Source: Devosia sp. (GTDB lineage: Bacteria > Pseudomonadota > Alphaproteobacteria > Rhizobiales > Devosiaceae). Taken from it: 64,000 nucleotides of DNA. The notes under the pieces are model-generated. The model was not told where the DNA came from and searched no databases. It saw nothing but the letters and a program-made list of their open reading frames with translations. The position numbers and the translations under genes are program-made. The DNA lies in assembly GCA_041916695.1 (NCBI GenBank), contig JAYRZA010000013.1, positions 34,990 to 98,989 of the forward strand. Direction: 5' to 3'. Position 1 is the first letter of the stretch, and every line of letters begins with the position of its first letter. Below are positions 1 to 64,000 of this stretch, piece by piece.

Positions 1-1270
1 AACTCGGTCCAGGCGCTCACCAGCGCGACCAGATCGCCACCCTCGAAATTGGTAACGCCGTTGTCACCGATGATGACGTTGTTGCCATCTCCGGCGGTCA
101 GCCTGTCGCTGCCCGAGCCGCCGAGCAGGATGTGATCGCCATCGACGATGACGATCTCGTCGTCGCCATAGTCGGCCTCGGCCATTGTCTGGACGATCTG
201 CCGCACGCCATCGCTGGTGTAGAGCGCAAGGCCGTTGTCACCGAGGATAACGCTGGTGCCGGTGCCGGCGGTGATGCTGTCGCCACCATAGCCGCCGAAG
301 ACGATGTTCTTCCCGGCTCCGGCGCGAATGGTGTCCCTGGCTCCCTTGTTGGTTGCCGTGGATTCCACCCGGATGACGATGCCGGCGGCGAAGAAGGCCG
401 CGCCGTTGTCGCCCAGCAGCGTGTCAGCCTCGTCACCGGACGTGATGTCGTCCTCGCCGGAGCCGCCGATGACGATATTGCGGCCGGCGCTGGTGGTGAT
501 GGTGTCCTTGCCGCCATTGTCGACAAAGGTGCTGATGATCACCTCGACGCGCGCCTCGTCATCGAACATGACCAGGCCGTTGTCGCCGAGCACGACATCG
601 CCGGCATTGCCCGGGTCGACACCGGGATCCCCGGCGACGACGTCGAGAATGTCGTCGTCGCTGCCGCCGACGACGATGTTGCGCAGGTTGCCCAGGACCG
701 GCGCGCCGATGAAGGTGGTGATGTGGTCCTTGCCACCAAAGCCCGGATCGATGCTCTCGATCTGGGTTGGCTTGCCGTCCTCGAAGTCGGCAACGCCGTT
801 GTCGCCGAACAGGATGTCCTGACCACCGAGGCCCTTGATGGTGTCTGCGCCGGTACCGCCGAAGACGATATTGCGGCCTTCCTTGGCGTCGATCTCGTCA
901 TCGCCGCCCACCGAGGTATTGGTGGTCTTGACCTGGACGACCTCGCGGAAGGTCATCATGTCGAGGACGCCTTCCAGCATATCCTCCTGGCTGATGATGC
1001 CGTGGTCGCCGATGATGACGTCGATGTTGGCGCCGCCGGTGATGGTGTCGGCGCCCGCTGTGTCGGCGTCGTCGTCGATGATCACCGTACGCAGCAGGTA
1101 GTCGACGTCGAAGGCGCTGTCGCCGATGATCCAGTTGGTGCCGACACCGCCGGTGATGAGATCGTCACCGGTGCCGCCGGCCATGAAGCTGGTCGACTGT
1201 CCGCCGAGAAGGTCATCGACGCCGGCACCGCCGTCGACGACGACGATGCCCTTCGCTCCGGACGCATCCA
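1..1270 (-). repeat. RTX/beta-roll-like Gly-Asp nonapeptide repeats (GGxGxDxUx) inside the giant ORF; the block continues past the window edge
   Basis: Motifs read directly: LLGGSGSDRLT (97-129), FGGYGGDSIT (270-297), VIGGSGEDDIT (440-472), FGGTGADTIK (833-865), MAGGTGDDLIT (1152-1184), VDGGAGVDDLLGG (~1200-1245). Each is followed about 10-15 aa later by a GDNG/GDxG turn. Confidence 0.8.
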
Positions 1271-4200
1271 GCACATCGTTGCCGTAGATGTCGAAGCGGT
1301 AGGCCGACCCATCGGGCGTCAGGGGCACCGAGTTGTAGCGCAGGCCGTTCGCCGACGTATCGCCGAACAGGACCACCGGGCCGAGGCTGTCGAGTACTGT
1401 CAGACGGTCCCCGACAATGCCGCCCGCGTCAATCTCGGGCCCGCTCAGTGCGCGGTTGCCGCCGCCATGCACCACGGTGAGGGTGGTGGCCAGGGTGCCG
1501 TCGATCTCGAAGGTATCGTTGCCCTCGCCCAGCAGGACCTCGACGACGCCGAAGTTGGTGTAGGTGATGCCGCGGTCGAAGTCCTTGAAGACGTTGTTGC
1601 CCAGGTTCGCGGTCAACTGTCCGCCCGGCATGTTGAGGCCGGTAATGCGGGTTTCGGTCAGCAGCCCGGTGGTGTCGGCCTGCACCGTGTCGGAGAACAC
1701 GTTGAGCCGGTCGAGGTCGTCTTCTGCATCCGTGTCGACGTCGCGGATCACTGCAGGGTTGAGTTCGCCCGGCAGGACTACCGCACGCGTGATCGAGCGA
1801 TCGCTCGGACCCACACCACCTTCGACAAAAAGCGGTCCCTGGATGGAAACGAGATCGTGCGGCTGCTGCGAGAACACGCGCTGGTTCTGGGTCGAATTCG
1901 ACCCGGTCGCGTCATACTCCAGCGTCACGGTGACCGGCGTCGACCAGTTGGCACTGGTGAAGACGACGTAGAAACCGCTGGCGTCCTGAAGCACGCTGCC
2001 GCCGACGACTGGCTTGGCCTTGCCATCGACGACGATGTTGACCCTGACGTCCGCCGTCGGCAATGCCGTCAGCACCATCTGGTAGGTGTCGGTCTGGCCT
2101 GCCTGGGAGACGCTGGTGAAGCCGTCGCTCTCGATGATTTCCACACCGGGCGTGGCGGCGTCGATGACTTCGACCTGCACGAGTTCGCTGTCCACCGCAG
2201 AGTATAGTCCACCCGTCGACGACACGTCATGCAGGATCGGAGAGACGTAGCGGTTGGCGATGCCATCATTGACCGATGACACTTGCACGGTCTGCGCGTC
2301 GTCCCACTTGAAGACCCCTGCCCCCGCGACTGCGCCGAACTTCAGTTCCGTCGTCGAAAGCGTCAGCCCCGTCCCGGGCTGCAGGGTGACCGTGACGGTC
2401 TCGCCGGGCGCCGGAGCACGACTCAGAGAGACTTCGTAGCTGTCGGACGCGCCGTTCTCGAAGACCTGCGTGTTGCCCGCGCTCTCCGTGATGACCACGG
2501 CCGGCTTGTCGTCGTCACCGACGGTAACCAGTACGTTACCGATATCGAAGCCCTGGTAGGCCGGATCGGTGGTCACGACGGAGTGGGATACGGCAACAAC
2601 GGCCTTCCCCTCCTCGCCACTGTCCGACTCTGCCTTCACGAAGATCGTCTGGCCGGCAGCGTAGTTCGCCTGCGTGAACTCAACCGTCACCGCGGCGGCA
2701 AAGTTGACCCCGTCGAGGGAGACGAGAACCGTCTTGCCCGGGCCGCCCGGGCGCGACCGCGTGAGGGTCGAGGCCTGCGCGGCAGACACCGTGACGAAGG
2801 CCGAGGCGCCTACCGCCGGAGCATCCGGCAGGGTCAGCTTGTAGCTGTCGATCGACAGCGGGTCGTCTTCCTGCACCGACAATCCGTCGCCGGTGTCCAG
2901 AGAGGCACCGGTCGTGGCGCCCGTGGCGGTCAAGTCGAGCCCCCTGACGAACATGCCATTGTAGCGCAGATCGCCGCTCTGAACGGTGTGGCTGATCGCG
3001 CCCTGGCTGCCGTCATTGTCGGCAACCACCGTCTTGGTCACATCGCCGGCAATGTTGAAGGTGTCAGAACCCAGCCCGCCGATGATGGTGGTCACGACGT
3101 CGGCGGCGGTGGACAACACGTAGAACGTGTCGTCGCCCTCGAGACCGTCCACCTCCATCGCCTCGGCGTTGGACATGCGGACCGTCAGGCCGGCGCCATA
3201 TACGCCGTCCTTGGTGACTACGAACACATCGGCGAACTCGGTGCCCAGAACGACGATCTTGTCGAAGCCGGCACCGCCATCGATGTCGACGGGAGCGTTG
3301 ACGTTGTACTGGATCAGGTCGTCGCCGCCACCGCCATTCAGCTTGACCTTGGTGCCGTCGCCGAGGGCGAACGCCCGGATGACGAATTCGTCATTGTCGT
3401 CCTCGCCCTCGAGACGCAGGTCGGCATGGTTGGAGTAGACGACGAAGCGGTCTTCGCCCGAACCGCCGTAGAGCACCGCCGGCAGGCTGATGCCCAGCGA
3501 CAGGAAGCCGAACGACACCGGGATGGTTTCGAAGCGGTCGGCAACCGACTCGATGGCGAAGACGCCCTCGGTCGCGGCATCGCGCGAGGTCGCGAACAGC
3601 TGGCCAACCTGGAAGAAGTCATCTCCCTGGCCACCGTCGACCGTCATGATCGCCGAGTTGTCGTCGAAGTAGAAGCTGTCGTCGCCGCCGAGGCCTTCGA
3701 CGATGACGCGGCCATTGACCGCGGAGGTATAGTTGATGCGTTCGAACGCGTCGAGATAGCCGCCTGCGCCATCCTCACGCAGATTGGCGATCATTCCGCT
3801 GCGCATCAGGAAGGTGTCGGCGAGCGCCGTGCCCTCGACGGTGAGGACATCGAGCGCGTCGAGGCTGCTGCCGGTATCGACGACGTTGATGACGTAGTCG
3901 GACGTTGCGCCCTCGATGTTGATGATGGTGTGGTCGCTGCCGTCCTGGCCATCAATGGTCAGTTCGTCACGCAGTTCCCTGCCCTGCCCGTCCTTGGCAA
4001 AGCCCGCGACAATGACGCCCTGATAGGTGTTCATCGTGGGCAGCTTGTCGACGGTCACGACGTCGTCGCCGCCTCCACCATTGACAAAGGTATTGCCCTG
4101 TAGCGCGACCACATCGATCAGCACCGTATCGGCCTGGCCGCCGCCATTCAGCGTTATGACCGGGGCGTGGAGGGTGCCGAGGAGCTCGGCATTTCCGCCC

Positions 4201-7200
4201 AACGCATCGGGATCGAGTACCGCAGTCGCCTGGTAGTCGATTGCCATCAGGATACTCACGTCGGAGTCGATGACCGCACCGTGCTCGATCAAAAGGTCGT
4301 CGCCGGCAAGCAGGCGAATCTGCCCGGTGGCCTCGAGGGTAACGCCCGACAGCACGGTGATATCGTCCGGCAGGTCGTCGTCACCCAAGCCACTCAGTTC
4401 GTTGTCGTCTTCGGCCCAGAACTCCAGGTCGCCTGCATGGGCGATGCTGCTTTCCTTGATCAGGATGGGGCTGGAGGCCATGACGGACACTTTTCCGCCG
4501 GCGCTGACGCCCGACGACGAAGCACGCACGTCGCCGACGATCAGTCCGCCCAGATTGAGAATGTAAGTGTTCCCCGCCTGTGCGGTCGCCTCCAGGTTGC
4601 CGACCTCGGTCGTGACCCGACGAGAACTCGTGCCGACGTTCTGCGACGCCGACAGGTAGGTCATGCGCGAGACGATGTTGCGCTGGTCTGCCTCGTTGAG
4701 GGCGCGGGCATTCAGGATGCTGCCGCTGAGCGCAACGAGGAAGGCCTGCGGGCGGAAATCGTTGGCACCATCCACAGTCGGCGTCCCGACCTGGTCGAGG
4801 TTGAGATCGCCGACGGTCTCGACGAGGAAGATGCTCTCGATGTCGGTGAAGGCCCGGACCTTGCCATCTCCGGAGGCCGACGAGTTGACTTCCAGTTCGT
4901 TGTTGGACCGCCCGATCGCCGTCTTGGCGTAGAGGCTGATGCTGCGTCCGATGATGTCGGCGCCGGCCTGCGGGGGCACCGGATCCCCTGGATTGACCAC
5001 CCCGACATATTCGGCGTCGAGGAGGGAGCCGAGTATCGCCTCGAGGTAGACATCCCCAGCAGTAGAGGCGACGCGGCGGACATACATGTCCCCTTCGGTC
5101 TCCCTGAGAGCGACATCGCCGCCGGCATTGGCAACAATGGTGCCCAGAGTGGATGGATCGGTGGGGTCGTTCGAGTAGGTACCGGTAACGTTGATCTCGA
5201 GCAGATCGGTTGCGGACCCGATGGACCCACCAGCGCTGAGGGAGATGAAGTTGGCGCGGATCTTTTCGGAGTCGGTGCCGAGAGCATCGAGTATCGAGCC
5301 TAGGGTCGCATCCAGGAAGACGTCGCCGGAGCGCGAGTAGATCGAGTCGACGAGCAGATCGCTGCTCGGCGCGGTCAGTCGAATGTCGTCGGTGGCCCGG
5401 GCCACTAGGCTGCCGCCAGCGAACATGGACAGGGTGATGGCCCTGTTCTCGCCGATGCCCGCATCGCCGGCCTCAAGCACAATGTCAGAGCCCGTGATGT
5501 TGATGCCGTTCCCGGCCAGACCGTTGACGAGTGCGCCCTTTGCCTTGAGGCGCACGGCTTCGCCGCTGCCGGCGGCGATGGTTCCGAGTTGCATACCCCC
5601 AGTGGTGCCGAGATAGATCGACCCGCCGGCCGTCGCGTCGATCAGTCCCGCCGTTACGACATCGACGTCGTCACGGCGGCTGACGATGATCTTGGTGATT
5701 GTGACGCCGACCGCCGTTGGGTCGAGCTCGACATTGGCCACGTCGACGACGCGGTTGAACTCGGTGGCAAAAGTCTGTCCGTCGATGAGATGCACGGTAT
5801 CGCCCGAAACGGAAGCGACTGTGAAGTAGCGCCCCTCCTCGGTCTTGTTGGTCGTCGCGCCGGCAATGTAGATGATGTCACCATCACCAAAGCCCGCCCA
5901 GCCCCCGGTCGTGGTGATGACGCCGTGGTTCCCGACATTGGTGAACGTCGCGACGATCCCCTGCCTCAGGACGCTCGCGTAGACGATGTCCTGGCGCTCC
6001 GCCGCTGCGATCGCGACGCGCTCGTCGTCCGTCAGGTTGGGCACGGTCTGGCCGTTACCCAGGTCGATGATCAGTTCCCGATCAACCTTGCCGATATTGG
6101 CGGATGTAATCAGCTCAATCGATGACGCATTGATGTTGCTGGCTTCGATGACCGTCTCCGTCGAGGTCACCGGCTTCATGACGCCCGAACCGAAGGCGAA
6201 AAGCAGTTCCTGTTCCGTCCAGACCTTGATCGAAGACGTCAGCTCGGAGGCAACGCTGCCGATCGCGAACAGATACTTCATCTGCGTCGGCGAGCTGTTG
6301 ACGGCGTTCGCAGGAATCGTCCGATCGTAGTGTATGGCGCTTTCGTTCAGGCGTCCGAACATGAGTTCGAGATCGTCAGCATTCCGGGCGTCGATGTTGG
6401 CGGCGACATACGCGGCCACTAACAGGTCGAGGTCGTTCACCAATGGGGTAGCGGCCTGACTGTTGGCGGCCAGCGCATCGGCGACGACCTCAGCCTCGAC
6501 CTCGGCCATTTCAGCGTCCGACAGTGGGTGGCCGAGCAAGGTCTCCTGCGCGATGACGGCGGCGTCCAGGTTCGCCGCCAGATAGTCCGCGACAAACAGG
6601 TCGAGCTCGTTGCGCAGGGGCGTGGCAAGCAAGGCATTGGCGGCCAGCGCGTCGGCAGTGAGAAGTTGCGTGAGGGCCTCGATTTCGAACTGGCTCATGA
6701 CCACCGGCTGTGCGGTCCGGTATGCCCAGTACTGGGCGTAAGCCACGTCGATGTTCAGGCGCTGCACCTCGCCGTAGCCGGCGTAGTCCGCCGCGAGGTC
6801 GAGGTACTGCGCCGTCCGGGACGCCTCCAGTGCCGCGATCGCGTCTGCCGCAGCCTGACCACCACCGTAGAATGCCGTGTAGTAGGCGACCTCCTGGGCC
6901 GTCAGGTGCACCGAGGTGCCGTCGAACTGGTTCTTCAGCGTCCAGTAGGTCTGGTACTCTTGGCGCTTCCAGTTCTCATAGCCGGTGAGGGTGTCGGCAA
7001 TCTTTTGCTGAGCGCCCGATCCGTCGGTCAGCTGCAGGTCGCTCCACAGGCCGGCCAGCAGCTCCTCGCGGACGCGGAGGTCCTTTTGCACGGTGAAGTC
7101 GGCATCGACCAGCGATCCGGCATCCACCTTGAGATAGACGTCGCCCAGTGTGGTGGCGAAGACCAGTCGCATGTCCCCGGCGGTTTCGCGCACCGAGATG

Positions 7201-10200
7201 TCGCGGACCGCAAGGAGGCTCACGCGGTGCTCAGGCAGCACCCCGGAATTGATCAGCAGCGGGCGGGCTGCGCCCTGGCCAATACCACCCAAGGCGCCAT
7301 TGGGGAGTGATGTCGAGCGATCTGCGGCCAGATCAATCGAGTTGCCGGTCACGAGACCGGTCGCGAACACGCCAGGCGACGTTTCGGCCGCCAGGATACC
7401 CGACTGGGCGACCAGGACCACGTTGCCCCGCGCGGCCGCAACCGTTCCGATCTGCATGTCGCCGGAGATTTCGCGGAGGTAGACGCCGCCATTGCTGGAC
7501 GACGCGGACACCACTGCGAAGGTCGGCGCGATCGACCCGGCACCCCTGAAGTCGGCAGGATAGAAATCAACTAGGTCGATGCGGAGCGGCAGAATATCCT
7601 GCAGAGTTCCCCAAGTCGTGGCTGCGCCGATCACGCCATCGCTGCCGATGTCGTCCCTGGCGGCGAGCTCGATGCGAACGCCCTGCACCACAGAGGTCGC
7701 GTTGGTCGACTTGATCTCCGAGTTGGAGCTGATCTTGGTCAGGCCGGTGTCGTTGAGTATCCCGCCCTTGACGAGAACATCGCCGGCTCCGCGAGAATCG
7801 ATCTCGACCCTGGCCTCGTCGTAGCCAGTGAACTTGATCGCCACAGGCCGATCGGCCTCGATGGTGTGCGTGCCGTTTTCCTGGGTCTTCTCGACGACCT
7901 TGACTTCCTTCCGGTAGTCCTTGGTGCCGTACCAGTGGCTGACAGTCGGCAGGTCGCGGGTGTAGGTCCGTGGCGTGGCCAGGGCGTAGTCCCACGACAA
8001 GTAGGTGTGCGCCGGATCGGTAGAATTGGCAACGTCGCTGGCATCCCGATAGTAGTAGATGCTGTTGTCGATCAGCGTCGGCTGGCCGATGACCTCGACG
8101 ATCGGGCCCTTCGTGATCGGCCCCGGATCGGCGGCAAAGGCGTCGATGCCCAGCCACTTGGACGTGGTATGCACGGTCGTGGTGATGGTCTGCGTGATCT
8201 GGCCGACGGTGTAGCCATAGCGCCAGCCTTCCTGCGGCTGGTAGCTGAAGACCTCGTTGAAGGCCGCTGCCCCGTTGAACGTCGGGGGATTGGTGATCAT
8301 GCTGCCGGCAACCAGCACATAGTCCTTCGAGAACGGGCGGTTGCCGACTGCCGCCGGCTCGGTTGACGGAGTGGTGACCAGTTCCCACGAGGAGGTCCGG
8401 ACCGTGACGGTGCCGTCCGGATTGGTCTGGTACCAGGTTTGGACGTAGCCGCCGTTGGTTCCCTTGGCCGTGTCGTTGAGGATGATCGTTCCGGCGCCAC
8501 GGTCGGTGACGTCGATCCTTTCGATCAGCACATCCCAATCGGAGCGGTTTACCACCGTGACGTGAACATACCCGCCCAGTGCCTCGATGGAACCATTGCC
8601 CGTATTGAGCAGCTTGCCGGTGATCGTGATCGACCCGCCGGGAACCCGGAACTCCTCGATGACGATGCGCTTTTCCTTGGCGTCCCAGAAGGCGTTGAAC
8701 GAGTCGGTCGAGGCGGTGGTCAGCAGATAGCGCTTGAGGGCGTGAGGCTTGCTCTCGATGGTGTTGATTTCATTGATCGTCGCGGCACCGATATCGAGCA
8801 CGTAGTCCTTGCGCCCGCTGGTCAGGGCACCATTGAGGTTCACGTATTCCGCGTTGATCGAAATGCGGTTCGCGCTCAGACCGGGCTTCGGGGCATCATC
8901 GAGCAGGTCGGTCACGGCCTGCGCCGAGGTGACGTCGCCGACACCGCCGGAAGTCGAGATGCTCCTCCAGTCGGAGAACGGGCTGCCGCCCGACTCGTAG
9001 ATGCTGCCGGGGGGCAGGTCGATGACGACAAAACCCTTCGTGAGAACTTCCAGCGACGCGCTGGAGATCTCGGCGTTGATGGTGATGTCGCCCGATCCCA
9101 GCCTTGCGTCGATCAGCACGTCCGCCGTAATCGCATCGATCTCGCCCGAGACCACGATGCCCGGCCACGGATCCTCGACATCCTGTCGGATCCAGGTGTT
9201 CTTGATGTCGATCCTAGCGGCGACCGCGGTACCGGTCGTCGGCGTGATTGTCAGGTTGGTGAACCCTGCGACATAGAGGTGCTCGATGGCGCCGAAGTCG
9301 TCGACGTAGTCGTTCTTGGCCTCGACATTGTCGGCGTTGGCGGCAACCACGGCGGCATTCGCCTCGGCCGAGGTGTCGGCTTTCGACACCTCGTTCTGGA
9401 ACCCGTTGAAGAACACCCCGCCGTTGTTTGCCGGGATGGTGATTCCGCGAACCTCGAGGAACGCCTTGGTCTGGTTGTCGATGGTAACCGTGACGTTGCC
9501 CGGCGCATCGAGAGTCCCGGTGCCCTCCAGCACATCGGCGTGGACATAGATGTAGCCCGCAGCCGCATAGATCGGGTCAACGACAACCGTCAGCACCGTC
9601 TTCTCAAGCGGAATGACGATCAGGTCGCCGGTCGAGGGCTCGGTCTGCAGTTCAGCGAGGCCAAGGAACTCCAGTTCCCGAGCAAGCCGCTCGATCTCGG
9701 AGTTCCAGAACGCCTGGAGGGTCGCGTCATTTTCATAGCGGTCGCGCTGGATGTAGGCCTTTTCCAGTTCATCGCGGTAGTTCGACTGCAGCGTGGCCAC
9801 CGCCAGAGTGACATTGACAGTGGTCGGGATGGTGCCGACGATCTGCACATTGGTCGGGGCGCCACCCGGCTGAGCCGGCGGATCGGCGATGATGTCCTCG
9901 ATGACGATATTCACGAAGCGATTGAGGCCCGTGCGGATCGTTCCGTCGACGTGGACAATGGATTCTGCCTGCGAATCGCCGTGGCTGTAATAGGTCTCGG
10001 CGCCGCCGAGCAGCTTGTTGAGGCCGTCCGACGCTCCGGTGGCCCAGTTGCGGGTCTTGCCCTGCGAGACGATCTCGGCCAGTGCTTCGTGGTCAGCGAG
10101 CAGCATCACGTTGCCACCGGTCTCTACGGCGGCAGTCTGCATCAACGTGATGTGGTTGGTGATGAACAGCAGGCTGTCCACCTTCAGGGAGTCGATCGGG

Positions 10201-13200
10201 ATGAGGCTGCCGGCGAGCGTATCCGCATAGGTGCGGATGACGTACTCGTCATAGTTGAAGTCCTCGTCCATGCCGGCCAGCATCAGCACATCGCGCAGCG
10301 CGTACAGCGTCGCATGGCGGCCGACGATGATATCGTTGGTCGGATTGACCTCGACAACGGCGTCGGCAACCGACACGGTGACGCCGCCGTAATTATCGAC
10401 GCTGACCGCAACCCTGACGTCGGCGGCACTGTTGGCCCGAAGGGCGATTTCACCCGTGCTCCGCAGCAGGACGTTGGCGTCAGTGGTCGCCGGGCTGGTA
10501 CCAATCTGAACGCGTGCGACGACATCCTTGGCGTCCAGCGTGCTCGAGGCACCGATGCCGGATCCGACCCCGCCGCCCTTGAACGCTACCGTCTCGTGAA
10601 AGACGATGTTGTTGAAGGCGGACAGATCGATGCCGCCGTTGTCAGCCGACGTGCCGTTGAGCATCACGCTGGCCCCGTTCTCGACGACGGTCAGCGTGGT
10701 GAGGTTCAGGTCGGTGACGCTGTCGATACCGGCTACCGTGATGGCGCCACCGGCGGTGCCGTCCATGTTGGTGCCGATATTGTCCTTGATGAAGTTGTTG
10801 ACCGAAGCCGCGGAGACGTCTGCGGCGATGATCTCGGCGCTGTCGCCGATCCGGGCAGTGCTGCTGGCGTTGACAACATTGTCCGACTCCGTTCCGGAGC
10901 CCGAAATCGCGCCGTAGGCACTGGTCTGGATCGAGGTGTTTGCCTTCGTGGTCTGCTCGGAGGTGAGATCGAGTCGCCCGAGCAACCCGGCTGCAGTGTT
11001 GCGAAGCAGCAGAATGCTGGCACCGCTGCCGATCGCGGCCTCGGAGGTCACGTTGGCCGTCGTATCGACTTCGCCGGCCGCGATGCCGACAAGTCCGCCG
11101 GCACCCGGGCTCACCGACCCATAGTTGTCGTCGTTGCCGCTGGCGCTGACCTCGAGGTCACCGGCCCAGACGGTGACATCGGAGGCGATGTTGGCCGTGG
11201 TAGTCGACAGAGACGACGCATTGGCAATGGTCGCACCGACGGCCACGAGACCGTATGCGGCGCTGTCGGAGAGAGCCCGCTGCTTGCTGTCGCCTCGAGC
11301 CGCCACAGTCACCGTGCGACCGGCGACGACAACAGTGCCGAGGCCGAGAAGGGCCGCAACCGTACCATTGTGAGTCGCGTTGGTGACGGTTGCATCGGTG
11401 CCGATGAGGGCACCGACAATGCCTTCCGCACTGGCATAGGCGGTGTCACCGTTGCGCGACTCTTCGGCGCGGATCGCCAGGTCTTCGACGGTCAGGAGCG
11501 ACCCGGTGGCGCCCGCGGTTGAGGACACGGTGACAACGGTGTTGGCCTTCGAGACACCCACGCCGATGGCGCCGCCCGTAGCGGCCTGTGTCGAGCCGCT
11601 GGCCGACGGCGTGACGCGTGAGTGGATATCCACGTCCCGCGCGCCGAGGGTCGTTCGATCGATGCGCGCGTTGGCCCGTGCGTCGATGGCCGCCTGGGCA
11701 TCCAGCCCGGCGACCGCCATGCTGAAGAGGCCGGCCGCGACTGTCAGTGCACGGTTGGTGGCCGTAGCGGTAATCGTGTTGACAGCGTCGACGACGACGT
11801 CGCCATTCACCGCCAGTTCGCTGTCCTCGATGTAGGCATCGGATGAAGTGAGTACCGAGTTCAGGGACTTGGCGCCGCCACCGGCGAGGGTCGGACCGAT
11901 ACTGAGGTTGACCGAGACCGATGCCAGCTCAGAGGTCGCGGCCAGCGTGGTGGCCTGCGAGGAAGTGATGCTGATCTTCCCGGTTCCATAGTGATAGACC
12001 GGGTTGGGTTGCACCTGGGTGGTGTAGATATACTGATCCGGGGTCTTCACAACGTCGCCCGTCACCATGACGTTGGTGGCGTTGTCCACATAGGCAGACA
12101 CCGACGAGCGAGCCGCGTTCTCGGCCTCGGTCACGGCAATGGTGAGGGTGCCGCCGAAGGCGCCCGCCGCACCGGCGATCGACGCCGCTCCAGCGTAGCC
12201 CGTCAGGCTCATTGTGTCATTGGCGGCGATTTCGATGTCGGCCGCCCTGATCTGGGTACCGTCGTCATCAATGAAAGCCCGGGTGACCACGCCCGCGCGG
12301 TTCATGGTCGAAGCTCCAGCGCCGGCCACCGCGACACCCACGTAACCGCCGGCGACCGCGACGGAACCGGCGATGACCCTCGCCGTAACCGTTTCAGTCG
12401 AGTTCGCGGAGATGGCGAGATTGCCGTAGCTGTCGACCTTGGTGTTTCGAAGCGAGGCCTCGGTCAGCAGCGGCTTGTAGGTGCCAGAGAGATCGTAGCC
12501 GATATAGTTGCGCGCGATGCCGACGCCGATCGAGGCCGCAACACCGACGCCGCCAAAGGCGGCCGAGCCGGCGACCGCGAGAATTTCCGCTTCGATGGTG
12601 GCGTTGCTGGTGGCGGCAACTGTGATGTTCGCGCCGGAATCGAGGATGCTGTTCGAGGCCTGGGCCGTGGTCGTGCCGACGGTGTCGTCGAGATTGGAGT
12701 CCCCAATGATCATGTTGAGGGCGACGGCGCCGCCGCCAGCAACCGAGACACCGGCCACGCCGGCGCTGATGGCGATCGCCGCAGCCGCAGCGGTGGCATC
12801 GATCGTGGCTGCAGATGTGGCCCGTATCTCGATCGTTCCGGGCGTTGCTGCCGGAGGAATGACGCCGGACGTCGGACGCACGACCAGATCGGTCACAGCG
12901 ATGTCGGCATAGGCGGCCGAAGCGGCCACGGTGTTGGCGATGGTGTTCTTGGCGACGGCGATGCCGACGCTGACGCCCACTCCGGCACCGCCGAACCCTG
13001 CCGTCAGCGCAGCTGCGCCGGCAAGGGCCGTTATGATCGACGTGTCCGAGGCGGTGATCTTGACGTCCGTAGCTCGCAGTGTCGAAAGGTCGCCGGATAC
13101 GCCCGAAACCTGGGCCAGCGTGGACACCCCGATCAGGTTCTCGACGTAAACGCCCGCACCGGCGACGGCCACCCCGGCAACGCCGGCCGCAACGGCACCC

Positions 13201-16200
13201 GCGGCTGCGACGACGGTCGCGGTGATGGTCTGGGCAGACACCGCCTCGACCTTGACGTCCCCACCCGCGGTGACGTCCGACCCGGAGATAGTGGCCGATA
13301 CCTTGGCTGTTCCCGTGGCGGCGGCAACGGAATCGAACGGATCCTCGTCGTCCACCAGTGCCTGGTAGTCGTCGCTGTCGCCGCTCCAGTCGCCGACCCG
13401 GTTGAGGGCCACGGCGATACCGATGCCGACGCCGACACCGGCAGCGCCGCCACCGACCGCAACGGCCACCGCACCGATGGTGGCCGAGATCGTCGAGGTG
13501 CTCTCGGCCTTGAGGGTCGTATCGCCAAACGAGGTGACGCCGGTATCGACAATGGAGGCGATCACGTCGCCCGTAATGCTGTTGCGCGCCGCCGCGCCGG
13601 CACCGCTGACAGCGACACCGGCGGAGAGCCCGATCCCGACGGCCAGCGACGCGGCGTAAGCCTCCGCGGTGATCGTGGCATTGCGCTTGGCGTTCAGGGC
13701 GACATTGCCAGCGGTCGTGTTGAGGCTCGATGCGTCATCGACCTTGGCGGTAACGTCGGAGTCGATCTCATTGAGAGCGATGGCAATACCGAGGGCAACG
13801 GAGACGCCCACCGATCCGATCGACACCGCGACCGCGGCTGCTCCGGTGAGGACGGTGATGGCCGACCGGTCCTCGGCTTCCACGCGGATCGAGCCTGCAG
13901 AGACGTCACTGGTGCTGCCGTCAATGATGGCCGAAGTCGCTATGCGGATGGCGTTGTGCGTTCCCGCCCCGGCCCCGCCCAGCGCGACGCCGACCGAACC
14001 GCCTATACCGATGGCGATCGAGGCGGCGACAACGGTTGCGCTGATCGTCTCCTCGGAGAACGCCCTGACCTTCACCTCGCCCGCAGCGGTGATGTCGCTG
14101 CCGGAAATCTTGGCGAGCACGACCGACTGGCCGCCGCCGGAAGCTCCGATGATGTTCTCGGCGACGGATACGCCGAACCCAACGGCCACGCCGTTGTTGG
14201 GGCCGATCGCGGCGGCAAATGACGCAGCGACGATGACCGCCGAAATGCTCGAAGTCTCCGTCGCAGACACCGTGACGGCACCGCCGGAGGTGACCGTCGA
14301 ATCGATGACCTGCGACTTGACGTCGACGCCAATGTCGTTGAACGCCAGAGCACCGCCAGCGCTGACGGCCACACTGGAACCGATCGACACGGCCGCCGAG
14401 AACGCCACGGCCGCCGCTTCGGCCGAGATCGTGGAGTCGTCAGTCGCCGTGAGGCTAGTGCCGCCAGTGCTGTTGGTGGCCTTGAGAACCGTCGAGTCCT
14501 CGAGCTTGGCCTCGGTGGTCCCCTTGATGTCGTTGAGTGCGAGACCGAGACCAACGGCTATGTCGACAGAATTGCCGCCGGAGAACGAGGCCGCAACGCT
14601 CGCTGCATAGGCCTTGGCGCTGACCTCGTTATCGCTTTCCGCGCCGACCTCCAGCCCATCGTCGCCGATAGTGAGTGTCGAGTGCCCGGGGGTGTCGCCG
14701 CCATCGATGATCGCAGTGGTGTCGGCGGCGATGCGGTTCTGTACGGCGGCCCCGCCGACGCTGACCTGCGTGGCGTTGCCAACGGAAGCGCCGACGGCCA
14801 CGGCGGCAGCGGCGACGAATCCGTCGATGCTCGCCTCCGACTTCGACTCGACCTTGACCTTCTTGCCGGTAACCGTTGCGTTGCGGATGCTGGCGCTGGT
14901 GGTCAGCGGGTCGGCCGCTCCCTTGTCGAGAATGCTGCCGGCATAGCCGATATAGTTGAAGGCAAGTGCCGCGCCGATGGCGACGCCGGTCGCAGAACTC
15001 GAGAAGCTGCCCTGGAAGGAAATGGCGGCCGCTAGCACGGTCGAGGCGATTTGCGCCGAATTGCCGGCGTGGACAAGCACCTCGCCGGCGGCCGCGGCTA
15101 CCACCGAGTCGGCGATAGTCGCCGTGACGTTGCCGCGGATGGTATTGAACGAAACGACGCCGCCGCCGGACACGCCGACAGCGCCACCACCGGTCACGGC
15201 GGCCGAGATCGCGGCCGCGGCCGCGGTGCTGTCGATGGTCGCGGACTGGTCTGCGCTGATGGAGACTGAAGCTGCGGAGATATCATCAACGTTGTCGATC
15301 GAGGCCTCGATATCGGCGTCCACCACATTGCGGGAGACCACGAGGCTGACAGAGATCCCCTTGGACTGACCGCTGCCGAGATTGAGAGCGAGCGAGATGA
15401 CCGGCTGAATGACGACCGAGGTGATGTCGGCCGAGTTGTCCGCATCCACGGTTATCGCTCCCGTCACGTGGATGGAGCCGCTGTCGGCGATGGTTGCCGA
15501 TGCGTCGGCATTGACGCGGTTGAGGGCCACGACCAGCCCGACGCTGATCGCATTGCCGCCGTCGAAACCGGCGCGGATGGTCTGCACGTAGTTGGAGATT
15601 TCGGCGTTGATCAACTGCGTGGAGTGCGCCTCGACGGTCAACGCACCGCTGGCGGTGATGTCGCTTGCCTCAATGCTGGCGCTGGCGCTCAGCGGAGGTG
15701 CTCCGGACAGGGTCGACACAAGATCGGTGCCGACCAGGGCGTCGGCAGTGTTGAACAGGAAATTCTGGCCCTGCACGCCCACGGAGTTGAAGGCCAGCAC
15801 GATACCGACGGACGTCTGGCGCGAAATGGTGTCGGCATCGAGCGTCGCCGTGATGCTGCTGTCGTTGGTGGCCGAAACGTCCACGTCGACGACCGAGAGC
15901 ACCGCGCTGTCCTCGAGCAGCGCGCTCGTCGTTCCCACCACGTTGTTGGTGGCGATGACGGCGTTGACCGCGATGGAGTCGGACTTGCTGGTTGTGCCGC
16001 CGGTGACTTCGACGCGGGCGACAAGATCGGCCTCGATCGTGCCGGTTTCCGTCGCGGCAATCTCGAGATTGCCGGTCAGCGTCAGCTCAGCGGAACTGAC
16101 GCGAGCGATGGAATTGCCCTCGACGAGGTTGAGAATCGCCATCGCGCCGACACCGGTGGCGCTGCCGCCGGCCAGGCTCGGGATGTTGTCGTTGATGAAG

Positions 16201-19200
16201 TCGACGATCGTGTCGACGTCGTAGACAGACCAGGCCGCATCCTGGGTGATCAGGCCGCCAAGGTCGATTGTCGCGTCCGGGCCGGAATAGCGGTAGAGCT
16301 TACCTTGAGCTTCCTCTACAGCGTAGTCGTCACCGATGAACACGAGGTCGCCGGACCTGACCAGCTGCGATCCAGACTTCGTGGTGAACTGGTAGTTGTC
16401 AAGCAGCGACTTGATGACGTTGGCGGCAGCGCTGATGCCGTAGTCGTTCTTGATTTCGGCCAGAGCAAGGATGTTGCCGGAGGACACGATGGTGCCCTCG
16501 TCGTCCGCAGTCACGGATACGTTGCCGGCCTCGATCACGGCGGTGCCGGCAGCGCTGTTGTCGATCGTCGCATAGGCGCCGCTCGCAACCTTGTTGCTGG
16601 CGATAAGGAAGCCCAGCGCCTTGCCGTCGGTTCCGGAAATCGAGGTGGACTGCGATGTTGCCTCGTTGCTGACTTCCGCTTCGATAGCGGCGGAGTTCGT
16701 GGAGCTGACCATCAGGTCGCCATCGGCGATGATGGTGCTCGAGGTCACCTTTGCTTCCGTCCGCGCCTCGTTGCGGCCGCCAAAGGCCTCGTCGGCAAGG
16801 AGGTCGTCGCCGAGAATCGCATCAATGCCGTTGAACAGCACGTTCTGCGGCTGCCAACCCACGGAGTTGAACGCCATGGTGACGCCGACGGTGTCGCCGC
16901 CGCTGGTGTAGGCCGTGCTCAGAGTCGTCGCTGCGACGAGGCTGGTGTTGTCTGCAGTGACCGCTACCGATCCTGTCGTCTCGATGCGGGAGAGCTCGAT
17001 CTCGGCAATGGCGCTCGACTGCACCAGGTTGGTCGCAATCGTGCCGTTGATGGCGATCAGGACGTCTTCCGTCGCCTCGCCATCCGGTGGCGGCGGCGGA
17101 CTGAATGCGTCAGAATCGATGGAACTTCCGCCATTCGCGGTTACTGCGCTATCGGCAGTAGCCGAAATGCCCGCTTCTTCGGATGCCGAGACCGACACGC
17201 CGCCGGCGCCGCCATCGACCTCGGAGTTGGTGATGCCGGCGTCGGCGCCGCCGCGCACGTCGTTGAGAACGACCAGGGCGCCTACCGCCTTGGAAGGAGA
17301 AGTGCTGAGGTTGAGCCCCTGCTCGGTGATCGAGGAGACCGGGTCAGCCTTCCAGAAGTTGGTATCGTCGAAATTGGTGGTCAGGAGGTCGGTCTGGAGG
17401 CCGCTCGCGGCCGTCCCCATGTAGGTATAGACCTTGCCCGCGGCCCCACCGATCAGTTGCCACAGGGAAGCGTTGTCGAAGTCCTCGGTCTCGACGTCGG
17501 CGATGACGTAGTCGCCGGTGCCGACATAGAGGTACTTTGGCCCGCTGTCCTCATCCTCGCCGGGCGGCAACTGGATGATATCCCCTTCGACGATGGCCAC
17601 GTTCAGCGGATCCAGCCCGCGCGACGCATCGACCGACGCGGCGGCATAGCCGTTGTCCAGCCTGACGCGATCGCCGAAGACGAGGTTGACCGTCTTCAGG
17701 CCGTTCTGATCCGGGACGGTGTCGTAGTCGGCGTCCAGAAGGTCGTTGACCGTCTCCTGGATAACCGCGAGGCCGGCGTCGTTGGTCACCGATGACTCGG
17801 CAACAAGCTTGACGTTCGAGTAGATCATGCTGGCGTCGTCGGCAGCCACGAAGACGCCGTCCGCCACGATGTCGTTGAGCGGTGCCGAGGTGTTGTCCTC
17901 GATCGTGGCGATGGCCTTGCCGCTGACCTTGTTGCCGGAGATGAGGATGCCATACGAGGCGCCGGTTGCGCCGTACAGGGCCGCCGTCACGGTGTTCGCC
18001 GTATTGGAGACGGTGGAGTTTACCTGTGCGATGTTGTCTGCGGTCACCGAAAGGGCGCCAGCCGCCGCGATCGTGCTGTCGGTCACCCTGGCTGATGCGT
18101 CGGCCCCGACGTTGCCACCGAAACCGTCGTCGGCGATGTAGTTGGCCCCGATGATCGTGTCGACGGTATTGAACAGGAGGTTCTGGGCGTCCCAGCCGAC
18201 GGAGTTGAACGCCAGCGTGATGCCGTAGGCGGTAGCACCCGAAACCCCCGAGGAGTAGAGGCGCGCATCCACCCGCGCATCGTTGACGGCGGAGACCTCG
18301 ACGTCGCTCCCGCTGGTGATGTCGGCATTGTCGATCAGAGCAGCGGCCTTGCCGAGCACGACGTTGGTGGCAATCTGGCCATTGAAGCTGACCACGTCGC
18401 CCGACCCGTTTATGCCGCTGCCGCCGCTCGCGTCCACGGTGCTGGCCAACCGGCTGGAGATGGCGGCGGTATCATCGGCAGAAACCAGCACGTCGCCGTC
18501 GGCTTCGACCGTGACGTTCGCGAGGCTGGCGGTCGCGTCGCCTCGCACGTCGTTGAAGGTGATCGCCAGGCCGATGGAGCGGGCGTTGGTGGTGAACAGA
18601 TTGCCGAAGCTCGGGAAGAACAGATCCTCGAAATCGGCGGTCTGCAGCTGCTGCCACAAGTTTTCGTTGGTGTAGTCCAGGCCGCTGAGGTTGACCGGAC
18701 CGAGATCGGCGTTGCCGATGTAGCGGTACAGGACGCCCGCCTTGCCGTTCGCGAGGTCGCTAGCCGATATCTCCACCCAGACCGCCTCGCCCAGAGAATC
18801 GAGCTGGGCGAGGTCGATCTCGGAAAAGGCGGTGAGCTGGTACTTCGGCATCTCGTCCGGGTCATCCGGCGGAGAAGACGGCCCATTGTAGCGGTAGTAC
18901 TTGCCGTCGGCGCTCTTGATCAGGTCGCCACGGACGATGTCGACGACCTCGTCCGGCAGGTGCTGGCCGGCCATATCGAGTTCGACCGATGCTGTGCTCA
19001 GGCCGACCCTGACTACATCGCCCTCCTTGATCGTCCGCACGCCCGACTGGGTGGTATAGTCGTAACCTGTCAGGCCGAGCCGATCGGCGGCATTGCCCAG
19101 CAGTTGCTGGACGGCGTCGAGGGTGTTCTCGGGGACCGTGGTCGACACCACCGAGATGTCGGCGGACAACCAGCTGTCATTGCTGGCAGTCACCTCAACG

Positions 19201-22200
19201 CTGGCGCCGGCGTCGATTGTGCGGGACGGTTGACCCAGATTGTCGATGAACGCTTCGGCGCTACCATTGACCTTGTTGCTGGCGAGAATGATGGCGGCGG
19301 ACTTGCCTTCGGCCGCGAACTCGCTCGCCACGGCGAAGTCGTTCTCCCACTCCATGGCCGCCTCGGCGCCATTGGTGGCGTCGATTGAAACGGCATTCAC
19401 CGCCTGCACGAGAATGTCGCCGCCAACCACGACCGACGAGTCCTTCACGTAGGCGCTGGTGTTGACGCCCACGTCGGCCTCGAGCACGGCATCGGTGACC
19501 TGATCGGTCCCGATCAGGGTCTCGACCGCGTCAAAGAGCAGGTTCAGCGGCTTGTAGCCAACGGCGTTGAACGCCAGGACCACGACGTTGACGCTTCCCG
19601 ACCCGCCCGCCTGACTCAGCGCGACAGCCTCGATCGACGATGTGCTCTCCGCCGAGACGTCCAGAGAACCGGCAGAAACGGTGCTGTCGTCGATGAATGC
19701 GGCTGCGCCGCCCTGGACGTTGTTGGTGACGGAGATGATGCCGTTCGCATCCCAAGAGTCGATGGTGCTGGTGTCGCTGGCACGGATCGCTCCCGTCTGC
19801 TCCGCGCGAACCTCGACTATGCCCGCCGCTGTCACCTCGGCCCCGCCCGAAATCTCGGCAGTCACGACGCTGTTGACCGTATTCCGGTCGAATATGCCGG
19901 CCGTCGCGGTCGCGTTGCCCATGACCTGCTTGGCGGTCATGCCGATGGCCAGCAGCCCCGACTTGATGATCATCGGGGGAATCAAGCTCTCCGTCGTCAG
20001 CCGCTTCCATAGGCCGAGGTCTGAATAGTCGGCGGTACCGAGATCGACGGCGTCGACAGGCAGCGATCCGTCCGGGCCCATCCACTGGTAGACCACGAGC
20101 GGGTTGTCCTCATCCTCCAGTTCAGGAATGCGTACCTTGTCGCCGAACTGCAGGAGGGCGCTGCCGGATGAACTGGTGTAGTCGTAGTCGTTGATGACGG
20201 TGCCGATGATCTTGTCGGCAATGTTGACGCCGTTCGTGTTGTCGAGTTCCGACGACACTCCCATGCCGGTCACGGCTTCGATCTCGGCGTCGTTCTGTGC
20301 ATCGACGGTGACGCTGTCGGCGTCGACCGTGCCTCCGGAAATCGCGGCGACCGCCGAACTGCTGATCTTGTTGCCGGAGATGACCGCGGCATAGACGCCG
20401 GTGAGGCCGTCGAACAAGGCCGTGATCGAGCCCGAGGCCTCGTTGTCTATGGTCGACGTGATGATCGACGTATTGAGGGCGGAAAGATCCACAGCGCCGC
20501 CAGCCACAATATCGCTGTCGGTAATCGAGGCCTCGACCGTGAAGGGGTTCTCGTGGCGCAACGCGACGTCGCCCTGCCCCGCCGGCTCGGAGATGTTGTG
20601 CACGATGTCGCCGAGAAGTGTCTCGAGCGTGTTGAACAGGAGGTTGCCCCGCTCCCAGCCGATCGTGTTGTTGGCAATCTGGAACGCCGCGGCCCCCCCG
20701 CCGGTGGCCGCGGCGGTGGTGCTGCTTTCGGCCAGGATCCGGGCGTCGTTTGTCGCCGACAGGGTGACGTCGGTGTCCGCCTCAACCGTGCTGTCGACGA
20801 TGCTCGCAGACGTCTGGCCCTGGATCAGGTTGGTCGCGATGATCGCGCTGCGCGCGCCGGTGCTTTCGCCGCTGGTCACGAACGTCAGGAACGACATGAA
20901 TTTGCCCGTGAAGGCTTTCTTCAGCAGCGCGTCCTGATTGAAGGGGCCGCCGCCCTGCGCTTCGTTGTAGACGTCCGAAAGCGCCCCGATATAGGCGGTC
21001 GATTCAGCTGTCACGACCACCGAATCCGCGGTCAGATCCGCATCGCGAACGAAGGCCTCGGCGCCGCCGCGAATATCGTTGAAGACCAGCGACATCCCCA
21101 TGGTGGCGCCGCTGGACGAACGCAGGTTGGTGCCCTCGAGAAGAGCAGTATAGTCGAGTTCGGCCTTCCAGAAGGCGACGTCGCCGAAATCCTGAGCGGC
21201 CAGGTCGACCGTGCCGGAAACGGTCGGTCCCATGTAGGTGTAGACGCTGCCCGGAGTACCGAGGACCTCCTCCCACTCGTCCTCATCCGCGAAGACGGTG
21301 CTGGCCGCCTCCCGGTCGAAATTTATCGTCCGGGGGCCGGTGCCGGCGTACCTATAGAGTTTGCCGGTCTCGCCACCACGCGCCAGCAGAACGATGTCGC
21401 CGGTGTCGACGGTGATCGTCTCGCTCTTGCCGGCCGTCCACAGGTCGTAGTCGAGGCCGACCTTCGCGCCGAAGGTCAGGCCGGTCGGCGCACCCTGGGT
21501 CAACCGGACGTCGGCCTCCATCTGCTCGAATTCACGGGCCGCCGCGTGCAGGCCACCGTCGCTTGCCGCCACGGCGCTCGAAACGATCTTGACGTTGGAC
21601 TGGATGGTCTGCTCGTCGGAAGCGGACACATCGACGGCACCGCCCACCAGCATCGACTTGGCCGCATTCGATGCCCCGCCGTCGATCGTGGCCCGCGCCG
21701 AACGGCTCATCTGGTTGCTGGCGAGAACGGCGCTCACCGCCTTGGCGCTGATCCCGAGGGTTCCGGTTGAATCGACGCGGCTGGTGTTGGAGACCGTGGT
21801 ATTGGCGATCCCCCGCGCCGTTGCCGAGACCAGGACGGCACCACCGATGATCAGCGTCGTGTCGTCGACGCTGGCGACGATGTCGGAGGGGTGCTCGTCG
21901 GTCCAGAAGTCGGTCCCGAGCAGCGCATCGAACGTGGCGGCGGCGATATTGGTGACGGTGAATCCGGCGATGTTCAGCGCTGCGAGACCACTGACCGCCG
22001 TTGCCGAACCGAGGCCGATCGGCGAGCCGACACCGCGGCCATCGATGTTGAGGAAGATGGTGGCATCGAGCGTGCTGTCGTCGGTGGCCGTGACGATCAG
22101 GTCCGACGATGGCCCGAGCGTGTCCACCGTTCCGCCAGACACCGTAGCCGAGGTGCCGCCATTGAGCACGTTGGCCACCAGAACACCGGCTGCGACTGTG

Positions 22201-24620
22201 GGTCCATCGACGACGGTTCCCTCGGGCGGGGGTGCGTCGCCCGCCGGGGGAATGCTGTTGGCATAGGCGGTCAGGCGAACGGCGTTCGCGGCGGCGACGC
22301 TGACGGTGCCGTCGCTCTCGACGGCGGTCAGCGAAAGCGCTGCCCCGATAGTACGGTTGACGTCGTTGATGGCCGTTGCCCGGGCAATCTGGTAGCCGGG
22401 CGAATTGGCATTAGGCTCGCCATCGTGGTTGGGCGAGAATGGCAGCGCATAGGCGGTGAAGGCAGACGAATCCGCCGAGCTCAGGGATAGCCCGCCAACT
22501 CCGACGTCGATGGTGCTGCGATCGATGCCAGCGAGGGTGCTCCCGGTCGCGGTGTTCTTCGCCTCGAGGCTTACGGCGCGATAGGCGGTATTGGTTTCGG
22601 CTTCGACCTCCAGCCCGCGCGCGATTACCGTGACGCCGCGGATTTGCGCGGTGGCTGCCTCGCTGAGCGTGTTGCCGGCCGAGCCGACGCTTGCTGACAG
22701 AATCTCGTTGCTGACCCGGCCATAGTTCTGGGCCTGCAGGCGCACGAAACCGTCGGCATCGATTACAGTGGGATGCGCTGCATTGACGGCGCCCGCATTC
22801 GCCGCACCGACCAGGACCTCGGTCGTCCGGTTCACCGACAGGTTCGAATCGAGAGCGGAGAACACCGCGACATTCGCCAGCCCGCCGATCAGGGGCTGGC
22901 TCTCGTCGGTCACGAGGCGGACTTCGACGCGGCTTCTATCCTCTGCCGCGAGCAGCAGGGTACCGCTGGTTCCGTTCTGGACGAGATCGGCGTCGTCGTC
23001 GACTGTCACCTTGGTGGTGTTGGTCGCAACGATGTTGGACTGCATCCGCGAGGCGTCGAAGCTGACGATATTCTTGGCGGCCGCAAACAGGTCCTCAGAA
23101 CTGATGCTGCCTTTGGAGAGCCCGTCGTAGAGCGTCTGCAGGTCGGGAAGGCCGGACGTGTTCACGTCGGCGTCGAAAAGACCCAGGATGGCTGGCAGAG
23201 GCACCTTGTTGAGGGCGATATCGACATCGGCGGCGGTGGTGGCCCTGACGGTGATGTCCGTGCCGGTGATCTTCCCAGTTGACGCGATGGAGACCGTCGA
23301 CGACGTCGTCGGGGAAACGCTGAGCGTGCGCAAGGCCGCATTGGCGTCGCCGCGCATGGTCATCCGGTTGACGGCAAGCGTGTTGAGATTGACCGAGTCG
23401 GCGGTCAGCGAACCCGCGAGCGCGATGCTCGCCGTGGCGGTCGGACTGACGTTGACGCTGCTGGCAGAACCGGAAATCGGGGTATCGGTGAATGCCAGAC
23501 CCTTGAGGTGAATGGAACCGGCCGAAATCACACCGGAGGTACCGATCTCGACGAGCTCTGCACTAAGGCCGAGCGAGCCGTTCAGGCTCAGCGAGGTATT
23601 CGCAACGACCTTGTCGCCGCCGTCCACCATCAGCGAGAACGATGCATGCGATGGCAGTGACGCGATCGTCGTGATGCCGCTGGCCGGACCGAGATAGAGC
23701 CAGACCGGGCTATTTGCGACAGTGTCGTAGTTGGTGGCGTTGATCACGACCCGGAGGTTGCCACCGGAGGCCTGAATGGTGACATCCTGGCCCGCGGCGG
23801 CAGCCGAGCGGTTGACGACCTGGACGCCGGCGCCGACGCTGAACGGCTCCATGTTCTCGAAGGCATAGTGCAGACCGCTGGACAGCGTCACCTGGCCGGA
23901 TCCCCCTGCTCCGAGCGAGGCGGTCGACGCGCTGAGACCGCCGGCATAGGCGACCGTGTCAGTGCCCCCGAGCCCTCCGTCGATGACGCCGGATACCCCA
24001 CCGCTCAGGCCAATGGTGAATGTGTCGGTGTTGCCGTGGCCACCGCGGAGGTTCTCCACATCGGAGAACGTGACGGTGCCGACAGTGCCCGCGTTCAGTC
24101 CACTGACTGTCCAGCTTGCGGCAGAAGAGGAATCGAAGACCACCCGGTCGGAACCGTCGCCACCGTCGAACGATATCGCCGGAAGGACCGTGGCGCCGAA
24201 CGAATCGACGTCGATGGTCAGAGTGTCATTGCCGGCATTGCCGGCAATGGCGATCGAGGTGATGGTGTCGGCGTCGCCGAAAGCCAGCACGCGGCCGCCG
24301 TCTGTCTGATCGATGATCTGGACACGCTTGACGGTTACCGTCTCGGTCTCGGTGCGAACAATGTCGTCGAACAGGCGAACCAGCAACTGGTGCTCGGCAT
24401 CCGGAAGGTCGGTGCTCAGAGAAACGTTGAGGTCGGCGTTGAGCAGCAGGCGTGGCTCGAGGGGATCGAAGATCAGCCTGACCCTGTCCTCGAGCTCGCG
24501 ACGAACCCGCGATCCCCCAGACAGCCTGGAAAGCTGACGACGCAGCGTCGACACGAGCTTCTCGCGGCGCGGTGAGGCGGGGGGGCCGAAAATGCCCTCG
24601 GACTTGAACGGATATGCCAC
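1..24620 (-). CDS. Giant repetitive adhesin/S-layer-like protein with RTX-type (GGxGxD) C-terminal region. Partial: the start is in the window and the 3' end lies beyond the left edge (at least 8,206 codons visible)
   Basis: My translation of the minus strand reads without a stop from GTG at 24620 (GGGGG run 6-10 nt upstream, ...tagGGGGGtgaaaGTG) down to the codon at 3-5. None of the >=60-aa minus-strand ORFs in the track between 1 and 24690 lies in this frame (all end at coordinates = 0 or 1 mod 3; this frame is 2 mod 3), as expected if the frame has no stop. The N-terminus reads VAYPFKSEGIFGPPASPRREKLVSTLRRQLSRLSGGSRVRRELEDRVRLIFDPLEPRLLLNADL. The left end reads ...LLGGSGSDRLTAGDGNNVIIGDNGVTNFEGGDLVALVSAWTE. 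The track omits it because no in-window stop exists. Confidence 0.85.
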   Translation of the reverse strand, partial: MAYPFKSEGIFGPPASPRREKLVSTLRRQLSRLSGGSRVRRELEDRVRLIFDPLEPRLLLNADLNVSLSTDLPDAEHQLLVRLFDDIVRTETETVTVKRVQIIDQTDGGRVLAFGDADTITSIAIAGNAGNDTLTIDVDSFGATVLPAISFDGGDGSDRVVFDSSSAASWTVSGLNAGTVGTVTFSDVENLRGGHGNTDTFTIGLSGGVSGVIDGGLGGTDTVAYAGGLSASTASLGAGGSGQVTLSSGLHYAFENMEPFSVGAGVQVVNRSAAAAGQDVTIQASGGNLRVVINATNYDTVANSPVWLYLGPASGITTIASLPSHASFSLMVDGGDKVVANTSLSLNGSLGLSAELVEIGTSGVISAGSIHLKGLAFTDTPISGSASSVNVSPTATASIALAGSLTADSVNLNTLAVNRMTMRGDANAALRTLSVSPTTSSTVSIASTGKITGTDITVRATTAADVDIALNKVPLPAILGLFDADVNTSGLPDLQTLYDGLSKGSISSEDLFAAAKNIVSFDASRMQSNIVATNTTKVTVDDDADLVQNGTSGTLLLAAEDRSRVEVRLVTDESQPLIGGLANVAVFSALDSNLSVNRTTEVLVGAANAGAVNAAHPTVIDADGFVRLQAQNYGRVSNEILSASVGSAGNTLSEAATAQIRGVTVIARGLEVEAETNTAYRAVSLEAKNTATGSTLAGIDRSTIDVGVGGLSLSSADSSAFTAYALPFSPNHDGEPNANSPGYQIARATAINDVNRTIGAALSLTAVESDGTVSVAAANAVRLTAYANSIPPAGDAPPPEGTVVDGPTVAAGVLVANVLNGGTSATVSGGTVDTLGPSSDLIVTATDDSTLDATIFLNIDGRGVGSPIGLGSATAVSGLAALNIAGFTVTNIAAATFDALLGTDFWTDEHPSDIVASVDDTTLIIGGAVLVSATARGIANTTVSNTSRVDSTGTLGISAKAVSAVLASNQMSRSARATIDGGASNAAKSMLVGGAVDVSASDEQTIQSNVKIVSSAVAASDGGLHAAAREFEQMEADVRLTQGAPTGLTFGAKVGLDYDLWTAGKSETITVDTGDIVLLARGGETGKLYRYAGTGPRTINFDREAASTVFADEDEWEEVLGTPGSVYTYMGPTVSGTVDLAAQDFGDVAFWKAELDYTALLEGTNLRSSSGATMGMSLVFNDIRGGAEAFVRDADLTADSVVVTAESTAYIGALSDVYNEAQGGGPFNQDALLKKAFTGKFMSFLTFVTSGESTGARSAIIATNLIQGQTSASIVDSTVEADTDVTLSATNDARILAESSTTAAATGGGAAAFQIANNTIGWERGNLLFNTLETLLGDIVHNISEPAGQGDVALRHENPFTVEASITDSDIVAGGAVDLSALNTSIITSTIDNEASGSITALFDGLTGVYAAVISGNKISSSAVAAISGGTVDADSVTVDAQNDAEIEAVTGMGVSSELDNTNGVNIADKIIGTVINDYDYTSSSGSALLQFGDKVRIPELEDEDNPLVVYQWMGPDGSLPVDAVDLGTADYSDLGLWKRLTTESLIPPMIIKSGLLAIGMTAKQVMGNATATAGIFDRNTVNSVVTAEISGGAEVTAAGIVEVRAEQTGAIRASDTSTIDSWDANGIISVTNNVQGGAAAFIDDSTVSAGSLDVSAESTSSIEAVALSQAGGSGSVNVVVLAFNAVGYKPLNLLFDAVETLIGTDQVTDAVLEADVGVNTSAYVKDSSVVVGGDILVQAVNAVSIDATNGAEAAMEWENDFAVASEFAAEGKSAAIILASNKVNGSAEAFIDNLGQPSRTIDAGASVEVTASNDSWLSADISVVSTTVPENTLDAVQQLLGNAADRLGLTGYDYTTQSGVRTIKEGDVVRVGLSTASVELDMAGQHLPDEVVDIVRGDLIKSADGKYYRYNGPSSPPDDPDEMPKYQLTAFSEIDLAQLDSLGEAVWVEISASDLANGKAGVLYRYIGNADLGPVNLSGLDYTNENLWQQLQTADFEDLFFPSFGNLFTTNARSIGLAITFNDVRGDATASLANVTVEADGDVLVSADDTAAISSRLASTVDASGGSGINGSGDVVSFNGQIATNVVLGKAAALIDNADITSGSDVEVSAVNDARVDARLYSSGVSGATAYGITLAFNSVGWDAQNLLFNTVDTIIGANYIADDGFGGNVGADASARVTDSTIAAAGALSVTADNIAQVNSTVSNTANTVTAALYGATGASYGILISGNKVSGKAIATIEDNTSAPLNDIVADGVFVAADDASMIYSNVKLVAESSVTNDAGLAVIQETVNDLLDADYDTVPDQNGLKTVNLVFGDRVRLDNGYAAASVDASRGLDPLNVAIVEGDIIQLPPGEDEDSGPKYLYVGTGDYVIADVETEDFDNASLWQLIGGAAGKVYTYMGTAASGLQTDLLTTNFDDTNFWKADPVSSITEQGLNLSTSPSKAVGALVVLNDVRGGADAGITNSEVDGGAGGVSVSASEEAGISATADSAVTANGGSSIDSDAFSPPPPPDGEATEDVLIAINGTIATNLVQSSAIAEIELSRIETTGSVAVTADNTSLVAATTLSTAYTSGGDTVGVTMAFNSVGWQPQNVLFNGIDAILGDDLLADEAFGGRNEARTEAKVTSSTIIADGDLMVSSTNSAAIEAEVSNEATSQSTSISGTDGKALGFLIASNKVASGAYATIDNSAAGTAVIEAGNVSVTADDEGTIVSSGNILALAEIKNDYGISAAANVIKSLLDNYQFTTKSGSQLVRSGDLVFIGDDYAVEEAQGKLYRYSGPDATIDLGGLITQDAAWSVYDVDTIVDFINDNIPSLAGGSATGVGAMAILNLVEGNSIARVSSAELTLTGNLEIAATETGTIEADLVARVEVTGGTTSKSDSIAVNAVIATNNVVGTTSALLEDSAVLSVVDVDVSATNDSSITATLDADTISRQTSVGIVLAFNSVGVQGQNFLFNTADALVGTDLVSTLSGAPPLSASASIEASDITASGALTVEAHSTQLINAEISNYVQTIRAGFDGGNAISVGLVVALNRVNADASATIADSGSIHVTGAITVDADNSADITSVVIQPVISLALNLGSGQSKGISVSLVVSRNVVDADIEASIDNVDDISAASVSISADQSATIDSTAAAAAISAAVTGGGAVGVSGGGVVSFNTIRGNVTATIADSVVAAAAGEVLVHAGNSAQIASTVLAAAISFQGSFSSSATGVAIGAALAFNYIGYAGSILDKGAADPLTTSASIRNATVTGKKVKVESKSEASIDGFVAAAAVAVGASVGNATQVSVGGAAVQNRIAADTTAIIDGGDTPGHSTLTIGDDGLEVGAESDNEVSAKAYAASVAASFSGGNSVDIAVGLGLALNDIKGTTEAKLEDSTVLKATNSTGGTSLTATDDSTISAEAAAVAFSAAVSIGSSVAVSAGGALAFNDIGVDVKSQVIDSTVTSGGAVTVSATETSSISAVIVAASFAAAIGPNNGVAVGFGVSVAENIIGASGGGQSVVLAKISGSDITAAGEVKVRAFSEETISATVVAASIAIGIGGSVGVALGGAGAGTHNAIRIATSAIIDGSTSDVSAGSIRVEAEDRSAITVLTGAAAVAVSIGSVGVSVALGIAIALNEIDSDVTAKVDDASSLNTTAGNVALNAKRNATITAEAYAASLAVGIGLSAGVAVSGAGAAARNSITGDVIASIVDTGVTSFGDTTLKAESTSTISATIGAVAVAVGGGAAGVGVGIGIAVALNRVGDWSGDSDDYQALVDDEDPFDSVAAATGTAKVSATISGSDVTAGGDVKVEAVSAQTITATVVAAAGAVAAGVAGVAVAGAGVYVENLIGVSTLAQVSGVSGDLSTLRATDVKITASDTSIITALAGAAALTAGFGGAGVGVSVGIAVAKNTIANTVAASAAYADIAVTDLVVRPTSGVIPPAATPGTIEIRATSAATIDATAAAAAIAISAGVAGVSVAGGGAVALNMIIGDSNLDDTVGTTTAQASNSILDSGANITVAATSNATIEAEILAVAGSAAFGGVGVAASIGVGIARNYIGYDLSGTYKPLLTEASLRNTKVDSYGNLAISANSTETVTARVIAGSVAVAGGYVGVAVAGAGASTMNRAGVVTRAFIDDDGTQIRAADIEIAANDTMSLTGYAGAASIAGAAGAFGGTLTIAVTEAENAARSSVSAYVDNATNVMVTGDVVKTPDQYIYTTQVQPNPVYHYGTGKISITSSQATTLAATSELASVSVNLSIGPTLAGGGAKSLNSVLTSSDAYIEDSELAVNGDVVVDAVNTITATATNRALTVAAGLFSMAVAGLDAQAAIDARANARIDRTTLGARDVDIHSRVTPSASGSTQAATGGAIGVGVSKANTVVTVSSTAGATGSLLTVEDLAIRAEESRNGDTAYASAEGIVGALIGTDATVTNATHNGTVAALLGLGTVVVAGRTVTVAARGDSKQRALSDSAAYGLVAVGATIANASSLSTTTANIASDVTVWAGDLEVSASGNDDNYGSVSPGAGGLVGIAAGEVDTTANVTSEAAIGSGASILLLRNTAAGLLGRLDLTSEQTTKANTSIQTSAYGAISGSGTESDNVVNASSTARIGDSAEIIAADVSAASVNNFIKDNIGTNMDGTAGGAITVAGIDSVTDLNLTTLTVVENGASVMLNGTSADNGGIDLSAFNNIVFHETVAFKGGGVGSGIGASSTLDAKDVVARVQIGTSPATTDANVLLRSTGEIALRANSAADVRVAVSVDNYGGVTVSVADAVVEVNPTNDIIVGRHATLYALRDVLMLAGMDEDFNYDEYVIRTYADTLAGSLIPIDSLKVDSLLFITNHITLMQTAAVETGGNVMLLADHEALAEIVSQGKTRNWATGASDGLNKLLGGAETYYSHGDSQAESIVHVDGTIRTGLNRFVNIVIEDIIADPPAQPGGAPTNVQIVGTIPTTVNVTLAVATLQSNYRDELEKAYIQRDRYENDATLQAFWNSEIERLARELEFLGLAELQTEPSTGDLIVIPLEKTVLTVVVDPIYAAAGYIYVHADVLEGTGTLDAPGNVTVTIDNQTKAFLEVRGITIPANNGGVFFNGFQNEVSKADTSAEANAAVVAANADNVEAKNDYVDDFGAIEHLYVAGFTNLTITPTTGTAVAARIDIKNTWIRQDVEDPWPGIVVSGEIDAITADVLIDARLGSGDITINAEISSASLEVLTKGFVVIDLPPGSIYESGGSPFSDWRSISTSGGVGDVTSAQAVTDLLDDAPKPGLSANRISINAEYVNLNGALTSGRKDYVLDIGAATINEINTIESKPHALKRYLLTTASTDSFNAFWDAKEKRIVIEEFRVPGGSITITGKLLNTGNGSIEALGGYVHVTVVNRSDWDVLIERIDVTDRGAGTIILNDTAKGTNGGYVQTWYQTNPDGTVTVRTSSWELVTTPSTEPAAVGNRPFSKDYVLVAGSMITNPPTFNGAAAFNEVFSYQPQEGWRYGYTVGQITQTITTTVHTTSKWLGIDAFAADPGPITKGPIVEVIGQPTLIDNSIYYYRDASDVANSTDPAHTYLSWDYALATPRTYTRDLPTVSHWYGTKDYRKEVKVVEKTQENGTHTIEADRPVAIKFTGYDEARVEIDSRGAGDVLVKGGILNDTGLTKISSNSEIKSTNATSVVQGVRIELAARDDIGSDGVIGAATTWGTLQDILPLRIDLVDFYPADFRGAGSIAPTFAVVSASSSNGGVYLREISGDMQIGTVAAARGNVVLVAQSGILAAETSPGVFATGLVTGNSIDLAADRSTSLPNGALGGIGQGAARPLLINSGVLPEHRVSLLAVRDISVRETAGDMRLVFATTLGDVYLKVDAGSLVDADFTVQKDLRVREELLAGLWSDLQLTDGSGAQQKIADTLTGYENWKRQEYQTYWTLKNQFDGTSVHLTAQEVAYYTAFYGGGQAAADAIAALEASRTAQYLDLAADYAGYGEVQRLNIDVAYAQYWAYRTAQPVVMSQFEIEALTQLLTADALAANALLATPLRNELDLFVADYLAANLDAAVIAQETLLGHPLSDAEMAEVEAEVVADALAANSQAATPLVNDLDLLVAAYVAANIDARNADDLELMFGRLNESAIHYDRTIPANAVNSSPTQMKYLFAIGSVASELTSSIKVWTEQELLFAFGSGVMKPVTSTETVIEASNINASSIELITSANIGKVDRELIIDLGNGQTVPNLTDDERVAIAAAERQDIVYASVLRQGIVATFTNVGNHGVITTTGGWAGFGDGDIIYIAGATTNKTEEGRYFTVASVSGDTVHLIDGQTFATEFNRVVDVANVELDPTAVGVTITKIIVSRRDDVDVVTAGLIDATAGGSIYLGTTGGMQLGTIAAGSGEAVRLKAKGALVNGLAGNGINITGSDIVLEAGDAGIGENRAITLSMFAGGSLVARATDDIRLTAPSSDLLVDSIYSRSGDVFLDATLGSILDALGTDSEKIRANFISLSAGGSIGSATDLLEINVTGTYSNDPTDPSTLGTIVANAGGDVALRETEGDMYVRRVASTAGDVYLEAILGSLLDAEYVGVVNPGDPVPPQAGADIIGRSISLYAKTAIGRSNNELEVNSSASGDGKVRAFTDIESIFLVETVGDLNLDQVGTPTVDGANDFRPQAFLVALSGSILNARALNEADQRNIVSRMTYLSASQNVGTSSRRVTTEVGNLEATAQAGNTYILNLGGLIVGDVRASSSGVSAGGKVSVMASSPILIKESSIAHAGDLEFWAEDDNELSGLGDDDLPDDITVLSGVTLEATGQIRLLAGDDLLIEHGAVIDSDVSILMAIDYQATAVLDPDALGGNAELLGTLHAPVITLNGGGQADTVLIDVVALQGNTFVNGGGGDDVVTVDKLPTMNTYQGVIVAGFAKDGQGRELRDELTIDGQDGSDHTIINIEGATSDYVINVVDTGSSLDALDVLTVEGTALADTFLMRSGMIANLREDGAGGYLDAFERINYTSAVNGRVIVEGLGGDDSFYFDDNSAIMTVDGGQGDDFFQVGQLFATSRDAATEGVFAIESVADRFETIPVSFGFLSLGISLPAVLYGGSGEDRFVVYSNHADLRLEGEDDNDEFVIRAFALGDGTKVKLNGGGGDDLIQYNVNAPVDIDGGAGFDKIVVLGTEFADVFVVTKDGVYGAGLTVRMSNAEAMEVDGLEGDDTFYVLSTAADVVTTIIGGLGSDTFNIAGDVTKTVVADNDGSQGAISHTVQSGDLRYNGMFVRGLDLTATGATTGASLDTGDGLSVQEDDPLSIDSYKLTLPDAPAVGASAFVTVSAAQASTLTRSRPGGPGKTVLVSLDGVNFAAAVTVEFTQANYAAGQTIFVKAESDSGEEGKAVVAVSHSVVTTDPAYQGFDIGNVLVTVGDDDKPAVVITESAGNTQVFENGASDSYEVSLSRAPAPGETVTVTLQPGTGLTLSTTELKFGAVAGAGVFKWDDAQTVQVSSVNDGIANRYVSPILHDVSSTGGLYSAVDSELVQVEVIDAATPGVEIIESDGFTSVSQAGQTDTYQMVLTALPTADVRVNIVVDGKAKPVVGGSVLQDASGFYVVFTSANWSTPVTVTLEYDATGSNSTQNQRVFSQQPHDLVSIQGPLFVEGGVGPSDRSITRAVVLPGELNPAVIRDVDTDAEDDLDRLNVFSDTVQADTTGLLTETRITGLNMPGGQLTANLGNNVFKDFDRGITYTNFGVVEVLLGEGNDTFEIDGTLATTLTVVHGGGNRALSGPEIDAGGIVGDRLTVLDSLGPVVLFGDTSANGLRYNSVPLTPDGSAYRFDIYGNDVLDASGAKGIVVVDGGAGVDDLLGGQSTSFMAGGTGDDLITGGVGTNWIIGDSAFDVDYLLRTVIIDDDADTAGADTITGGANIDVIIGDHGIISQEDMLEGVLDMMTFREVVQVKTTNTSVGGDDEIDAKEGRNIVFGGTGADTIKGLGGQDILFGDNGVADFEDGKPTQIESIDPGFGGKDHITTFIGAPVLGNLRNIVVGGSDDDILDVVAGDPGVDPGNAGDVVLGDNGLVMFDDEARVEVIISTFVDNGGKDTITTSAGRNIVIGGSGEDDITSGDEADTLLGDNGAAFFAAGIVIRVESTATNKGARDTIRAGAGKNIVFGGYGGDSITAGTGTSVILGDNGLALYTSDGVRQIVQTMAEADYGDDEIVIVDGDHILLGGSGSDRLTAGDGNNVIIGDNGVTNFEGGDLVALVSAWTE
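1900..3050 (-). other. Three beta-sandwich (Calx-beta/cadherin-like) domain-like segments of the giant ORF
   Basis: Segments such as PAVVITESAGNTQVFENGASDSYEVSLSRAPAPGETVTVTLQPG, PGVEIIESDGFTSVSQAGQTDTYQMVLTALPTADVRVNIVVDG and WSTPVTVTLEYDA. This alternating-strand pattern is typical of Ig-like adhesin domains. The family assignment is by eye only. Confidence 0.45.
3050..4090 (-). repeat. Dispersed GGxGxD(D/T)F calcium-binding-like motifs (spacing about 25-45 aa) inside the giant ORF
   Basis: VNGGGGDDVVTV (4050-4086), IDGQDGSDHTII, EGLGGDDSFYF, VDGGQGDDFFQV, LYGGSGEDRFVV, LNGGGGDDLIQY, IDGGAGFDKIVV, GLEGDDTFYV, IIGGLGSDTFNI (3050-3086). A similar pair sits near the N-terminus (FDGGDGSDRVVF 24135-24170; IDGGLGGTDTVAY 23957-23990). 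Confidence 0.7.
6180..7030 (-). other. Non-repetitive, apparently alpha-helical island within the giant ORF, containing a tandem ~175-nt duplication
   Basis: The sequence is rich in A/L/E/Q/Y/W (QKIADTLTGYENWKRQEYQTYWTLKNQ...YAQYWAYRTAQ...). Two copies are readable: ADALAANALLATPLRNELDLFVADYLAANLDAAV (6557-6656) and ADALAANSQAATPLVNDLDLLVAAYVAANIDARN (6381-6482). Confidence 0.6.
11000..15650 (-). repeat. About two dozen tandem, diverged ~180-200-nt (60-66 aa) Gly/Ala/Val/Ser/Thr-rich coding repeats (beta-helix-like) in the giant ORF
   Basis: A recurrent signature of hydrophobic G/A/V run + N + x + I/V recurs at about 190-nt spacing. Examples: GIGIAVALNRVGD (~13420), GAGAAARNSITGDV (~13600), ALGIAIALNEIDSDV (~13780), GAGAGTHNAIRIATSA (~13960), GFGVSVAENIIG (~14170), GGALAFNDIGVDV (~14340), GLGLALNDIKG (~14540), GGAAVQNRIAADT (~14740), IGAALAFNYIGY (~14960), GGVVSFNTIRGNV (~15150), SLVVSRNVVDADI (~15330), GLVVALNRVNADA (~15520). 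The same pattern runs back to ~11000. Confidence 0.7.
15650..22100 (-). repeat. Six diverged super-modules of 1.08-1.36 kb (about 360-450 aa) in the giant ORF
   Basis: A conserved anchor LAFNSVGW(x)xQNxLFNxxD recurs on the plus strand as ttgaacag...acggagttgaaSgcc at 15751-15795, 16831-16875, 18169-18213, 19531-19575 and 20632-20690, with a degenerate copy at ~21927. Each module also carries one or two G-K-x-Y-R/T-Y-x-G motifs (16282-16304, 17415-17438, 18713-18736, 18882-18905, 21229-21251, 21343-21366), followed by D-F/Y-x-D/N-xx-W. Confidence 0.7.
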
Positions 24621-24734
24621 TTTCACCCCCTACCGACGCTCGCAGCGGAGCGCCCGGTCTCTCAACAGAAAGTCGTCGAACGACTGGCACGGCCCGCCGG
24701 GCTTGCCCGGCGACAGTTGCGCATTGGCGTTGGC

Positions 24735-25496
24735 CTAAGCCGCAGTCTCCTGCCCGGTCACCGGCGCAGCCGCAGCCGCCGTGCCCATTCTCTCGGCAGT
24801 GGCCTGCAGGTTCCGCAACGACTGCAGGTGTAGAAAGATCAGTTCGAGGTCATCGGCGGCGGACAGTGCCGCGAGTTGGTCGGCGGTCAGAGCCTTCAGC
24901 CTGTCCCGACTGACCGCCTCGAAGCCCGAAAGTGTCAGGACCTGTCCGGACCGCAGGGTGAACTGCGCCTGCATCGGCTCGAGCAACGCCAGTTCGCGCA
25001 GTCGTTCGGTCAGCGCGCGGGTTCGGTGGAACTGCACCTGGTAGGCCTGCAGGAAACTCAGGACCCCCTTCAGGTACTGCGTCTGCTCGCCCTCTGCATC
25101 GAAGAGCCGCTCGCCGCGATCTCTCTTGTTCACGCCTTCGAAGGCCTCGTCGACACACAGAGTGAAGTTCTGCCCGTCGGGGCTCGACGAGAACACGAAC
25201 GGATAGCGTCGCAGGAAGGCGGGAATGTACCTGCCCTGCCAGCGGCCCTCGGCGTCGACCAGCAGGTTCTCGCCATCGCGGATTCCGAGCAGAACCGCCG
25301 GGACGACTTCGCCCCCCTGCCCGGCAAAAACGATGGTGAGGTCACTGGCCACCTGCGCGAACTCGGCAGCCATGAGTGGCACAGAGTTGATCCCTGCGGC
25401 GAAGCGAAAGTCGGCGCCCGCCTTCACGGACACCTTTCCGTGCTTCTGCCGTGTGACCGGCACGGCCTTGTCGTAGATCAGAAGTTGCTTGGTCAT
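24735..25496 (-). CDS. SapC family protein
   Basis: MTKQLLIYDKAVPVTRQKHGKVSV...MAAEFAQVASDLTIVFAG...VLLGIRDGENLLVD..GRWQGRYIPAFLRRYPFVF matches the SapC-family signature as I remember it (Ef..a...yPivF....llGl..geNl.v...g.W....yiPa.vRrYPF). I prefer the ATG at 25496 (GGGGAG 4 nt upstream) over the track's GTG at 25517. Confidence 0.75.
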   Translation of the reverse strand: MTKQLLIYDKAVPVTRQKHGKVSVKAGADFRFAAGINSVPLMAAEFAQVASDLTIVFAGQGGEVVPAVLLGIRDGENLLVDAEGRWQGRYIPAFLRRYPFVFSSSPDGQNFTLCVDEAFEGVNKRDRGERLFDAEGEQTQYLKGVLSFLQAYQVQFHRTRALTERLRELALLEPMQAQFTLRSGQVLTLSGFEAVSRDRLKALTADQLAALSAADDLELIFLHLQSLRNLQATAERMGTAAAAAPVTGQETAA

Positions 25497-25714
25497 TGTC
25501 TCCCCTGGGGCGTCCACGAGGCCTGAGCCTCCCCCGGAAGGGACAGATTCCGTCCCCTTGCCAAGTCGTAAACGGCCCTCCGGGAATGATCAATGCGTAC
25601 TGATATACTATGCCTAAGGAAGCGAAGCCGTTCCGGGCTCGTGATAATTCCCGTGCGGGCCGGTCTTTGGCGTTGATGGCCGCCCTGTCGTCGACTGTCC
25701 CGTCGCGGTCACGA

Positions 25715-26647
25715 TTAAGTTACGGACGGGAGAGCCGAACTCGGCCGATCTCGCCCGAGCGGCCGCAAGGCATCTTTGTGATCGCCAAAGCGCTCTACAT
25801 AGGCCGAGGTGAGTCCCAGGCACTGCCTGGACCCGCAGTGCTGACGATAGGGGCACTGATAGAAGCCGTTGCGATCGAACTCGACCCAGAAATCGGTATC
25901 GATGACCAACTGGGGCTGCCCGTTCTCGAGCCGGTGCGCATCCCGGCCGAGGAGGCACTCCGGGACATTCTTGATCTCGACGGCGATACCGTGCTCGTCG
26001 GCGCGGCGACAGGCCTCGGCCAGATAGGGCACTATCTCGCGGTAGTCCGCCAGCAGGCCCTTGTCGTCGTGCTCGGTCATCGGGAAATAGTGCCAGAACT
26101 CCATCTGCGTCAGCGCCCCGATCGGCCTCAGCGCATCGACGACCGCAGGCAACAGGCGATAGCTGCGTTCCGTCACGACCGTGTTGGTGATCACCGCCGT
26201 TCCCGGAATCTCCGACACGATCTCCAGGCCGCGCATCATCTTGGAGAACGAGTTGGGGATGCAGGTGATCTCGTCGTGCGTAGCGGCGTCCGAACCGGCT
26301 ACCGAGACGAAGAACTCATCGACCCCGGCCTCGACCAGCTCCCGAGCGTAATTCGCCCGAGCCAGGTGCATGCCATGGGTCTGGATCCGGACGTGCTCGA
26401 AGCCGGCAGAACGCGCCTTCTGTGCCAATTCCGGAAGATCGCGGCGAAGCGTAATCTCGGAACCGGTGAGGATGAGACCGCTCCAGCGTCGCTCCTCCCG
26501 ATTGATCGCCAGCACACCCTCGAACTGCTGATCCGAAACCGGGGTCAGCCGATCCATCGTCCCTTCGATCATGCAGTGAACGCAGCGCAAGTTGCAGCGG
26601 AACTCCATGGTCAAGGAGACGTAGCGGCTGTGATCGTATCGTCCCAA
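25715..26647 (-). CDS. Radical SAM enzyme with Cys-rich SPASM/twitch-like C-terminus
   Basis: CxxxCxxC cluster motif (FRCNLRCVHCM) near the N-terminus, a GSE/ILTGSE SAM-binding-like motif, and a C-terminal CLLG...CPYRQHCGSRQCLGL. TTG start with a strong GAAGGAGA Shine-Dalgarno 5 nt upstream. Confidence 0.85.
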   Translation of the reverse strand: MGRYDHSRYVSLTMEFRCNLRCVHCMIEGTMDRLTPVSDQQFEGVLAINREERRWSGLILTGSEITLRRDLPELAQKARSAGFEHVRIQTHGMHLARANYARELVEAGVDEFFVSVAGSDAATHDEITCIPNSFSKMMRGLEIVSEIPGTAVITNTVVTERSYRLLPAVVDALRPIGALTQMEFWHYFPMTEHDDKGLLADYREIVPYLAEACRRADEHGIAVEIKNVPECLLGRDAHRLENGQPQLVIDTDFWVEFDRNGFYQCPYRQHCGSRQCLGLTSAYVERFGDHKDALRPLGRDRPSSALPSVT

Positions 26648-26721
26648 AGCGATCTCCTTCGCCCCGCGGAGCGCAGCAACGAACTCAGCTTAGGCCCGGC
26701 CCGGTGAAAACCAAAGCGCTG

Positions 26722-27516
26722 TCATGCGGGCCGCGGCACCGCCCCGAAGTAGATGGTCGCGAAGGGCTCGCCGTCACGCCCATGCCCCAGCGATACATGA
26801 CCGAGGAACGGATCCCCGGCTGCGGGCAGCGCAGCCGCCAGACTCGCGGCAGGGATTGCCAACCCTTGCGCCAGCCGACCCAGGGCAACCTGCTGAGCGG
26901 CCACGCGGACACTCGCGCCGTAGAGGTTGACATCAATCGAGCGCCTAGGGGTCCCCACATCAACGACTTCCATGGTGGGAAAGCCGTAGTCGGGGGCATT
27001 CGACACGGCACCCGCAAGAACGCTGTCGAGAAAATCGCGCAGAACCGGACTTAGCGTGAGGGCTTGTGCGACCTCCCTTATCGTGGACGCAGCACGAACG
27101 TCCGGCAAATCACGGTAGATCGAAAAAGTCGCCCGACGGCCGGGTACCCACTTTACCGCGAAGAACACCGTGTCGGGGGGCAGCAGCCCCGGCGGCCGCG
27201 CGCCAAGCGGAAATTCCAGGTAGATCTTGAGGGCGACATCACGATCATTGTCGGCGCCGAAGTGCACCGTCTCGGCATGGTCCACCAGGTCGACGAGTTG
27301 CCCGGCATCGTCCCGCGACAGCCCCAACTGCCGGGAAATGGAAAGCAGGCTGGCTTTCCTGTCCGGGTCGAGGCTACGCCCGACGAAGCTCAGAAGCAGT
27401 CGATCGGCCGAGACACGCCCCGGGGAGACCTTGATCGATCGCTCCTCAATGAACGGGAAGGAGAGCGTCGCGAGCACCTCCCGAAGCCCCGCCTCTCCGA
27501 GTCCTGATGGAATCAT
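26722..27516 (-). CDS. Hypothetical protein, unknown family (possibly an ABBA-barrel-like fold; weak guess)
   Basis: Co-directional ORF 74 nt upstream of the radical SAM gene, with GC-rich third codon positions. I prefer the ATG at 27516 (GGAAGGA 6 nt upstream) to the track's GTG at 27576. I recognise no motif. Repeated strand-like ends (LKIYLEF, FAVKWV, FSIY, IDVNLY, ATIYF) are reminiscent of aromatic prenyltransferase barrels. Confidence 0.6.
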   Translation of the reverse strand: MIPSGLGEAGLREVLATLSFPFIEERSIKVSPGRVSADRLLLSFVGRSLDPDRKASLLSISRQLGLSRDDAGQLVDLVDHAETVHFGADNDRDVALKIYLEFPLGARPPGLLPPDTVFFAVKWVPGRRATFSIYRDLPDVRAASTIREVAQALTLSPVLRDFLDSVLAGAVSNAPDYGFPTMEVVDVGTPRRSIDVNLYGASVRVAAQQVALGRLAQGLAIPAASLAAALPAAGDPFLGHVSLGHGRDGEPFATIYFGAVPRPA

Positions 27517-27653
27517 CGCCAGTCCTTCCGCCCGCCGATCCGCTGCCAGTCTAGCTAATACCCGAGGTCGGGCCACCGAAGCGAGCGCGAGGCAGTTGTC
27601 GAAACAGCTTGGGCCCGTTCGTCTATAGCTAGATGTTGGCGAAGGGATCGGAA

Positions 27654-28889
27654 ATGCGTTTGAACTACGGTTGGGTCATCGTCTCGGCAGGGGCAGTGAT
27701 TACCTGCGTGGCGATGGGTGCGATGTTCGCGCTGCCCGTCTATCTGCAACCTATTGCGGCGGACACCGGTTGGACCCGGGCCGGGATTTCCGGTGCGATG
27801 ACGTTGGGATTCGTCGTCATGGGCGTCGCCGGGTTCGGCTGGGGTGCGCTCAGCGACAGGATCGGCGCACGGCCGGTCGTACTGCTGGCGTCATTGCTGC
27901 TGGTTGCGGGGCTGGTACTGGCCAGCCGGGCGACGGACCTGCTCAGCTTCCAGTTCGCCTATGGCGGTCTGGTCGGCGCTTCGGGGGGCGCCTTCTTCGC
28001 GCCTATCATGGCGGCCACGGTCGGCTGGTTTGACAAGCACCGCAGCCTGGCCGTGTCGCTGGTTTCGGTCGGTGGCGGCGTCGCGCCGATGATCATCACG
28101 CCTCTTGCGAGCCTGTTGATCGAGACCTACGGGTGGCGGGCAGCCATGCTGAGCATCGCGATCGGAGCGCTGGTGGTGCTGATTCCAACAGCTCTTCTCA
28201 TTCGCCGCAGACCCTCCCCGAGCGAACCGGGACCGCTAGAGTCAGCGGGGTCAGGCGGGGTCGCGACGAGTCGCCGGCCTTCTGCCGGATCGGTGCTCAG
28301 GACCCCGCAGTTCATCGTCCTGGCCGCGACCTTCTTTCTGTGTTGCGCGGCCCACTCGGGGCCGATCTTTCACACGGTCAGCTACGCGATGATCTGCGGC
28401 GCCTCCGCCCTCGCGGCGGCCAGCATATATAGCGTCGAGGGCGTGGCGGGACTCGTCGGACGGCTGGTTTTCGGGATTGCCGCCGACCGGTTCGGGGTGA
28501 GACGCGTGCTGGTCGCCGGCCTGGCGCTGCAGGCCGCCGGCATCCTTGTCTACATCTATGTGACCGAACTCACGGGGTTCTATGCGCTCGCAGCGATCCT
28601 CGGGATGGCCTATGGGGGCGTGATGCCCCTGTATGCGGTGCTGGCCCGCGACTATTTCGGACCGACGGTGATGGGTACCGTTCTAGGAGCGGCGACCATG
28701 ACGTCCAGTATCGGCATGGCTTTCGGGCCGGTCGGCGGGGGCTGGCTCTACGACACGTTCGGGACCTACCACTGGCTCTACATCGCCTCAGCGGCGGTAG
28801 GACTGGCCGCCGCAGCGATGGCGCTCGCCTTTCCGCCCCCCTCGAGTCCGAGCGCTTCCCGTCCGGCCCCTCAGGCCCTGGCAGCTTGA
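27654..28889 (+). CDS. MFS transporter (oxalate/formate antiporter-like / monocarboxylate-type subfamily)
   Basis: About 12 hydrophobic segments. The loop motif GALSDRIGARP after TM2 is typical of MFS. ATG at 27654 with AAGGGA 5 nt upstream; the track start at 27633 lacks a Shine-Dalgarno. Confidence 0.85.
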   Translation: MRLNYGWVIVSAGAVITCVAMGAMFALPVYLQPIAADTGWTRAGISGAMTLGFVVMGVAGFGWGALSDRIGARPVVLLASLLLVAGLVLASRATDLLSFQFAYGGLVGASGGAFFAPIMAATVGWFDKHRSLAVSLVSVGGGVAPMIITPLASLLIETYGWRAAMLSIAIGALVVLIPTALLIRRRPSPSEPGPLESAGSGGVATSRRPSAGSVLRTPQFIVLAATFFLCCAAHSGPIFHTVSYAMICGASALAAASIYSVEGVAGLVGRLVFGIAADRFGVRRVLVAGLALQAAGILVYIYVTELTGFYALAAILGMAYGGVMPLYAVLARDYFGPTVMGTVLGAATMTSSIGMAFGPVGGGWLYDTFGTYHWLYIASAAVGLAAAAMALAFPPPSSPSASRPAPQALAA

Positions 28890-28912
28890 TGCACCTCCAG
28901 GCCCCCCGGCTA

Positions 28913-28950
28913 TTGACAGGAGGTTCGGGCGTGCATACTTAATTGTATGC
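28913..28950 (+). promoter_or_regulatory. Candidate sigma70 promoter (TTGACA-N17-TACTTA) plus 18-bp palindromic operator overlapping the arsR-family start codon
   Basis: TTGACA 28913-28918, a 17-nt spacer, TACTTA 28936-28941. The palindrome GCATACttaattGTATGC spans 28933-28950 and the ATG is at 28947, so the transcript would be leaderless or nearly so. Confidence 0.5.
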
Positions 28951-29285
28951 TTAACCAAGAAATCCCGCTGGATCTGATGTTCCAGGCGCTGGCCGACCCG
29001 ACGCGACGGCGGATGGTGGATCGGCTGAGCCACGGCCCGGCTTCAGTCAGCGAATTGGCCGAGCCGTTCGCGATGTCGCTGCCCGCCGTAGTGCAGCACC
29101 TCAAGGTGCTGGAAGAAAGCGGTCTGGTGCGGACCGCGAAGGTCGGCCGGGTGAGGACCTGCACCATGGATGCCGGTGCGCTTGGGATGGTCGAGAGTTG
29201 GCTGAGCGAAAGGCGGCTCGGATGGGAGCGGCGCCTGGATCGACTCGGAGCGTTTCTCGACGCGCTGCCGGATGACGAGCGCTGA
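28947..29285 (+). CDS. ArsR/SmtB family transcriptional regulator
   Basis: FQALADPTRRRMVDRLSHGPASVSELAEPFAMSLPAVVQHLKVLEESGLV is a canonical ArsR-type winged HTH. Confidence 0.85.
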   Translation: MLNQEIPLDLMFQALADPTRRRMVDRLSHGPASVSELAEPFAMSLPAVVQHLKVLEESGLVRTAKVGRVRTCTMDAGALGMVESWLSERRLGWERRLDRLGAFLDALPDDER

Positions 29286-29327
29286 GGCGCATCCGACAAA
29301 GCCTTCGATGGAACAGAGGCCCCAATC

Positions 29328-29783
29328 ATGACCGAACGCTCGATTGTGTACGGTACTTTTGCGGTCAGTCGCCGCTACCCGCATCCGGTCTCCAGGGTGT
29401 TCGCGGCCTGGTCAGAACCGGGATTGAAGCGGAAGTGGTTCGGCTCGCCGGATCCCGCCAATGCCTCAGCCGTGTTCGAGTTCCGCGAGGGCGGGCGCGA
29501 GTACAACGCGGACCGGATGGGGACCGACCTATATACCTTCGATGCGCGCTATCACGACATCGTTCCGGACAACCGCATCGTCTATACCTACGAGATGACG
29601 ATGAACGGTCAGCGTATCTCCGTCTCGCTGGCCACCGTTTCGTTCACGGTCACAGCGGACGGAACGCACCTGACTGTCCGGGAGGACGGTGCCTTTCTCG
29701 ACGGGTTCGATTCCGTGCAGCAGCGAGAGGCGGGAACGAACTACCTGATGGATCAGCTAGGCGTTTGGCTCGATCAGGGCTGA
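29328..29783 (+). CDS. SRPBCC/AHSA1-domain protein (Aha1-like), usual partner of ArsR regulators
   Basis: About 150 aa. FAVSRRYPHPVSRVFAAWSEPGLKRKWFG...IVYTYEM...VSLATVSF resembles the AHSA1/START-like family. The ArsR-SRPBCC gene pair is a common arrangement. Confidence 0.75.
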   Translation: MTERSIVYGTFAVSRRYPHPVSRVFAAWSEPGLKRKWFGSPDPANASAVFEFREGGREYNADRMGTDLYTFDARYHDIVPDNRIVYTYEMTMNGQRISVSLATVSFTVTADGTHLTVREDGAFLDGFDSVQQREAGTNYLMDQLGVWLDQG

Positions 29784-30043
29784 ACGCGACCCGCGACGCG
29801 CCTGGGCACGAACGGACGGGAGCCATCGGCGCTGTCGTGCAGGCTCGACCAAATGACCCAGTATCTGCCTTCCTGATCCGGCACCAGCACCTGGCACTCG
29901 CGCCCGGAGGCCTCATAGCGGGCCAGTGACCGCGCCTCCAGCGCCGCGTTCTCACGGGAGGCATAGGGGCCATGTGACTTCCCCTCGAAGTCAACCCACC
30001 AGTTGTCCTGGCTGCGGATAACCAGATAGAGCGCCTTGGCCAT
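29774..30043 (-). CDS. Small hypothetical protein (89 aa)
   Basis: Internal ATG at 30043 of track ORF 29774..30250, with GGAG 11 nt upstream. It reads MAKALYLVIRSQDNWWVDFEGKSHGPYASRENAALEARSLARYEASG.... The long N-terminal extension in the track looks non-coding (Arg/Ser-rich). Confidence 0.4.
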   Translation of the reverse strand: MAKALYLVIRSQDNWWVDFEGKSHGPYASRENAALEARSLARYEASGRECQVLVPDQEGRYWVIWSSLHDSADGSRPFVPRRVAGRVQP

Positions 30044-30183
30044 GAGGCGGTCACTCCGTGACTGATACGCAAAACTACAGCGATTCCGGCCCGGCCGGCT
30101 ACGCGACGACGTCAGTTTGGCACAGTGACGGCCAGATACCAGCCCCCGCATCGCCGCAGTCCCGATCACGAAATGGGTCGCGT

Positions 30184-30212
30184 TGATCCGGATCGCGGGT
30201 CGGTCCGTAAGA
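30184..30212 (+). promoter_or_regulatory. ECF sigmaE (RpoE/ChrR-group) type promoter: TGATCC-N16-CGTAAGA
   Basis: TGATCC at 30184-30189, a 16-nt spacer, CGTAAGA at 30206-30212, about 25 nt upstream of the rpoE start. It resembles the Rhodobacter sphaeroides sigmaE promoter consensus as I recall it (TGATC...TAAGA / CGTA). Confidence 0.6.
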
Positions 30213-30237
30213 TGCCATCGACAGCGTGGAGCCGCCG

Positions 30238-30834
30238 ATGTACGCGACAAGCATGACAGAAGCGAACTCGCCCAAGGGCGTGGCGCCCGAGGGCGCCGAG
30301 CCAGCCGAACTGATCCGCCGGGTTGCAGAGCGCCGCGACAAGGCGGCGCTGTCCGCGCTGTTTCTGCAGTTTGCCCCCCGCATCAAGTCCATGATGCTTC
30401 GTCTGGGCGTGGACGGCGCGCACGCGGAGGACCTGACGCAGGAGGCCATGCTGTCTGTGTGGCGCAAGGCGCACTTCTACTCGCCCAGCAAGGGAGCCGC
30501 GAGCACCTGGATATTCACCATCGCGCGCAATCTCAGGATCGATGCGGCGCGGCGTCAGTCAAACCGCCCCTATGTCGACCTCGAGGGGATCGAGGTCGAG
30601 AGCGAGGCGCCGCACAGCCACACCCTGCTCGAGCAGAGCCAGGTGGTTGCGCGGGTCAGCAAGGCACTCGAGGTGCTGCCGGAAGAGCAGCGCGAAGTGG
30701 TGCGGCTCAGCTTCATCAAGGAGCTGTCGCAGTCCGAAATCGCCGAGCGGATCGGCATTCCGCTCGGTACCGTGAAATCGAGGTTGCGCCTTGCCTATGA
30801 CAGGCTGCGGCCGCTGCTGGAGGACCTGCATTGA
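30238..30834 (+). CDS. rpoE: ECF RNA polymerase sigma factor, RpoE (ChrR-partnered) type
   Basis: Region 2 (DLTQEAMLSVWRKA) and region 4 (REVVRLSFIKELSQSEIAERIGIPLGTVKSRL) motifs. The stop overlaps the start of the anti-sigma gene (TTGA). I prefer the ATG at 30238 (GGAG 6 nt upstream) to the track's GTG at 30226. Confidence 0.85.
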   Translation: MYATSMTEANSPKGVAPEGAEPAELIRRVAERRDKAALSALFLQFAPRIKSMMLRLGVDGAHAEDLTQEAMLSVWRKAHFYSPSKGAASTWIFTIARNLRIDAARRQSNRPYVDLEGIEVESEAPHSHTLLEQSQVVARVSKALEVLPEEQREVVRLSFIKELSQSEIAERIGIPLGTVKSRLRLAYDRLRPLLEDLH

Positions 30835-31475
30835 CGATCTCCTTCCACCCCGACATCGCGACGCTGATGGCGTTCTCGGCGGGCACGCTGGAGGAACCGT
30901 ACACGGTTGTCGTGGCGACCCACCTTGCGATGTGCGAAGCGTGCCGCGAGCAGGTCAAGCGAATCGACCTGATCGGTGGCGCATTCCTGACGGCCGAGCC
31001 GGAGGCCGACATGGCCTCGGGCTCGCTTGACAGGCTGCTCGCCGCCGCCGATGACGAAGACGTCGCACCCGTTTTGCCGCCGACCGACTCGCACGTGCCG
31101 GCTCCAATCGCGCATCACCTGCCTCGCGGGCTTGACGGCGTGAGATGGCGTTGGTCCGGCCCCGGCGTGGCCGTAGCCGACCTGCCTTGCAGCAGGTCAG
31201 CAAAGGGACGCCTCATGCTGCTGCGGGTCGAGGCAGGTCGCCGCGTGCCGGAGCACAGCCACGGCGGCCAGGAATTGACGCTCATCCTGCAGGGCGCGTA
31301 TCGGGACAGGTTCGGTCGCTTCGGCACAGGCGACATCGCCGACCACGACGAGGACGTGGAACACCAACCCGTTGCGGAGCCCGGCGATGACTGCATATGC
31401 CTTGTGGCCGTCGACGCAAAGCTGAGCTTCCGCAGCCGGCTGGTACGGACGTTGCAGCCCTTGTTCGGGCTATGA
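30831..31475 (+). CDS. chrR: ChrR-family anti-sigma-E factor (ZAS motif + cupin domain)
   Basis: The N-terminal HLAMCEAC fits H-x3-C-x2-C. The C-terminal cupin reads VPEHSHGGQELTLILQGAY. It is translationally coupled to rpoE. Confidence 0.85.
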   Translation: MTISFHPDIATLMAFSAGTLEEPYTVVVATHLAMCEACREQVKRIDLIGGAFLTAEPEADMASGSLDRLLAAADDEDVAPVLPPTDSHVPAPIAHHLPRGLDGVRWRWSGPGVAVADLPCSRSAKGRLMLLRVEAGRRVPEHSHGGQELTLILQGAYRDRFGRFGTGDIADHDEDVEHQPVAEPGDDCICLVAVDAKLSFRSRLVRTLQPLFGL

Positions 31476-32233
31476 GCGCGGAGCCCGGTCGGACCGCTTG
31501 GATCATTGGCGGCGGTTCCGGGATCGGTGCGGCAATGGCGAGACTGCTGGCCGCAAAGGGATGGAGCGTTGCCATTTCCGGCCGGCGCGCCGACCGGCTT
31601 GCCGAGGTGGCAGCCAGTTCGCGGCTGATCGGCGCCTACCCGCTTGACGTCACGGAGCGGGCTGCCGTGCAAAGCGTTATGGAGCAGGTGGTCACCGACC
31701 TGGGACGGATCGAGCTCTTCGTGTTCGGCGCGGCTACCTGGCAGCCGCTGACGGTGGGGGACTACGAGTTTGGCCAGTTCCAGCGTCTGGTCGACACCAA
31801 CCTCATGGGGTTCGTGCGGATGGCCAACCCGGTGGTGTCGCAGATGACCCGGCAGGGTGGTGGACAACTGGCCGTCATCGCGTCGGTAGCAGGGTATTTC
31901 GGCCTCCCCCGGGCCGCCGCCTACAATGCCACCAAAGGTGCACTGATCAACCTGCTGCAGACCATGCGGACAGAACTCGAGCCCCGGGGCATTCGGGTCA
32001 GGATGATCGCACCAGGCTTCTTCAAGTCCGAACTCACCGCCAAGAACGACTTCCCAATGCCCTTCCTGATGGAAACGGAAGCGGCAGCGCAGCGGGCGGT
32101 GGACGGGCTGCTGGACTCATCGCGATTCGAGATCGCCTTCCCGCGCCGGCTGGTCTGGCCGCTCAAGCTGATGCGGATGCTGCCCTACCCGCTGTTCTTC
32201 GCCATCACCAGAATGATGATGCCGAAGCTGTAG
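31472..32233 (+). CDS. Short-chain dehydrogenase/reductase (SDR)
   Basis: TAWIIGGGSGIGAAMA (TGxxxGxG), NLMG, SVAGY...YNATKGAL (YxxxK). ATGA start/stop overlap with chrR (start at 31472). Confidence 0.85.
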   Translation: MSAEPGRTAWIIGGGSGIGAAMARLLAAKGWSVAISGRRADRLAEVAASSRLIGAYPLDVTERAAVQSVMEQVVTDLGRIELFVFGAATWQPLTVGDYEFGQFQRLVDTNLMGFVRMANPVVSQMTRQGGGQLAVIASVAGYFGLPRAAAYNATKGALINLLQTMRTELEPRGIRVRMIAPGFFKSELTAKNDFPMPFLMETEAAAQRAVDGLLDSSRFEIAFPRRLVWPLKLMRMLPYPLFFAITRMMMPKL

Positions 32234-32285
32234 CCATTCGCGACTATGTAGGTCACTATGATCTCCGTATTCGCGGAGGCTACCT

Positions 32286-33251
32286 GTGCCGAAGCTCAAG
32301 GTCATTTTCGACACTGATCCAGGCATCGACGATGCTATGGCGCTCCTGTTGCTTGCGCGCCATCCTCTTGTCGAGATAGCGGGCATCACCACCGTGTTCG
32401 GCAACGGGACAATCGGGACCGTGACCCGCAACGCGCTCTACCTCGCAGCCCGTTTCGGCATTTCTGCCCCGGTGGCGCGCGGTGCGGACAAGCCCTTGTC
32501 CGGCGAGGCGGCCCCCCCGCCGACGTTTGTCCACGGTCACAACGGATTGGGCGGTATTATCCTGCCTCCGGTGCAGGGCAATCTCGACCCACGCCCCGCG
32601 CATCGCTTGATCGCCGATGTGGTCCGTTCTGACCCCGGCGTGGTGACTGTCATAGCAGTCGGCAGGATGACCAACCTCGCCCTCGCACTCGCCGAGGCGC
32701 CGGACATCGTTGGCAAGGTGTCACGGGTTGTGGTGATGGGAGGTGCCTTCGGGCGCGGCGGACACACCGGCAACGTGACGCCGGTGGCCGAGGCTAATAT
32801 CTGGGGCGACCCCCTGGCCGCCGATATCGTCTTCGGCGCCGATTGGCCCGTAACCATCGTGCCACTCGACGTCTCACAGGAAACGCAGATGTCGGACCGA
32901 TACCTGGCCGATCTGGCCGAGGTGGCCGGCGACGACGGCCGCTTCGTGCGAAGGGTATCGGCCTTCTACCAGGAATTCCACCGGCAAAGCGCGGGGCTAG
33001 ACGGCTTCTACGTGCACGACTCGAGCGCAGTTGCTTATGCTCTGCACCCCGAGTTCTTCCGCACCGAGAGCGGTACCGTTCGCGTCGTCACCGACGGCAT
33101 TGCGGTGGGGCAGACCCTGATCAAGCCCGACGCCAAGCGCTTCCCGCCGAGCGCCTGGGACAACCGTCCGAGCCAGACGATCTGCACCGAGGTCAACTCG
33201 GCCGCCGTGCTCGACCTCTATCGCCGGACGCTGCTGGGCCACGGAACCTGA
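32286..33251 (+). CDS. Nucleoside hydrolase (inosine/uridine-preferring family)
   Basis: N-terminal VIFDTDPGIDDAMAL aspartate cluster. GTG start with GGAGG 7 nt upstream. Confidence 0.85.
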   Translation: MPKLKVIFDTDPGIDDAMALLLLARHPLVEIAGITTVFGNGTIGTVTRNALYLAARFGISAPVARGADKPLSGEAAPPPTFVHGHNGLGGIILPPVQGNLDPRPAHRLIADVVRSDPGVVTVIAVGRMTNLALALAEAPDIVGKVSRVVVMGGAFGRGGHTGNVTPVAEANIWGDPLAADIVFGADWPVTIVPLDVSQETQMSDRYLADLAEVAGDDGRFVRRVSAFYQEFHRQSAGLDGFYVHDSSAVAYALHPEFFRTESGTVRVVTDGIAVGQTLIKPDAKRFPPSAWDNRPSQTICTEVNSAAVLDLYRRTLLGHGT

Positions 33252-33274
33252 GGCCAGGAAGCGGGAGGACGGGC

Positions 33275-34519
33275 TCAACCGGGCTTGCGGTACTGGTAGA
33301 TGCCGACGTCGATCGAGCCCTCGGCAAACCCGGCCTCGCAGTAGGCGAGGTAGTATATCCACTTGCGGCGGAACTCCTCGCTGTAGCCGAGCTTTCTGAT
33401 CTCGGACCAGCGTTCGAGAAAGCGCTCGCGCCACAATGCCAGGGTCCTGGCGTAGGATAGACGAAAGGTCTCGACATTCTCGAGCACAAGTCCGACCTTG
33501 TCGCCCTGCTCCCGCATCGCCGTCTTGGTCAGCAGCATGCCGCCGGGAAAGATGAACCGCTGGATGAAATCGGGACGGGCGCGATAGTCCTCGAAATCCC
33601 TCTCGCCGATGGTGATCGCCTGGATGGCCGCGGTGCCGCCGGGCTTGAGGCGGTCGTGCACGGTCTTGAAGTAACTGGGCCAGTGCTCTTCCCCCACGGC
33701 CTCGATCATCTCGATGGAGGCGACGTGATCGAACTGGCCCTTGGTATCGCGGTAGTCTTCGAGGTGTAGCGTGGCATGGTTGTCGAGGCTCTGCCGCCGC
33801 AGCCTGTCGAGCGCGAATTTCAGCTGTTCAACCGATAGCGTGATGCCGTAGACGACCGCGTTGAAGTCGCGGGCGACTGTCTCTGCGAACCCGCCCCAAC
33901 CGCAACCGATCTCCAGCACGCTTTCGCCTTCCTTGACGCCTGCCATCTCGGCCACCTTGCGGTACTTGGCGTGCTGGGCTTGCTCCAGGGTCTCGTCCCC
34001 GCTGACATAGTAGGCGGAAGAATAGGTCATCGAGGGGTCCAGCCACTCGGCATAGAAGTCATTTCCGAGGTCATAGTGCTCGGAGATGTTCTTCTTGGAA
34101 CCCTCCTTCGAATTGTGTCGGCTCAGGTGGTACGCGATATCCTGGGCAGCCCGGCCGTACCACGAACTCTCCGCGCTATCGAGGACATCACGATTCTGCA
34201 GGAAGTAGCGGAACAGCGTGGTGAGGTCTTCGATCTCGACATCGCCGTCGATGTACGATTGTGCAAAGCCCACCGTACCGCGCCGCAGCGTCTTGGGCAG
34301 GACGCTGAAGTTCTTGATGTGCAGACGAGCATGCTGACCGGTCGATGGATCGCCGAAGGTGCGGACCGAGTTGTCCGGGAGGGTAATGGTCACGGCACCA
34401 TGCTTGGGCCGACCGATCAGGCGCTTGCCTATGAAGGCGGCGAGAACGGAAAGAACACGATCGACTGGCGACGGCGCCGTCCGGTTCGGCTCGACCGCAA
34501 GCTTATCCATCTGCAACAT
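33275..34519 (-). CDS. cfa: Cyclopropane-fatty-acyl-phospholipid synthase family SAM-dependent methyltransferase
   Basis: SAM motif VLEIGCGWGGFAE, and a C-terminal YLAYCEAGF typical of the CFA synthase family. Confidence 0.85.
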   Translation of the reverse strand: MLQMDKLAVEPNRTAPSPVDRVLSVLAAFIGKRLIGRPKHGAVTITLPDNSVRTFGDPSTGQHARLHIKNFSVLPKTLRRGTVGFAQSYIDGDVEIEDLTTLFRYFLQNRDVLDSAESSWYGRAAQDIAYHLSRHNSKEGSKKNISEHYDLGNDFYAEWLDPSMTYSSAYYVSGDETLEQAQHAKYRKVAEMAGVKEGESVLEIGCGWGGFAETVARDFNAVVYGITLSVEQLKFALDRLRRQSLDNHATLHLEDYRDTKGQFDHVASIEMIEAVGEEHWPSYFKTVHDRLKPGGTAAIQAITIGERDFEDYRARPDFIQRFIFPGGMLLTKTAMREQGDKVGLVLENVETFRLSYARTLALWRERFLERWSEIRKLGYSEEFRRKWIYYLAYCEAGFAEGSIDVGIYQYRKPG

Positions 34520-34525
34520 TCCAGA

Positions 34526-35299
34526 CTAGCGGCGCACTGCCCCGACGCTGCGACGGAGACCAAGGGTCACCGGCACCCCTTTGAGCCAGAGCAGCAGCGC
34601 TTCCCAATGAATTCCGGCAAGCACTTTAGCGGTCATAAGTGGATATGCAAGCAGGAGTTTCACGAGTCCGGCATCGGTCAACGGTCGCCGCTTCGCATCG
34701 AAATAGGCGGTCAGCAGTCCCCCTTCGGCGCTGCGCAGGACAATGCCGATGAACACGTCTTCGCCAGGCGGGCGCACCGAGAAGCGGTATTCACCCTCGA
34801 GCGTATTGAACGGAGACACGTAGAAGGCCTTGCTTGCGGTATGGCTCGAGAGATCGCTCCCCGCGCCGATGACGGCATCGTAGAAGTGGTGCTCGCCGAA
34901 GGTGTTATGCACCTCGTAGACGATCATCCTTACCGCGCCATCGGCATCCTCGAGGAAGTAGGTCGTCAGCGGATTGAAGGCGTAGCCCACGATGCGCGGG
35001 TAGGCCAGCATCCGGATGCGCGCCACCGGCATACCGAGCCCGGCCTGCTGCGCCCGACTTCTGATGAACGCGGCAAGCGAGGCACCGTCATGGGGCCCGA
35101 AATCCCTCGCGAAGAAAGAGAAAACATTGAATCGATTGAAGGAGAAGAACCTGAGCTTCTCATCCATCGCTTCAAGCTGGTCCAGATCGACAAGGAGCGA
35201 AAAGACGCGGTAACGCAGGCGATGTCGCCGAGGGCGCGCCCGCTTGTGCACGACGTCGCCGACGTAGATCGCACCCAGAGACGTTACTCGGCCGCCCAA
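34526..35299 (-). CDS. DUF1365 family protein
   Basis: IYVGDVVHKRARPRRHRLRYRVFSLLVDLDQL matches the DUF1365 N-terminal signature. It sits in the conserved position between the FAD oxidoreductase and the CFA synthase. TTG start overlapping the upstream stop by 16 nt. Confidence 0.75.
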   Translation of the reverse strand: MGGRVTSLGAIYVGDVVHKRARPRRHRLRYRVFSLLVDLDQLEAMDEKLRFFSFNRFNVFSFFARDFGPHDGASLAAFIRSRAQQAGLGMPVARIRMLAYPRIVGYAFNPLTTYFLEDADGAVRMIVYEVHNTFGEHHFYDAVIGAGSDLSSHTASKAFYVSPFNTLEGEYRFSVRPPGEDVFIGIVLRSAEGGLLTAYFDAKRRPLTDAGLVKLLLAYPLMTAKVLAGIHWEALLLWLKGVPVTLGLRRSVGAVRR

Positions 35300-36621
35300 A
35301 GCAACCTCTCCTCCCCGTTCCAGTTGTGCGCAATGCGATCACGAAGCCGGCGCACCGTCCACGGGCGACTTGCCCCGCCAATTCTCTCGGCGACCTCGAG
35401 GCCAGCCTGCAGCCCGTCCTCGTGAAATCCATAGCCCATCCAGGCCCCGGCGAACCAGGTCCGGGAGACACCCTGGATGCGCCAGAGTTGGGCCTGGGCG
35501 GCCATGGCGCCGGCGTCAAAGAGAGGATGCTCGTAGGTGACCTGGTACTGCACGGTGCCCGGTGCGAAGTCGTGACCGGGGTTGAGGGTGACGAACAGGT
35601 CGGTTCGAGTGTCCAGCGGCTGCAACCGGTTCATCCAGTAGGTCAGGCTCAGCCGCTCCCCATCATTGTCGGCGGTCCGCAGATAGTTCCATGCGCTCCA
35701 GAGGCGCTTCCGACGCGGCATGAAGCCACGGTCGGTATGCAGCACCGCCGTGTTGGGCGTGAAGTGGAATGCCCCAAGTATGCCGCGTTCCTCCGCCGAG
35801 GCATCGCCCAGTAGACGAAGGGCATCGTCGGCGTGACACGCCAGCACGACCTCGTCGAACGTCTGCTTCTGCCCGTCCTCGAAGACCAGTTCGGCGCCGC
35901 GCGGGCTCCGAAGGACCGAGCCGATGCGCGCGCCGGTAACAGACTTGAACCGTCCCTCACCGACAAGACGATCGACATAGGTGCGGCTGCCGCCTAGGAC
36001 CGTTCTCCACCGTGGCCGGTCGTTAACCTGCAACAGCCCGTGATTGGCGAAGAACTCGATGAAGTTCCGGGCCGGGAAGTCCAGCATCTGTCGGGCCGGC
36101 GTCGACCAGATAGCCGCCGACATCGGCAGGATATGGTCCTCGATGAAGGTCCGGGAGTATCCATGGGTGGCGAGGAACTCGCCGATGCTGACCTCCGACG
36201 GAAGGGTGGCGAGGTGTCCCTTGGCCTCCCGGAAAAAGCGCAGGATGTCGGAGACGAGCTGCCAATGCGAGGGACGGATCAGGTTGCGGCGCTGTCCGAA
36301 CAGACCATCCAGGTGCCTGCCGGAGTACTCCATGCGCCCATCCTCGACAGACACCGCAAAGCCCATGTCGGAGGGAGCGGTTTCGACACCGAGGTGGGCA
36401 AAGAGCGCGCACAGGTTCTCGTAGTTGCGTTCGTTGAAGACGATAAATCCGGTATCGACCGCAACGGCGCCCTCATCCGTGTCGGCGACGATCGTGTTCG
36501 AATGGCCACCCAGTCGGTCGGCCCTCTCAAACAGCGTCACCTCGGCAGAGCGCGACAGCAGCCAGGCGGCAGACAGGCCCGAGATACCGGATCCGATGAT
36601 GGCAATGGAACGAGACGTCAT
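35284..36621 (-). CDS. NAD(P)/FAD-binding amine-oxidase-like oxidoreductase
   Basis: N-terminal IAIIGSGISGLSAAWLL dinucleotide-binding fold; about 445 aa; first gene of the oxidoreductase-DUF1365-cfa operon. Confidence 0.8.
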   Translation of the reverse strand: MTSRSIAIIGSGISGLSAAWLLSRSAEVTLFERADRLGGHSNTIVADTDEGAVAVDTGFIVFNERNYENLCALFAHLGVETAPSDMGFAVSVEDGRMEYSGRHLDGLFGQRRNLIRPSHWQLVSDILRFFREAKGHLATLPSEVSIGEFLATHGYSRTFIEDHILPMSAAIWSTPARQMLDFPARNFIEFFANHGLLQVNDRPRWRTVLGGSRTYVDRLVGEGRFKSVTGARIGSVLRSPRGAELVFEDGQKQTFDEVVLACHADDALRLLGDASAEERGILGAFHFTPNTAVLHTDRGFMPRRKRLWSAWNYLRTADNDGERLSLTYWMNRLQPLDTRTDLFVTLNPGHDFAPGTVQYQVTYEHPLFDAGAMAAQAQLWRIQGVSRTWFAGAWMGYGFHEDGLQAGLEVAERIGGASRPWTVRRLRDRIAHNWNGEERLLWAAE

Positions 36622-36652
36622 TCGGTTCGGTACCCCTGATAGCAGTCTGTCA

Positions 36653-36680
36653 TCTACGGCTCCCCAAGCCGGACGGATCA
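36653..36680 (-). promoter_or_regulatory. Second sigmaE-type promoter: TGATCC-N16-CGTAGA
   Basis: The minus strand reads TGATCC (36680-36675), a 16-nt spacer, CGTAGA (36658-36653), about 30 nt upstream of the oxidoreductase ATG (36621) and 2 nt after the recJ stop. The architecture matches the 30184-30212 site. Confidence 0.6.
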
Positions 36681-36681
36681 G

Positions 36682-38478
36682 CTACAGGTCTGCTGGAACC
36701 GCAGCATCGCCAGCCCGGAACTGCACCTCCTCGCGGCCCTGGTAGTGATCCAGCGACAAGGTGCCGGCGAGGTGGAGCGGGGCATCGCTGCCGAGGCCAA
36801 GCAGGGCCTCTCCCAGCGCTGTGCCGGCCGCGCGGAAGGCGATCGCCTTGAGCCGTGCGCCATCCCCCGAGGCGAGCGTGAAGCGGACGTGACCGCCGAC
36901 TCCGACGACTTCGGGGAACCGAACGCGATGCGCGGGAAAAGCGAAGACCGGCTGAGGATTGCCACTGCCATACGGCCCGGCGCGCTCGATATCGTGCACG
37001 AAGGCAACAGTGGCGCCCCGGGCTGAAAGTGCCGCATCGACCTGCAGTGTGGTGGCCGCGCGGGCAGAGGCGACGGCGCCGCCGAGCGAATCCGTCAGGT
37101 GGGCCCGAAATGCGGCGAACTGCCCCGCTTTCAGGGTGACGCCGGCGGCCATCGCGTGGCCGCCGCCCTTTGCCACAATGCCAGCCTCCACGGCCGCAAT
37201 TACGGCCGTGCCCAGGTCTACCCCGGGCATGGACCGTCCGGACCCTGTACCCGTTCCGTCCGGCCCGAGCGCAATGGCAAAGGCCGGCCGGTCAAACCGC
37301 TCCCGGATCCGGGCCGCCACCAGTCCCACGACGCCCGGATGCCAGCTGGCGGAGGCCAGCACGAGTACCGGAGGCCCCTCCCCGCCGCCGATCTCGGCCT
37401 CCGCGGCACGCACAGCCTCCTCGACCGCATCGATTTCGATCCGCTGACGCTCGGCATTGAGTTCGTTCAGCCGCGCTGCAATGATCATGGCCTGCTGTTC
37501 ATCATCCATCGACAGCAGGCGCGCCCCAAGCGCTGCATCGCCGATCCGACCGCCGGCGTTGATGCGGGGCCCGATCAGGAACCCCAAATGGTACGGGTTC
37601 AGGGGACCCGAGATGCGCGACGCGAGGGACAGCGAGGCAATGCCCCGATTGCTGCCGGTGCGGGCGATCTCAAGGCCGCGCGCCACGAATGCCCGGTTCA
37701 GCCCCTTCAGCGGCACAACATCGCAAACCGTTGCAAGCGCCACCAGATCGGCCCACGACATCAGGTCTGGCAAATGATCAACAGCGCGCTGGCGCAGGAG
37801 CCGGTTGGTGGCCACGAGCACCATGAAGGTCACCCCGGCGGCGCAGAGGTATCCGAGACCGGAAACGTCGTCCGGACGATTTGGATTGACCAGCGCGGTC
37901 GCCGGAGGCAGTTCGGCGTCCGACAAGTGGTGATCGATGACCAGGACGTCGAGACCGCGGCGTCGCGCGTGGGCAATGGGCTCATCGCTGGTCGTGCCGC
38001 AGTCTAGCGTGACAAGCAGGGAGGCGCCCCCGTCTGCCAGCCGGTCGACGGCTCCGACATTCGGACCATAGCCTTCGAAGATCCGATCGGGGATGTGAAC
38101 CTGCGGATCCAGGCCGAAGTGACGAAGGTAGCGGGTCATCAGTGCAACCGAGGCCGCGCCGTCGACGTCGTAGTCCCCGAACAGAGCCACGGACTCGGAC
38201 GAGGCGATCGCCCGCGCCAGCCGATCCGCGAGGGCATCCATGTCCGCCAGGTTCGAGGGATCCGGCATCAGGGCACGAATGGTGGGCCGCAGGTAGGCTT
38301 CCGCCCCATCGATCGGGACGCCACGCGCCGCCACGATGCGCGACAGGATCTCCGACAGCTGGCTGCGCTGGCTGATGGCGGTGGCCGTGCGGGAGGCGGC
38401 GGCGTCGAGCCGGTCGACCCATGCCCGGCCCAAGACAGACTTCGAGACGTCGAGGAAGTGGGGATGCGGAGCGTCCAT
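36682..38478 (-). CDS. recJ: Single-stranded-DNA-specific exonuclease RecJ
   Basis: DHH-family motifs (LFGDYDVDGAAS, VTLDCG, VIDHH) and the DHHA1 region GGGHAMAAG. I prefer the start at ATG 38478 (598 aa) to the track's 38613, whose extension is Arg/Pro-rich. Confidence 0.9.
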   Translation of the reverse strand: MDAPHPHFLDVSKSVLGRAWVDRLDAAASRTATAISQRSQLSEILSRIVAARGVPIDGAEAYLRPTIRALMPDPSNLADMDALADRLARAIASSESVALFGDYDVDGAASVALMTRYLRHFGLDPQVHIPDRIFEGYGPNVGAVDRLADGGASLLVTLDCGTTSDEPIAHARRRGLDVLVIDHHLSDAELPPATALVNPNRPDDVSGLGYLCAAGVTFMVLVATNRLLRQRAVDHLPDLMSWADLVALATVCDVVPLKGLNRAFVARGLEIARTGSNRGIASLSLASRISGPLNPYHLGFLIGPRINAGGRIGDAALGARLLSMDDEQQAMIIAARLNELNAERQRIEIDAVEEAVRAAEAEIGGGEGPPVLVLASASWHPGVVGLVAARIRERFDRPAFAIALGPDGTGTGSGRSMPGVDLGTAVIAAVEAGIVAKGGGHAMAAGVTLKAGQFAAFRAHLTDSLGGAVASARAATTLQVDAALSARGATVAFVHDIERAGPYGSGNPQPVFAFPAHRVRFPEVVGVGGHVRFTLASGDGARLKAIAFRAAGTALGEALLGLGSDAPLHLAGTLSLDHYQGREEVQFRAGDAAVPADL

Positions 38479-38618
38479 TGCATCCGAGGTAAGCAGAACG
38501 CCGGCCCCCGTCGAGTGCCGTTGGCGGTTTTTCCCCCTTCGCGGCAAATTCGGACACGGCGGTCCCGGCAGACCTAACATAGCCGCGCGGCGGCCCCCAT
38601 ATAGCGGCGACATTCACG

Positions 38619-39548
38619 ATGGGGACTTCGATGTTCGCTTTTCGGGGCTTTAGGTTGACGGCCCTATTTGCCACATTGGTCATAGCTTTCTCGATGGTCG
38701 CAGTCGACGCCGCGCAGGCGCGGCGCGGCGGCAGCTTCGGCAATCGGGGGATCCGAACCGAACGCGTGATCCCGGCGACCCCGGTATCCCCGAAGGTCAC
38801 GACACCCGTGCAGCGCTCGGTGACCGACACCACCACGAAATCGGCAACCTCGACGGGCATGGCGGCGCGTCCCTCCCTGTTCGGCGGTTTCGGCGGGGCA
38901 GTGCTCGGAGGGCTGCTGTTCAGCGGACTGTTCGGGATGATGTTCGGCTACGGTTTCGGTGGCATGGGCGGCATGCTGGCCCTGCTGGTCCAGGTCGGAC
39001 TTGTCGGGCTCGTGTTGGCGTTCCTGTTCAGGAGACGCCCGTCCGTCGCCGGCGTTGCCGGCCTGCGCATGCCCGCGGACAGCGGATTCCAGGCGGCGGG
39101 CGCGCCACAACGTTCGAATGCGTCGCGTCGCGCTGGTCGACGTGACGAGATCGGTATCTCCGATGCGGACCTCGGCGAGTTCGAACGCCGCCTGCGGGAC
39201 CTGCAGGCCGCATACTCACGAGAGGACGAGGACAGCCTGCGTCGCATCGCAACACCGGCCGTGTGCGACACGCTCGCGGCGGAGTTGCGGAGCCATGCCG
39301 CGGCCGGCGTGCGCAACGAAGTGATCGACGTCCGGCTGCTGGAAGGTGACATCGCGGAGGCCTGGCGCGAGGGTAGCACCGATTTTGCGACCGTGGCGAT
39401 GCGCTACGAGTCGCGGGACTTGATGCGCAGCCGCAGCACCGGCGAATTGGTTGCCGGCGAGGATGGGCCGACCGAAGTAACCGAGATCTGGACGTTTCGG
39501 CGGCAGCACGGTGGCGCGTGGCTGATCAGCGCCATCCAGGAGGCCTAG
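38619..39548 (+). CDS. Tim44-like domain membrane protein
   Basis: N-terminal signal/TM segment, a Gly-rich TM block (GGFGGAVLGGLLFSGLFGMMFGYGFGG), and a C-terminal Tim44/SnoaL-like region (ATVAMRYESRDL...EIWTFRRQHGGAWLISAIQ). Confidence 0.7.
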   Translation: MGTSMFAFRGFRLTALFATLVIAFSMVAVDAAQARRGGSFGNRGIRTERVIPATPVSPKVTTPVQRSVTDTTTKSATSTGMAARPSLFGGFGGAVLGGLLFSGLFGMMFGYGFGGMGGMLALLVQVGLVGLVLAFLFRRRPSVAGVAGLRMPADSGFQAAGAPQRSNASRRAGRRDEIGISDADLGEFERRLRDLQAAYSREDEDSLRRIATPAVCDTLAAELRSHAAAGVRNEVIDVRLLEGDIAEAWREGSTDFATVAMRYESRDLMRSRSTGELVAGEDGPTEVTEIWTFRRQHGGAWLISAIQEA

Positions 39549-39643
39549 CCGCCCTGCGGCATTGGGGTGCGTGCCGCGGCGACAAGCGTCCCACGGCATG
39601 CTAACCTGTCGCGTCGGGGGGCGACAGCGAAAGAGGCATTGCC

Positions 39644-40714
39644 ATGCGTAGCGTGCTCGCCCTTCTTGTCCTCATCTGCATAAGCCTGGTGGCGACAAAC
39701 GGAGCCGCCGGTCAGGATGACCTCTCCACCGAGACAATAGCGCTGCTCGATCGCCTTGAGTCTGGACTATCGGAGGCGGGCGACGACGCCCCGAGGGCCT
39801 ATCAGGCTCTCGAGAGCGCCGGGCTGTTCGACAGCGACGATCCGGCGATGAGCCTGGTGCTCGCCGTAGTTGAGTCTCAGCTGGCGAGCGGGGTGCAGCT
39901 TGCCTATCTGGACGAAGGTCTGCGCTGGGCTGGCACGGCGACGTCGCCGGCCGATGCGCGGGAAGCCGCGCTCTACTTCGTCGACGTCGCCACCTACGAC
40001 CCGCTGATTACGCCGCATACTCGGCGCGAACTCTACGCCCTCGGGGAAGCGCTCGATCGGTTGACCGCCGCTGGCCTGTCAATGAGCGAGTTGCAGGGGA
40101 ACACGTCGCCGGCCGGACTACGACTGATCGAGGATGCGATCAAGCTCTTCAAGGCCGGGCTCTCGACGGAGGAACTCGCGGAGTCCGAGACCCCGGAGCG
40201 CAACCGGATCATCCGTGACTTCATCGACCTTATCCCGCCCCAGATCGCGCCGGCCCTCAACGGTCCTGCCGGTGCCGCCTTCGCCGACCTGCTCGACTGG
40301 GACGGCAAGATGTGGGATGCCGCGACCGACGGGATCGAACTGGTTGCCGACGCCATTGGATCCGGCGAACTTGACCGGGACCGCTATGCAAGCATCGCAG
40401 GTGCCCTCGAGGATCTCGCCGGCCAAGGGCCGTGGGGCGGCGATACGGCGCGCGAGTTCCTGAAGAAGTGGGCGGAGAACCTGCCCGGGGTCGGCAAGCT
40501 GATCAAGGCCGTCTGGCCGGAACCGGTCCCCGAAGAGTGTCGGGCCATCGACTGCGATTGCGAGAATATCGACTTCGGCCTGCTGACCAAGCCGTTCCAG
40601 CAGGATTGCCGGGCGGCGGAGGCGGAGTTGATCCGGCAGTGCACCGCCACCCGGACCATCGTCGGGGCATGCCATGCGACCGCGTACGGTCCCGGTGCGA
40701 TACCGAAGCCATAG
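39644..40714 (+). CDS. Hypothetical secreted protein with Cys-rich C-terminus
   Basis: Signal-peptide-like MRSVLALLVLICISLVATNGAAG, an acidic helical body, and six Cys in the last ~60 aa (ECRAIDCDCEN...QDCRAAEAELIRQCTATRTIVGACHA). AAGAGG Shine-Dalgarno. Confidence 0.6.
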   Translation: MRSVLALLVLICISLVATNGAAGQDDLSTETIALLDRLESGLSEAGDDAPRAYQALESAGLFDSDDPAMSLVLAVVESQLASGVQLAYLDEGLRWAGTATSPADAREAALYFVDVATYDPLITPHTRRELYALGEALDRLTAAGLSMSELQGNTSPAGLRLIEDAIKLFKAGLSTEELAESETPERNRIIRDFIDLIPPQIAPALNGPAGAAFADLLDWDGKMWDAATDGIELVADAIGSGELDRDRYASIAGALEDLAGQGPWGGDTAREFLKKWAENLPGVGKLIKAVWPEPVPEECRAIDCDCENIDFGLLTKPFQQDCRAAEAELIRQCTATRTIVGACHATAYGPGAIPKP

Positions 40715-40755
40715 CGGATTACGACCCACGATGCCCCCCGCGCCCTGCGGATGGA

Positions 40756-41736
40756 TCAGCGCCGGTGTTCGGCGGAGATCCAGCGGATGGTCTGGCTCCA
40801 CGAGCGCATGACGACTGTACTGGTGCGGACCGAATCGCGCCGGAATCGCACGCCGCTCAACAGGCTGCCATCGGTCACCCCCGTGGCGGCGAAGAGCACG
40901 TCGCCCGACGCGAGGTCCTCGGTCCGGTACTTCAGGTTGGGCTCGGTGATGCCCATCCTGCGGGCGCGGATCCGCTTGTCTTCGCTGTCGAGGATGAGCC
41001 GCCCCTGCATCTGACCGCCGATGCAGCGCAGCGCGGCGGCGGCCAGGACGCCCTCCGGAGCGCCACCAGAGCCCAGGTAGATATCGATCCCGGTATCCTC
41101 GGTATTGACCGCATGGATGATGCCGGCGATGTCGCCGTCCGATATCAGCTTGATGGCGACGCCGGCGGTGCGCAGGTCGTCGATGAGCATGGCGTGGCGG
41201 GGCCTGTCGAGGACGCAGGCCGTAATCTCGTTCACGGGAACGCCCTTGGCCTTGGCCAGCGAACGGACATTGTCCATCGGCGTCATGTCGAGATCGACCA
41301 CACCCTCCGGGTAGCCGGCCCCGATGGCGATCTTGTGCATGTAGACGTCGGGGGCGTTGAGCAGGCCGCCGCGCTCGGCCATGGCAAGCACACAGATCGA
41401 ATCGGGCTGGTTTTTTGCGCACAGCGTGGTGCCTTCGAGCGGATCGACCGCGATGTCCACCTGAGGCCCGTCTCCGGCGCCGACTTCCTCGCCGATGTAG
41501 AGCATCGGCGCCTCGTCGCGTTCCCCCTCGCCGATGACGATCCGCCCCTCGATGTGGACGTTGCCCATCTCCTCCCGCATGGCCTCGACAGCGGCGTGAT
41601 CGGCGGCCTTCTCGTTGCCCTTGCCGCGCCAGCCGGAGGCAGCGACGGCGGCCGCTTCGGTGACGCGCACCAGTTCGAGCGTCAGGCTGCGATCTATGGC
41701 CGCCTGACGGTCTTTGTCGGACTTGCTGAGCTTCAA
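40756..41736 (-). CDS. glpX: Class II fructose-1,6-bisphosphatase
   Basis: LELVRVTEAAAVAASGWRGKGNEKAADHAAVEAMR...IVIGEGERDEAPMLYIGE...DPLEGTT is canonical GlpX. Confidence 0.9.
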   Translation of the reverse strand: MKLSKSDKDRQAAIDRSLTLELVRVTEAAAVAASGWRGKGNEKAADHAAVEAMREEMGNVHIEGRIVIGEGERDEAPMLYIGEEVGAGDGPQVDIAVDPLEGTTLCAKNQPDSICVLAMAERGGLLNAPDVYMHKIAIGAGYPEGVVDLDMTPMDNVRSLAKAKGVPVNEITACVLDRPRHAMLIDDLRTAGVAIKLISDGDIAGIIHAVNTEDTGIDIYLGSGGAPEGVLAAAALRCIGGQMQGRLILDSEDKRIRARRMGITEPNLKYRTEDLASGDVLFAATGVTDGSLLSGVRFRRDSVRTSTVVMRSWSQTIRWISAEHRR

Positions 41737-41768
41737 GTGGACCCCCTGCCCCGCCGCAGGGGCCGATA

Positions 41769-43283
41769 CTAGAACTGCTCGATCCGGATCATCTGCGGAT
41801 CGCCGACGATGAAGCCGTCGCCCTTGATGCGGGCCAGCGCATCCCGAACCGAATGCTCCATGGTGGAGTGAGTGAGCAACACCACGGTCCGGATGTCGAT
41901 CCCCACCGCGCCCGGTTCGCTCACGCGCAGATCCGGCCGCTGGATGACGCTTTCGAGAGAAATGCCAGCCTCACCCATGCGAGAAGCAATAGCGGCAAAG
42001 GCGCCGGGGACATCCTTGGCATTTAGTCGGATGTAGTACCCGCCCTCGTGTGCCCGCATCGGCGCCCTGCGGTAGGGGGTGAGTTCGGCAACGGGAACGC
42101 CGAGCGGCGGCACCCGCGTGCCCCGCGCGATATCGAGGATATCGGACAGTACGGATGAGGCCGTGGGCGGGCCACCGGCGCCCGGGCCGGCGAGGAGTAG
42201 CTCGTGGACGTGGTCGGTCTCGAGCGCCACGGCATTGAGGACGCCATCGACGCCAGCAATCGCCGAAGTCTTGGGGACGAGCGTCGGGTGGACGCGCTGG
42301 TCGATGCCGTCGTTGGAGCGCTGCGCGATCCCGAGGAGCTTGATCCTGTAGCCGAGGTCGCCGGCCACCTTGATGTCGGCCTGACTGATGGTGGTGATTC
42401 CCTCGACGAAGATCTCATCGGGGGCAATCTCGCAACCGAAGCAGAGCGAGGCGAGTATCGCCAGCTTGTGCGCGGTGTCGTACCCCTCCACGTCGAAAGT
42501 CGGGTCGGCTTCCGCGTAGCCAAGCTTCTGGGCGTCGGCCAGACACTCGGCGAACCCGATCCCCTCGTTTCCCATGCGGGTGAGGATGTAATTGCAGGTG
42601 CCATTCATGATGCCGTAGACGCGGGCGATGCGGGCCGAGCCGAGGCCTTCGCGGAGGGTCTTGATCACCGGGATGCCGCCGGCCACAGCCGCCTCGAAAC
42701 CGAGTTGCGCGCCCGTCTCCTCTGCAATCCTGGCCAGAGCCACACCGTGGCGGGCCAGCAGGGCCTTGTTGGCGGTCACGACCGGCCGGCCGATCTCCAG
42801 GGCAGCCTTTACCGCAGCGAGCGCCGGACCGTCTTCGCCTCCGATCAACTCGACAAAGAGATCGATGCCGTCCCATTTGGCGAGGGCGACCGGATCGTCG
42901 AACCACTCGAGGTCCCTTGTATCGATGCCGCGATCGCGGCTGCGGGAACGAGCGCAAACGGCAGTGACGGCGATCTTCCGCCCGAGCTTGCGCGTCAGTT
43001 CCTCGCCATCCTTCTGGATGATGCGGACCAGAGTCGCGCCGACATTTCCCAGCCCGGCCACTCCGATACGGAGCGGCGCCACCGCCGCGGCGTCAGCATG
43101 TTCTTGCATCGCCCTCAGAATACGCGTGCGCGTATCCGAGCGCGGCTCGCGCCCCTCCCGCAGATCGAAGACGAAGAGTGGATCGCCGGCGATGGTGCGG
43201 CCGAACCGGGTGGGAGTCCAGCCACGTGCAGCGATGAAGGACTCTACGGCCTGGCGAAAGGACTGGATATCGGACATGGACAA
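41769..43283 (-). CDS. hom: Homoserine dehydrogenase (with an unusual in-frame ~58-aa N-terminal extension; alternative start at 43109)
   Basis: LRIGVAGLGNVGATLVRII NAD fold, catalytic-domain motifs, and a C-terminal ACT domain (YYIRLNAKDVPGAFAAI). See the findings for the extension. Confidence 0.9.
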   Translation of the reverse strand: MSMSDIQSFRQAVESFIAARGWTPTRFGRTIAGDPLFVFDLREGREPRSDTRTRILRAMQEHADAAAVAPLRIGVAGLGNVGATLVRIIQKDGEELTRKLGRKIAVTAVCARSRSRDRGIDTRDLEWFDDPVALAKWDGIDLFVELIGGEDGPALAAVKAALEIGRPVVTANKALLARHGVALARIAEETGAQLGFEAAVAGGIPVIKTLREGLGSARIARVYGIMNGTCNYILTRMGNEGIGFAECLADAQKLGYAEADPTFDVEGYDTAHKLAILASLCFGCEIAPDEIFVEGITTISQADIKVAGDLGYRIKLLGIAQRSNDGIDQRVHPTLVPKTSAIAGVDGVLNAVALETDHVHELLLAGPGAGGPPTASSVLSDILDIARGTRVPPLGVPVAELTPYRRAPMRAHEGGYYIRLNAKDVPGAFAAIASRMGEAGISLESVIQRPDLRVSEPGAVGIDIRTVVLLTHSTMEHSVRDALARIKGDGFIVGDPQMIRIEQF

Positions 43284-43379
43284 AGGCTCTCGAACGTATC
43301 CGAGAGCTATGGATAGGAACTGGCCTACCAGTCAATAGGATTGATGGTGTGCCGTGTTGTGGTTACGCAGACTGGCCAG

Positions 43380-44597
43380 CTACTTGGCCGCAGTGATCGG
43401 CACGACGTTGTCCATGCTCGGGGCGGCAGACAGGAACTTCTTGATGTTCCGTGCTGCCTGGCGGATGCGCTGTTCGTTCTCGACGAGCGCGAGACGGACA
43501 TACTGATCACCGTATTCGCCGAAGCCGACTCCAGGGGCGACGGCGACACCAGTCTCCTGGATCAGGAGCTTGGCGAACTCCAGCGAGCCCAGGTGCGCGT
43601 ACTGATCCGGGATGGGGGACCAGACGAACATGGTGGCTTTCGGCGACGGCAGGGTCCAGCCCGAGCGGGCAAAGCTTTCCACCATTACGTCGCGGCGCGT
43701 GCGATAGACGTTGCGCACCTCCTCGATGACGTCGTCGGAGCCGTTGAGCGCCGCGGCGGCAGCGACCTGGATCGGCGTGAAGGCGCCATAGTCGAGATAG
43801 GACTTCACCCGGGTCAGGGCCGCGATGAGCCGTTCGTTGCCGACCGCGAAGCCGACGCGCCAGCCGGGCATCGAGTAAGTCTTCGACATCGAGGTGAACT
43901 CTACCGTGATGTCGATGGCACCGGGGACCTGCAGCACCGATGGCGGGATGTCGTCGTCAAAGTAGATCTCGGAGTAGGCGAGATCGGAAAGGATAAAGAT
44001 GTTGTGGTCGCGGCAGTACTTGACCACTTCCTTGTAGAAGTCGAGCGTCGCGGTGTAGGCGGTCGGATTTGCCGGGTAGTTCAGGATCAGCGCGATCGGC
44101 TTGGGGATCGAGTGCCGCACGGCGCGGTCGAGCGCCCGCAGGAAGTTCTCGTCGGGTTCCGCGGGCATGGAGCGCACGACGCCCCCGCTCATGATGAAAC
44201 CGAAGGAGTGGATCGGATAGGTGGGATTGGGGACGAGGACCACGTCGCCGGGCGCGGTGATCGCCGCAGCCATGTTGGCGAAGCCCTCCTTGGAGCCGAG
44301 CGTGGCAACCACCTGGGTGTCGGGGTTCACCTTCACGCCGAAACGGCGCCCGTAGTAGCTCGCCTGAGCCTTGCGGAGGCCCGGAATGCCCTTCGAAGAG
44401 GAGTAGCGATGGGTGCGAGGATCCTTCACTGTCTCCTTCAGCTTGTCGACGATGTGCTGCGGCGTTGGCATGTCCGGATTGCCCATGCCTAGGTCGATGA
44501 TATCCACCCCCGAGGCCCGCAGACGGGCCTTGATTGGGTCGATATGGGCAAAGACGTAGGGCGGCAGGCGGCGGATACGGTGGAAATCTTCGTTCAT
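43380..44597 (-). CDS. Class I/II pyridoxal-phosphate aminotransferase (AlaA / LL-DAP-aminotransferase-like)
   Basis: RLPPYVF...IDLGMGNPD...THRYSSSKGIP, and the SKTYSMPGWRVG PLP-lysine motif. Confidence 0.85.
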   Translation of the reverse strand: MNEDFHRIRRLPPYVFAHIDPIKARLRASGVDIIDLGMGNPDMPTPQHIVDKLKETVKDPRTHRYSSSKGIPGLRKAQASYYGRRFGVKVNPDTQVVATLGSKEGFANMAAAITAPGDVVLVPNPTYPIHSFGFIMSGGVVRSMPAEPDENFLRALDRAVRHSIPKPIALILNYPANPTAYTATLDFYKEVVKYCRDHNIFILSDLAYSEIYFDDDIPPSVLQVPGAIDITVEFTSMSKTYSMPGWRVGFAVGNERLIAALTRVKSYLDYGAFTPIQVAAAAALNGSDDVIEEVRNVYRTRRDVMVESFARSGWTLPSPKATMFVWSPIPDQYAHLGSLEFAKLLIQETGVAVAPGVGFGEYGDQYVRLALVENEQRIRQAARNIKKFLSAAPSMDNVVPITAAK

Positions 44598-44716
44598 GGC
44601 TGAACCTCGGTGAACCCGCGGCGCACCGCTCTTGGTGCAGGCGACCTCGTACTGAGGACGGCATTATTGCGGAATTTGGGTTGTGACTCGGTAAAGACGG
44701 CCGTCAAGGCCGCCGG

Positions 44717-44773
44717 GCTCGCTGTCTTCGCTCTCCCCAGCCGCAATGCGGCCCGCGGGGAGAGCTAGCGAGC
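44717..44773. other. Long imperfect GC-rich hairpin in the 300-bp intergenic region
   Basis: GCTCGCT gtcttc GCTCTCCCC a GCCGC aat GCGGC ccgc GGGGAGAGC t AGCGAGC. Three nested stems of 7, 9 and 5 bp can be read directly. Confidence 0.5.
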
Positions 44774-44898
44774 GGGGGCGAAAGCGCGCAAGGTCGCACC
44801 GATCTTCCCGGCGGCACCTCTCGTCGCTGCTACTCCCTGAGTCATGGCCAGAACCTGTGAGCCGATCGTGGCTGATTAGTGGCGGGCATGCCCGCGGG

Positions 44899-45546
44899 TC
44901 AAGACCTTTTGGCGCTGCGGGCGCGGTTCAGCGAATAGATGACCCCGACGAGGATAGGCAGCAGCACCGCCACGATCGCTGAGGTGAAGAGCGCTGCGCC
45001 GGGCGGAAGCAGCAGGGCGGCGATGAACAGCGCGAGACCCGAGATCATCGCGAGCGCACCGGTGAGCCGGTGCGTTGCCTGCCAATTGCCGGCATCGGCG
45101 AGGGTCGAGGAAATGCGCACGCCGGCAACGCTGTTCGGCTGGGACTTGGGCAGCGCGTTGCCAACAACGAGCAGCATGACGGCGAGCACGCCGACGATCG
45201 CCTGCACCATGCTGACCGCAACGCCGGTGCCGATCAGGACAGTGACCGCCTCGGCGACGAGGCCCATGAGCAGCAAGGCGGTGATCGCGGCGCCGACGAT
45301 GGCGCTGCCGGACTTGGCGCTGGGTGCAAAGCGCAGCGCCAGGCTAAAGAGCACCACCATCGCCAACTGCAGGCCGAGCGGCAGGATCAGCGCCAGTTCG
45401 CGCGGCAGGAACCAGTCGGCCTCGCCGTGGACGTTCCAGTGGACCGGCAGTTCAACCCCGGCCGGCACGAGGACGAAGCCCGCAATCGCAGCGATGACCG
45501 TCGCGGCGATCAGGGCGAGGTTGAGGGGGGACAGCAATCGGGTCAC
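44899..45546 (-). CDS. SdpI/DUF1648-like membrane protein
   Basis: Six hydrophobic segments and an N-terminal VELPVHWNVHGEADWF motif. The start overlaps the sdpR-like stop by 4 nt. Confidence 0.65.
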   Translation of the reverse strand: MTRLLSPLNLALIAATVIAAIAGFVLVPAGVELPVHWNVHGEADWFLPRELALILPLGLQLAMVVLFSLALRFAPSAKSGSAIVGAAITALLLMGLVAEAVTVLIGTGVAVSMVQAIVGVLAVMLLVVGNALPKSQPNSVAGVRISSTLADAGNWQATHRLTGALAMISGLALFIAALLLPPGAALFTSAIVAVLLPILVGVIYSLNRARSAKRS

Positions 45547-45812
45547 TTCTTCATCTCCCTCAGATCGAGCAGGCCCGAAAGCGCCTGTTCGAGGATGGAC
45601 GTGTTGAGATGATAGACAAGGCTCGTGCCGTGGCGCTCGACGGCCACGAGGCCCGCGTCCTTGAGCTTGGCGAAGTGCACCGACATGGTCGGCTTGCTCA
45701 GCTCGAAATGGCCGGCCAACTCGCCCGCGCTCAGCGGCCCGGCTTTCAAGATGCCGAGGATTTCGCGCCGGACCGGGTGCGACAAGGCTTCAAAAACAGC
45801 GTTGACACCCAT
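45543..45812 (-). CDS. ArsR-type autorepressor, SdpR-like
   Basis: FEALSHPVRREILGILKAGPLSAGELAGHFELSKPTMSVHFAKLKDAGLV is an ArsR-family wHTH, translationally coupled to the SdpI-like gene. Confidence 0.75.
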   Translation of the reverse strand: MGVNAVFEALSHPVRREILGILKAGPLSAGELAGHFELSKPTMSVHFAKLKDAGLVAVERHGTSLVYHLNTSILEQALSGLLDLREMKK

Positions 45813-45858
45813 CCGTCATCTCCTGACGGTAATTATTTCGTCCATTCTCTAATTAGAG

Positions 45859-46200
45859 TCAAGGCGAAATTTGTACGGTCCCGCCGACGGGCTCCAGCGA
45901 CTTGAGGTATTGCACTATGGCCTCAGCCTGTTCCGGATCGAACTCGAACTCGGGCATCTCGGGGTGCGCGGTCACGATCCCCTCGACAAGCGACTCGCTG
46001 AGGTCGCCGACGTCGTAGCGCAGGTGCAATTCCCTGAAGCGGGGCGCCGCAGCCAGCTTGCTGTCGCCGGTCGCGCCAACGGCATGGCAATCCGAGCAGT
46101 ACTCATCGACCAGCAGATGCCCCTCCTCGATCGGATCGGCCAAGGCCGGCACTGCGACCAGCAGGAGTCCCGCCAGCAGACTGATCGGCAGGGCACGCAT
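45859..46200 (-). CDS. Small periplasmic c-type cytochrome
   Basis: Signal peptide MRALPISLLAGLLLVAVPALA, heme motif CSDCH, and a distal Met candidate in HPEMPEF. Confidence 0.75.
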   Translation of the reverse strand: MRALPISLLAGLLLVAVPALADPIEEGHLLVDEYCSDCHAVGATGDSKLAAAPRFRELHLRYDVGDLSESLVEGIVTAHPEMPEFEFDPEQAEAIVQYLKSLEPVGGTVQISP

Positions 46201-46274
46201 ATTTTGGGTCTCCTCTCCTCACTAATGCGCTTTCTACAAGATCGCGACGACGACCGATTGACGGAGCGCAAGCT

Positions 46275-47282
46275 TCAGCGCACCGGCAGGTATTTCAGGA
46301 ACTGGTCGGCGCTGACCGACCAGGAGAACCGTTCTGCGTAATCGCGGCAGGCGCCGCGCGGTATGTCGAGGGCCGCCAGGGCGGCCTTGCGCAGATCGTC
46401 ATCGAGCACGCCAACCGGCGCCCCTCCGATGACGTCAATCGGACCAGTGACCGGAAACGCGGCGACCGGAGTGCCGCTGGCAAGAGCCTCGAGCAGCACA
46501 AGGCCAAAAGTATCCGTCCGGGAAGGAAAAACGAACACATCGGCAGAAGCGAAGAGTCGGGCCAGATCCTCGCCGTGCCGGGGCCCGAGGAAAACCGCGG
46601 CGGCGTGCTCCACCCTGAGTTTTTCGAGGCTCGGGCCGCCGCCGACCACGACTTTGGTCCCCGGCAGGTCGAGCCGCAGGAAGGCCTCGATGTTCTTTTC
46701 GACGGCAACGCGGCCGACATAGAGAAAGACGGGTCCAGAATAGGGCAACACCTCGCGCCGTCCCGGATGAAAGAGCTCGGTGTCGACCCCCTTCTGCCAG
46801 ATGACGGCGTTGGTGAAACCCCGCCGCTCGAGCAGGTGCTTGAGGTGCTGCGTGCCCACCAGGCAGTAGGTCGCCGCCCCATGGAACCATCGCAAGAAGC
46901 GATAGCTGACCTGCAGCGGAACCGGCAGCCGGGCGCGCAGGTATTCGGGGAACTGGGTGTGATAGGCGGTCGAGAACGGAAAGCCGTTCCTGCGGCACCA
47001 GCGACGGGCGATGAGGCCGAGCGGCCCTTCGGTAGCAATGTGGATCGCATCGGCGCCGGCCGCCACGATGCGGTCGTAGACCGGCCGGGTCAGGGTGGCG
47101 GAGAGGCGAATCTCGCCATAGCCCGGCATGGGAAAGGTGCGGAACTCGGCCGGGGTCAAGAGCTTCACCGCGATGCCCCGGCGCCCCAGTTCGCGCGCCA
47201 CGAGTTCGATGGAGCGCACGACTCCGTTGACCTGCGGGTGCCAGGCATCGGTGACGATGAGGACGGTCTTGGGCTGCGGCAT
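46275..47282 (-). CDS. Glycosyltransferase, GT4 (GT-B) family
   Basis: N-terminal VLIVTDAWHPQVNGVVRS and a C-terminal E-x7-E-like FVFPSRTDTFGLVLLEALASGTPV. Confidence 0.8.
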   Translation of the reverse strand: MPQPKTVLIVTDAWHPQVNGVVRSIELVARELGRRGIAVKLLTPAEFRTFPMPGYGEIRLSATLTRPVYDRIVAAGADAIHIATEGPLGLIARRWCRRNGFPFSTAYHTQFPEYLRARLPVPLQVSYRFLRWFHGAATYCLVGTQHLKHLLERRGFTNAVIWQKGVDTELFHPGRREVLPYSGPVFLYVGRVAVEKNIEAFLRLDLPGTKVVVGGGPSLEKLRVEHAAAVFLGPRHGEDLARLFASADVFVFPSRTDTFGLVLLEALASGTPVAAFPVTGPIDVIGGAPVGVLDDDLRKAALAALDIPRGACRDYAERFSWSVSADQFLKYLPVR

Positions 47283-47322
47283 TGGCTGCTCTTGTTAGGT
47301 GCCGAATGCGTAGCCGGTAGTA

Positions 47323-47359
47323 ACCGAAAAAGCAAAAGGGCCGGTCGAGCCGGCCCTTT
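47323..47359 (-). terminator. Rho-independent terminator after rpsI
   Basis: The minus strand reads AAAGGGCCGG-ctcga-CCGGCCCTTT followed by TTTTGCTTTTTCGG, a 10-bp GC-rich stem plus U-tract, 22 nt downstream of the rpsI stop. Confidence 0.8.
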
Positions 47360-47380
47360 CGACGTCTGATCCGACAGCGC

Positions 47381-47866
47381 TCAGCGCTTGGAGAACTGGA
47401 AGGACCGACGGGCCTTGGCCTTGCCGTATTTCTTGCGTTCGACCACACGGCTGTCGCGCGTCAGGAACCCGCCCGCCTTCAGCACGCCGCGCAACTCCGG
47501 CTCATAGTAGGTCAGCGCCTTGGAGATGCCGTGACGAACCGCGCCCGCCTGGCCGGACAGGCCACCGCCCGAAACCGAAGCAACGATGTCGTACTGGTCC
47601 TTGCGCGCCGCAGCGACGATCGGCTGCTGCAGCACCATCTGAAGCACAGGGCGGGCAAAGAACTGGTTGAACTCCTTGCCATTGACGGTGATCTTGCCGG
47701 CGCCCGGCTTGATCCAGACGCGCGCGATGGCGTTCTTGCGCTTGCCGGTCGCATAGGCGCGGCCCTGCGCGTCGAGCTTCTGCACGTGAACCGGCGCCGG
47801 GTTGGCGGCAGCGACGGCGGCAGAAGCCGCGCCAAGGTCTTCGAGCGAGTTGATGGTCTCGGCCAT
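47381..47866 (-). CDS. rpsI: 30S ribosomal protein S9
   Basis: C-terminal ...[25 protein letters not shown] and [19 protein letters not shown]. Confidence 0.95.
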
Positions 47867-48330
47867 TACTTGGCCCTCACGTTCTTGGAGTTGAAGGAGG
47901 CGACGTCGAGCTTCTCAGGCTGCTGTGCCTCATGTGGATGGCTCTCGCCGGCATAGACACGCAGGTTGCCGTACTGCTTGCGTCCCAGCGGCCCTTCCGG
48001 GATCATGCGGCGCACGGCGTTTTCGAGCACGCGCTCGGGGAAGCGGCCGTTGAGAAGCTCGCGCTGGGTGCGGTCCTTGATGCCGCCGGGGTGGCCGGTG
48101 TGCCAGTAGAAGCGCCGCTGGTCGAGCTTCTTGCCGGTCAGCTTCACCTTGTCGGCATTGATCACCACGACGTGGTCGCCGGTATCCATGTGCGGGGTGA
48201 AGGTCGGCAGGTGCTTGCCACGCAGGCGCATGGCGATGATGGAGGCAACGCGGCCCACCACCAGATCCTTGGCGTCGATCAGGATCCACTTTTTCTGGAT
48301 CTCGTCCGGCTTCGCCGTGTAGGTGCTCAT
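47866..48330 (-). CDS. rplM: 50S ribosomal protein L13
   Basis: [30 protein letters not shown]..., starting at the internal ATG 48330 of track ORF 47866..48402. Confidence 0.95.
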
Positions 48331-48386
48331 CGATTGACTGTCCTTGAAAGCAGGCAGGGGGTCCCTGCCCCGGATTTCGTGGCGCG

Positions 48387-48415
48387 GATATACGTAGGTC
48401 ACCGCCTAACGTCAA
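48387..48415 (-). promoter_or_regulatory. Candidate sigma70 promoter of rplM-rpsI (TTGACG-N17-TATATC)
   Basis: The minus strand reads cTTGACG (48415-48410), a 17-nt spacer, TATATC (48392-48387), about 55 nt upstream of the rplM ATG. Confidence 0.55.
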
Positions 48416-48455
48416 GTCCGAAGAATTGTCTTTATAAATCAATGATCTGGAAGGA

Positions 48456-48492
48456 CGGTATCTGGATACCGTAATGCGGTATCCAGATACCG
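48456..48492. repeat. Perfect 16-bp inverted repeat with a 5-nt spacer, between the ctaA stop and the rplM promoter
   Basis: CGGTATCTGGATACCG (48456-48471) taatg CGGTATCCAGATACCG (48477-48492). Each arm is itself nearly palindromic (GGTATC..GATACC). Confidence 0.8.
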
Positions 48493-48504
48493 CTTCGCAA
48501 AGGG

Positions 48505-49593
48505 CTAGATTTGGTTGGTATTCCGACGGCGCCGCGCCGTGGTGTCGGCGAGGTAGGCGGTGACGGCCCCGAGAAGCATGAAGGCCAGTGCCTGATGGCC
48601 GAGGGCCAGCGAGATCGGCACCACGGTCAGCAGAGTTGCGATTCCGAGGATCACCTGAGCCAGCACCAGGACCGCAATTCTGGGCAACCAACCATGCACG
48701 CCGGCAAACCCTCCGCGCCGATGCCGCCACCACAATAGCCAAGCGACATAGACCAGGATCATGTAGGCGAGGACGCGGTGCGAGAACTGCACGGTGAGAG
48801 CATTCTCGAACAGGTTCTTCCAGGCAGGGCTCATGGCGTCGAGCCCTGCGGGAACGAGCGCGCCATCCATCAGGGGCCAGGTATTGTAGGCCATGCCGGC
48901 GTCGAGACCAGCGACGAAGGCGCCCGCGACGATCTGTATGAGCAAAAGCAGGAGCAGTCCGACCACCGGCCAGCCCGCTGGGCCCGCCAACGGCACGGGC
49001 CGAAGACGTCGCGCGACCCATATCAGCGCCATGAACAAGAGCGACGCGGCGAACAAGTGCGCAGCAAGACGATATTGAGACACCGAAGTGAGTTCGGACA
49101 ACCCGGACGATACCATCCACCAGCCGAGAAATCCCTGAAAGCCGCCGAGCACGAAGAGGCCCGCAAGCGGGACGGCGAGGTTCCAGGTGAAGCGACGCTG
49201 GACCAGAAAGACGAGGAAGGGCACGGCGAACGCGACGCCAATGACGCGACCAAGGAAGCGATGTCCCCACTCCCACCAGAATATCGACTTGAAATCCTCG
49301 ATCCCCATCCAGGCATTCTGCACACCCTGCGGGATCTGCCGGTAGGCCTCGAACTCGGCCTGCCAATCCGCATTCGACAGTGGCGGAACAACTCCCGAGA
49401 TCGGCTTCCACGACGTGATCGACAGCCCGGACTCCGTAAGGCGCGTGGCGCCGCCGACGACGACCATCGTAAGTACAAGCAGCGCCATGACATAGAGCCA
49501 GATGCGAACGGGCTTCAGGCGATCATGCACGAGTTGCTCGATGATGGATTGTTCGGTTGCGCTGAGAGCCAAGATGCGCTCCTTTCGGCGCAA
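48505..49593 (-). CDS. ctaA: Heme A synthase (COX15/CtaA)
   Basis: VVVGGATRLTESGLSITSWKPISGVVPP...WQAEFEAYRQIPQ...EWGHR motifs and 8 TM segments. Confidence 0.85.
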   Translation of the reverse strand: MRRKERILALSATEQSIIEQLVHDRLKPVRIWLYVMALLVLTMVVVGGATRLTESGLSITSWKPISGVVPPLSNADWQAEFEAYRQIPQGVQNAWMGIEDFKSIFWWEWGHRFLGRVIGVAFAVPFLVFLVQRRFTWNLAVPLAGLFVLGGFQGFLGWWMVSSGLSELTSVSQYRLAAHLFAASLLFMALIWVARRLRPVPLAGPAGWPVVGLLLLLLIQIVAGAFVAGLDAGMAYNTWPLMDGALVPAGLDAMSPAWKNLFENALTVQFSHRVLAYMILVYVAWLLWWRHRRGGFAGVHGWLPRIAVLVLAQVILGIATLLTVVPISLALGHQALAFMLLGAVTAYLADTTARRRRNTNQI

Positions 49594-49655
49594 CTGCTAC
49601 TGCCTGCGATGGCGGCTGACAAATGCCGCGTTGCCGCATGAATACCGGGATCGCG

Positions 49656-49859
49656 ATGACCACGAGGACAAGAAAGCTGACCGGCACGGTATTGATCCTG
49701 CTGTCGATCGTGGCGTGGTCGATCTTGGCGAGCTGGATCTACATGAGCCTGTTGGTGGAGGCGCCGTGGTGGCTGACGATCGGCTTCTTCGCGTTGGCAG
49801 GGACGAGCTGGTTCGTGCCGGCGGCGGTCATCATCCGGTGGATGGTGAAACCGGACTGA
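49656..49859 (+). CDS. Small two-TM membrane protein (DUF2842-like)
   Basis: MTTRTRKLTGTVLILLSIVAWSILASWIY...WWLTIGFFALAGTSWFVPAAVIIRWM. It is divergent from ctaA, as commonly seen in alphaproteobacteria (from memory). Confidence 0.55.
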   Translation: MTTRTRKLTGTVLILLSIVAWSILASWIYMSLLVEAPWWLTIGFFALAGTSWFVPAAVIIRWMVKPD

Positions 49860-49862
49860 GAC

Positions 49863-51149
49863 CTACTCCCACCGGACCTTGGCACCCAGGGTCGTCAGCT
49901 TCTCGACGAAATGCGGGTAGGCCCGGCGGATCGGATCGGCATTCTTGATACGCGATTCGCCCGGAATCTGGATCGCGGCCAGCAGCAACGCGACGACGAC
50001 CCGGATGATATAGGGCGCCTCGACCTGCGCGGGACGCAGCGGATTACCACCGAAGACCACCAGCCGGTGTGGATCAGAAAGGTGCACGCGGGCACCAAAC
50101 TTCAGCAGTTCGGCGCTCCAGCCCAGCGCACCCTCGTAGACCTTGTTCCAGAACAGAATGTCGCCGACGCACCCGACCGATACGCCGATCGCGTGCGGCA
50201 GCAGGTCGGCGGGAAAATAGGGCCACGGCGCCGCCTCGATCTTGGGCAGCATCTCGGCGGTGTAGGGCTCGGTGATCCGACGGGTCCAGCCGGTTGCTGT
50301 CACCCTGCCCTCACCGACCTCGAACTGCATGCCCAGTTTGCCGAACTGGCGCAGGATCAGGGTCATGTGCGGCCCCATGTCGGTTTCGACCGTCAGGCGT
50401 CCGCCGGTGACGGCGCCGATGGCGAGGAAGGTGGCAACTTCGTGGTGATCATCGGGAACACGCGCCACCGTGCCATTGAGCCTGCCGACACCGCGCACCG
50501 TGAGCTTGGAGGTACCGATGCCGTCGAGATCGGCTCCCATGCCGGCGAGCATGTCGCAAAGGGCCTGCACGTGAGGCTCGGAGGCCGCGTTGTTCAGGTG
50601 GGAGGTGCCATTCGCCACAGCCGCGATCATCACGAAGGTCTCTGTAGCAGTGACGGAGGCATAGTCGGGCCAGAGGTCGGCGCCGCGAATCTCGTTGCGG
50701 CGTTCGATGCGGTAAGGGTGCGTTGCTGCAATGGTCCCGCCGAAACTTTCGAGGATCTCGAGATGCGGGTCGATCTCTCGGACGCCCAGGGCACAGCCCT
50801 TGGCCTCGGTGTCGAAGATCAGGTGCTCGGAGCGCATCAGCACCGGGGCGAGCAGCAGCACGGCGGCCCGGATGCCGACCGGGAGCTCCGCTTCGCTGGT
50901 CGCAAAGGCGCGGAAGTCGTGCTGGATGATGAGGGTCTGGGCGGCAAGGTTGCGCTCCACCCGCGAGCCCTTGGAGCGGAAGTACTCGACCAGCTTGTCG
51001 ATGTCGCTGATCTCGGGAACGTTGGTGAGGGTCACCTCGTCCTCGGTCAGCAGCGTCGCGCAGAGCATCGGCAGCACGGCATTCTTGTTGCCGGACGGGC
51101 GGATGGTTCCGGACACAGGATGGGCGCCATCGACGATCAGATCAGACAT
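49863..51149 (-). CDS. Divergent MurA-family enolpyruvyl transferase (UDP-GlcNAc 1-carboxyvinyltransferase paralogue)
   Basis: MSDLIVDGAHPVSGTIRPSGNKNAVLPMLCATLLT (compare MurA ISGAKNAALP) and the active-site-like loop KGCALGVREIDPH (compare GGCAIGARPVDLH). Start at ATG 51149. Confidence 0.8.
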   Translation of the reverse strand: MSDLIVDGAHPVSGTIRPSGNKNAVLPMLCATLLTEDEVTLTNVPEISDIDKLVEYFRSKGSRVERNLAAQTLIIQHDFRAFATSEAELPVGIRAAVLLLAPVLMRSEHLIFDTEAKGCALGVREIDPHLEILESFGGTIAATHPYRIERRNEIRGADLWPDYASVTATETFVMIAAVANGTSHLNNAASEPHVQALCDMLAGMGADLDGIGTSKLTVRGVGRLNGTVARVPDDHHEVATFLAIGAVTGGRLTVETDMGPHMTLILRQFGKLGMQFEVGEGRVTATGWTRRITEPYTAEMLPKIEAAPWPYFPADLLPHAIGVSVGCVGDILFWNKVYEGALGWSAELLKFGARVHLSDPHRLVVFGGNPLRPAQVEAPYIIRVVVALLLAAIQIPGESRIKNADPIRRAYPHFVEKLTTLGAKVRWE

Positions 51150-51186
51150 CGGATTCTCTTGGGTCGGTCTTGCGGCGAGCAATAGC

Positions 51187-52221
51187 CTATTTGGCCATCA
51201 GGGAGAACAGGGCCGGCGTCACGAAGACGTCGACGTAGCGGCGGGACTGGAACAGGCCATTGAGGGAAATTCGCGGCAGCGCATGCAGGCTGTGCCGATG
51301 ATGTGCATAGAGTCCGCCTGGACGCGTGGTCACGGCGGACCGCACCCCCAGATCGCGTGCCAGAGCGAACTCGCGCGGGCCTGCCGACGACGGGCCTCCC
51401 AGCGGATAGCTGAGATGCTCCGGCTGCTTGCCGAACTGCGCCTTGATGATACGAAGCGACTGCTCGATCTCGTTGCGGGCCTCGCCCGACTCGAGCTTCG
51501 CGAGTTCGTAGTGATGTACGGTGTGCGCCCCGATGGTACAGAGCTGCTCCGCCGCAAAGGTCCGCAGCTCGGACCAGTCCATGATCAGCTCGCGGCACTG
51601 GCGTGCAAGATCGAAACCGTACTGGCTGGCGAGGTCGCGAATTAGCGCGACGCGGTCGTGCTCCGGCATGATCCGCATGCGCCGGTAGAGAGCAGAATAG
51701 GCCGCTTGTTTTTCGGCGAGCGAGGCGCTGGGCAGGTACTCGGTATCACCGCCCCAGGTCACCGCTAGCGCGTTCTGGCCGGCGACGATGTCCTCGAGCG
51801 CCTGCCACCAGACCTCCCCGATGCCGTCCACCAATGCCGTCGGCACGTAGAGCGTGAAGGGACATTGCTGGCGGCGCAGCACGGGCAGCGCGTGGCGCAG
51901 ATTGTCGCGATAGGCATCGTCGAAGGTGAACACCGCAAAGGGCCTTGCGGGTTCGTCGGTCTCGATGCGCCGGATTGCCTCGTCCATATCGACGATGTCG
52001 AGCCCGAGCTTCCGGACGCGGGCAACGGTGAATTCGAGGAAGTCCGGCTTTACCTGCAGGATGGCGTTGGGTGAGAAGTCGGCCGGGTCGTCCGGCAGGA
52101 CGCGATGCAGTGTGAAGACTACGCCTCGCGCCCTCGAGAACCGCCGCACCAGAAAGGGAAGCTGCGAGGCCCAGAGAAGCTCGAATGCGGCACCGATCGC
52201 CCTGTAGCGCAGCCCCGGCAC
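51187..52221 (-). CDS. Polysaccharide deacetylase (NodB-homology) family protein
   Basis: FTFDDAYRDN motif and a later histidine-containing block (GAHTVHH). The GTG start directly abuts the upstream stop (TAGGTG). Confidence 0.8.
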   Translation of the reverse strand: MPGLRYRAIGAAFELLWASQLPFLVRRFSRARGVVFTLHRVLPDDPADFSPNAILQVKPDFLEFTVARVRKLGLDIVDMDEAIRRIETDEPARPFAVFTFDDAYRDNLRHALPVLRRQQCPFTLYVPTALVDGIGEVWWQALEDIVAGQNALAVTWGGDTEYLPSASLAEKQAAYSALYRRMRIMPEHDRVALIRDLASQYGFDLARQCRELIMDWSELRTFAAEQLCTIGAHTVHHYELAKLESGEARNEIEQSLRIIKAQFGKQPEHLSYPLGGPSSAGPREFALARDLGVRSAVTTRPGGLYAHHRHSLHALPRISLNGLFQSRRYVDVFVTPALFSLMAK

Positions 52222-54303
52222 CTAGGCAACGTCCGCCCGTACGACCGGCACGCGTACGACGCGACCGATCTCGAAACCCAGCGCGGTGATGTCGCGCCGA
52301 GCCGACGCCACTGCGGCCTGGGAGGCTACCGCGTCGGCAACGAGGATCACCGATGCACGAAGATCGGCGAAGAGTGGGAGACCTGAAGAGAGGCCGACCC
52401 GACCGGTGTCGACGAGCACCACGTGATAGAGATCGGCAAGCGCCTCAACCAGAGTCAGTGGGCGTTCGGAACGGCGATCGAGTGTGGCGAGACGCCCCCA
52501 GGCCACCTCGGCGAGGTTGTCCGCAAGGCGCTGCACGACGTCGCCGTAGTCGACGCGCTCGGCCGCGAGGTCGGAGAGCCCGGCATGCCTGGAGAGTTCG
52601 GCGCTGCCCGCATCCACCGCCACGGCGCTCAGATCGGCCTCGAGAACGTCACCAAGCAGCCGGTCGATCACACTCGCAACAAGCTCGTGATCGTCGAGAC
52701 AGGCGATCAGCAACACCCGCATCTGCCGCGAGGTGACAGACGCGGACAGCATCGACAGTTCGTCGCGCGGTTTGTTGGCGGCAGGCGATGTCGACGACGC
52801 GCCGGGCTGGCCGGAATCGACGCCGGCGGGGAGTGGCTCCTGTTCAAGGACATCGGCGGCTTGGTCGTCCAGGCCATTATGGTCATTGGCCGCCTCCTGG
52901 CCCGGCTCGATCGACCGCAGCGCCCGGCCAGAGGCCAGCTCGCCGAAGACCACAGCACCGGCCTGAAGGAGCACCGACAGCAAGCCGACGGCGGCAAGCG
53001 TGAGGGGTATCTTCGGGAAGGCCGGCTCGATGGCAGGAGCTGCTTCGCTGATGATCCGAACATCTGGCAGCGCCGCGTTCGCGGCGGAACGCGACACGGC
53101 GTCGGAGTACTTGGCGAGATAGTTCTCGAGCAGGTCGCGTTGCGCCTTGGCCTCGCGCTCGAGGCTGTCGAGCGCGACGCCATCGCGAGTCGCCGTGCCG
53201 GCGGTGTGCTTGGCCGCGGTGAGATCCTCGCGGAGCCTCGCCTCAAGGTCTGCCTCTACCTTTGCCTCGGCATCGAGGGAGTCGGCGACGCGCCGCCCCT
53301 CACGGACGACCTGCGCCTCGATCTCGGCGATCTGGGCCTTGAGTGCCTTGATGGTGGGGTGATTGGCGAGCAGCGTCGTGGACTTCTGCGCCAGGTCGGC
53401 CTGCAGGTTCGCCTTGGTCTGGAGCAGCCCCTGAATGACGATGGACCCCCTGACGTCGCCGAGTCCCTCCAGGGACCTGCCGGATCCGATGACACCGCGG
53501 ATGAGGTCGGCACGGGATTGGGCGTCGTTCTTGCGCTGCTGAGCCTCCGCGATCTGGGTGGCGACAGTCGACAGCTGCTGGTCGGCAACCGGCGTCGCGC
53601 TGACGCCGATGAAAAGATCCTTGTCCACCTTGTAGTTGGCGACGGCTGACTCGGCAGCAGTCACCCTGGCGCGCAGCTTGTCGATCTCCTGCTGCAGCCA
53701 GACCGTGGCCTCAACCGTGTCGGCCAGGGACTGCGCGGCACGGCGCTTGACGTGCGCAACTGCGAGGGCGTTGGCGATGCGTGCGGCGAGGTCGGCATTG
53801 GTCGAGCGCACATAGATCGAGACGACGGCCGAGTCGCGCTCGCGGATTACGGTCATGCGGTCGGCCAGATTGGCAAGCACGGTCTCATCGACGTTGCGCG
53901 GCTCGGGCTTGCGTCCGACGAGTTGCAGCAGGAATCCGCCAGGCGAGAATCCTACGCCGGAGAACTCGGGAACGGATCGCAGGTTCTCCGCATCCACCAC
54001 CTCGAGCAACAGGTCGCGGGACTTGATCAACTGGATCTGGCTCGACATCAGCGCCTCGGTATCAACCGAGACGGAGCTCGCCGGCTGCTCCATGGCGGCG
54101 CGGGTGTAGATATTCTCGCGCTGCTCGACGAGCAGGCTGGAGGACGATTCGTAGGTCCGGGGCAGGATCAGCAGCACCGCAGCCGTCGCAATGAGCAGCA
54201 CCAGCGTGACCAGCCCGATCCGCAGAGCGCGCTGCGTCAGGGCGCCGAACACGGTACCCATGTCCATCCGCAGGTCCTCGGCACTCGCACCTTCGGTACT
54301 CAT
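52222..54303 (-). CDS. Polysaccharide co-polymerase / chain-length determinant (ExoP/GumC/Wzz-like) with a degenerate C-terminal kinase-like domain
   Basis: N-terminal TM + Wzz motif (YESSSSLLVEQ...QIQLIKSRDLL), a long coiled-coil periplasmic region, a second TM, and a C-terminal ~170 aa lacking G-K-[ST]. Confidence 0.8.
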   Translation of the reverse strand: MSTEGASAEDLRMDMGTVFGALTQRALRIGLVTLVLLIATAAVLLILPRTYESSSSLLVEQRENIYTRAAMEQPASSVSVDTEALMSSQIQLIKSRDLLLEVVDAENLRSVPEFSGVGFSPGGFLLQLVGRKPEPRNVDETVLANLADRMTVIRERDSAVVSIYVRSTNADLAARIANALAVAHVKRRAAQSLADTVEATVWLQQEIDKLRARVTAAESAVANYKVDKDLFIGVSATPVADQQLSTVATQIAEAQQRKNDAQSRADLIRGVIGSGRSLEGLGDVRGSIVIQGLLQTKANLQADLAQKSTTLLANHPTIKALKAQIAEIEAQVVREGRRVADSLDAEAKVEADLEARLREDLTAAKHTAGTATRDGVALDSLEREAKAQRDLLENYLAKYSDAVSRSAANAALPDVRIISEAAPAIEPAFPKIPLTLAAVGLLSVLLQAGAVVFGELASGRALRSIEPGQEAANDHNGLDDQAADVLEQEPLPAGVDSGQPGASSTSPAANKPRDELSMLSASVTSRQMRVLLIACLDDHELVASVIDRLLGDVLEADLSAVAVDAGSAELSRHAGLSDLAAERVDYGDVVQRLADNLAEVAWGRLATLDRRSERPLTLVEALADLYHVVLVDTGRVGLSSGLPLFADLRASVILVADAVASQAAVASARRDITALGFEIGRVVRVPVVRADVA

Positions 54304-54461
54304 CGGCTTACCTTTGCTACTCTCCCGCTAGCTATGCCGCGAACGTGGTAAGCATTCGGTTAAGCGCGCCTCCAGACTGCGACGTGCAACGCCGGCCCTA
54401 AGCAGAATGTTAACCATGGGCCGGCGAAACTGCTTTGCTGATCAGAGTCCCCGGAATTGCC

Positions 54462-55016
54462 ATGCGCTGGCTGCGTCTCCTGCTGTTTCTTCTCGTGCTG
54501 CCGCTCGCGGCATGCGCCATCAACGGCAAACCATCGACCTATCTCGTCGCGGTGAAGGGACCCTATGCCCTCGACACCGGCGACGTCGTGCGGGTCAGTG
54601 TCTATGGCGAGGCCGAGCTTTCGCGCAGCTACCGGGTCGACGATGGCGGTGCCTTGGCACTTCCGCTCATCGGATCGGTACCGGTGCGCGGCAAGACAAC
54701 CCAGATGGCGGCCGCAGAGATCACGGCAGCCCTTGCGGCCGGATTCATCCGCGAGCCCAGTGTCGCGGTCGAGATCGAGACGTACCGTCCCTTCTACATC
54801 CAAGGCGCGGTCAAGACTGGCGGGCAGTTCCCCTATGTCTACGGCATGACGGTGCGGGCGGCGATCAGCACCGCTGGCGGCTTCTCAGATACGGCGGATC
54901 GCACCAAGGCGATCGTCTATCGCCGGCAGGGCAAGGAGATGGTCAAGGGTATCGTTGGTCTCGATTTCCCGATCTATCCCGGTGACACCCTGGTGGTTTC
55001 CGAGCGCTGGCTGTAA
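54462..55016 (+). CDS. Polysaccharide export outer-membrane lipoprotein (Wza/ExoF-like: Poly_export + SLBB)
   Basis: Lipobox LPLAAC, then GDVVRVSVYGE...YRVDDGGALALPLIGSVPVRGKT...AAEI...VEIETYRPFYIQGAV, typical of the family. Confidence 0.8.
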   Translation: MRWLRLLLFLLVLPLAACAINGKPSTYLVAVKGPYALDTGDVVRVSVYGEAELSRSYRVDDGGALALPLIGSVPVRGKTTQMAAAEITAALAAGFIREPSVAVEIETYRPFYIQGAVKTGGQFPYVYGMTVRAAISTAGGFSDTADRTKAIVYRRQGKEMVKGIVGLDFPIYPGDTLVVSERWL

Positions 55017-56168
55017 ATGGCCGACGTGCCGCTCCGCATCCTGCTGGTCCTGCGCGCCCCGGTGGGCGGGCTGTTCCGGCACGTGTTCGACCTCACGCAC
55101 GAGCTGGCAGCGCGCGGGCATCAGATCGGCATCGTGGTCGACAAGCTGCACACCGACGCCTTGTCGGCCCAGCGCCTCGGCCTGCTCTCCCCGCTGGCTT
55201 CGCTCGGCATCCACGCCTTTGCCATCCCGCGTACGGTGGGTATGGGCGACCTGACGACACCCCTCGCCATCCGCCGGCTCGCCGACAGGCTGCGCATCGA
55301 CGTCCTGCACGGCCACGGTGCCAAGGGAGGGCTCTATGCGCGCCTCGCGCGGATTGGCGCCAGGCGCCGGGTTGCTCTCTACACGCCACATGGCGGCGTG
55401 CTCAACTACAAGCCGGGGTCCCTTGTTGGCTCGCTGTTCCGCTGGTTCGAACGGCAGCTGATGGGGGCAACCGATGCAATCATCTTCGAGAGCGCTTTCG
55501 CGCATCGCGCCTACTCGGAACAGATCGGCGCCCCGACCTGCCCCGCCCCGGTAATCCACAACGGACTGAGGCCGGACGAGTTCGTGCCGATACTGCCGCG
55601 CCCCCAGGCCGCCGACTTCGTGTTCATCGGCGAGTTCCGCGACGTCAAGGGCATCACCTACCTGCTCGACGCGCTCGTTGACCTGCGAGCGCCCGACGGA
55701 CGGCCGGCAACGCTCGTCATGGCAGGCGGCGGACCGGACTTCGAGGCCACGAAACAGCGGATAGCTCAACTCGGGCTCGACGAACGGGTTCGGCTGCTGG
55801 GCGTCCAGCCGGCGCGACCGACGCTGGAATTGGGCCGGTGCGAGGTGGTCCCATCGCTAGCCGAGTCCCTCCCCTACGTGATCCTCGAGGCCGCCGCGGC
55901 CGGGCGGCCGGTGATCGCCACCGATGTCGGAGGCGTGAGCGAGATCTTCGGCCCGACCGCGAAGAGCCTGGTTCCAGCGGCGGACAGCACAGCGCTGGGT
56001 CGCGCGATGCAGGCCTACCTCGACCGGCCGGATGTGGCCGATCGCGAGGCGCAACTGCGACTGAGCCATATCCGCGCCGGCTTCTCGGTGGCGCGCATGA
56101 CCGACAGAATCGAGACGCAATACCGCCAGGCGCTTGCAGCGAGAACTGGGGGGCCGGACTTCACCTAA
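55017..56168 (+). CDS. Glycosyltransferase, GT4 family
   Basis: RILLVLRAPVGGLFRHV N-terminus and a C-terminal VVPSLAESLPYVILEAAAAGRPVIATDVGG. The ATG immediately follows the wza-like stop. Confidence 0.8.
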   Translation: MADVPLRILLVLRAPVGGLFRHVFDLTHELAARGHQIGIVVDKLHTDALSAQRLGLLSPLASLGIHAFAIPRTVGMGDLTTPLAIRRLADRLRIDVLHGHGAKGGLYARLARIGARRRVALYTPHGGVLNYKPGSLVGSLFRWFERQLMGATDAIIFESAFAHRAYSEQIGAPTCPAPVIHNGLRPDEFVPILPRPQAADFVFIGEFRDVKGITYLLDALVDLRAPDGRPATLVMAGGGPDFEATKQRIAQLGLDERVRLLGVQPARPTLELGRCEVVPSLAESLPYVILEAAAAGRPVIATDVGGVSEIFGPTAKSLVPAADSTALGRAMQAYLDRPDVADREAQLRLSHIRAGFSVARMTDRIETQYRQALAARTGGPDFT

Positions 56169-56189
56169 CCTAAACCCTGGCTGCCTAGA

Positions 56190-57740
56190 ATGCTGCAAAG
56201 CCACCAAGAAGCGCAGGGTAGCGTCATGATCCGTCTCGATCCAAAGCAGGCCGTGCTCGAGCACGTGCAGACCGGGGCCGCGAAGCGAAGCACATCAGAG
56301 TTGTCGCCACTGGCGGCCCAGATCGCCGCGCGTCCGGTGGATCGGACCTATTCTCCGGCCGTCGTTGCGAGTGTCGCCCAAGGAACCGAGGCGGCACTGC
56401 TGACCCTCGTCGGTCTTGCGCTTTACGGCCTCAACGATGGAGATACCCTGCTCAGTGTCTCGACCACGCTGGGCGTGGTCGTCGCGGCGAACGTGTTCAT
56501 GATGTACGCCCGAATCCACCGGGTGGCCGCCTACCGCAAGCTCGCCGATCAGACGTGGAAGGCGCTGGCCAGCTGGACCGCCGCCTTTGCCCTGCTCTGG
56601 GTGATGGTCGTGATGTTCGACAAAGAGCAGATGCTGTCACGGTCGTGGATCGGCAGCTGGTGGGGAACTGGCGCGCTGTTGCTCGCCGCATATCGGTTCG
56701 TTCTGCACCTGCTGGTGCACCGGTGGACCGGCCAGGGCAGACTGCGGCGGCGAACAGTGATCGTCGGCGGCGGTAAGGATGCCGAGTCGCTGATCGAGGC
56801 GATCGTGGCGCGCGGTGGCGAGGACATCGAGCTGCTCGGCCTGTTCGACGACCGTAACGACGACCGCTCACCGGAATCGGTGGCGAGCCTCGCCAAGTTG
56901 GGACGGGTCGCGGATATCATCGAGTTCGCACGCCTCACGCGGGTGGACCTCGTGCTGGTCTCGATGCCGCTCTCGGCCGAAAAGCGGGTGCTCGACATGT
57001 TGAGGCAGCTATGGGTGCTGCCCGTAGACATCCGCCTGTCGGCCCACATGAGCAAGCTGCGCTTCACCGAGAAGGCCTACTCCTACGTGGGGGACGTGCC
57101 GGTATTCGACATGGCCGACCGGCCGATTTCGGATTGGAGCCGCGTGTTCAAGTGGCTGTTCGACAAGGTCGTCGCGATCCTGGCCCTAACCCTGCTCGCC
57201 CCGATAATGCTCGCGACCGCGATTGCCATCAAGCTCGACAGCCCCGGCCCGGTGTTCTTCCGGCAGAAGCGCCACGGCTTCAACAACCAGCTGATCGAGA
57301 TGTGGAAGTTCCGCTCGATGTATGTCGACAGGGCGGACGGCGGGGCGGCGCGGCTGGTGACCAGGAACGACGACCGGGTGACGCGTGTCGGGCGCTTCAT
57401 CCGCAAGACCTCGATCGACGAGTTGCCGCAGTTGTTCAATGTGCTCACCGGAGAACTGTCGATCGTCGGGCCGCGCCCACACGCGCTGCAGGCCAAGGCC
57501 GACAACAAGCTCTACTATGAGGCCGTCGAAGGCTACTTCGCCCGACACAGGGTCAAGCCCGGGATGACTGGGTGGGCCCAGATCAACGGCTGGCGGGGGG
57601 AGACGGACACGGTCGACAAGATCATGCAGCGAGTCAACCACGACCTCTACTACATTGAGAACTGGTCGCTCTGGCTGGACATGAAGATCGTGGCCCTGAC
57701 CCCGTTCTCGCTGTTCGCGCACCGCCAGAACGCCTTCTAG
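56190..57740 (+). CDS. Undecaprenyl-phosphate hexose-1-phosphate transferase (WcaJ/ExoY-type priming glycosyltransferase)
   Basis: Four or five N-terminal TM segments, a central NAD-like linker, and a C-terminal sugar-transferase domain (KRHGFNNQLIEMWKFRSM...DELPQLFNVLTGELSIVGPRP). The start is uncertain (56190 or 56223). Confidence 0.85.
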   Translation: MLQSHQEAQGSVMIRLDPKQAVLEHVQTGAAKRSTSELSPLAAQIAARPVDRTYSPAVVASVAQGTEAALLTLVGLALYGLNDGDTLLSVSTTLGVVVAANVFMMYARIHRVAAYRKLADQTWKALASWTAAFALLWVMVVMFDKEQMLSRSWIGSWWGTGALLLAAYRFVLHLLVHRWTGQGRLRRRTVIVGGGKDAESLIEAIVARGGEDIELLGLFDDRNDDRSPESVASLAKLGRVADIIEFARLTRVDLVLVSMPLSAEKRVLDMLRQLWVLPVDIRLSAHMSKLRFTEKAYSYVGDVPVFDMADRPISDWSRVFKWLFDKVVAILALTLLAPIMLATAIAIKLDSPGPVFFRQKRHGFNNQLIEMWKFRSMYVDRADGGAARLVTRNDDRVTRVGRFIRKTSIDELPQLFNVLTGELSIVGPRPHALQAKADNKLYYEAVEGYFARHRVKPGMTGWAQINGWRGETDTVDKIMQRVNHDLYYIENWSLWLDMKIVALTPFSLFAHRQNAF

Positions 57741-57741
57741 C

Positions 57742-58974
57742 ATGGCTACTCGGGCCATTGGCCCCGCGGCGGCCGCCACCTGGCTGCAGGCCCGCGCCGC
57801 ACGGCTCCTCGACGCGCTGGTAGCCGTGTGGGTCTTCTGTGGCGCCCTGGTGATCGCCGAGCCGTCGCCGTACGAGCTTGCCTTTCTCCTCGTGATGGCC
57901 GTGTCGGTTCTGGCAGGGTTCGCACTGCGTCGAGGGACGCTCCCTCTGCTGACGCTGTTCGCGCTGTTCGTGCCGTTTGCCGTAGTCGCAGCATTTCAGG
58001 TGCGGTACAGCTCCGTGAGTGACGCCCTGATCTATCAGGCGGTGACGATCTTCCTGTTCTTCACGGCGTACTGGACCGCCAACTACGTTGCCGATGCGCC
58101 CGGTGAACGGATCAGGCTGATCATGGGCTCCTACCTGCTCGCGGCCCTGCTCTCTGCGATTCTGGGGGTGATTGGCTACTTCGGCGTCGGACACGCGTTG
58201 CTGACGCGTTACGACCGGGCCAAGGCGCTGTTCAACGATCCCAATGTGTTTGGGCCGTTCCTGATCCTGCCAGCGGTTCACGTCTTGCGGCTGGTGCTGC
58301 TTGGCAGTGGGCGGCTCGGCGCTACGACCGGAGTCGCGGCGTACGGTCTGTTGGCACTCGGTGTGTTCTTCAGCTTCTCGCGCGGCGCTTGGGGACACCT
58401 GGCGCTGTCGAGCGCTCTCGTCTACGGCCTCGTCTACATGCTCGAAGCTCGCGGAAAGCAACGCGCTCGCATGCTGATGCTGGCGCTGGGCGGCGCTGTG
58501 GCGCTAGTGGTGGTGGCGGCGGGCGCACTGAGCGTGCCCTCGGTGCGGTCGTTCATCGAGTTGAGGACGCAGACCCAGACTTACGATACCGGCGACAGCG
58601 GCCGCTTCGGCCGGCAAGGCTACGCGTTTGACCTGGCACTCCAGCATCCTCTGGGACTGGGACCGCTGGAGTTCCGCAACCTCAGGGTGAAGGAGGAGCC
58701 GCACAACACCTACGTCAACGTGCTGCACGCCTACGGCTGGGGCGGCGGACTGATGTTGATCGCGTTCATCGCGACAACCGGGTGGCGCGGCCTGGGCGCC
58801 CTCTCCCGACCCGGGCCGACGCGCGCCATGATGATCCCGCTGTTCTCGACTTTCGTGCCGCTGGCTCTGGAGGCCGCAATCATCGACATCGACCACTGGC
58901 GGCACTTCTTCCTCGTGGGTGGACTGATCTGGGGAGTGGCGGCAGCGGGCCGGCGGGACTACCGCGCCAGATAG
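57742..58974 (+). CDS. O-antigen ligase/Wzy-like polymerase family membrane protein
   Basis: About 10 TM segments with a central FSFSRGAWGH loop typical of the Wzy_C/O-antigen ligase family. Confidence 0.7.
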   Translation: MATRAIGPAAAATWLQARAARLLDALVAVWVFCGALVIAEPSPYELAFLLVMAVSVLAGFALRRGTLPLLTLFALFVPFAVVAAFQVRYSSVSDALIYQAVTIFLFFTAYWTANYVADAPGERIRLIMGSYLLAALLSAILGVIGYFGVGHALLTRYDRAKALFNDPNVFGPFLILPAVHVLRLVLLGSGRLGATTGVAAYGLLALGVFFSFSRGAWGHLALSSALVYGLVYMLEARGKQRARMLMLALGGAVALVVVAAGALSVPSVRSFIELRTQTQTYDTGDSGRFGRQGYAFDLALQHPLGLGPLEFRNLRVKEEPHNTYVNVLHAYGWGGGLMLIAFIATTGWRGLGALSRPGPTRAMMIPLFSTFVPLALEAAIIDIDHWRHFFLVGGLIWGVAAAGRRDYRAR

Positions 58975-59960
58975 CGCCGCGCCATCGTGGCGGTGTCCGC
59001 TGCAAAGGCAGCGCGATGCGACCTGGCCAAATCGGTTTCGGCGTGCGAGCCGATCCAGGCGAGCAGAGCCATGCGGCGCAGCAGGATCATCGTGTCGATC
59101 ATCCTGAGGTCCTCCGGCTTCAATGGCCGGACCTCGAGGTAGCCAGCCAACCAGGCGCGGACGAGGGCTGGCACCTGGGGCGATGTCTCGATGAACGACA
59201 GGCTCGCCGCGAGATCGTAGAGGAACCAGCCGAAGCCACAATCGTCGAAATCCAGCAGGGTGATGGTGCCGTCGTCGTCGACCAGGAGGTTGGCAAGGCG
59301 CATGTCGGCATGGATCAGGCCGAAACGATCGATGTCGGTCCCGTAGGTGCGGAGGTCCGATCGTAACCGGACATCGAGCGTGGTGAGGGTTTCGAGCGCT
59401 TCGCCTTCCACATGCGGGGCCCTTCGCCAATCGCCCCAGAGACCCGTCGGATCGAGCAGGCCGACGGCGTCCCAGATAGGGCGAACGAAGCGCGGCGGCG
59501 GCTCCCAGGCGCCCACATGGCTGTGCAGTGTCGCCGCATAGCTGCCAAGGGTGTGGAACAGGGACGCCAGATCGCCGTCCGCCTTCGGCTCTTCACCCCG
59601 CTCGAAGGCGAAGAGTGCCGCAAAGCGATCGGGCCCGAGTTCCTGCACGATTTCCCCATCGGCACCGGGCAGAGGTCGCGGTACGGGAATCTCAGTCTGA
59701 TCCGTGATGGCCTCAAGCCAGGCCAGCTCACTGCCGATGGCGGTACGAGACAGATAGTGCTGACGATGCAGGCGAAGGACCGTCCTGCGTCCGCCGACGG
59801 GAGGATCGACCAGAAAAGTGTGGTTCTCGGAGTGGTTGACCAGCCGGGGAGCGCCACCGGCGGCCGCCGGCCAACGAGTCAGGCTGGCCTGGACAAGCGA
59901 TAGTGGGTCCTGGGTCGGATCGCTGGGGGCAGTATCCAATCCGACGGTCCTTCGAGGCAT
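58959..59960 (-). CDS. Aminoglycoside/choline-kinase-fold phosphotransferase (APH family; homoserine kinase type II-like)
   Basis: LIHADMRLANLLVDDDGTITLLDFDDCGFG (Brenner HxDxxxxN + DFD) and NHSENHTFLV. The first 19 codons of the track ORF overlap the tRNA and are spurious. The start is ATG 59960 or TTG 59939 (GAAGGA 9 nt upstream). Confidence 0.7.
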   Translation of the reverse strand: MPRRTVGLDTAPSDPTQDPLSLVQASLTRWPAAAGGAPRLVNHSENHTFLVDPPVGGRRTVLRLHRQHYLSRTAIGSELAWLEAITDQTEIPVPRPLPGADGEIVQELGPDRFAALFAFERGEEPKADGDLASLFHTLGSYAATLHSHVGAWEPPPRFVRPIWDAVGLLDPTGLWGDWRRAPHVEGEALETLTTLDVRLRSDLRTYGTDIDRFGLIHADMRLANLLVDDDGTITLLDFDDCGFGWFLYDLAASLSFIETSPQVPALVRAWLAGYLEVRPLKPEDLRMIDTMILLRRMALLAWIGSHAETDLARSHRAAFAADTATMARRYLAR

Positions 59961-59968
59961 TGGGAGAT

Positions 59969-60045
59969 TGGTCGGAGTGGCCGGATTTGAACCGACGACC
60001 CTTTGTCCCCCAGACAAATGCGCTACCAGGCTGCGCTACACCCCG
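59969..60045 (-). tRNA. tRNA-Pro (anticodon GGG)
   Basis: The minus strand reads CGGGGTGTAGCGCAGCCTGGTAGCGCATTTGTCTGGGGGACAAAGGGTCGTCGGTTCAAATCCGGCCACTCCGACCA. It has a 7-bp acceptor stem (one G-U), an anticodon stem TTTGT/ACAAA with loop CTGGGGG, a T-arm GTCGG..TTCAAAT..CCGGC, and an encoded CCA. Confidence 0.9.
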
Positions 60046-60179
60046 ACTGGCGGCAGACCTACCCAAGCTCCGCCGGGGAGGCAAGAGGCTTTTTTGTGGC
60101 GAGGTGACCCAACCGATATCCATCGGAACGACACTCGACTAAGAACTGCGTCAACCAAGGCACGCGCGGGAACCTCAGG

Positions 60180-62141
60180 ATGATCGATCCGGACGAGCGA
60201 CTGGCAGAGGCGATCAGGTTGCACCGCGCCGGTCAGCTGGACGAAGCCGCGACGATCTATGATGCGATCCTCGCCGATGAAGCGGCCCATGCGTCGGCGC
60301 TGCACATGCGCGGAGTGGTGCACCTGCAGCAGGGGGACAACGAACAGGCCGCAGAGCTGATCCGGCGCTCGCTGACGGTGATGCCCGACGACGCCCCGGC
60401 GCTCAATAACTACGGGCTCGCACTGTCCGGCCTCAAGCAGATGGAACCGGCCATCGATGCTTTTCGTGCGGCGACGCGGTCCAACCCCCGGAACGCCGAT
60501 GCGTGGGCCAATCTCGGCAATGCGCTGCGGCGGGTGGAGCGGTATCCGGATGCGGTGACCGCCTACGAGACCGCGCTGTCGCTGGCTCCGGGCCGCGCCG
60601 GAATCGAGAGCGCTCTGGGGGCGGCGCTGGCAGAACTCGATCGGTTCGACGACGCGTTCGCGCATCATCGCCAGGCCGTCGCGGCAGCGCCTGCGCGGGC
60701 CGACTACCGCCACAACCATGCGCTGGGCCTGATGCGCGCCGGCCGGGAGCACGACGCCGAGGCCGAATTGCGGAAGGCGATCGCGCTCAACCCCGGGCAG
60801 GGCGAATACCATGCGAGCCTCGCGCGGCTGTTGAGACGCCGAGGGCTGGTCGAGGAAGCCATCGCGGCCTACCGCGCCGCGCGCCAGGGCGGAGCCGAGT
60901 CGAAATCCCTCGCGCAGGCGGTGATCTTCAACCAGAACTACCTCGACGTCGATCCGGTGGAGGCGCTGGCCGACGCCCGCGCGTTTGCCTTGCGCCTCAG
61001 CGAAGGCCTAGTGCGCTACCGTGACTATCCAAACAGCCGCGACAGCGAGCGGCGGCTGCGCGTGGGCCTCGTCTCGGCGGATTTCAGGCGTCACCCGGTC
61101 GGCCGGTTCATGGTCTCGCCGGTGGCAGCGAGCGATCAGGAGCAGATCGAGTACTTCGCCTATTCCGGCCGCGACAATGACGATGAACTGAACCTGCGCT
61201 TTCGCGAACTCATCCGCAACTGGCGATCTGTCGGCAAGATGCGCGACGACGAACTGGCCGAGCAGATCCGGCGCGATCGCATCGACATCCTGGTCGACCT
61301 GTCCGGCTACACCAGCGGCGAGCGGCTCGCGGTATTTGCCCGCAAGCCAGCACCGGTGGCGGTCACCTACCTAGGCTACTTCGCCAGCACGGGCCTCGAT
61401 GCGATCGACTATGTGATGGCCAACAGGTGGCTGATCCCCGCGGAGGAGACCCGGCAATGGGTCGAGGCGCCCTGGCACCTGCCGCACGCGCACCTGTGTT
61501 TCGTGGAGCCCGAGGCGCCGCCCCCGGTGGTTGCCGCGCCGCGGCACGGCAGCGGCCAGTTCACCTTCGGCAGCTTCAACAACATCAGCAAATACAGCGA
61601 GGGAACCCTCTCGGCATGGGCGAGGATCCTCACTGCAGTGCCGCAAAGCCGGCTGCTGATGCGCGACACCGCGACGTCCGACGGGCAGCGAAGCCAGATC
61701 ATCGGCAGGCTGGCGGGGCACGGAATCGCGCCGGACCGGGTGGTGTTCGAGCCCAAGCTCGACGTCTACGAGGAACACCTCGCGGGCTACGGTCGGCTGG
61801 ACCTGGCTCTCGACCCCTTCCCCTACAATGGCGGCACGACGACGGTGGAGTCCCTCTACATGGGGGTGCCGGTGCTGACACTACACGGCGACCGGTATGT
61901 GGCGCACATGAGCGAGAGCATCTTGCGCTCTGCCGGGCTCGACGAATGGGTGGCAGGGAACAAGGACGAGTATGTGGCCAAGGCCGTCGCAGCCGCAAGG
62001 TCGCCGGAACGCCTCGACGCGAGTCGGATCGGGCTACGGGATCAGGTCAGGGCGTCGACGCTCTTTGACGCAACGGCCTTCGCGCGGGACCTGGAGACGG
62101 CGTTCCGGGGGATGTGGCGCAACTGGTGCCTCAGGCAGTGA
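60180..62141 (+). CDS. TPR-repeat protein with a C-terminal O-GlcNAc-transferase-like (GT41/SPINDLY-type) domain
   Basis: The N-terminal ~250 aa contain 34-aa TPR units (A..Y..AL...P....A..NLG.AL). The C-terminal part reads LRVGLVSADFRRHPVG..., VTYLGYFASTGLDAIDY, FGSFNN..K, LDPFPYNGGTTTVESLYMGVPVLTL, typical of the GT41 family. Confidence 0.75.
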   Translation: MIDPDERLAEAIRLHRAGQLDEAATIYDAILADEAAHASALHMRGVVHLQQGDNEQAAELIRRSLTVMPDDAPALNNYGLALSGLKQMEPAIDAFRAATRSNPRNADAWANLGNALRRVERYPDAVTAYETALSLAPGRAGIESALGAALAELDRFDDAFAHHRQAVAAAPARADYRHNHALGLMRAGREHDAEAELRKAIALNPGQGEYHASLARLLRRRGLVEEAIAAYRAARQGGAESKSLAQAVIFNQNYLDVDPVEALADARAFALRLSEGLVRYRDYPNSRDSERRLRVGLVSADFRRHPVGRFMVSPVAASDQEQIEYFAYSGRDNDDELNLRFRELIRNWRSVGKMRDDELAEQIRRDRIDILVDLSGYTSGERLAVFARKPAPVAVTYLGYFASTGLDAIDYVMANRWLIPAEETRQWVEAPWHLPHAHLCFVEPEAPPPVVAAPRHGSGQFTFGSFNNISKYSEGTLSAWARILTAVPQSRLLMRDTATSDGQRSQIIGRLAGHGIAPDRVVFEPKLDVYEEHLAGYGRLDLALDPFPYNGGTTTVESLYMGVPVLTLHGDRYVAHMSESILRSAGLDEWVAGNKDEYVAKAVAAARSPERLDASRIGLRDQVRASTLFDATAFARDLETAFRGMWRNWCLRQ

Positions 62142-62604
62142 GGTCGCAGAAGCGGGCATCGGCCGCGCGGGCGGCATCGGCGGGACGCAGCGCAAGCAGA
62201 AGACCCCGCTGACCGCCGTTGATCAGCACGTCGTCGAAGAGCTGTGCCGTCTCATCGATGAGCGTCGGTACCCTGCGGCGCTGACCGAACGGGCTTATTC
62301 CCCCCACCCTGAAACCGGTGAGACGCTCCGCATCGGGCGGCCTCATCATCTGCGCCGACTTGCCGCCGGCGGCTGCCGCGAGCTTTTTCATGCTCACCTC
62401 GCAGTCCGACGGCACGACGACACAAACCGGCCGGCCATCGACCTCGGCCATGAGCGTCTTGAACACCTGCTCCGGCGCCCGCCCGAGTGCCTCTGCCGCC
62501 TGCAGCCCGATACGCGGTGCCTCGGGATCGTACTCGTAGGGGTGCAGTGTGAAGCGTATGCCCGATTGGCTCAGGGCAAGGGTAGCCGAGGTTGTCTTTG
62601 ACAT
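62131..62604 (-). CDS. ybaK: Cys-tRNA(Pro)/Cys-tRNA(Cys) deacylase YbaK
   Basis: 157 aa. VFKTLMAEVDG..VCVVVPSDCEVSMKKLA...VGGISPFG is the YbaK/EbsC signature. Confidence 0.8.
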   Translation of the reverse strand: MSKTTSATLALSQSGIRFTLHPYEYDPEAPRIGLQAAEALGRAPEQVFKTLMAEVDGRPVCVVVPSDCEVSMKKLAAAAGGKSAQMMRPPDAERLTGFRVGGISPFGQRRRVPTLIDETAQLFDDVLINGGQRGLLLALRPADAARAADARFCDLTA

Positions 62605-62808
62605 ACTGGACCTCGCGTTCTCGATTTCCGCACCGGTCGCCCGGCAGGTGGCCGGTCACGACTTCCCATTGCAGTTCCCCTAGCACCGCGGTTCGGGCAG
62701 GACCACGTCGACCAATGCTGACTGGGTTCGTCACGATGATGACTGGGCGTTCCGCCTCTCGTTCATAGCGTCGGTGGGAATATCGTCACAAACCTGAACG
62801 GTGGCGAA

Positions 62809-63345
62809 TCAGCCTTCGCGAGCGCGCTCGAGCAGACGCTTGCAGTCGAGCAACTCGCGCAACACATCGGCGAGTCGGTCGCGATCGGCTGCCGAGAGTG
62901 CCGCTGACTTCGGGGCAGGAACAGCGGCCGGCGGTGGGGCAGCGGGCCGAAGATTAGGAAGCTGGAAGCGCGGGCGGGCCGGCGGCGCGACGACCGTGGC
63001 CTCAGCCGCCGCCGCTTCCTCCCGCTGGTCCTCCTCGTCGTCCGGAGCCGGAGCCGGCAGGGCTGCCAGCGGCTTGCCCTCGCCGATCGCGACGACGTGC
63101 CGGATGCCCTGATCCTTGAGGATGCGCTGCACCCCCTTGATGGTGAAGCCCTGGTCGTAGAGCAGGTGTCGGATGCCCTTGAGCAGCAGCACATCCTCGG
63201 GGCGGTAGTATCGACGCCCGCCGCCGCGCTTCAGAGGCTTGATCGTCGAAAAGCGCGTTTCCCAGAAGCGCAGAACGTGCTGCGGCAGATCCAGCTCTTC
63301 AGCTGCTTCCGAAATGGTACGAAACGCGTCTGGAGACTTGTCCAA
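62809..63345 (-). CDS. MerR family transcriptional regulator
   Basis: [68 protein letters not shown] is a MerR wHTH. It sits downstream of ihfA, as in many alphaproteobacteria. Confidence 0.8.
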
Positions 63346-63373
63346 AAGGACTCACCCAAAGCCGGAAAGACTC

Positions 63374-63685
63374 TTATTTTCCAGCTCGGACCATAGATTT
63401 GTTGATCTTGGATTTCAACACGTTGCTGGGTTTGAACACCAGAACCTGCCGAGGCAGGATCGGAACTTCCTCGCCCGTCTTGGGATTGCGGCCGACGCGC
63501 TGGTTCTTCGAGCGCACCTGAAACGAGCCGAAGGAGGAGAGCTTGACGTTCTGCCCGGCCACCAGCGCGTCGCCGATCAAGTCCAGCACCCGCTCCACCA
63601 GTTCGGCGGACTCGGTGCGCGACAGACCCACTGCTTCATACACCGCCTCCGCCAGATCGGCGCGCGTCACCGTCTTCTGAGTCAT
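63374..63685 (-). CDS. ihfA: Integration host factor subunit alpha
   Basis: [70 protein letters not shown] is canonical IHF-alpha. GGAGGGGGA Shine-Dalgarno. Confidence 0.9.
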
Positions 63686-63866
63686 GTGCCGTCCCCCTCC
63701 GTTGTTGCCTCACCGGACCGTGTCCGCCAGGCGCCCCCACCTACGGATTAACGAAGATTAACCCGCTCCCGTGGGGCTGGCAATCTCACTTAACTATCAA
63801 AGGCTAGCGACGTTTGCGACGAACCGGTGACCGGCATTTGCGCGGCCATCGAGTCGAGTATTGGGC

Positions 63867-64000
63867 CCTACCAGCGGATCAGCGAGGCGCCCCAGGTGAA
63901 ACCGCCGCCCATTGCCTCGATCATGACGAGGTCACCGCGCTTGATGCGCCCATCGGACACGGCGGTGTTGAGGGCCAGAGGCACGGAGGCGGCGGAGGTG
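63867..64000 (-). CDS. fabH: 3-oxoacyl-ACP synthase III, C-terminal fragment (the gene continues beyond the right edge)
   Basis: The minus-strand translation ...[43 protein letters not shown] matches the FabH C-terminus (NTSAASIPLAL...GFGGG.TWG...RW). Confidence 0.75.

What the first reader, a model, noticed from the sequence alone, without database searches (positions are those of the whole stretch)
1..24620. A single ORF of at least 24.6 kb (at least 8,206 codons), still open at the window edge and missed by the ORF track
Seen: one minus-strand frame has no stop from GTG 24620 to base 3. I translated it from both ends and through most of its length and the frames agree. All plus-strand 'ORFs' listed over this span are its antisense shadows. 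The protein is a mosaic. It runs from a charged N-terminus without a Sec-type hydrophobic core, through GGxGxD motifs, long beta-helix-like repeat tracts, a Trp/Tyr-rich unique region, a helical island and a second GGxGxD(F) block, to beta-sandwich domains and RTX nonapeptides. Known: C-terminal GGxGxDxUx repeats and the lack of a signal peptide are hallmarks of type I secretion substrates such as the LapA/SiiE-class giant adhesins and RTX S-layer proteins. Inference: it is a T1SS-exported surface adhesin or S-layer-like fibre. The particular domain combination is not one I can assign to a described family. No T1SS ABC/MFP/TolC genes are in this window.
Basis: partly seen in the sequence, partly recalled or inferred. 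Interest (0 to 1): 0.75.

Follow-up and report, generated by a model that had tools for sequence, protein, structure and literature searches.

The report
Giant secreted calcium-binding fibre protein gene
This is a real, intact gene for one of the largest bacterial proteins (at least 8,206 residues, probably about 9,500), a calcium-binding surface fibre from a Devosia-like soil or water bacterium; it belongs to a catalogued but unstudied family whose relatives sit next to an unusual, undescribed export machine built around a SecA-like motor.

Summary
The minus-strand frame from GTG 24620 to base 3 has 8,206 codons and no stop (chance about 1e-93). It shows a strong coding signature, and its orthologue in a Devosia MAG is open and under purifying selection. 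The DNA has no long repeats, so assembly collapse is not a concern. A collinear relative suggests about 1,340 residues are missing, giving about 9,500 aa in total.

Two points need correcting. First, the family is catalogued: NCBIfam recognises the N-terminal LEPR-XLL leader (NF012209) and about 44 copies of the LktA_tand_53 repeat (NF012206). Second, the repeat tract is predicted as long antiparallel hairpins, not a beta-helix.

The C-terminal block is a true RTX beta-roll, so secretion is well supported. The classical ABC type I route is not shown. In 46 of 48 relatives (all Hyphomicrobiales) a SapC gene directly precedes the giant gene, and a radical-SAM gene does so in 40. In 37 of 48, genes of a non-ABC export set lie within 10 kb: DUF3467, GAF-HlyD, an RRE-metalloprotease-HlyD fusion, a truncated SecA-like ATPase and a short HlyD, with TolC in some. 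I found no paper describing this set. The window holds only the SapC, rSAM and unknown-protein part.

The parts
1..24620 (-). Giant ORF. 8,206 codons are visible (834 kDa, pI 4.1, 0 Cys). It starts at GTG 24620 and is still open at the window's left edge. Estimated full length is about 9,500 aa.
   Evidence: length estimate from collinear L003
24477..24620 (-). Basic N-terminal leader, aa 1-48 (pI 11.6, no hydrophobic core). It begins MAYPFKSEG, as in the homologues.
24420..24476 (-). LEPR-XLL motif, aa 49-67 (RLIFDPLEPRLLLNADLNV). PLEPRxLL and D63 are invariant.
   Evidence: NCBIfam NF012209, 27.7 bits against cutoff 17; alignments A1/A2; conserved in all relatives including Methylosinus
23976..24419 (-). 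Conserved N-terminal domain following the leader (aa 68-215), including the single GGxGxD at aa 153. This is the family-defining region used to find the 48 relatives.
11139..22679 (-). Repeat tract, aa 648-4494. It holds 44 confident copies of a ~38-aa core (LktA_tand_53 type) spaced about 61 aa apart, with a ~446-aa super-repeat in aa 750-3000. It is predicted as stacked hairpins of ~25-residue antiparallel strands.
   Evidence: NCBIfam NF012206 up to 224.6 bits; in-protein HMM; autocorrelation; AF2 pLDDT 81, pTM 0.83; no PDB fold match
7671..10673 (-). Unique non-repeat region, aa ~4650-5650, Trp/Tyr-enriched at ~5100-5600. No family or PDB match.
6321..7223 (-). Island rich in helix-forming residues, aa ~5800-6100 (46-54 % A/E/L/K/R/Q/M). 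The helical structure is inferred from composition only.
3021..4100 (-). Block of spaced (V/I)DGGxGDDxF motifs, aa 6841-7200. It contains the most conserved stretch of the protein: 70-76 % identity to L003/L004 over aa ~6985-7324.
1503..3020 (-). Segments resembling beta-sandwich domains, aa ~7201-7706 (e.g. ...TVEFTQANYAAGQTIFVKAESD...). This is inferred from sequence pattern only.
   Evidence: no Pfam hit
3..1502 (-). RTX-type Ca-binding beta-roll block, aa 7707-8206, made of ~60-aa super-repeats each containing GGxGxD. The frame continues beyond the window.
   Evidence: Pfam PF00353, 55.6 bits; AF2 pLDDT >90 over residues 190-500 of the segment; Foldseek 6sus E 8e-4, 3p4g
24735..25517 (-). 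SapC-family gene (260 aa), 114 bp upstream of the giant on the same strand. A homologue is in this position in 46 of 48 relatives.
   Evidence: Pfam PF07277, 233.5 bits
25715..26647 (-). Radical-SAM gene (310 aa). The nearest models are HxsC4, AhbD and MoaA, all far below their cutoffs. It is conserved upstream of SapC in 40 of 48 relatives.
26722..27576 (-). Unknown 284-aa protein, the first gene of the conserved trio. It is 65-79 % identical to its counterpart in the Devosia relatives and about 30 % to the '265-aa unknown' of other relatives. No Pfam, NCBIfam or PDB match.

Best explanation
The ORF encodes a giant exported calcium-binding fibre protein of the LEPR-XLL family, about 1 MDa in full, from a Devosia-like alphaproteobacterium.

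Anatomy (shown):
- a 48-residue basic leader ending in the invariant FDPLEPRLLLNAD motif
- a ~150-residue conserved N-terminal domain
- a ~3,850-residue stalk of 44 or more long-hairpin beta repeats
- ~3,000 residues of unique and weakly repeated domains
- a C-terminal RTX beta-roll region that continues beyond the window

Mechanism (inferred):
- The protein is made in the cytoplasm without a Sec signal and kept unfolded by low Ca2+.
- It is threaded through an envelope-spanning HlyD/TolC-type conduit and folds outside, with Ca2+ binding to the RTX and GGxGxD blocks acting as a ratchet.
- Outside the cell it forms a long surface or extracellular fibre, adhesin-like or matrix-like.
- The N-terminal LEPR leader is the family's recognition element. 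It is probably bound by the PqqD/RRE domain of the intramembrane HExxH metalloprotease-HlyD fusion, and possibly cut by it. That fusion lies beside the giant gene in most relatives, together with DUF3467, a GAF-HlyD adaptor, a truncated SecA-like ATPase as the motor in place of the ABC transporter, and a short HlyD, plus an OmpA-like OMP or TolC.
- SapC and the radical-SAM enzyme, encoded directly upstream in this window, act on or with the giant protein as maturation or export accessories.
- In this genome the export genes are not within 39 kb upstream, so they must be beyond the left edge or elsewhere.
For: Real gene under purifying selection.

Family membership: NF012209 and NF012206 both hit above cutoff, and relatives also pass.

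Secretion features:
- No hydrophobic segment in the first 100 aa, pI 4.1, 0 Cys.
- RTX block confirmed by Pfam and by structure.
- The relative's C-terminus has classical nonapeptides followed by a tail.

Linkage:
- SapC precedes the giant in 46/48 relatives, rSAM in 40/48, and DUF3467 lies within 10 kb in 35/48.
- At least one export-set gene lies within 10 kb in 37/48 relatives, across at least 10 genera of Hyphomicrobiales.
- The full two-operon locus is visible in cultured Aminobacter sp. Piv2-1.
- The linkage persists through rearrangement. The set is divergent upstream in most relatives, on the same strand upstream in L028/L031, and on the same strand downstream in Methylosinus pMSC49a.

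Reciprocal test: starting from SecA-like genes in genomes not chosen through the giant, I found 7,902-aa and 9,289-aa genes immediately upstream of the set, one with SapC. A gene of at least 1,649 codons was found the same way in L069.

Component identities:
- SecA_DEAD 347 bits plus PPXD plus P-loop, matching only SecA model positions ~20-492 of 814, with the DEAD motif retained.
- PqqD plus daptide-type HExxH protease (152 bits) plus HlyD, with 8 TM-like segments and HEAGH.
- TolC at 290 bits against a cutoff of 225.

C-termini and leader: the C-termini of giants attached to the set are not conserved, and two lack RTX, whereas the LEPR leader is shared.

Precedent: truncated SecA domains lacking scaffold and wing are fused to giant proteins in Omnitrophota and Actinobacteriota and were proposed to export them (bioRxiv 10.1101/2023.11.21.568195).
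Against: - None of the export-set genes is in this window. The closest Devosia relatives (L008, L009) also lack them upstream.
- The one relative whose 3' end is visible (L003) has no such genes in the 6 kb downstream.
- The protein and its closest relatives do carry the classical hallmarks of ABC-T1SS substrates (RTX plus a C-terminal tail), so an unlinked ordinary T1SS remains a simple alternative.
- Gene linkage does not prove that the giant is the substrate of the SecA-like set.
- Leader recognition, leader cleavage and any modification by SapC or rSAM are untested inferences.
- Iyer et al. 2010 (PMC2938197) interpreted SapC/halogenase neighbourhoods as small-molecule biosynthesis.
- The repeat fold rests on an AF2 model built from a shallow pseudo-alignment of 8 in-protein paralogues.
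Confidence: 0.55

Rival explanations
1. Classical type I secretion substrate. An unlinked ABC transporter/MFP/TolC system recognises an uncleaved C-terminal signal after the RTX repeats and exports the protein C-terminus first. The LEPR leader would be a retention or anchoring module rather than an export signal, and the SecA-like set in relatives would serve something else.
For: - RTX beta-roll confirmed.
- Relative L003 ends with nonapeptides plus a tail of about 190 aa.
- Acidic, Cys-free and lacking a signal peptide.
- SapC was first described in the Campylobacter fetus sapCDEF type I secretion operon (cited in PMC2938197).
- No SecA-like set is visible near the gene in this window or in L008/L003.
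- A Vibrio LEPR-XLL giant is described with C-terminal RTX and serralysin domains (PMC10868602).
Against: - No ABC/MFP/TolC genes lie in 39 kb of flank, or next to the gene in any of about 55 related loci examined. All HlyD-type genes found belong to the SecA-like set.
- The leader is far more conserved than the C-termini, and two giants attached to the set have no C-terminal RTX at all.
- There is no LapG-type site in the first 150 aa.
Confidence: 0.3
2. The giant protein is exported as described, but SapC, the radical-SAM enzyme and (in relatives) the methyltransferase, halogenase-like and kinase-like genes make a small molecule. The RRE-protease/HlyD/SecA-like set would then export a RiPP-like peptide. 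The giant gene would be a neighbour in a conserved island, not the substrate.
For: - Iyer et al. 2010 predicted SapC plus Trp-halogenase neighbourhoods to be secondary-metabolite clusters.
- PqqD/RRE domains and daptide-type proteases are RiPP components.
- Radical SAM, O-methyltransferase and halogenase are typical tailoring enzymes.
Against: - No small precursor-peptide gene was noticed in the clusters.
- The only protein with a conserved leader-like N-terminus in these loci is the giant itself.
- Linkage to a giant gene survives three different gene arrangements and holds in reciprocal look-ups.
- SapC sits immediately upstream of the giant's start in 46/48 loci.
Confidence: 0.1
3. Artefact or pseudogene: a mis-assembled repeat array, or a decaying gene that happens to stay open in a GC-rich genome.
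For: - High-GC DNA gives long spurious ORFs; plus-strand shadows reach 1,051 aa.
- Several relatives show interrupted frames.
Against: - The chance of such an open frame is about 10^-93, against a longest open frame of 701 codons elsewhere in the window.
- GC3 is 83 %.
- No DNA repeats longer than 17 bp exact.
- The orthologue is open, with a 2.5:1 ratio of synonymous to non-synonymous codon changes and whole-codon indels only.
- The frame is open in 38/48 relatives, and most interrupted ones are 'MFD' MAGs with frame breaks, suggestive of assembly error.
Confidence: 0.02

Closest known systems
NCBIfam 'LEPR-XLL domain-containing protein' (NF012209, LEPR-8K) with 'tandem repeat-containing filamentous protein' repeats (NF012206, LktA_tand_53)
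   Same: Both models hit above their curated cutoffs, and relatives do too. The size class of about 8,000 aa matches the model's name. A Vibrio member of ~8,000 aa with C-terminal RTX is mentioned in PMC10868602.
   Different: The family exists only as an annotation label. I found no experimental or comparative study; only 2 papers mention the term, both in passing. The Hyphomicrobiales subfamily here has its own extended N-terminal domain (MAYPF...; 104 cluster representatives at E<=1e-30 among 1.84 billion) and a fixed SapC/rSAM partnership.
Giant RTX adhesins secreted by ABC-type T1SS (LapA of Pseudomonas, MpIBP of Marinomonas primoryensis, SiiE of Salmonella)
   Same: Very large size, acidic, Cys-free and without a Sec signal, with a long repetitive extender and a C-terminal RTX beta-roll. 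The structure model matches MpIBP region IV (3p4g) and CyaA RTX. The likely role is a surface fibre or adhesin.
   Different: - The extender is not built of Ig-like (BIg) domains but of ~61-aa long-hairpin repeats with no PDB counterpart.
- There is no LapG dialanine site in the first 150 aa and no LapG/LapD genes.
- A conserved basic leader with the LEPR motif is present.
- No ABC/MFP/TolC operon lies beside the gene here or in relatives.
Campylobacter fetus S-layer system sapCDEF (SapC plus the T1SS SapD/E/F, substrate SapA)
   Same: A SapC-family gene (PF07277, 233.5 bits) is encoded with a secreted surface protein and HlyD/TolC-type export genes.
   Different: The substrate is about ten times larger and unrelated to SapA. 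In relatives the associated ATPase is SecA-like, not an ABC transporter. The function of SapC is unknown in either system.
Omnitrophota/Actinobacteriota giant proteins with in-cis truncated SecA domains (West-Roberts et al. 2023, bioRxiv 10.1101/2023.11.21.568195)
   Same: A SecA DEAD plus preprotein-binding module lacking the scaffold and wing domains is associated with giant proteins and was proposed to export them. 'Antiparallel beta-helix' folds are reported in those giants.
   Different: Here the truncated SecA is a separate ~660-aa protein in an operon with three HlyD-type proteins, DUF3467 and an RRE-metalloprotease. It is not a domain of the giant, and the giant has no transmembrane segments. 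The similarity of folds was not tested.
Leader-peptide-dependent exporters of RiPPs and bacteriocins (peptidase-containing ABC transporters; daptide intramembrane protease)
   Same: The logic of the relatives' clusters is the same: an N-terminal leader on the substrate, a PqqD/RRE leader-binding domain, a membrane protease and tailoring enzymes (radical SAM, methyltransferase, halogenase-like).
   Different: The presumed substrate is a ~1-MDa protein rather than a peptide. The protease is fused to a HlyD domain and the motor is SecA-like. Nothing about recognition or cleavage has been tested.

Membership tests
LEPR-XLL domain-containing giant proteins (NCBIfam NF012209) | N-terminal LEPRxLL motif domain scoring above the curated cutoff (17 bits) | tested here: met
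   27.7 bits at aa 49-67. PLEPRxLL is invariant in alignments A1/A2. Relatives score 26-29 bits.
LEPR-XLL domain-containing giant proteins (NCBIfam NF012209) | Very large size (model nickname '8K', i.e. about 8,000 residues) | tested here: met
   At least 8,206 aa are visible. Family members in the representative library reach 5,000-7,800 aa. Relatives of 7,902, 8,847 and 9,289 aa were seen.
Tandem repeat-containing filamentous protein (NCBIfam NF012206, LktA_tand_53) | Multiple tandem ~53-residue repeats scoring above 50 bits | tested here: met
   80-225 bits in four 1,000-aa tiles with up to 12 stretches each. There are 44 confident copies by an in-protein HMM.
RTX proteins (Pfam PF00353 HemolysinCabind) | GGxGxDxUx nonapeptide repeats forming a Ca-binding beta-roll | tested here: met
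   55.6 bits against a cutoff of 23, in 4 stretches. The AF2 model matches CyaA RTX blocks (6sus, E 8e-4, prob 1.00). In the window the motifs are mostly embedded in ~60-aa super-repeats rather than in tight nonapeptide arrays.
Type I secretion (ABC-dependent) substrates | Uncleaved C-terminal secretion signal in the last ~50-150 residues | not testable with these tools
   The C-terminus lies outside the window. Relative L003 has a non-repeat tail of about 190 aa after its last nonapeptides. There is no consensus to score, and giants linked to the SecA-like set have unrelated C-termini.
Type I secretion (ABC-dependent) substrates | Cognate ABC transporter, MFP and TolC genes, usually adjacent | tested here: not met
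   None lies in 39 kb upstream. None is adjacent in the related loci examined. The HlyD/TolC genes found there accompany a SecA-like ATPase, and no ABC transporter was seen in that set. An unlinked T1SS cannot be excluded.
LapA-like (BTLCP/LapG-regulated) adhesins | N-terminal retention module with a (T/A/P)AA(G/V) LapG cleavage site, plus lapG/lapD genes | tested here: not met
   The only such tetrapeptide in the first 300 aa is AAAG at 274, and there is none in the first 150 aa. No LapG/LapD-like genes are in the window.
SiiE/BapA-type adhesins | Extender made of tandem bacterial Ig-like (BIg) domains | tested here: not met
   No Ig-like, cadherin or VCBS Pfam family scores at E<=0.1 in any tile. 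The repeat model is long antiparallel hairpins.
Right-handed parallel beta-helix fibres (FHA/TpsA, autotransporter passenger, pectate-lyase fold) | Short-strand three-faced parallel beta-solenoid | tested here: not met
   DSSP on the model shows ~25-residue antiparallel strands. Foldseek hits to Ag43, HpmA, FHA and RsaA are all non-significant, with E>=0.25 and TM at most 0.23. This rests on a predicted model.
Proposed SecA-like/HlyD/RRE-protease export module (undescribed) | Export-set genes (DUF3467, GAF-HlyD, RRE-HExxH-HlyD, truncated SecA, short HlyD) encoded next to the giant gene | tested here: not met
   They are absent from this window and from the Devosia relatives L008/L009. They are present beside the giant in 37/48 other relatives and in 4 reciprocal look-ups. 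Whether this genome has the set elsewhere could not be tested.
Proposed SecA-like/HlyD/RRE-protease export module (undescribed) | SapC gene immediately upstream of the giant gene, and a shared LEPR leader | tested here: met
   SapC lies at 24735-25517, 114 bp upstream. The same position holds in 46/48 relatives. SapC also follows the SecA-like gene in L060 and L070. The leader is shared with Methylosinus.

The most novel reading that the evidence does not exclude
LEPR-XLL giant proteins would be the substrates of a previously undescribed envelope-spanning secretion system of alphaproteobacteria, with these features:
- The ABC transporter of type I secretion is replaced by a truncated, SecY-independent SecA-like ATPase.
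- This ATPase works with three HlyD-type adaptors, a SecB-sized DUF3467 protein and TolC or an OMP.
- The substrate is recognised through a conserved N-terminal leader (FDPLEPRLLLNAD) by a PqqD/RRE domain fused to an intramembrane metalloprotease. This is RiPP-style leader logic applied to a 1-MDa protein.
- SapC and a radical-SAM enzyme act as dedicated maturation factors.

The window's gene would be one such substrate, with its machinery encoded elsewhere in the genome.
Probability: 0.35. Interest if true: 0.85.

Novelty: new variant of a known kind. Interest (0 to 1): 0.62.

Why it matters
On its own, the ORF adds one more very large RTX-type exoprotein to a family that NCBI already labels, which is useful but not surprising.

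What makes it worth attention is what the family context shows. These megadalton proteins carry a strictly conserved N-terminal leader and travel with SapC and a radical-SAM enzyme. In most genomes they also travel with a SecA-like ATPase/HlyD/TolC gene set that has no ABC transporter and that no paper I could find describes.

If that set exports the giants, it would be a new way of moving unfolded megadalton proteins across two membranes. It would also give SapC, whose role has been an open question since the 1998 C. fetus S-layer work, a testable function. And it would connect to the unexplained truncated SecA domains seen in the largest known bacterial proteins.

Cultured, genetically tractable hosts (Mesorhizobium, Aminobacter, Methylobacterium/Methylorubrum) carry the full locus, so the question can be tested directly.

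Tried and rejected
- **Pfam on ten overlapping 1,000-aa tiles.** Only HemolysinCabind hit in the last tile. The weak AAA_5, FlgD_tudor and SH3_14 hits were below cutoff and were discarded.
- **PDB sequence search of both halves of the giant, SapC and the 284-aa unknown.** Nothing usable.
- **Extending the window leftwards.** An exact 40-mer scan of genome contigs found nothing. An exact-protein look-up of SapC found nothing. A neighbouring aminotransferase was found only on a 6-kb Logan contig from SRR26835462. The true 3' end and its neighbours in this strain therefore stay unknown.
- **The search for homologous proteins with the N-terminus.** It gave only 8 fragment hits. I first read this as rarity, then rejected that reading, because the tool never returned a protein longer than about 1,000 aa while a genome scan found 48 full loci.
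- **First pseudo-alignment for the repeat model (A3).** It was useless because MAFFT aligned overlapping segments on themselves. It was rebuilt from non-overlapping paralogues (A4).
- **Assembly collapse or mis-assembly.** Rejected.
- **LapA/LapG-type retention.** Rejected.
- **Beta-helix fold for the stalk.** Not supported.
- **S-layer (RsaA-like) relationship.** The only Foldseek hit has E 0.25 and TM 0.05, so it is not evidence.
- **Plasmid collection.** It held no close relative, only the distant Methylosinus one, which turned out to be the key lead.
- **Metagenome scan from the SecA-like protein.** It gave mostly short contigs plus canonical SecA loci, useful only as controls.
- **Literature searches** for LEPR-XLL, DUF3467, and SecA-like with HlyD/TolC found no description of the system.
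Full report
**1. The observation**

The reverse complement of bases 1-24620 translates into 8,206 codons without a stop. An in-frame TAG lies at 24630-24632, so the gene starts at GTG 24620 (or 24626) and runs off the left edge. With the local base composition a stop is expected every ~39 codons. The probability of such a run is about 10^-93, and the longest open frame in the other 39 kb is 701 codons.

GC at codon positions 1/2/3 is 62/48/83 %, a clear coding signature for a 65 % GC genome.

GTG 24620 is preceded by AGGGGG at 6-7 nt. It also coincides with the MA(Y/F)PF start of six of eight homologues.

The longest exact DNA repeat is 17 bp, the best internal match is 77 % over 67-80 bp, and Tandem Repeats Finder reports nothing. 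The protein repeats are at most about 50 % identical to one another.

A Devosia MAG provides independent confirmation. L008 is collinear with window 34579-13984 at 79.5 % nucleotide identity. Its frame is open for all 3,548 codons available, at 86.4 % amino-acid identity. Differences fall at codon positions 1/2/3 in 10.7/6.2/40.4 % of codons. There are 1,201 synonymous against 482 non-synonymous codon changes, and only whole-codon indels. The gene is real, intact and under purifying selection.

**2. Anatomy**

The visible product is 834 kDa, pI 4.1, with no cysteine. In order along the protein:

- **Residues 1-48:** a strongly basic leader (pI 11.6) with no hydrophobic core. The maximum Kyte-Doolittle 19-mer in the first 100 residues is 0.53.
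- **Residues 49-67:** RLIFDPLEPRLLLNADLNV, which hits the NCBIfam LEPR-XLL domain model NF012209 (27.7 bits, cutoff 17).
- **Residues 68-215:** a conserved domain containing the lone early GGxGxD.
- **Residues 648-4494:** 44 confident copies of a ~38-residue core (AxNxVxGxxxAxIxDSxVxAxGxVxVxAxNxSxIxAxV) spaced about 61 residues apart, with a ~446-residue super-repeat in the first part. NCBIfam recognises them as LktA_tand_53, 'tandem repeat-containing filamentous protein' (up to 224.6 bits, cutoff 50).
- **Repeat fold:** an AlphaFold2 model of residues 3361-3790 was built on a pseudo-alignment of eight non-overlapping paralogous segments. It is confident (pLDDT 81, pTM 0.83) and shows one hairpin of two ~25-residue antiparallel strands per repeat. 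Foldseek finds no solved structure like it (best E 0.25, TM at most 0.23). 'All-beta fibre' is supported; 'beta-helix' is not.
- **Residues ~4650-7700:** mostly unique. This region has a Trp/Tyr-enriched stretch (~5100-5600), an island rich in helix formers (~5800-6100), a block of spaced (V/I)DGGxGDDxF motifs (6841-7200) that is the most conserved part (70-76 % identity to relatives), and segments that look like beta-sandwich domains.
- **Residues 7707-8206:** these hit Pfam HemolysinCabind (55.6 bits). With a 35-sequence alignment they fold into a short-strand beta-roll (pLDDT above 90 over the last 310 residues). Its best PDB matches are CyaA RTX blocks IV-V (6sus, E 8e-4, prob 1.00) and the Ca-dependent beta-helix of the Marinomonas giant adhesin (3p4g).

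**3. How much is missing**

Contig L003 is collinear with residues 4373-8206 at 43-70 % identity. It carries the frame breaks typical of long-read assemblies. Its gene continues about 4.0 kb past the point matching the window's edge, through classical nonapeptides (GGLGNDTIFGD, GGTGDDQLSGGNGYDTVNGGIG) to a non-repeat tail of about 190 residues. By analogy the full protein here is about 9,500 residues.

**4. Organism and family**

The exact source genome is not in the collections. A scan of one genome per species with the N-terminal profile returned 48 loci, all in Hyphomicrobiales. The genera and groups are Devosia (90-96 % identity, hence the likely genus), Aquamicrobium, Mesorhizobium, Aminobacter, Methylobacterium/Methylorubrum, Bosea, Xanthobacteraceae, Bradyrhizobium, Rhodoplanes and Lichenihabitans.

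The giant frame is open to the end of the locus (about 3,500 codons) in 38 of them. Most of the exceptions are 'MFD' MAGs with frame breaks that look like assembly errors.

An exhaustive profile search of 1.84 billion representatives finds 104 clusters at E<=1e-30, with members up to 7,804 residues. The literature mentions 'LEPR-XLL' only twice, both in passing. One mention is an ~8,000-aa Vibrio protein with C-terminal RTX. The family is therefore catalogued but unstudied.

**5. Conserved partners in the window**

On the same strand, directly upstream of the giant, lie three genes:

- a SapC-family gene (24735-25517; PF07277, 233.5 bits)
- a radical-SAM gene (25715-26647)
- a 284-aa unknown (26722-27576)

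Across the 48 relatives, a SapC homologue occupies the same position in 46. One of the two exceptions has only 903 bp of upstream sequence. The radical-SAM gene is present in 40.

Most non-Devosia relatives add an O-methyltransferase, a kinase-like protein, a Trp-halogenase-like flavoprotein and two further unknowns. Iyer et al. 2010 had noted SapC/halogenase neighbourhoods and predicted SapC to be an unknown enzyme, without linking it to a giant protein (PMC2938197).

**6. The export set in relatives**

A distant LEPR giant on Methylosinus plasmid pMSC49a is a single ~8,850-aa gene that passes NF012209. It is followed on the same strand by six genes:

- DUF3467
- a GAF-HlyD adaptor
- a 715-aa fusion of a PqqD/RRE domain, an intramembrane HExxH metalloprotease (daptide-protease model, 152 bits) and a HlyD domain
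- a 638-aa protein annotated 'prepilin peptidase', which is in fact a truncated SecA (SecA_DEAD 347 bits, preprotein cross-linking and P-loop domains; matches only SecA model positions ~20-492 of 814)
- a short HlyD
- TolC (290 bits, cutoff 225)

No ABC transporter is present.

Homologues of this set lie within 10 kb upstream of the giant in 37 of the 48 relatives. They are usually divergent, and in L028/L031 they are on the same strand. In cultured Aminobacter sp. Piv2-1 the whole two-operon locus is visible. There the fusion protein has eight TM-like segments and an HEAGH motif, and the SecA paralogue keeps its DEAD motif.

Reciprocal look-ups started from SecA-like genes in genomes not chosen through the giant. 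They found a 7,902-aa gene (Aquabacter) and a 9,289-aa gene (a 4.98-Mb contig, followed by SapC) immediately upstream of the same set. In metagenome contigs the core order GAF-HlyD, RRE-protease-HlyD, SecA-like, short HlyD is conserved. One long contig again shows a large upstream gene, another shows TolC-like and SapC genes downstream, and canonical SecA loci show none of this.

The C-termini of giants attached to the set are unrelated, and two lack RTX. All visible N-termini share the basic leader and the (R/K)L(I/V)FD(P/T)LEPR(L/V)LLN(A/S)D motif.

I found no paper describing this set. The nearest precedent is the report that Omnitrophota and Actinobacteriota giants carry in-cis SecA domains lacking the scaffold and wing, proposed to export the giant itself.

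**7. Interpretation**

Shown:
- a real giant gene
- membership in the LEPR-XLL/LktA_tand_53 family
- an RTX beta-roll
- no Sec signal
- tight linkage to SapC and a radical-SAM gene
- family-level linkage to a SecA-like/HlyD/TolC set

Inferred:
- export as an unfolded chain through a TolC-type conduit, with Ca-driven folding outside
- a fibre or adhesin role
- recognition of the LEPR leader by the RRE-protease fusion
- the SecA-like protein as the motor
- SapC and rSAM as maturation factors

The main weakness is that none of the export-set genes is in this window or in the closest Devosia relatives' upstream regions. In addition, the one visible 3' flank (L003) lacks them. For this strain, an unlinked classical ABC T1SS therefore remains a serious rival. 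I put it at about 0.3, against about 0.55 for the leader/SecA-like model, with small weights on the 'neighbouring small-molecule cluster' and artefact readings.

**8. Verdict**

The ORF itself is a new member of a catalogued family. Taken together with its leader, the SapC/rSAM partnership and the family's non-ABC export set, I rate it a new variant of a known kind, with moderate to high interest because the family context points to a possibly new secretion route that can be tested in cultured relatives.

Noticed in passing
L057 (Methylosinus pMSC49a NZ_AP022333.1, record 174172-176088); also many hits: The ~660-aa truncated SecA paralogue is named 'prepilin peptidase' in several RefSeq genomes (Methylosinus, Bradyrhizobium, Mesorhizobium, Rhabdaerophilum, Xanthobacteraceae). 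Pfam gives SecA_DEAD 347 bits, so the name is a mis-annotation that hides the family.
   Followed up: yes
L060 13129-22004 (ENA ERZ26962017, 4.98-Mb contig): An extracellular contractile injection system cluster (Pvc16_N, sheath, tube, VgrG-like, PAAR, gp25) lies directly after the run of giant gene, DUF3467, GAF-HlyD, 715-aa protein, SecA-like and SapC. Whether this is a coincidence or a functional neighbourhood is unknown.
   Followed up: no
window 30226-36621: This is an ECF sigma factor (30226-30834, +) with a ChrR-type cupin anti-sigma (30831-31475, +), an SDR and a nucleoside hydrolase. On the minus strand are a cyclopropane-fatty-acid synthase-like methyltransferase (33275-34519) and an amine oxidase (35284-36621). 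Together they resemble an RpoE/ChrR-type photo-oxidative stress cluster.
   Followed up: partly
window 49863-62141: This is a polysaccharide biosynthesis and export cluster: an EPSP-synthase-family protein, a polysaccharide deacetylase, Wzz (52222-54303), Poly_export/SLBB (54435-55016), GT4, a Bac_transf priming transferase, a Wzy-like O-antigen ligase and a TPR-GT41 protein. A second surface-structure locus thus lies 25 kb from the giant gene.
   Followed up: partly
window 59969-60045 (-): tRNA-Pro (anticodon GGG) is the only RNA gene found by Rfam and ARAGORN in the window.
   Followed up: yes
window 24671-24712 (-), between SapC and the giant gene: There is a GC-rich hairpin (CGCCGGG-caag-CCCGGCG) followed by a weak terminator-like stem with a T-rich tail, in the 114-bp gap before the giant's start. 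It could be an attenuator or processing site between SapC and the giant gene.
   Followed up: no
(tool behaviour): The word-indexed protein search never returned a protein longer than about 1,000 aa, although 48 genomes encode full-length relatives. Giant proteins seem invisible to it, so low hit counts for giant-protein queries there do not indicate rarity.
   Followed up: partly
L019 (Devosia aurantiaca H239, NZ_JAALFG010000003.1), codon 1744 of the giant frame: The giant frame is interrupted in this cultured strain's short-read assembly, unlike most other non-nanopore relatives. This could be a pseudogene, a split gene or an assembly error.
   Followed up: no
L056 14569-19592 (Methylosinus pMSC49a): A CusA/CzcA-type RND pump, an RND adaptor and a small hypothetical gene lie divergently upstream of the Methylosinus giant gene, in addition to the SecA-like set downstream. 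Its relevance is unknown.
   Followed up: no
L060 giant C-terminus (locus ~4900-5400): The 9,289-aa giant attached to the SecA-like set ends with RTX repeats followed by an HEIGHVIGLED zinc-metalloprotease-like motif. This recalls the 'C-terminal RTX and serralysin' architecture reported for the Vibrio LEPR-XLL protein.
   Followed up: no

Follow-up and report, generated by a model that had tools for sequence, protein, structure and literature searches.

The window (the whole 64-kb stretch of Devosia DNA that was analysed) holds a run of co-directional genes on the minus strand. It starts with gene X (26722..27516; ATG start, 264 aa), which is followed after a 74-nt gap (26648-26721) by a radical SAM gene (25715..26647; TTG start, 310 aa). 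A 218-nt intergenic region (25497..25714) leads up to the ATG at 25496 of a SapC-family gene (24735..25496; 253 aa from this ATG, or 260 aa from a GTG at 25517), and another 114 nt (24621-24734) lead up to the GTG at 24620 of a giant LEPR-XLL gene (3..24620). The statements of an initial annotation of this DNA on ORFs, gaps, the Shine-Dalgarno sequence and cysteine motifs were all confirmed at the sequence level. Its remark that a short precursor ORF is absent also held, as no coding small ORF was found in the 74-nt or the 218-nt gap.

The SapC assignment is clear (PF07277, 233.5 bits vs. a cut-off of 28.9), and in almost all related loci this gene lies immediately upstream of the giant gene. 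Between the radical SAM and sapC genes, a block of ~130 nt (about 25640..25497) is near-invariant in comparison with the related loci L001, L011 and L012. It contains an AT-rich box, CTTAGGCATAGTATATCAGTACGCATTGATCATT (25618..25585), that is found in close relatives only. Because 1-nt indels separate the relatives, the conserved part of the 218-nt gap is non-coding. Neither a sigma-70 consensus nor a terminator stands out above chance in the region, and Rfam gave no match over 24000-29000. The conserved block is probably the promoter and 5' UTR of sapC-giant.

The giant frame is open from 24629 to base 3 and leaves the window at its left end, so that the first ~8,206 codons (>8,200 aa) of the gene lie within the window. 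Its product belongs to the LEPR-XLL proteins (NF012209 LEPR-8K, 25.7 bits vs. a cut-off of 17), a group of giants that includes the largest known bacterial ORFs. The NF012209 match falls in the LEPR-XLL motif region (24420..24476, …FDPLEPRLLLNADL…). The N-terminal leader of 53 residues (24462..24620) begins MAYPFKSEGIFGPP... and continues with a basic linker ending ...RLIFDP. Across 25 distinct leaders the consensus is M-A-[F/Y]-P-F-x-S-x-G-[LI]-x-G-[RP]-P, with P4 and F5 invariant, and the distance from Met1 to LEPR is 53 aa in most of them. The leader is conserved, whereas the repeats of the giant proteins vary between lineages. In the window protein, NF012206 (LktA_tand_53) scores 318 bits over 16 stretches of 53-residue tandem repeats. 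RTX-like repeats are present too, with weak matches to RTX and HemolysinCabind. The part within the window is free of cysteine, and its leader has no Trp. From sequence, neither the giant protein nor X nor the radical SAM enzyme has a Sec signal peptide.

The two predicted enzymes

Searches of Pfam and NCBIfam gave no match for X at E<=0.1, including to PTase_Orf2, Trp_DMAT and LynF/TruF/PatF. A profile search gathered 894 cluster representatives of X homologues; every one of these ~900 is annotated as 'hypothetical'. The N-terminus, MIPSGLGE, is common to homologues P0002 and P0003. Members of the ABBA superfamily are expected to form a central barrel of ten antiparallel strands from five alpha-beta-beta-alpha units. 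The AlphaFold2 model of X (pLDDT 94.7) has this architecture, with 10 strands in the order a-bb-aa-bb-bb-aa-bb-aa-bb, and all of its top 50 Foldseek matches in the PDB are ABBA prenyltransferases, with a probability of 1.00. Cyanobactin peptide prenyltransferases head the list. Matches to LimF, PagF, KgpF, PirF, DciF and TleC/DMATS have E values of 1e-7 to 1e-5 and TM-scores of at most 0.63; NphB, EpzP, AmbP and PatF are also present. At the level of the predicted model, X is shown to have the PT-barrel fold of ABBA prenyltransferases. The initial annotation had guessed at an ABBA-type barrel, to be checked with AlphaFold and Foldseek, and this guess was borne out for the fold. We regard X as a prenyltransferase-like enzyme whose family is a new sequence family of the PT-barrel superfamily.

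Eleven strand residues are invariant in X (E25, S27, R39, K97, Y99, E101, K122, Y134, Y199, H240 and Y256), and with K29, D195, N197, R247 and T254 they make up 16 polar residues that are invariant or nearly so. In the predicted model the conserved polar residues alternate along the strands, on a side that putatively faces the lumen. When the X profile was compared with PDB sequences, OcyF and a LynF/TruF/PatF-family protein were found at E 0.5 and 1.1, which is not significant. The E-x-S-x-K...R-F motif of X aligns with OcyF and LynF/TruF/PatF-family sequences, which pairs E25 and R39 with the E...R of the cyanobactin enzymes. By this alignment, the two positions would correspond to Glu51 and Arg65 of PagF. 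Between the window and L012, X is 66% identical vs. 91% for the radical SAM enzyme, and between the window and other Devosia the values are ~33% vs. ~73%. X diverges much faster than its neighbouring genes.

The TTG start of the radical SAM gene lies 5 nt downstream of a ribosome-binding site, GAAGGAGA, and the N-terminus, MGRYDH, is kept across 25 homologues. Membership of the radical SAM superfamily is supported by PF04055 (58.6 bits vs. a cut-off of 29.5). The motif CNLRCVHC provides C18, C22 and C25 of a CX3CX2C core that is invariant in the alignment. Also invariant are C231 and three cysteines of the C-terminal CPYRQHCGSRQC (C265, C271 and C276), with the spacing C-x33-C-x5-C-x4-C; these four extra cysteines could hold one auxiliary cluster. 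The label "SPASM-like" that the enzyme had been given did not hold. SPASM proteins are expected to show a 7-Cys signature (CX9-15GX4C ... CX2CX5CX3C ... C) for two auxiliary clusters, but only the four extra cysteines are present, their spacing is not CX2CX5CX3C, and PF13186 has no match at E<=0.1.

The best NCBIfam matches of the radical SAM enzyme are HxsC4, AhbD and MoaA, all far under the family cut-offs (HxsC4, 92 bits vs. 500; HxsC, 46 vs. 268). These scores place it outside the HxsC, HxsC4 and triceptide maturase families. Precursors of such maturases are expected to have repeated aromatic-X-X motifs, and the leader has a single aromatic-P-F head, not repeats. A reading of the F-x-S of this head as an Fxs/Hxs-type three-residue cyclophane was dropped, since no part of the head other than [F/Y]-P-F is universal and the HxsC scores fall far short of their cut-offs. 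The AlphaFold2 model (pLDDT 87; 71-89 in the C-terminal region) has BlsE, GDGT-MAS, MoaA, DesII and SkfB as its top Foldseek matches, mostly of twitch or other types. Only BlsE aligns over the full length, and the core is MoaA/BlsE/SkfB-like and generic. Twitch-type enzymes are expected to bind one auxiliary cluster through 3-4 Cys of a truncated SPASM-like C-terminal domain. With >1,550 homologues in 294 species genomes and 60-75% identity across three proteobacterial classes, the enzyme represents a family of its own.

Recurrence of the cluster and its leader

The X alignment offers no stretch conserved enough for seeding, and the radical SAM enzyme was used as the seed of the locus search (80 genomes). 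A second, independent search was seeded on the leader and covered metagenome contigs. The order methyltransferase–X–Y–radical SAM–SapC–giant LEPR-XLL recurs in 80 genomes and 30 metagenome contigs, and the enzyme-SapC-giant synteny spans Alpha-, Beta- and Gammaproteobacteria. Fifty-five genome loci have 6 kb or more of sequence on both sides. Of these, 54 contain Y, 47 contain X and 43 contain the methyltransferase, which is of the Methyltransf_2 type; the radical SAM gene is followed by SapC in 40 of them and by a giant LEPR-type ORF in about 44. Among the leader-seeded metagenome contigs, every head-motif locus with enough upstream sequence has radical SAM-SapC-giant, and those with at least ~4.5 kb of upstream sequence have X too. 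Loci of the Betaproteobacteria type show the order SapC-TolC-giant. Protein Y has no match in Pfam, NCBIfam or PDB sequences, and no relatedness between Y and X is detectable (hhalign probability 0.4% and 3%). The window has the reduced form X–radical SAM–SapC–giant, without the methyltransferase and Y, which is also seen in four further loci among the metagenome contigs.

The X-radical SAM-SapC-giant arrangement is far beyond chance. The term "orphan", which had been applied to the pair, is not tenable, as the arrangement was found again in >100 independent contigs and the window is a reduced form of a 6-12 gene cluster. A gene cluster coupled to an MFS transporter is expected to keep the transporter adjacent; here, only the window and the loci L001, L012 and L092 have an MFS gene next to the pair, and in the other ~100 loci its position is taken by a methyltransferase or by unrelated genes. 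Random placement of the pair relative to the SapC/giant and MFS genes had been named as a refuting finding: its linkage to SapC and the giant gene stands, whereas its linkage to the MFS gene was refuted. Judged by gene content and order, the pair is a trimmed core of a widespread cluster beside SapC and a giant, predicted secreted protein. The cluster is previously undescribed, and a search of the literature on LEPR-XLL, DUF3467 and SapC/giant/radical SAM/prenyltransferase found no description of the cassette.

Frequent neighbours in related loci are a DUF3467 protein, an HlyD-like adaptor, a PqqD–M50 protease–HlyD fusion and a SecA-like ATPase. The fusion, P717 (717 aa), combines PqqD (24.8 bits vs. 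a cut-off of 23.4), a daptide-type HExxH/M50 protease (155 bits, where the equivalog cut-off is 300) and HlyD; in NCBI it is called 'PqqD family peptide modification chaperone'. Yoonia has the operon DUF3467-HlyD-P717-SecA-like-X-Y-radical SAM, and at its loci, which carry enzymes and exporter, neither SapC nor a giant gene lies within 10 kb. The DUF3467 protein is ~100 aa long and stands at the head of the exporter operon; neither it nor SapC has a meaningful match among PDB sequences. No RRE-protease or SecA-like gene is found in the 64-kb window, which ends inside the giant gene. X itself occurs in DUF3467-X-X, X-Y, SapC-X, Trp_halogenase-X, kinase-X and methyltransferase-X fusions; the SapC-X fusion was found in locus L091.

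In RiPP systems, substrate residues are expected to co-vary with the tailoring enzymes. A Trp in the leader and a Trp-halogenase homologue at the locus occur together in 17 cases and are both absent in 24, while the halogenase alone is never seen and Trp alone accounts for 3 real cases (Fisher p = 2e-9, a value that overstates the support because there are only about 3 independent lineages). The pattern was replicated in the leader-seeded metagenome loci, and the position of the Trp differs between lineages. The [F/Y]-P-F head and X are likewise found together in 45 loci and both absent in 7; X without the head occurs in 6, as seen in Neptuniibacter loci and L089, and the head without X in none. 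In few independent lineages, the composition of the enzyme set predicts leader residues.

Proposed role of the pair

The initial annotation had suggested, as its alternative (b), that a modification system acts on the giant protein, and this option is best supported by the comparative evidence. Conserved synteny, domain fusions, the RRE-protease exporter of relatives and the leader-enzyme co-variation all favour it. We put the probability at roughly 0.5 that X and the radical SAM enzyme carry out a RiPP-like tailoring of the giant protein's leader in the cytoplasm, before export. X would bind a prenyl (or other allylic) diphosphate inside its barrel and alkylate a nucleophilic group of the M-A-[F/Y]-P-F head or close to it, with Tyr3, Ser7 or, once Met is removed, the free N-terminal amine as candidate acceptors. 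The radical SAM enzyme would abstract a hydrogen from a leader residue, and so introduce a crosslink, epimerise the residue or functionalise a C-H bond in some other way. Once modified, the leader may be recognised by a dedicated exporter and perhaps cleaved near LEPR-XLL, or it may serve as a lipid anchor.

Some observations do not sit easily with leader tailoring. An ABBA prenyltransferase would find only poor nucleophiles in the invariant P4 and F5, and position 3 varies between F and Y. The Neptuniibacter loci and L089 contain X although their leaders lack the head motif, and the sequence of X matches no curated prenyltransferase family significantly. RiPP clusters are expected to carry a short precursor gene beside the enzymes; here the sole candidate substrate is the leader of a >8,000-aa protein. 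They are also expected to encode a PqqD-like RRE and a leader protease, which related loci have in P717 and which were not found in the window. Since Y, the tightest partner of the radical SAM enzyme (54/55), is missing from the window, the reduced cassette may carry out a different chemistry. More tentatively, it is possible that LEPR-XLL giants (8,000-17,000 aa), the largest proteins of many Proteobacteria, are handled as RiPP precursors, with a tailored and possibly lipidated leader and a novel export route. In the fuller clusters, Y, the O-methyltransferase, the Trp halogenase and a kinase would then also tailor the leader, beside X and the radical SAM enzyme, and the export route would comprise the SecA-like ATPase, the RRE-M50 protease-HlyD fusion, the HlyD-like adaptor, DUF3467 and an outer-membrane protein.

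It is rather unlikely, but worth weighing, that X and the radical SAM enzyme (with the O-methyltransferase, halogenase, kinase and Y of relatives) make an aromatic metabolite or cofactor that carries prenyl groups or halogens. Such a product, for instance a surface-attachment ligand or a signalling molecule, would only share its regulation with SapC and the giant protein or be used by them. Small aromatics are the substrates of most characterised ABBA prenyltransferases, which, like Methyltransf_2 O-methyltransferases, flavin halogenases and kinases, are typical of such pathways. The small-molecule enzymes BlsE, DesII and MoaA are among the Foldseek neighbours of the radical SAM enzyme, a short precursor ORF is absent, and neighbourhoods of SapC and Trp halogenase were earlier predicted to yield a halogenated siderophore-like compound (PMC2938197). 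However, the conserved set lacks any gene that would build a scaffold (NRPS, PKS, amino-acid or aromatic biosynthesis), its conserved transport partners are of peptide or protein type (RRE-M50-HlyD, SecA-like) rather than exporters of small molecules, and MFS adjacency is not conserved. A small-molecule product also leaves the leader Trp/halogenase co-variation unexplained, and the DUF3467-X and SapC-X fusions link X with protein-handling partners.

Less probable again is that the enzymes act on another target, which could be the giant protein's own internal repeats, SapC, the DUF3467 protein or a short peptide that is encoded elsewhere and unannotated. As the radical SAM enzyme and Y are present at all loci whatever the type of leader head, their target must be common to all loci. 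The ~100-aa DUF3467 protein that heads the exporter operon, and the Yoonia loci with enzymes and exporter but neither SapC nor a giant gene within 10 kb, would fit such a target. Against this, DUF3467 occurs as an N-terminal domain on X-X, where recruitment is a more fitting role for it than that of a substrate. The giant protein is free of cysteine and its repeats are lineage-specific while the leader is conserved, and it is the leader that the residue co-variation implicates.

We give slightly less weight still to X being a non-catalytic PT-barrel, a leader-binding chaperone or scaffold for the radical SAM enzyme and the exporter, with all chemistry left to the former. The Foldseek list includes PatF, an inactive PT-barrel protein among the cyanobactin prenyltransferases, and the rapid change of X relative to its neighbours and the tandem X-X fusions agree with such a role. 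The 16 polar residues, on the other hand, are (near-)invariant across proteins only 25-35% identical; five basic residues, four Tyr and two Glu are the make-up expected of a diphosphate-binding, carbocation-shielding site, and the Glu and Arg of the E-x-S-x-K...R-F motif are retained. The annotation's alternative (a), an orphan two-gene pathway for a small molecule exported by the divergent MFS transporter, is highly improbable, as this divergent adjacency, its one point of support, is confined to the window and its closest relatives (L001, L012 and L092), the transporter best resembles lactate and oxalate/formate carriers at scores below cut-off, and the pair is never an orphan.

For the recognition, maturation and export of LEPR-XLL giants, the cluster offers a conserved leader, a small enzyme set and a candidate exporter. 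To our knowledge, few peptide- or protein-directed members of the PT-barrel superfamily are known. Under the leader-tailoring reading, prenylation of a protein N-terminus by X would, if true, be a new lipid-modification route for bacterial surface proteins and a new peptide-prenylation biocatalyst. The reduced Devosia cassette (X, radical SAM enzyme, SapC and leader) is a minimal system suited to reconstitution.

Comparison with known systems

The cyanobactin F-family (PagF, LimF, PirF, KgpF, DciF, LynF/TruF/PatF) has the same 10-stranded barrel as X, a similar size (260-300 aa) and the E-x-S-x-K...R-F motif on strands 1-2, and its substrates are ribosomal peptides (PMC13290415). The sequence similarity to X is not significant (E 0.5-1.1) and the TM-scores are only 0.46-0.55. 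Cyanobactin enzymes come from cyanobacterial hosts and act on a short, often macrocyclic core peptide, whereas X is proteobacterial, has no cyanobactin protease or heterocyclase genes beside it, and presumably acts on the leader of a >8,000-aa protein; its fusion partners (DUF3467, SapC, halogenase, kinase) also differ. Bacterial indole and aromatic ABBA enzymes (5-/6-DMATS, TleC, IptA, PriB, AmbP1/3, NphB, EpzP) share the fold, with the best TM-scores (0.56-0.63), and have a barrel lined by Lys, Arg and Tyr, as X putatively does. They are larger (290-360 aa), use free small aromatics, reside in secondary-metabolite clusters and belong to Pfam families that X does not match.

The radical SAM enzyme resembles the SPASM/twitch clade (BlsE, MoaA, SkfB, PqqE, SuiB) and HxsC-type enzymes in its CX3CX2C core and, over residues ~10-230, in sequence and fold, and its Cys-rich C-terminal extension could, as in these, hold an auxiliary cluster. 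It differs from them in its low best score (92 vs. 500), the absence of a SPASM Pfam match and its short length (310 aa). P717 joins a PqqD-like RRE to an HExxH protease and so resembles RiPP leader-handling exporters with an RRE and an HExxH/M50 intramembrane protease (daptide and YydH/LiaK epipeptide proteases), but it is fused to HlyD, stands beside a SecA-like ATPase and is not in the window.

The placement of SapC upstream of a giant gene is shared with the sapC-giant loci of the 'Chlorochromatium aggregatum' epibiont and with sapCDEF of Campylobacter fetus. In the epibiont (Cag_662-665), a SapC-family gene lies directly upstream of LEPRxLL giants, with a TolC-type gene nearby; SapC is viewed there as a type I secretion accessory, and radical SAM and prenyltransferase-like genes are unmentioned (bioRxiv 10.64898/2026.03.19.712371). 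That work has no account of tailoring enzymes or of the M-A-[F/Y]-P-F head. SapC and Trp-halogenase homologues also occur together in neighbourhoods with a TonB receptor (and JmjC), where SapC was predicted to be an enzyme (Iyer et al. 2010, PMC2938197). TonB-dependent receptors and dioxygenases are present at those loci, for which a small siderophore-like metabolite was the predicted product, whereas in the present loci the partners are the giant protein, X, Y, the radical SAM enzyme and a protein exporter.

The locus and its giant protein

Four co-directional genes occupy the minus strand from 3 to 27516. The first, X (26722..27516, minus strand), encodes a 264-aa protein, and the second (25715..26647, minus strand) encodes the 310-aa radical SAM enzyme, rSAM, from a TTG start with GAAGGAGA 5 nt ahead of it; both start codons are backed by conserved N-termini in homologues. 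They are followed by a SapC-family gene (24735..25496, minus strand) and by a giant gene whose frame, incomplete in the window, is open from 24620 on the minus strand to the left edge (more than 8,200 codons). The intergenic gaps are 74, 218 and 114 nt, so that the gene set and spacing of the initial annotation were confirmed on the sequence. To our knowledge, the SapC family has no known fold or activity. The nearest rSAM relatives are found in Devosia MAGs, at 94% and 91% identity, making Devosia the probable source of the window.

The gap between rSAM and sapC contains a block of ~130 nt (25497-25640, minus strand) whose conservation in the close relatives L001, L011 and L012 matches that of the flanking genes and which is absent from more distant loci. 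It includes an AT-rich box, CTTAGGCATAGTATATCAGTACGCATTGATCATT (25585-25618, minus strand), in a genome of 64% G+C. Its 1-nt indels show the block to be non-coding, and it probably serves sapC-giant as promoter, operator and 5' UTR.

Divergent to X lies an MFS gene (27633..28889), the best matches of which are lactate and oxalate/formate carriers, under cut-offs. Directly downstream of it, an ArsR-family HTH regulator is followed by an AHSA1/SRPBCC-domain protein (28947-29783). A further cluster (30226-36621), with no relation to the X-rSAM finding, encodes an ECF sigma factor, a ChrR-type anti-sigma factor (Cupin_7), a short-chain dehydrogenase, a nucleoside hydrolase, a cyclopropane-fatty-acid synthase, DUF1365 and a flavin amine oxidase, a layout that we take to recall RpoE-ChrR photo-oxidative stress regulons.

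The giant protein contains no cysteine over 8,209 residues, and A, G, V, T, S and D are abundant in it. Its N-terminus matches the LEPR-XLL domain model NF012209 at 25.7 bits (cut-off 17), the 53-residue LktA_tand_53 repeat occurs at least 16 times and, near the left edge of the window, there are weak RTX-like Gly/Asp repeats. Its leader, the 53 N-terminal residues, belongs to a conserved type starting M-A-[F/Y]-P-F-x-S-x-G-[L/I]-x-G-[R/P]-P, in which P4 and F5 are invariant among 25 distinct leaders. This head is followed by an Arg/Lys-rich linker and then by R-L-x-F-D-P-L-E-P-R-L-L-L-N-A-D, with 53 residues between Met1 and LEPR in most giant proteins. No Sec-type signal peptide was found in the leader.

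A recurrent gene cluster

To assess related loci, the rSAM gene was used as the seed and 80 genome loci were annotated, with annotation seeds taken from three first examples. In the recurring order, an O-methyltransferase comes first, optionally followed by a P-loop kinase and/or a Trp-halogenase homologue, and then come X, Y (a protein of ~290 aa), rSAM, SapC and the giant LEPR-XLL gene. A second set, often divergent or upstream, comprises DUF3467, a HlyD-like adaptor with a GAF domain, the 717-aa protein P717 and a SecA-like ATPase, with or without an OmpA-like barrel. In P717, a PqqD-like domain (over the Pfam cut-off) is joined to a HlyD domain and to an intramembrane protease of the daptide HExxH/M50 type (155 bits); the protein is named "PqqD family peptide modification chaperone" at NCBI. 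Among the 55 loci flanked by at least 6 kb on both sides, Y was present in 54, X in 47, the methyltransferase in 43, SapC in 40, the giant ORF in 38 (plus six with a LEQRFLLS variant) and P717 in 33. Metagenome contigs seeded on the leader exhibit the identical arrangement at every head-motif locus with enough upstream DNA. The pair, initially described as an orphan, is thus part of a cluster that recurs across genomes and metagenomes, and it is very nearly certain that X and rSAM belong to a conserved LEPR-XLL/SapC cluster.

Several variants of this cluster were observed. In Yoonia, DUF3467, HlyD, P717 and the SecA-like gene run into X, Y and rSAM as one gene string with unrelated genes after it; in Yoonia and Loktanella the string lies on one strand (L065, 1-10900; also L052, L060, L069 and L087). 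No SapC or giant gene occurs within 10 kb downstream at these loci; a Cys/Met PLP enzyme, a response regulator and others are found there instead. Seven Betaproteobacteria-type loci (L040, L046, L051, L072, L075, L082 and L090) are without X and read (halogenase), methyltransferase, Y, rSAM, SapC, TolC-like outer-membrane protein and giant protein, the leader of which ends in ALFEALEQRFLLS before a poly-Pro run. In the window, L001, L011, L012 and L092, the cluster is reduced to X-rSAM-SapC-giant, and both Y and the methyltransferase are missing. Four metagenome loci (L099-L102) share this layout with an X only ~35% identical, so that it is found with two very different X lineages. In one of them (L100, 1-7000), the reduced cassette adjoins a further SapC, methyltransferase and Y, which form a divergent set on the opposite strand; this suggests duplication or reshuffling of cassette parts. 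On another contig (L120, 1-7413), the genes ahead of a LEPR-like protein (854-aa ORF) without the M-A-[F/Y]-P-F head encode a TPR-sulfotransferase and a BTLCP transglutaminase-like protease. None of SapC, rSAM and X occurs in these 7413 positions, and the accessory set of this LEPR-type protein is thus a different one.

The two predicted tailoring enzymes

X matches no Pfam or NCBIfam model. A word-indexed search returned three relatives only; a profile search of 1.84 billion representatives returned 894 proteins (713 at E<=1e-10), and X therefore belongs to a sizeable unannotated family, the members of which are named "hypothetical protein" in NCBI and UniRef. An AlphaFold model from a 36-sequence alignment (pLDDT 94.7, pTM 0.91) exhibits ten strands in an alpha-beta-beta-alpha pattern. 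When it was compared with the PDB by Foldseek, the top 50 matches were all ABBA prenyltransferases, bearing out at the fold level the early guess of an ABBA-type barrel. The best E-values were for the cyanobactin peptide prenyltransferases LimF (8e-8), PagF, KgpF, PirF, PatF and DciF, and the best TM-scores for bacterial indole prenyltransferases (5-DMATS, 0.61-0.63; IptA, PriB and TleC). On this model, X very probably has a PT-barrel fold.

In X, sixteen polar residues alternating along the strands are invariant or nearly so (E25, S27, K29, R39, K97, Y99, E101, K122, Y134, D195, N197, Y199, H240, R247, T254 and Y256) in a family of only 25-35% identity. With several basic and acidic residues and four tyrosines among them, they have the composition that established knowledge of ABBA enzymes would predict for a prenyltransferase site that binds the diphosphate and shields the carbocation. 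The X profile gave four matches among PDB sequences, none significant (E-values of 0.5 and 1.1 among them); two are cyanobactin prenyltransferases (OcyF and a LynF/TruF/PatF-family enzyme), and their alignments centre on a common E-x-S-x-K...R-F motif in strands 1-2. A catalytic prenyl-type transferase is the somewhat favoured assignment, and X, which matches no curated prenyltransferase family, is a new family at the sequence level.

X diverges much faster than its neighbours: between the window and L012, identity is 66% for X and 91% for rSAM, and against other Devosia-type loci it is ~33-36% for X, ~73% for rSAM and ~67% for SapC. X is also found fused to DUF3467, Y, SapC, Trp halogenase, kinase or methyltransferase, and in many family members (P0125-P0142), which are 530-700 aa long, DUF3467 is fused to X in tandem (DUF3467-X-X). 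DUF3467, for which we know of no function or structure, may be a substrate-recruiting domain.

rSAM has a CX3CX2C motif and matches PF04055. Its NCBIfam matches span the core only and fall far under the cut-offs (HxsC4, 92 against 500; then AhbD, MoaA, Tes, PqqE and HxsC), four further cysteines (C231, C265, C271 and C276) are invariant among 26 homologues, and the AlphaFold model (pLDDT 87) is nearest to BlsE, GDGT-MAS, MoaA, DesII, SkfB and SuiB. No SPASM Pfam match was obtained. On these observations, rSAM appears to be a small member of the SPASM/twitch clade, plausibly with one auxiliary cluster. The family is highly conserved (60-75% identity), and 294 species genomes from the Alpha-, Beta- and Gammaproteobacteria were found to carry it. 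Its reaction is not deducible from homology.

The leader as candidate substrate

Leader residues co-vary with the enzyme set. A leader Trp and a Trp-halogenase homologue are both present in 17 loci and both absent from 24; none has the halogenase only, and five have Trp only, two of which are contigs cut off upstream (Fisher p = 2e-9, with loci from few independent lineages). The position of the Trp varies: in Methylobacterium, which has a halogenase-X fusion, it is residue 11, within GFWGP; in Xanthobacteraceae-type loci it lies in WFW near residue 32; and in L080 it lies in RWF. The pattern was seen again in the metagenome set, and the window has neither leader Trp nor halogenase. Similarly, the [F/Y]-P-F head and X occur together in 45 loci and are both missing from seven, all of the Betaproteobacteria type (SapC-TolC-giant); six loci, five from Neptuniibacter plus L089, have X only. 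Because few independent lineages contribute, these counts are indicative and not proof.

We propose that X would bind an allylic diphosphate in its barrel and alkylate a nucleophile that belongs to the leader head or lies close to it. rSAM would carry out a hydrogen-abstraction-initiated leader modification, and the SecA-like/RRE-M50-HlyD machinery would then use the tailored leader.

Alternatively, the enzymes could make a free small molecule: the accessory enzymes belong to types often met in small-molecule clusters, and SapC plus halogenase neighbourhoods were once predicted to yield a siderophore-like metabolite (PMC2938197). Leader-directed tailoring of the giant protein is favoured over this pathway because of the leader/enzyme co-variation, the RRE-protease exporter and the X fusions. 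The interpretation in the initial annotation is partly borne out: its second alternative, modification of the giant protein, stands, as does its ABBA guess. Export by the MFS transporter falls away with "orphan" and "SPASM-like": MFS adjacency is limited to the closest relatives of the window, and the best matches are the carriers already named. Counting against leader tailoring, the residues that are invariant in the head make poor nucleophiles, the head is missing at some loci that have X, and the exporter genes are not in the window. We put the probability that the leader of the giant protein is the substrate at about 0.5.

Both the LEPRxLL motif and the pairing of SapC with giant proteins were described previously, and SapC accompanies LEPR-XLL giants more widely, for example in the Chlorochromatium epibiont, where Cag_662 lies upstream of proteins of 36,806 aa and 20,647 aa (bioRxiv 10.64898/2026.03.19.712371). 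The Betaproteobacteria-type loci resemble that epibiont's sapC/tolC/giant layout. No description of X, Y, this rSAM family, the leader head or the co-variation was found in the literature and curated models. X may be likened in its action to cyanobactin-type peptide prenyltransferases, but by sequence it fails membership of every curated prenyltransferase family; rSAM lies inside the radical SAM superfamily but outside SPASM, HxsC and all named equivalogs. They would be tailoring enzymes of known kinds, PT-barrel and radical SAM, in a new context at the scale of a protein.
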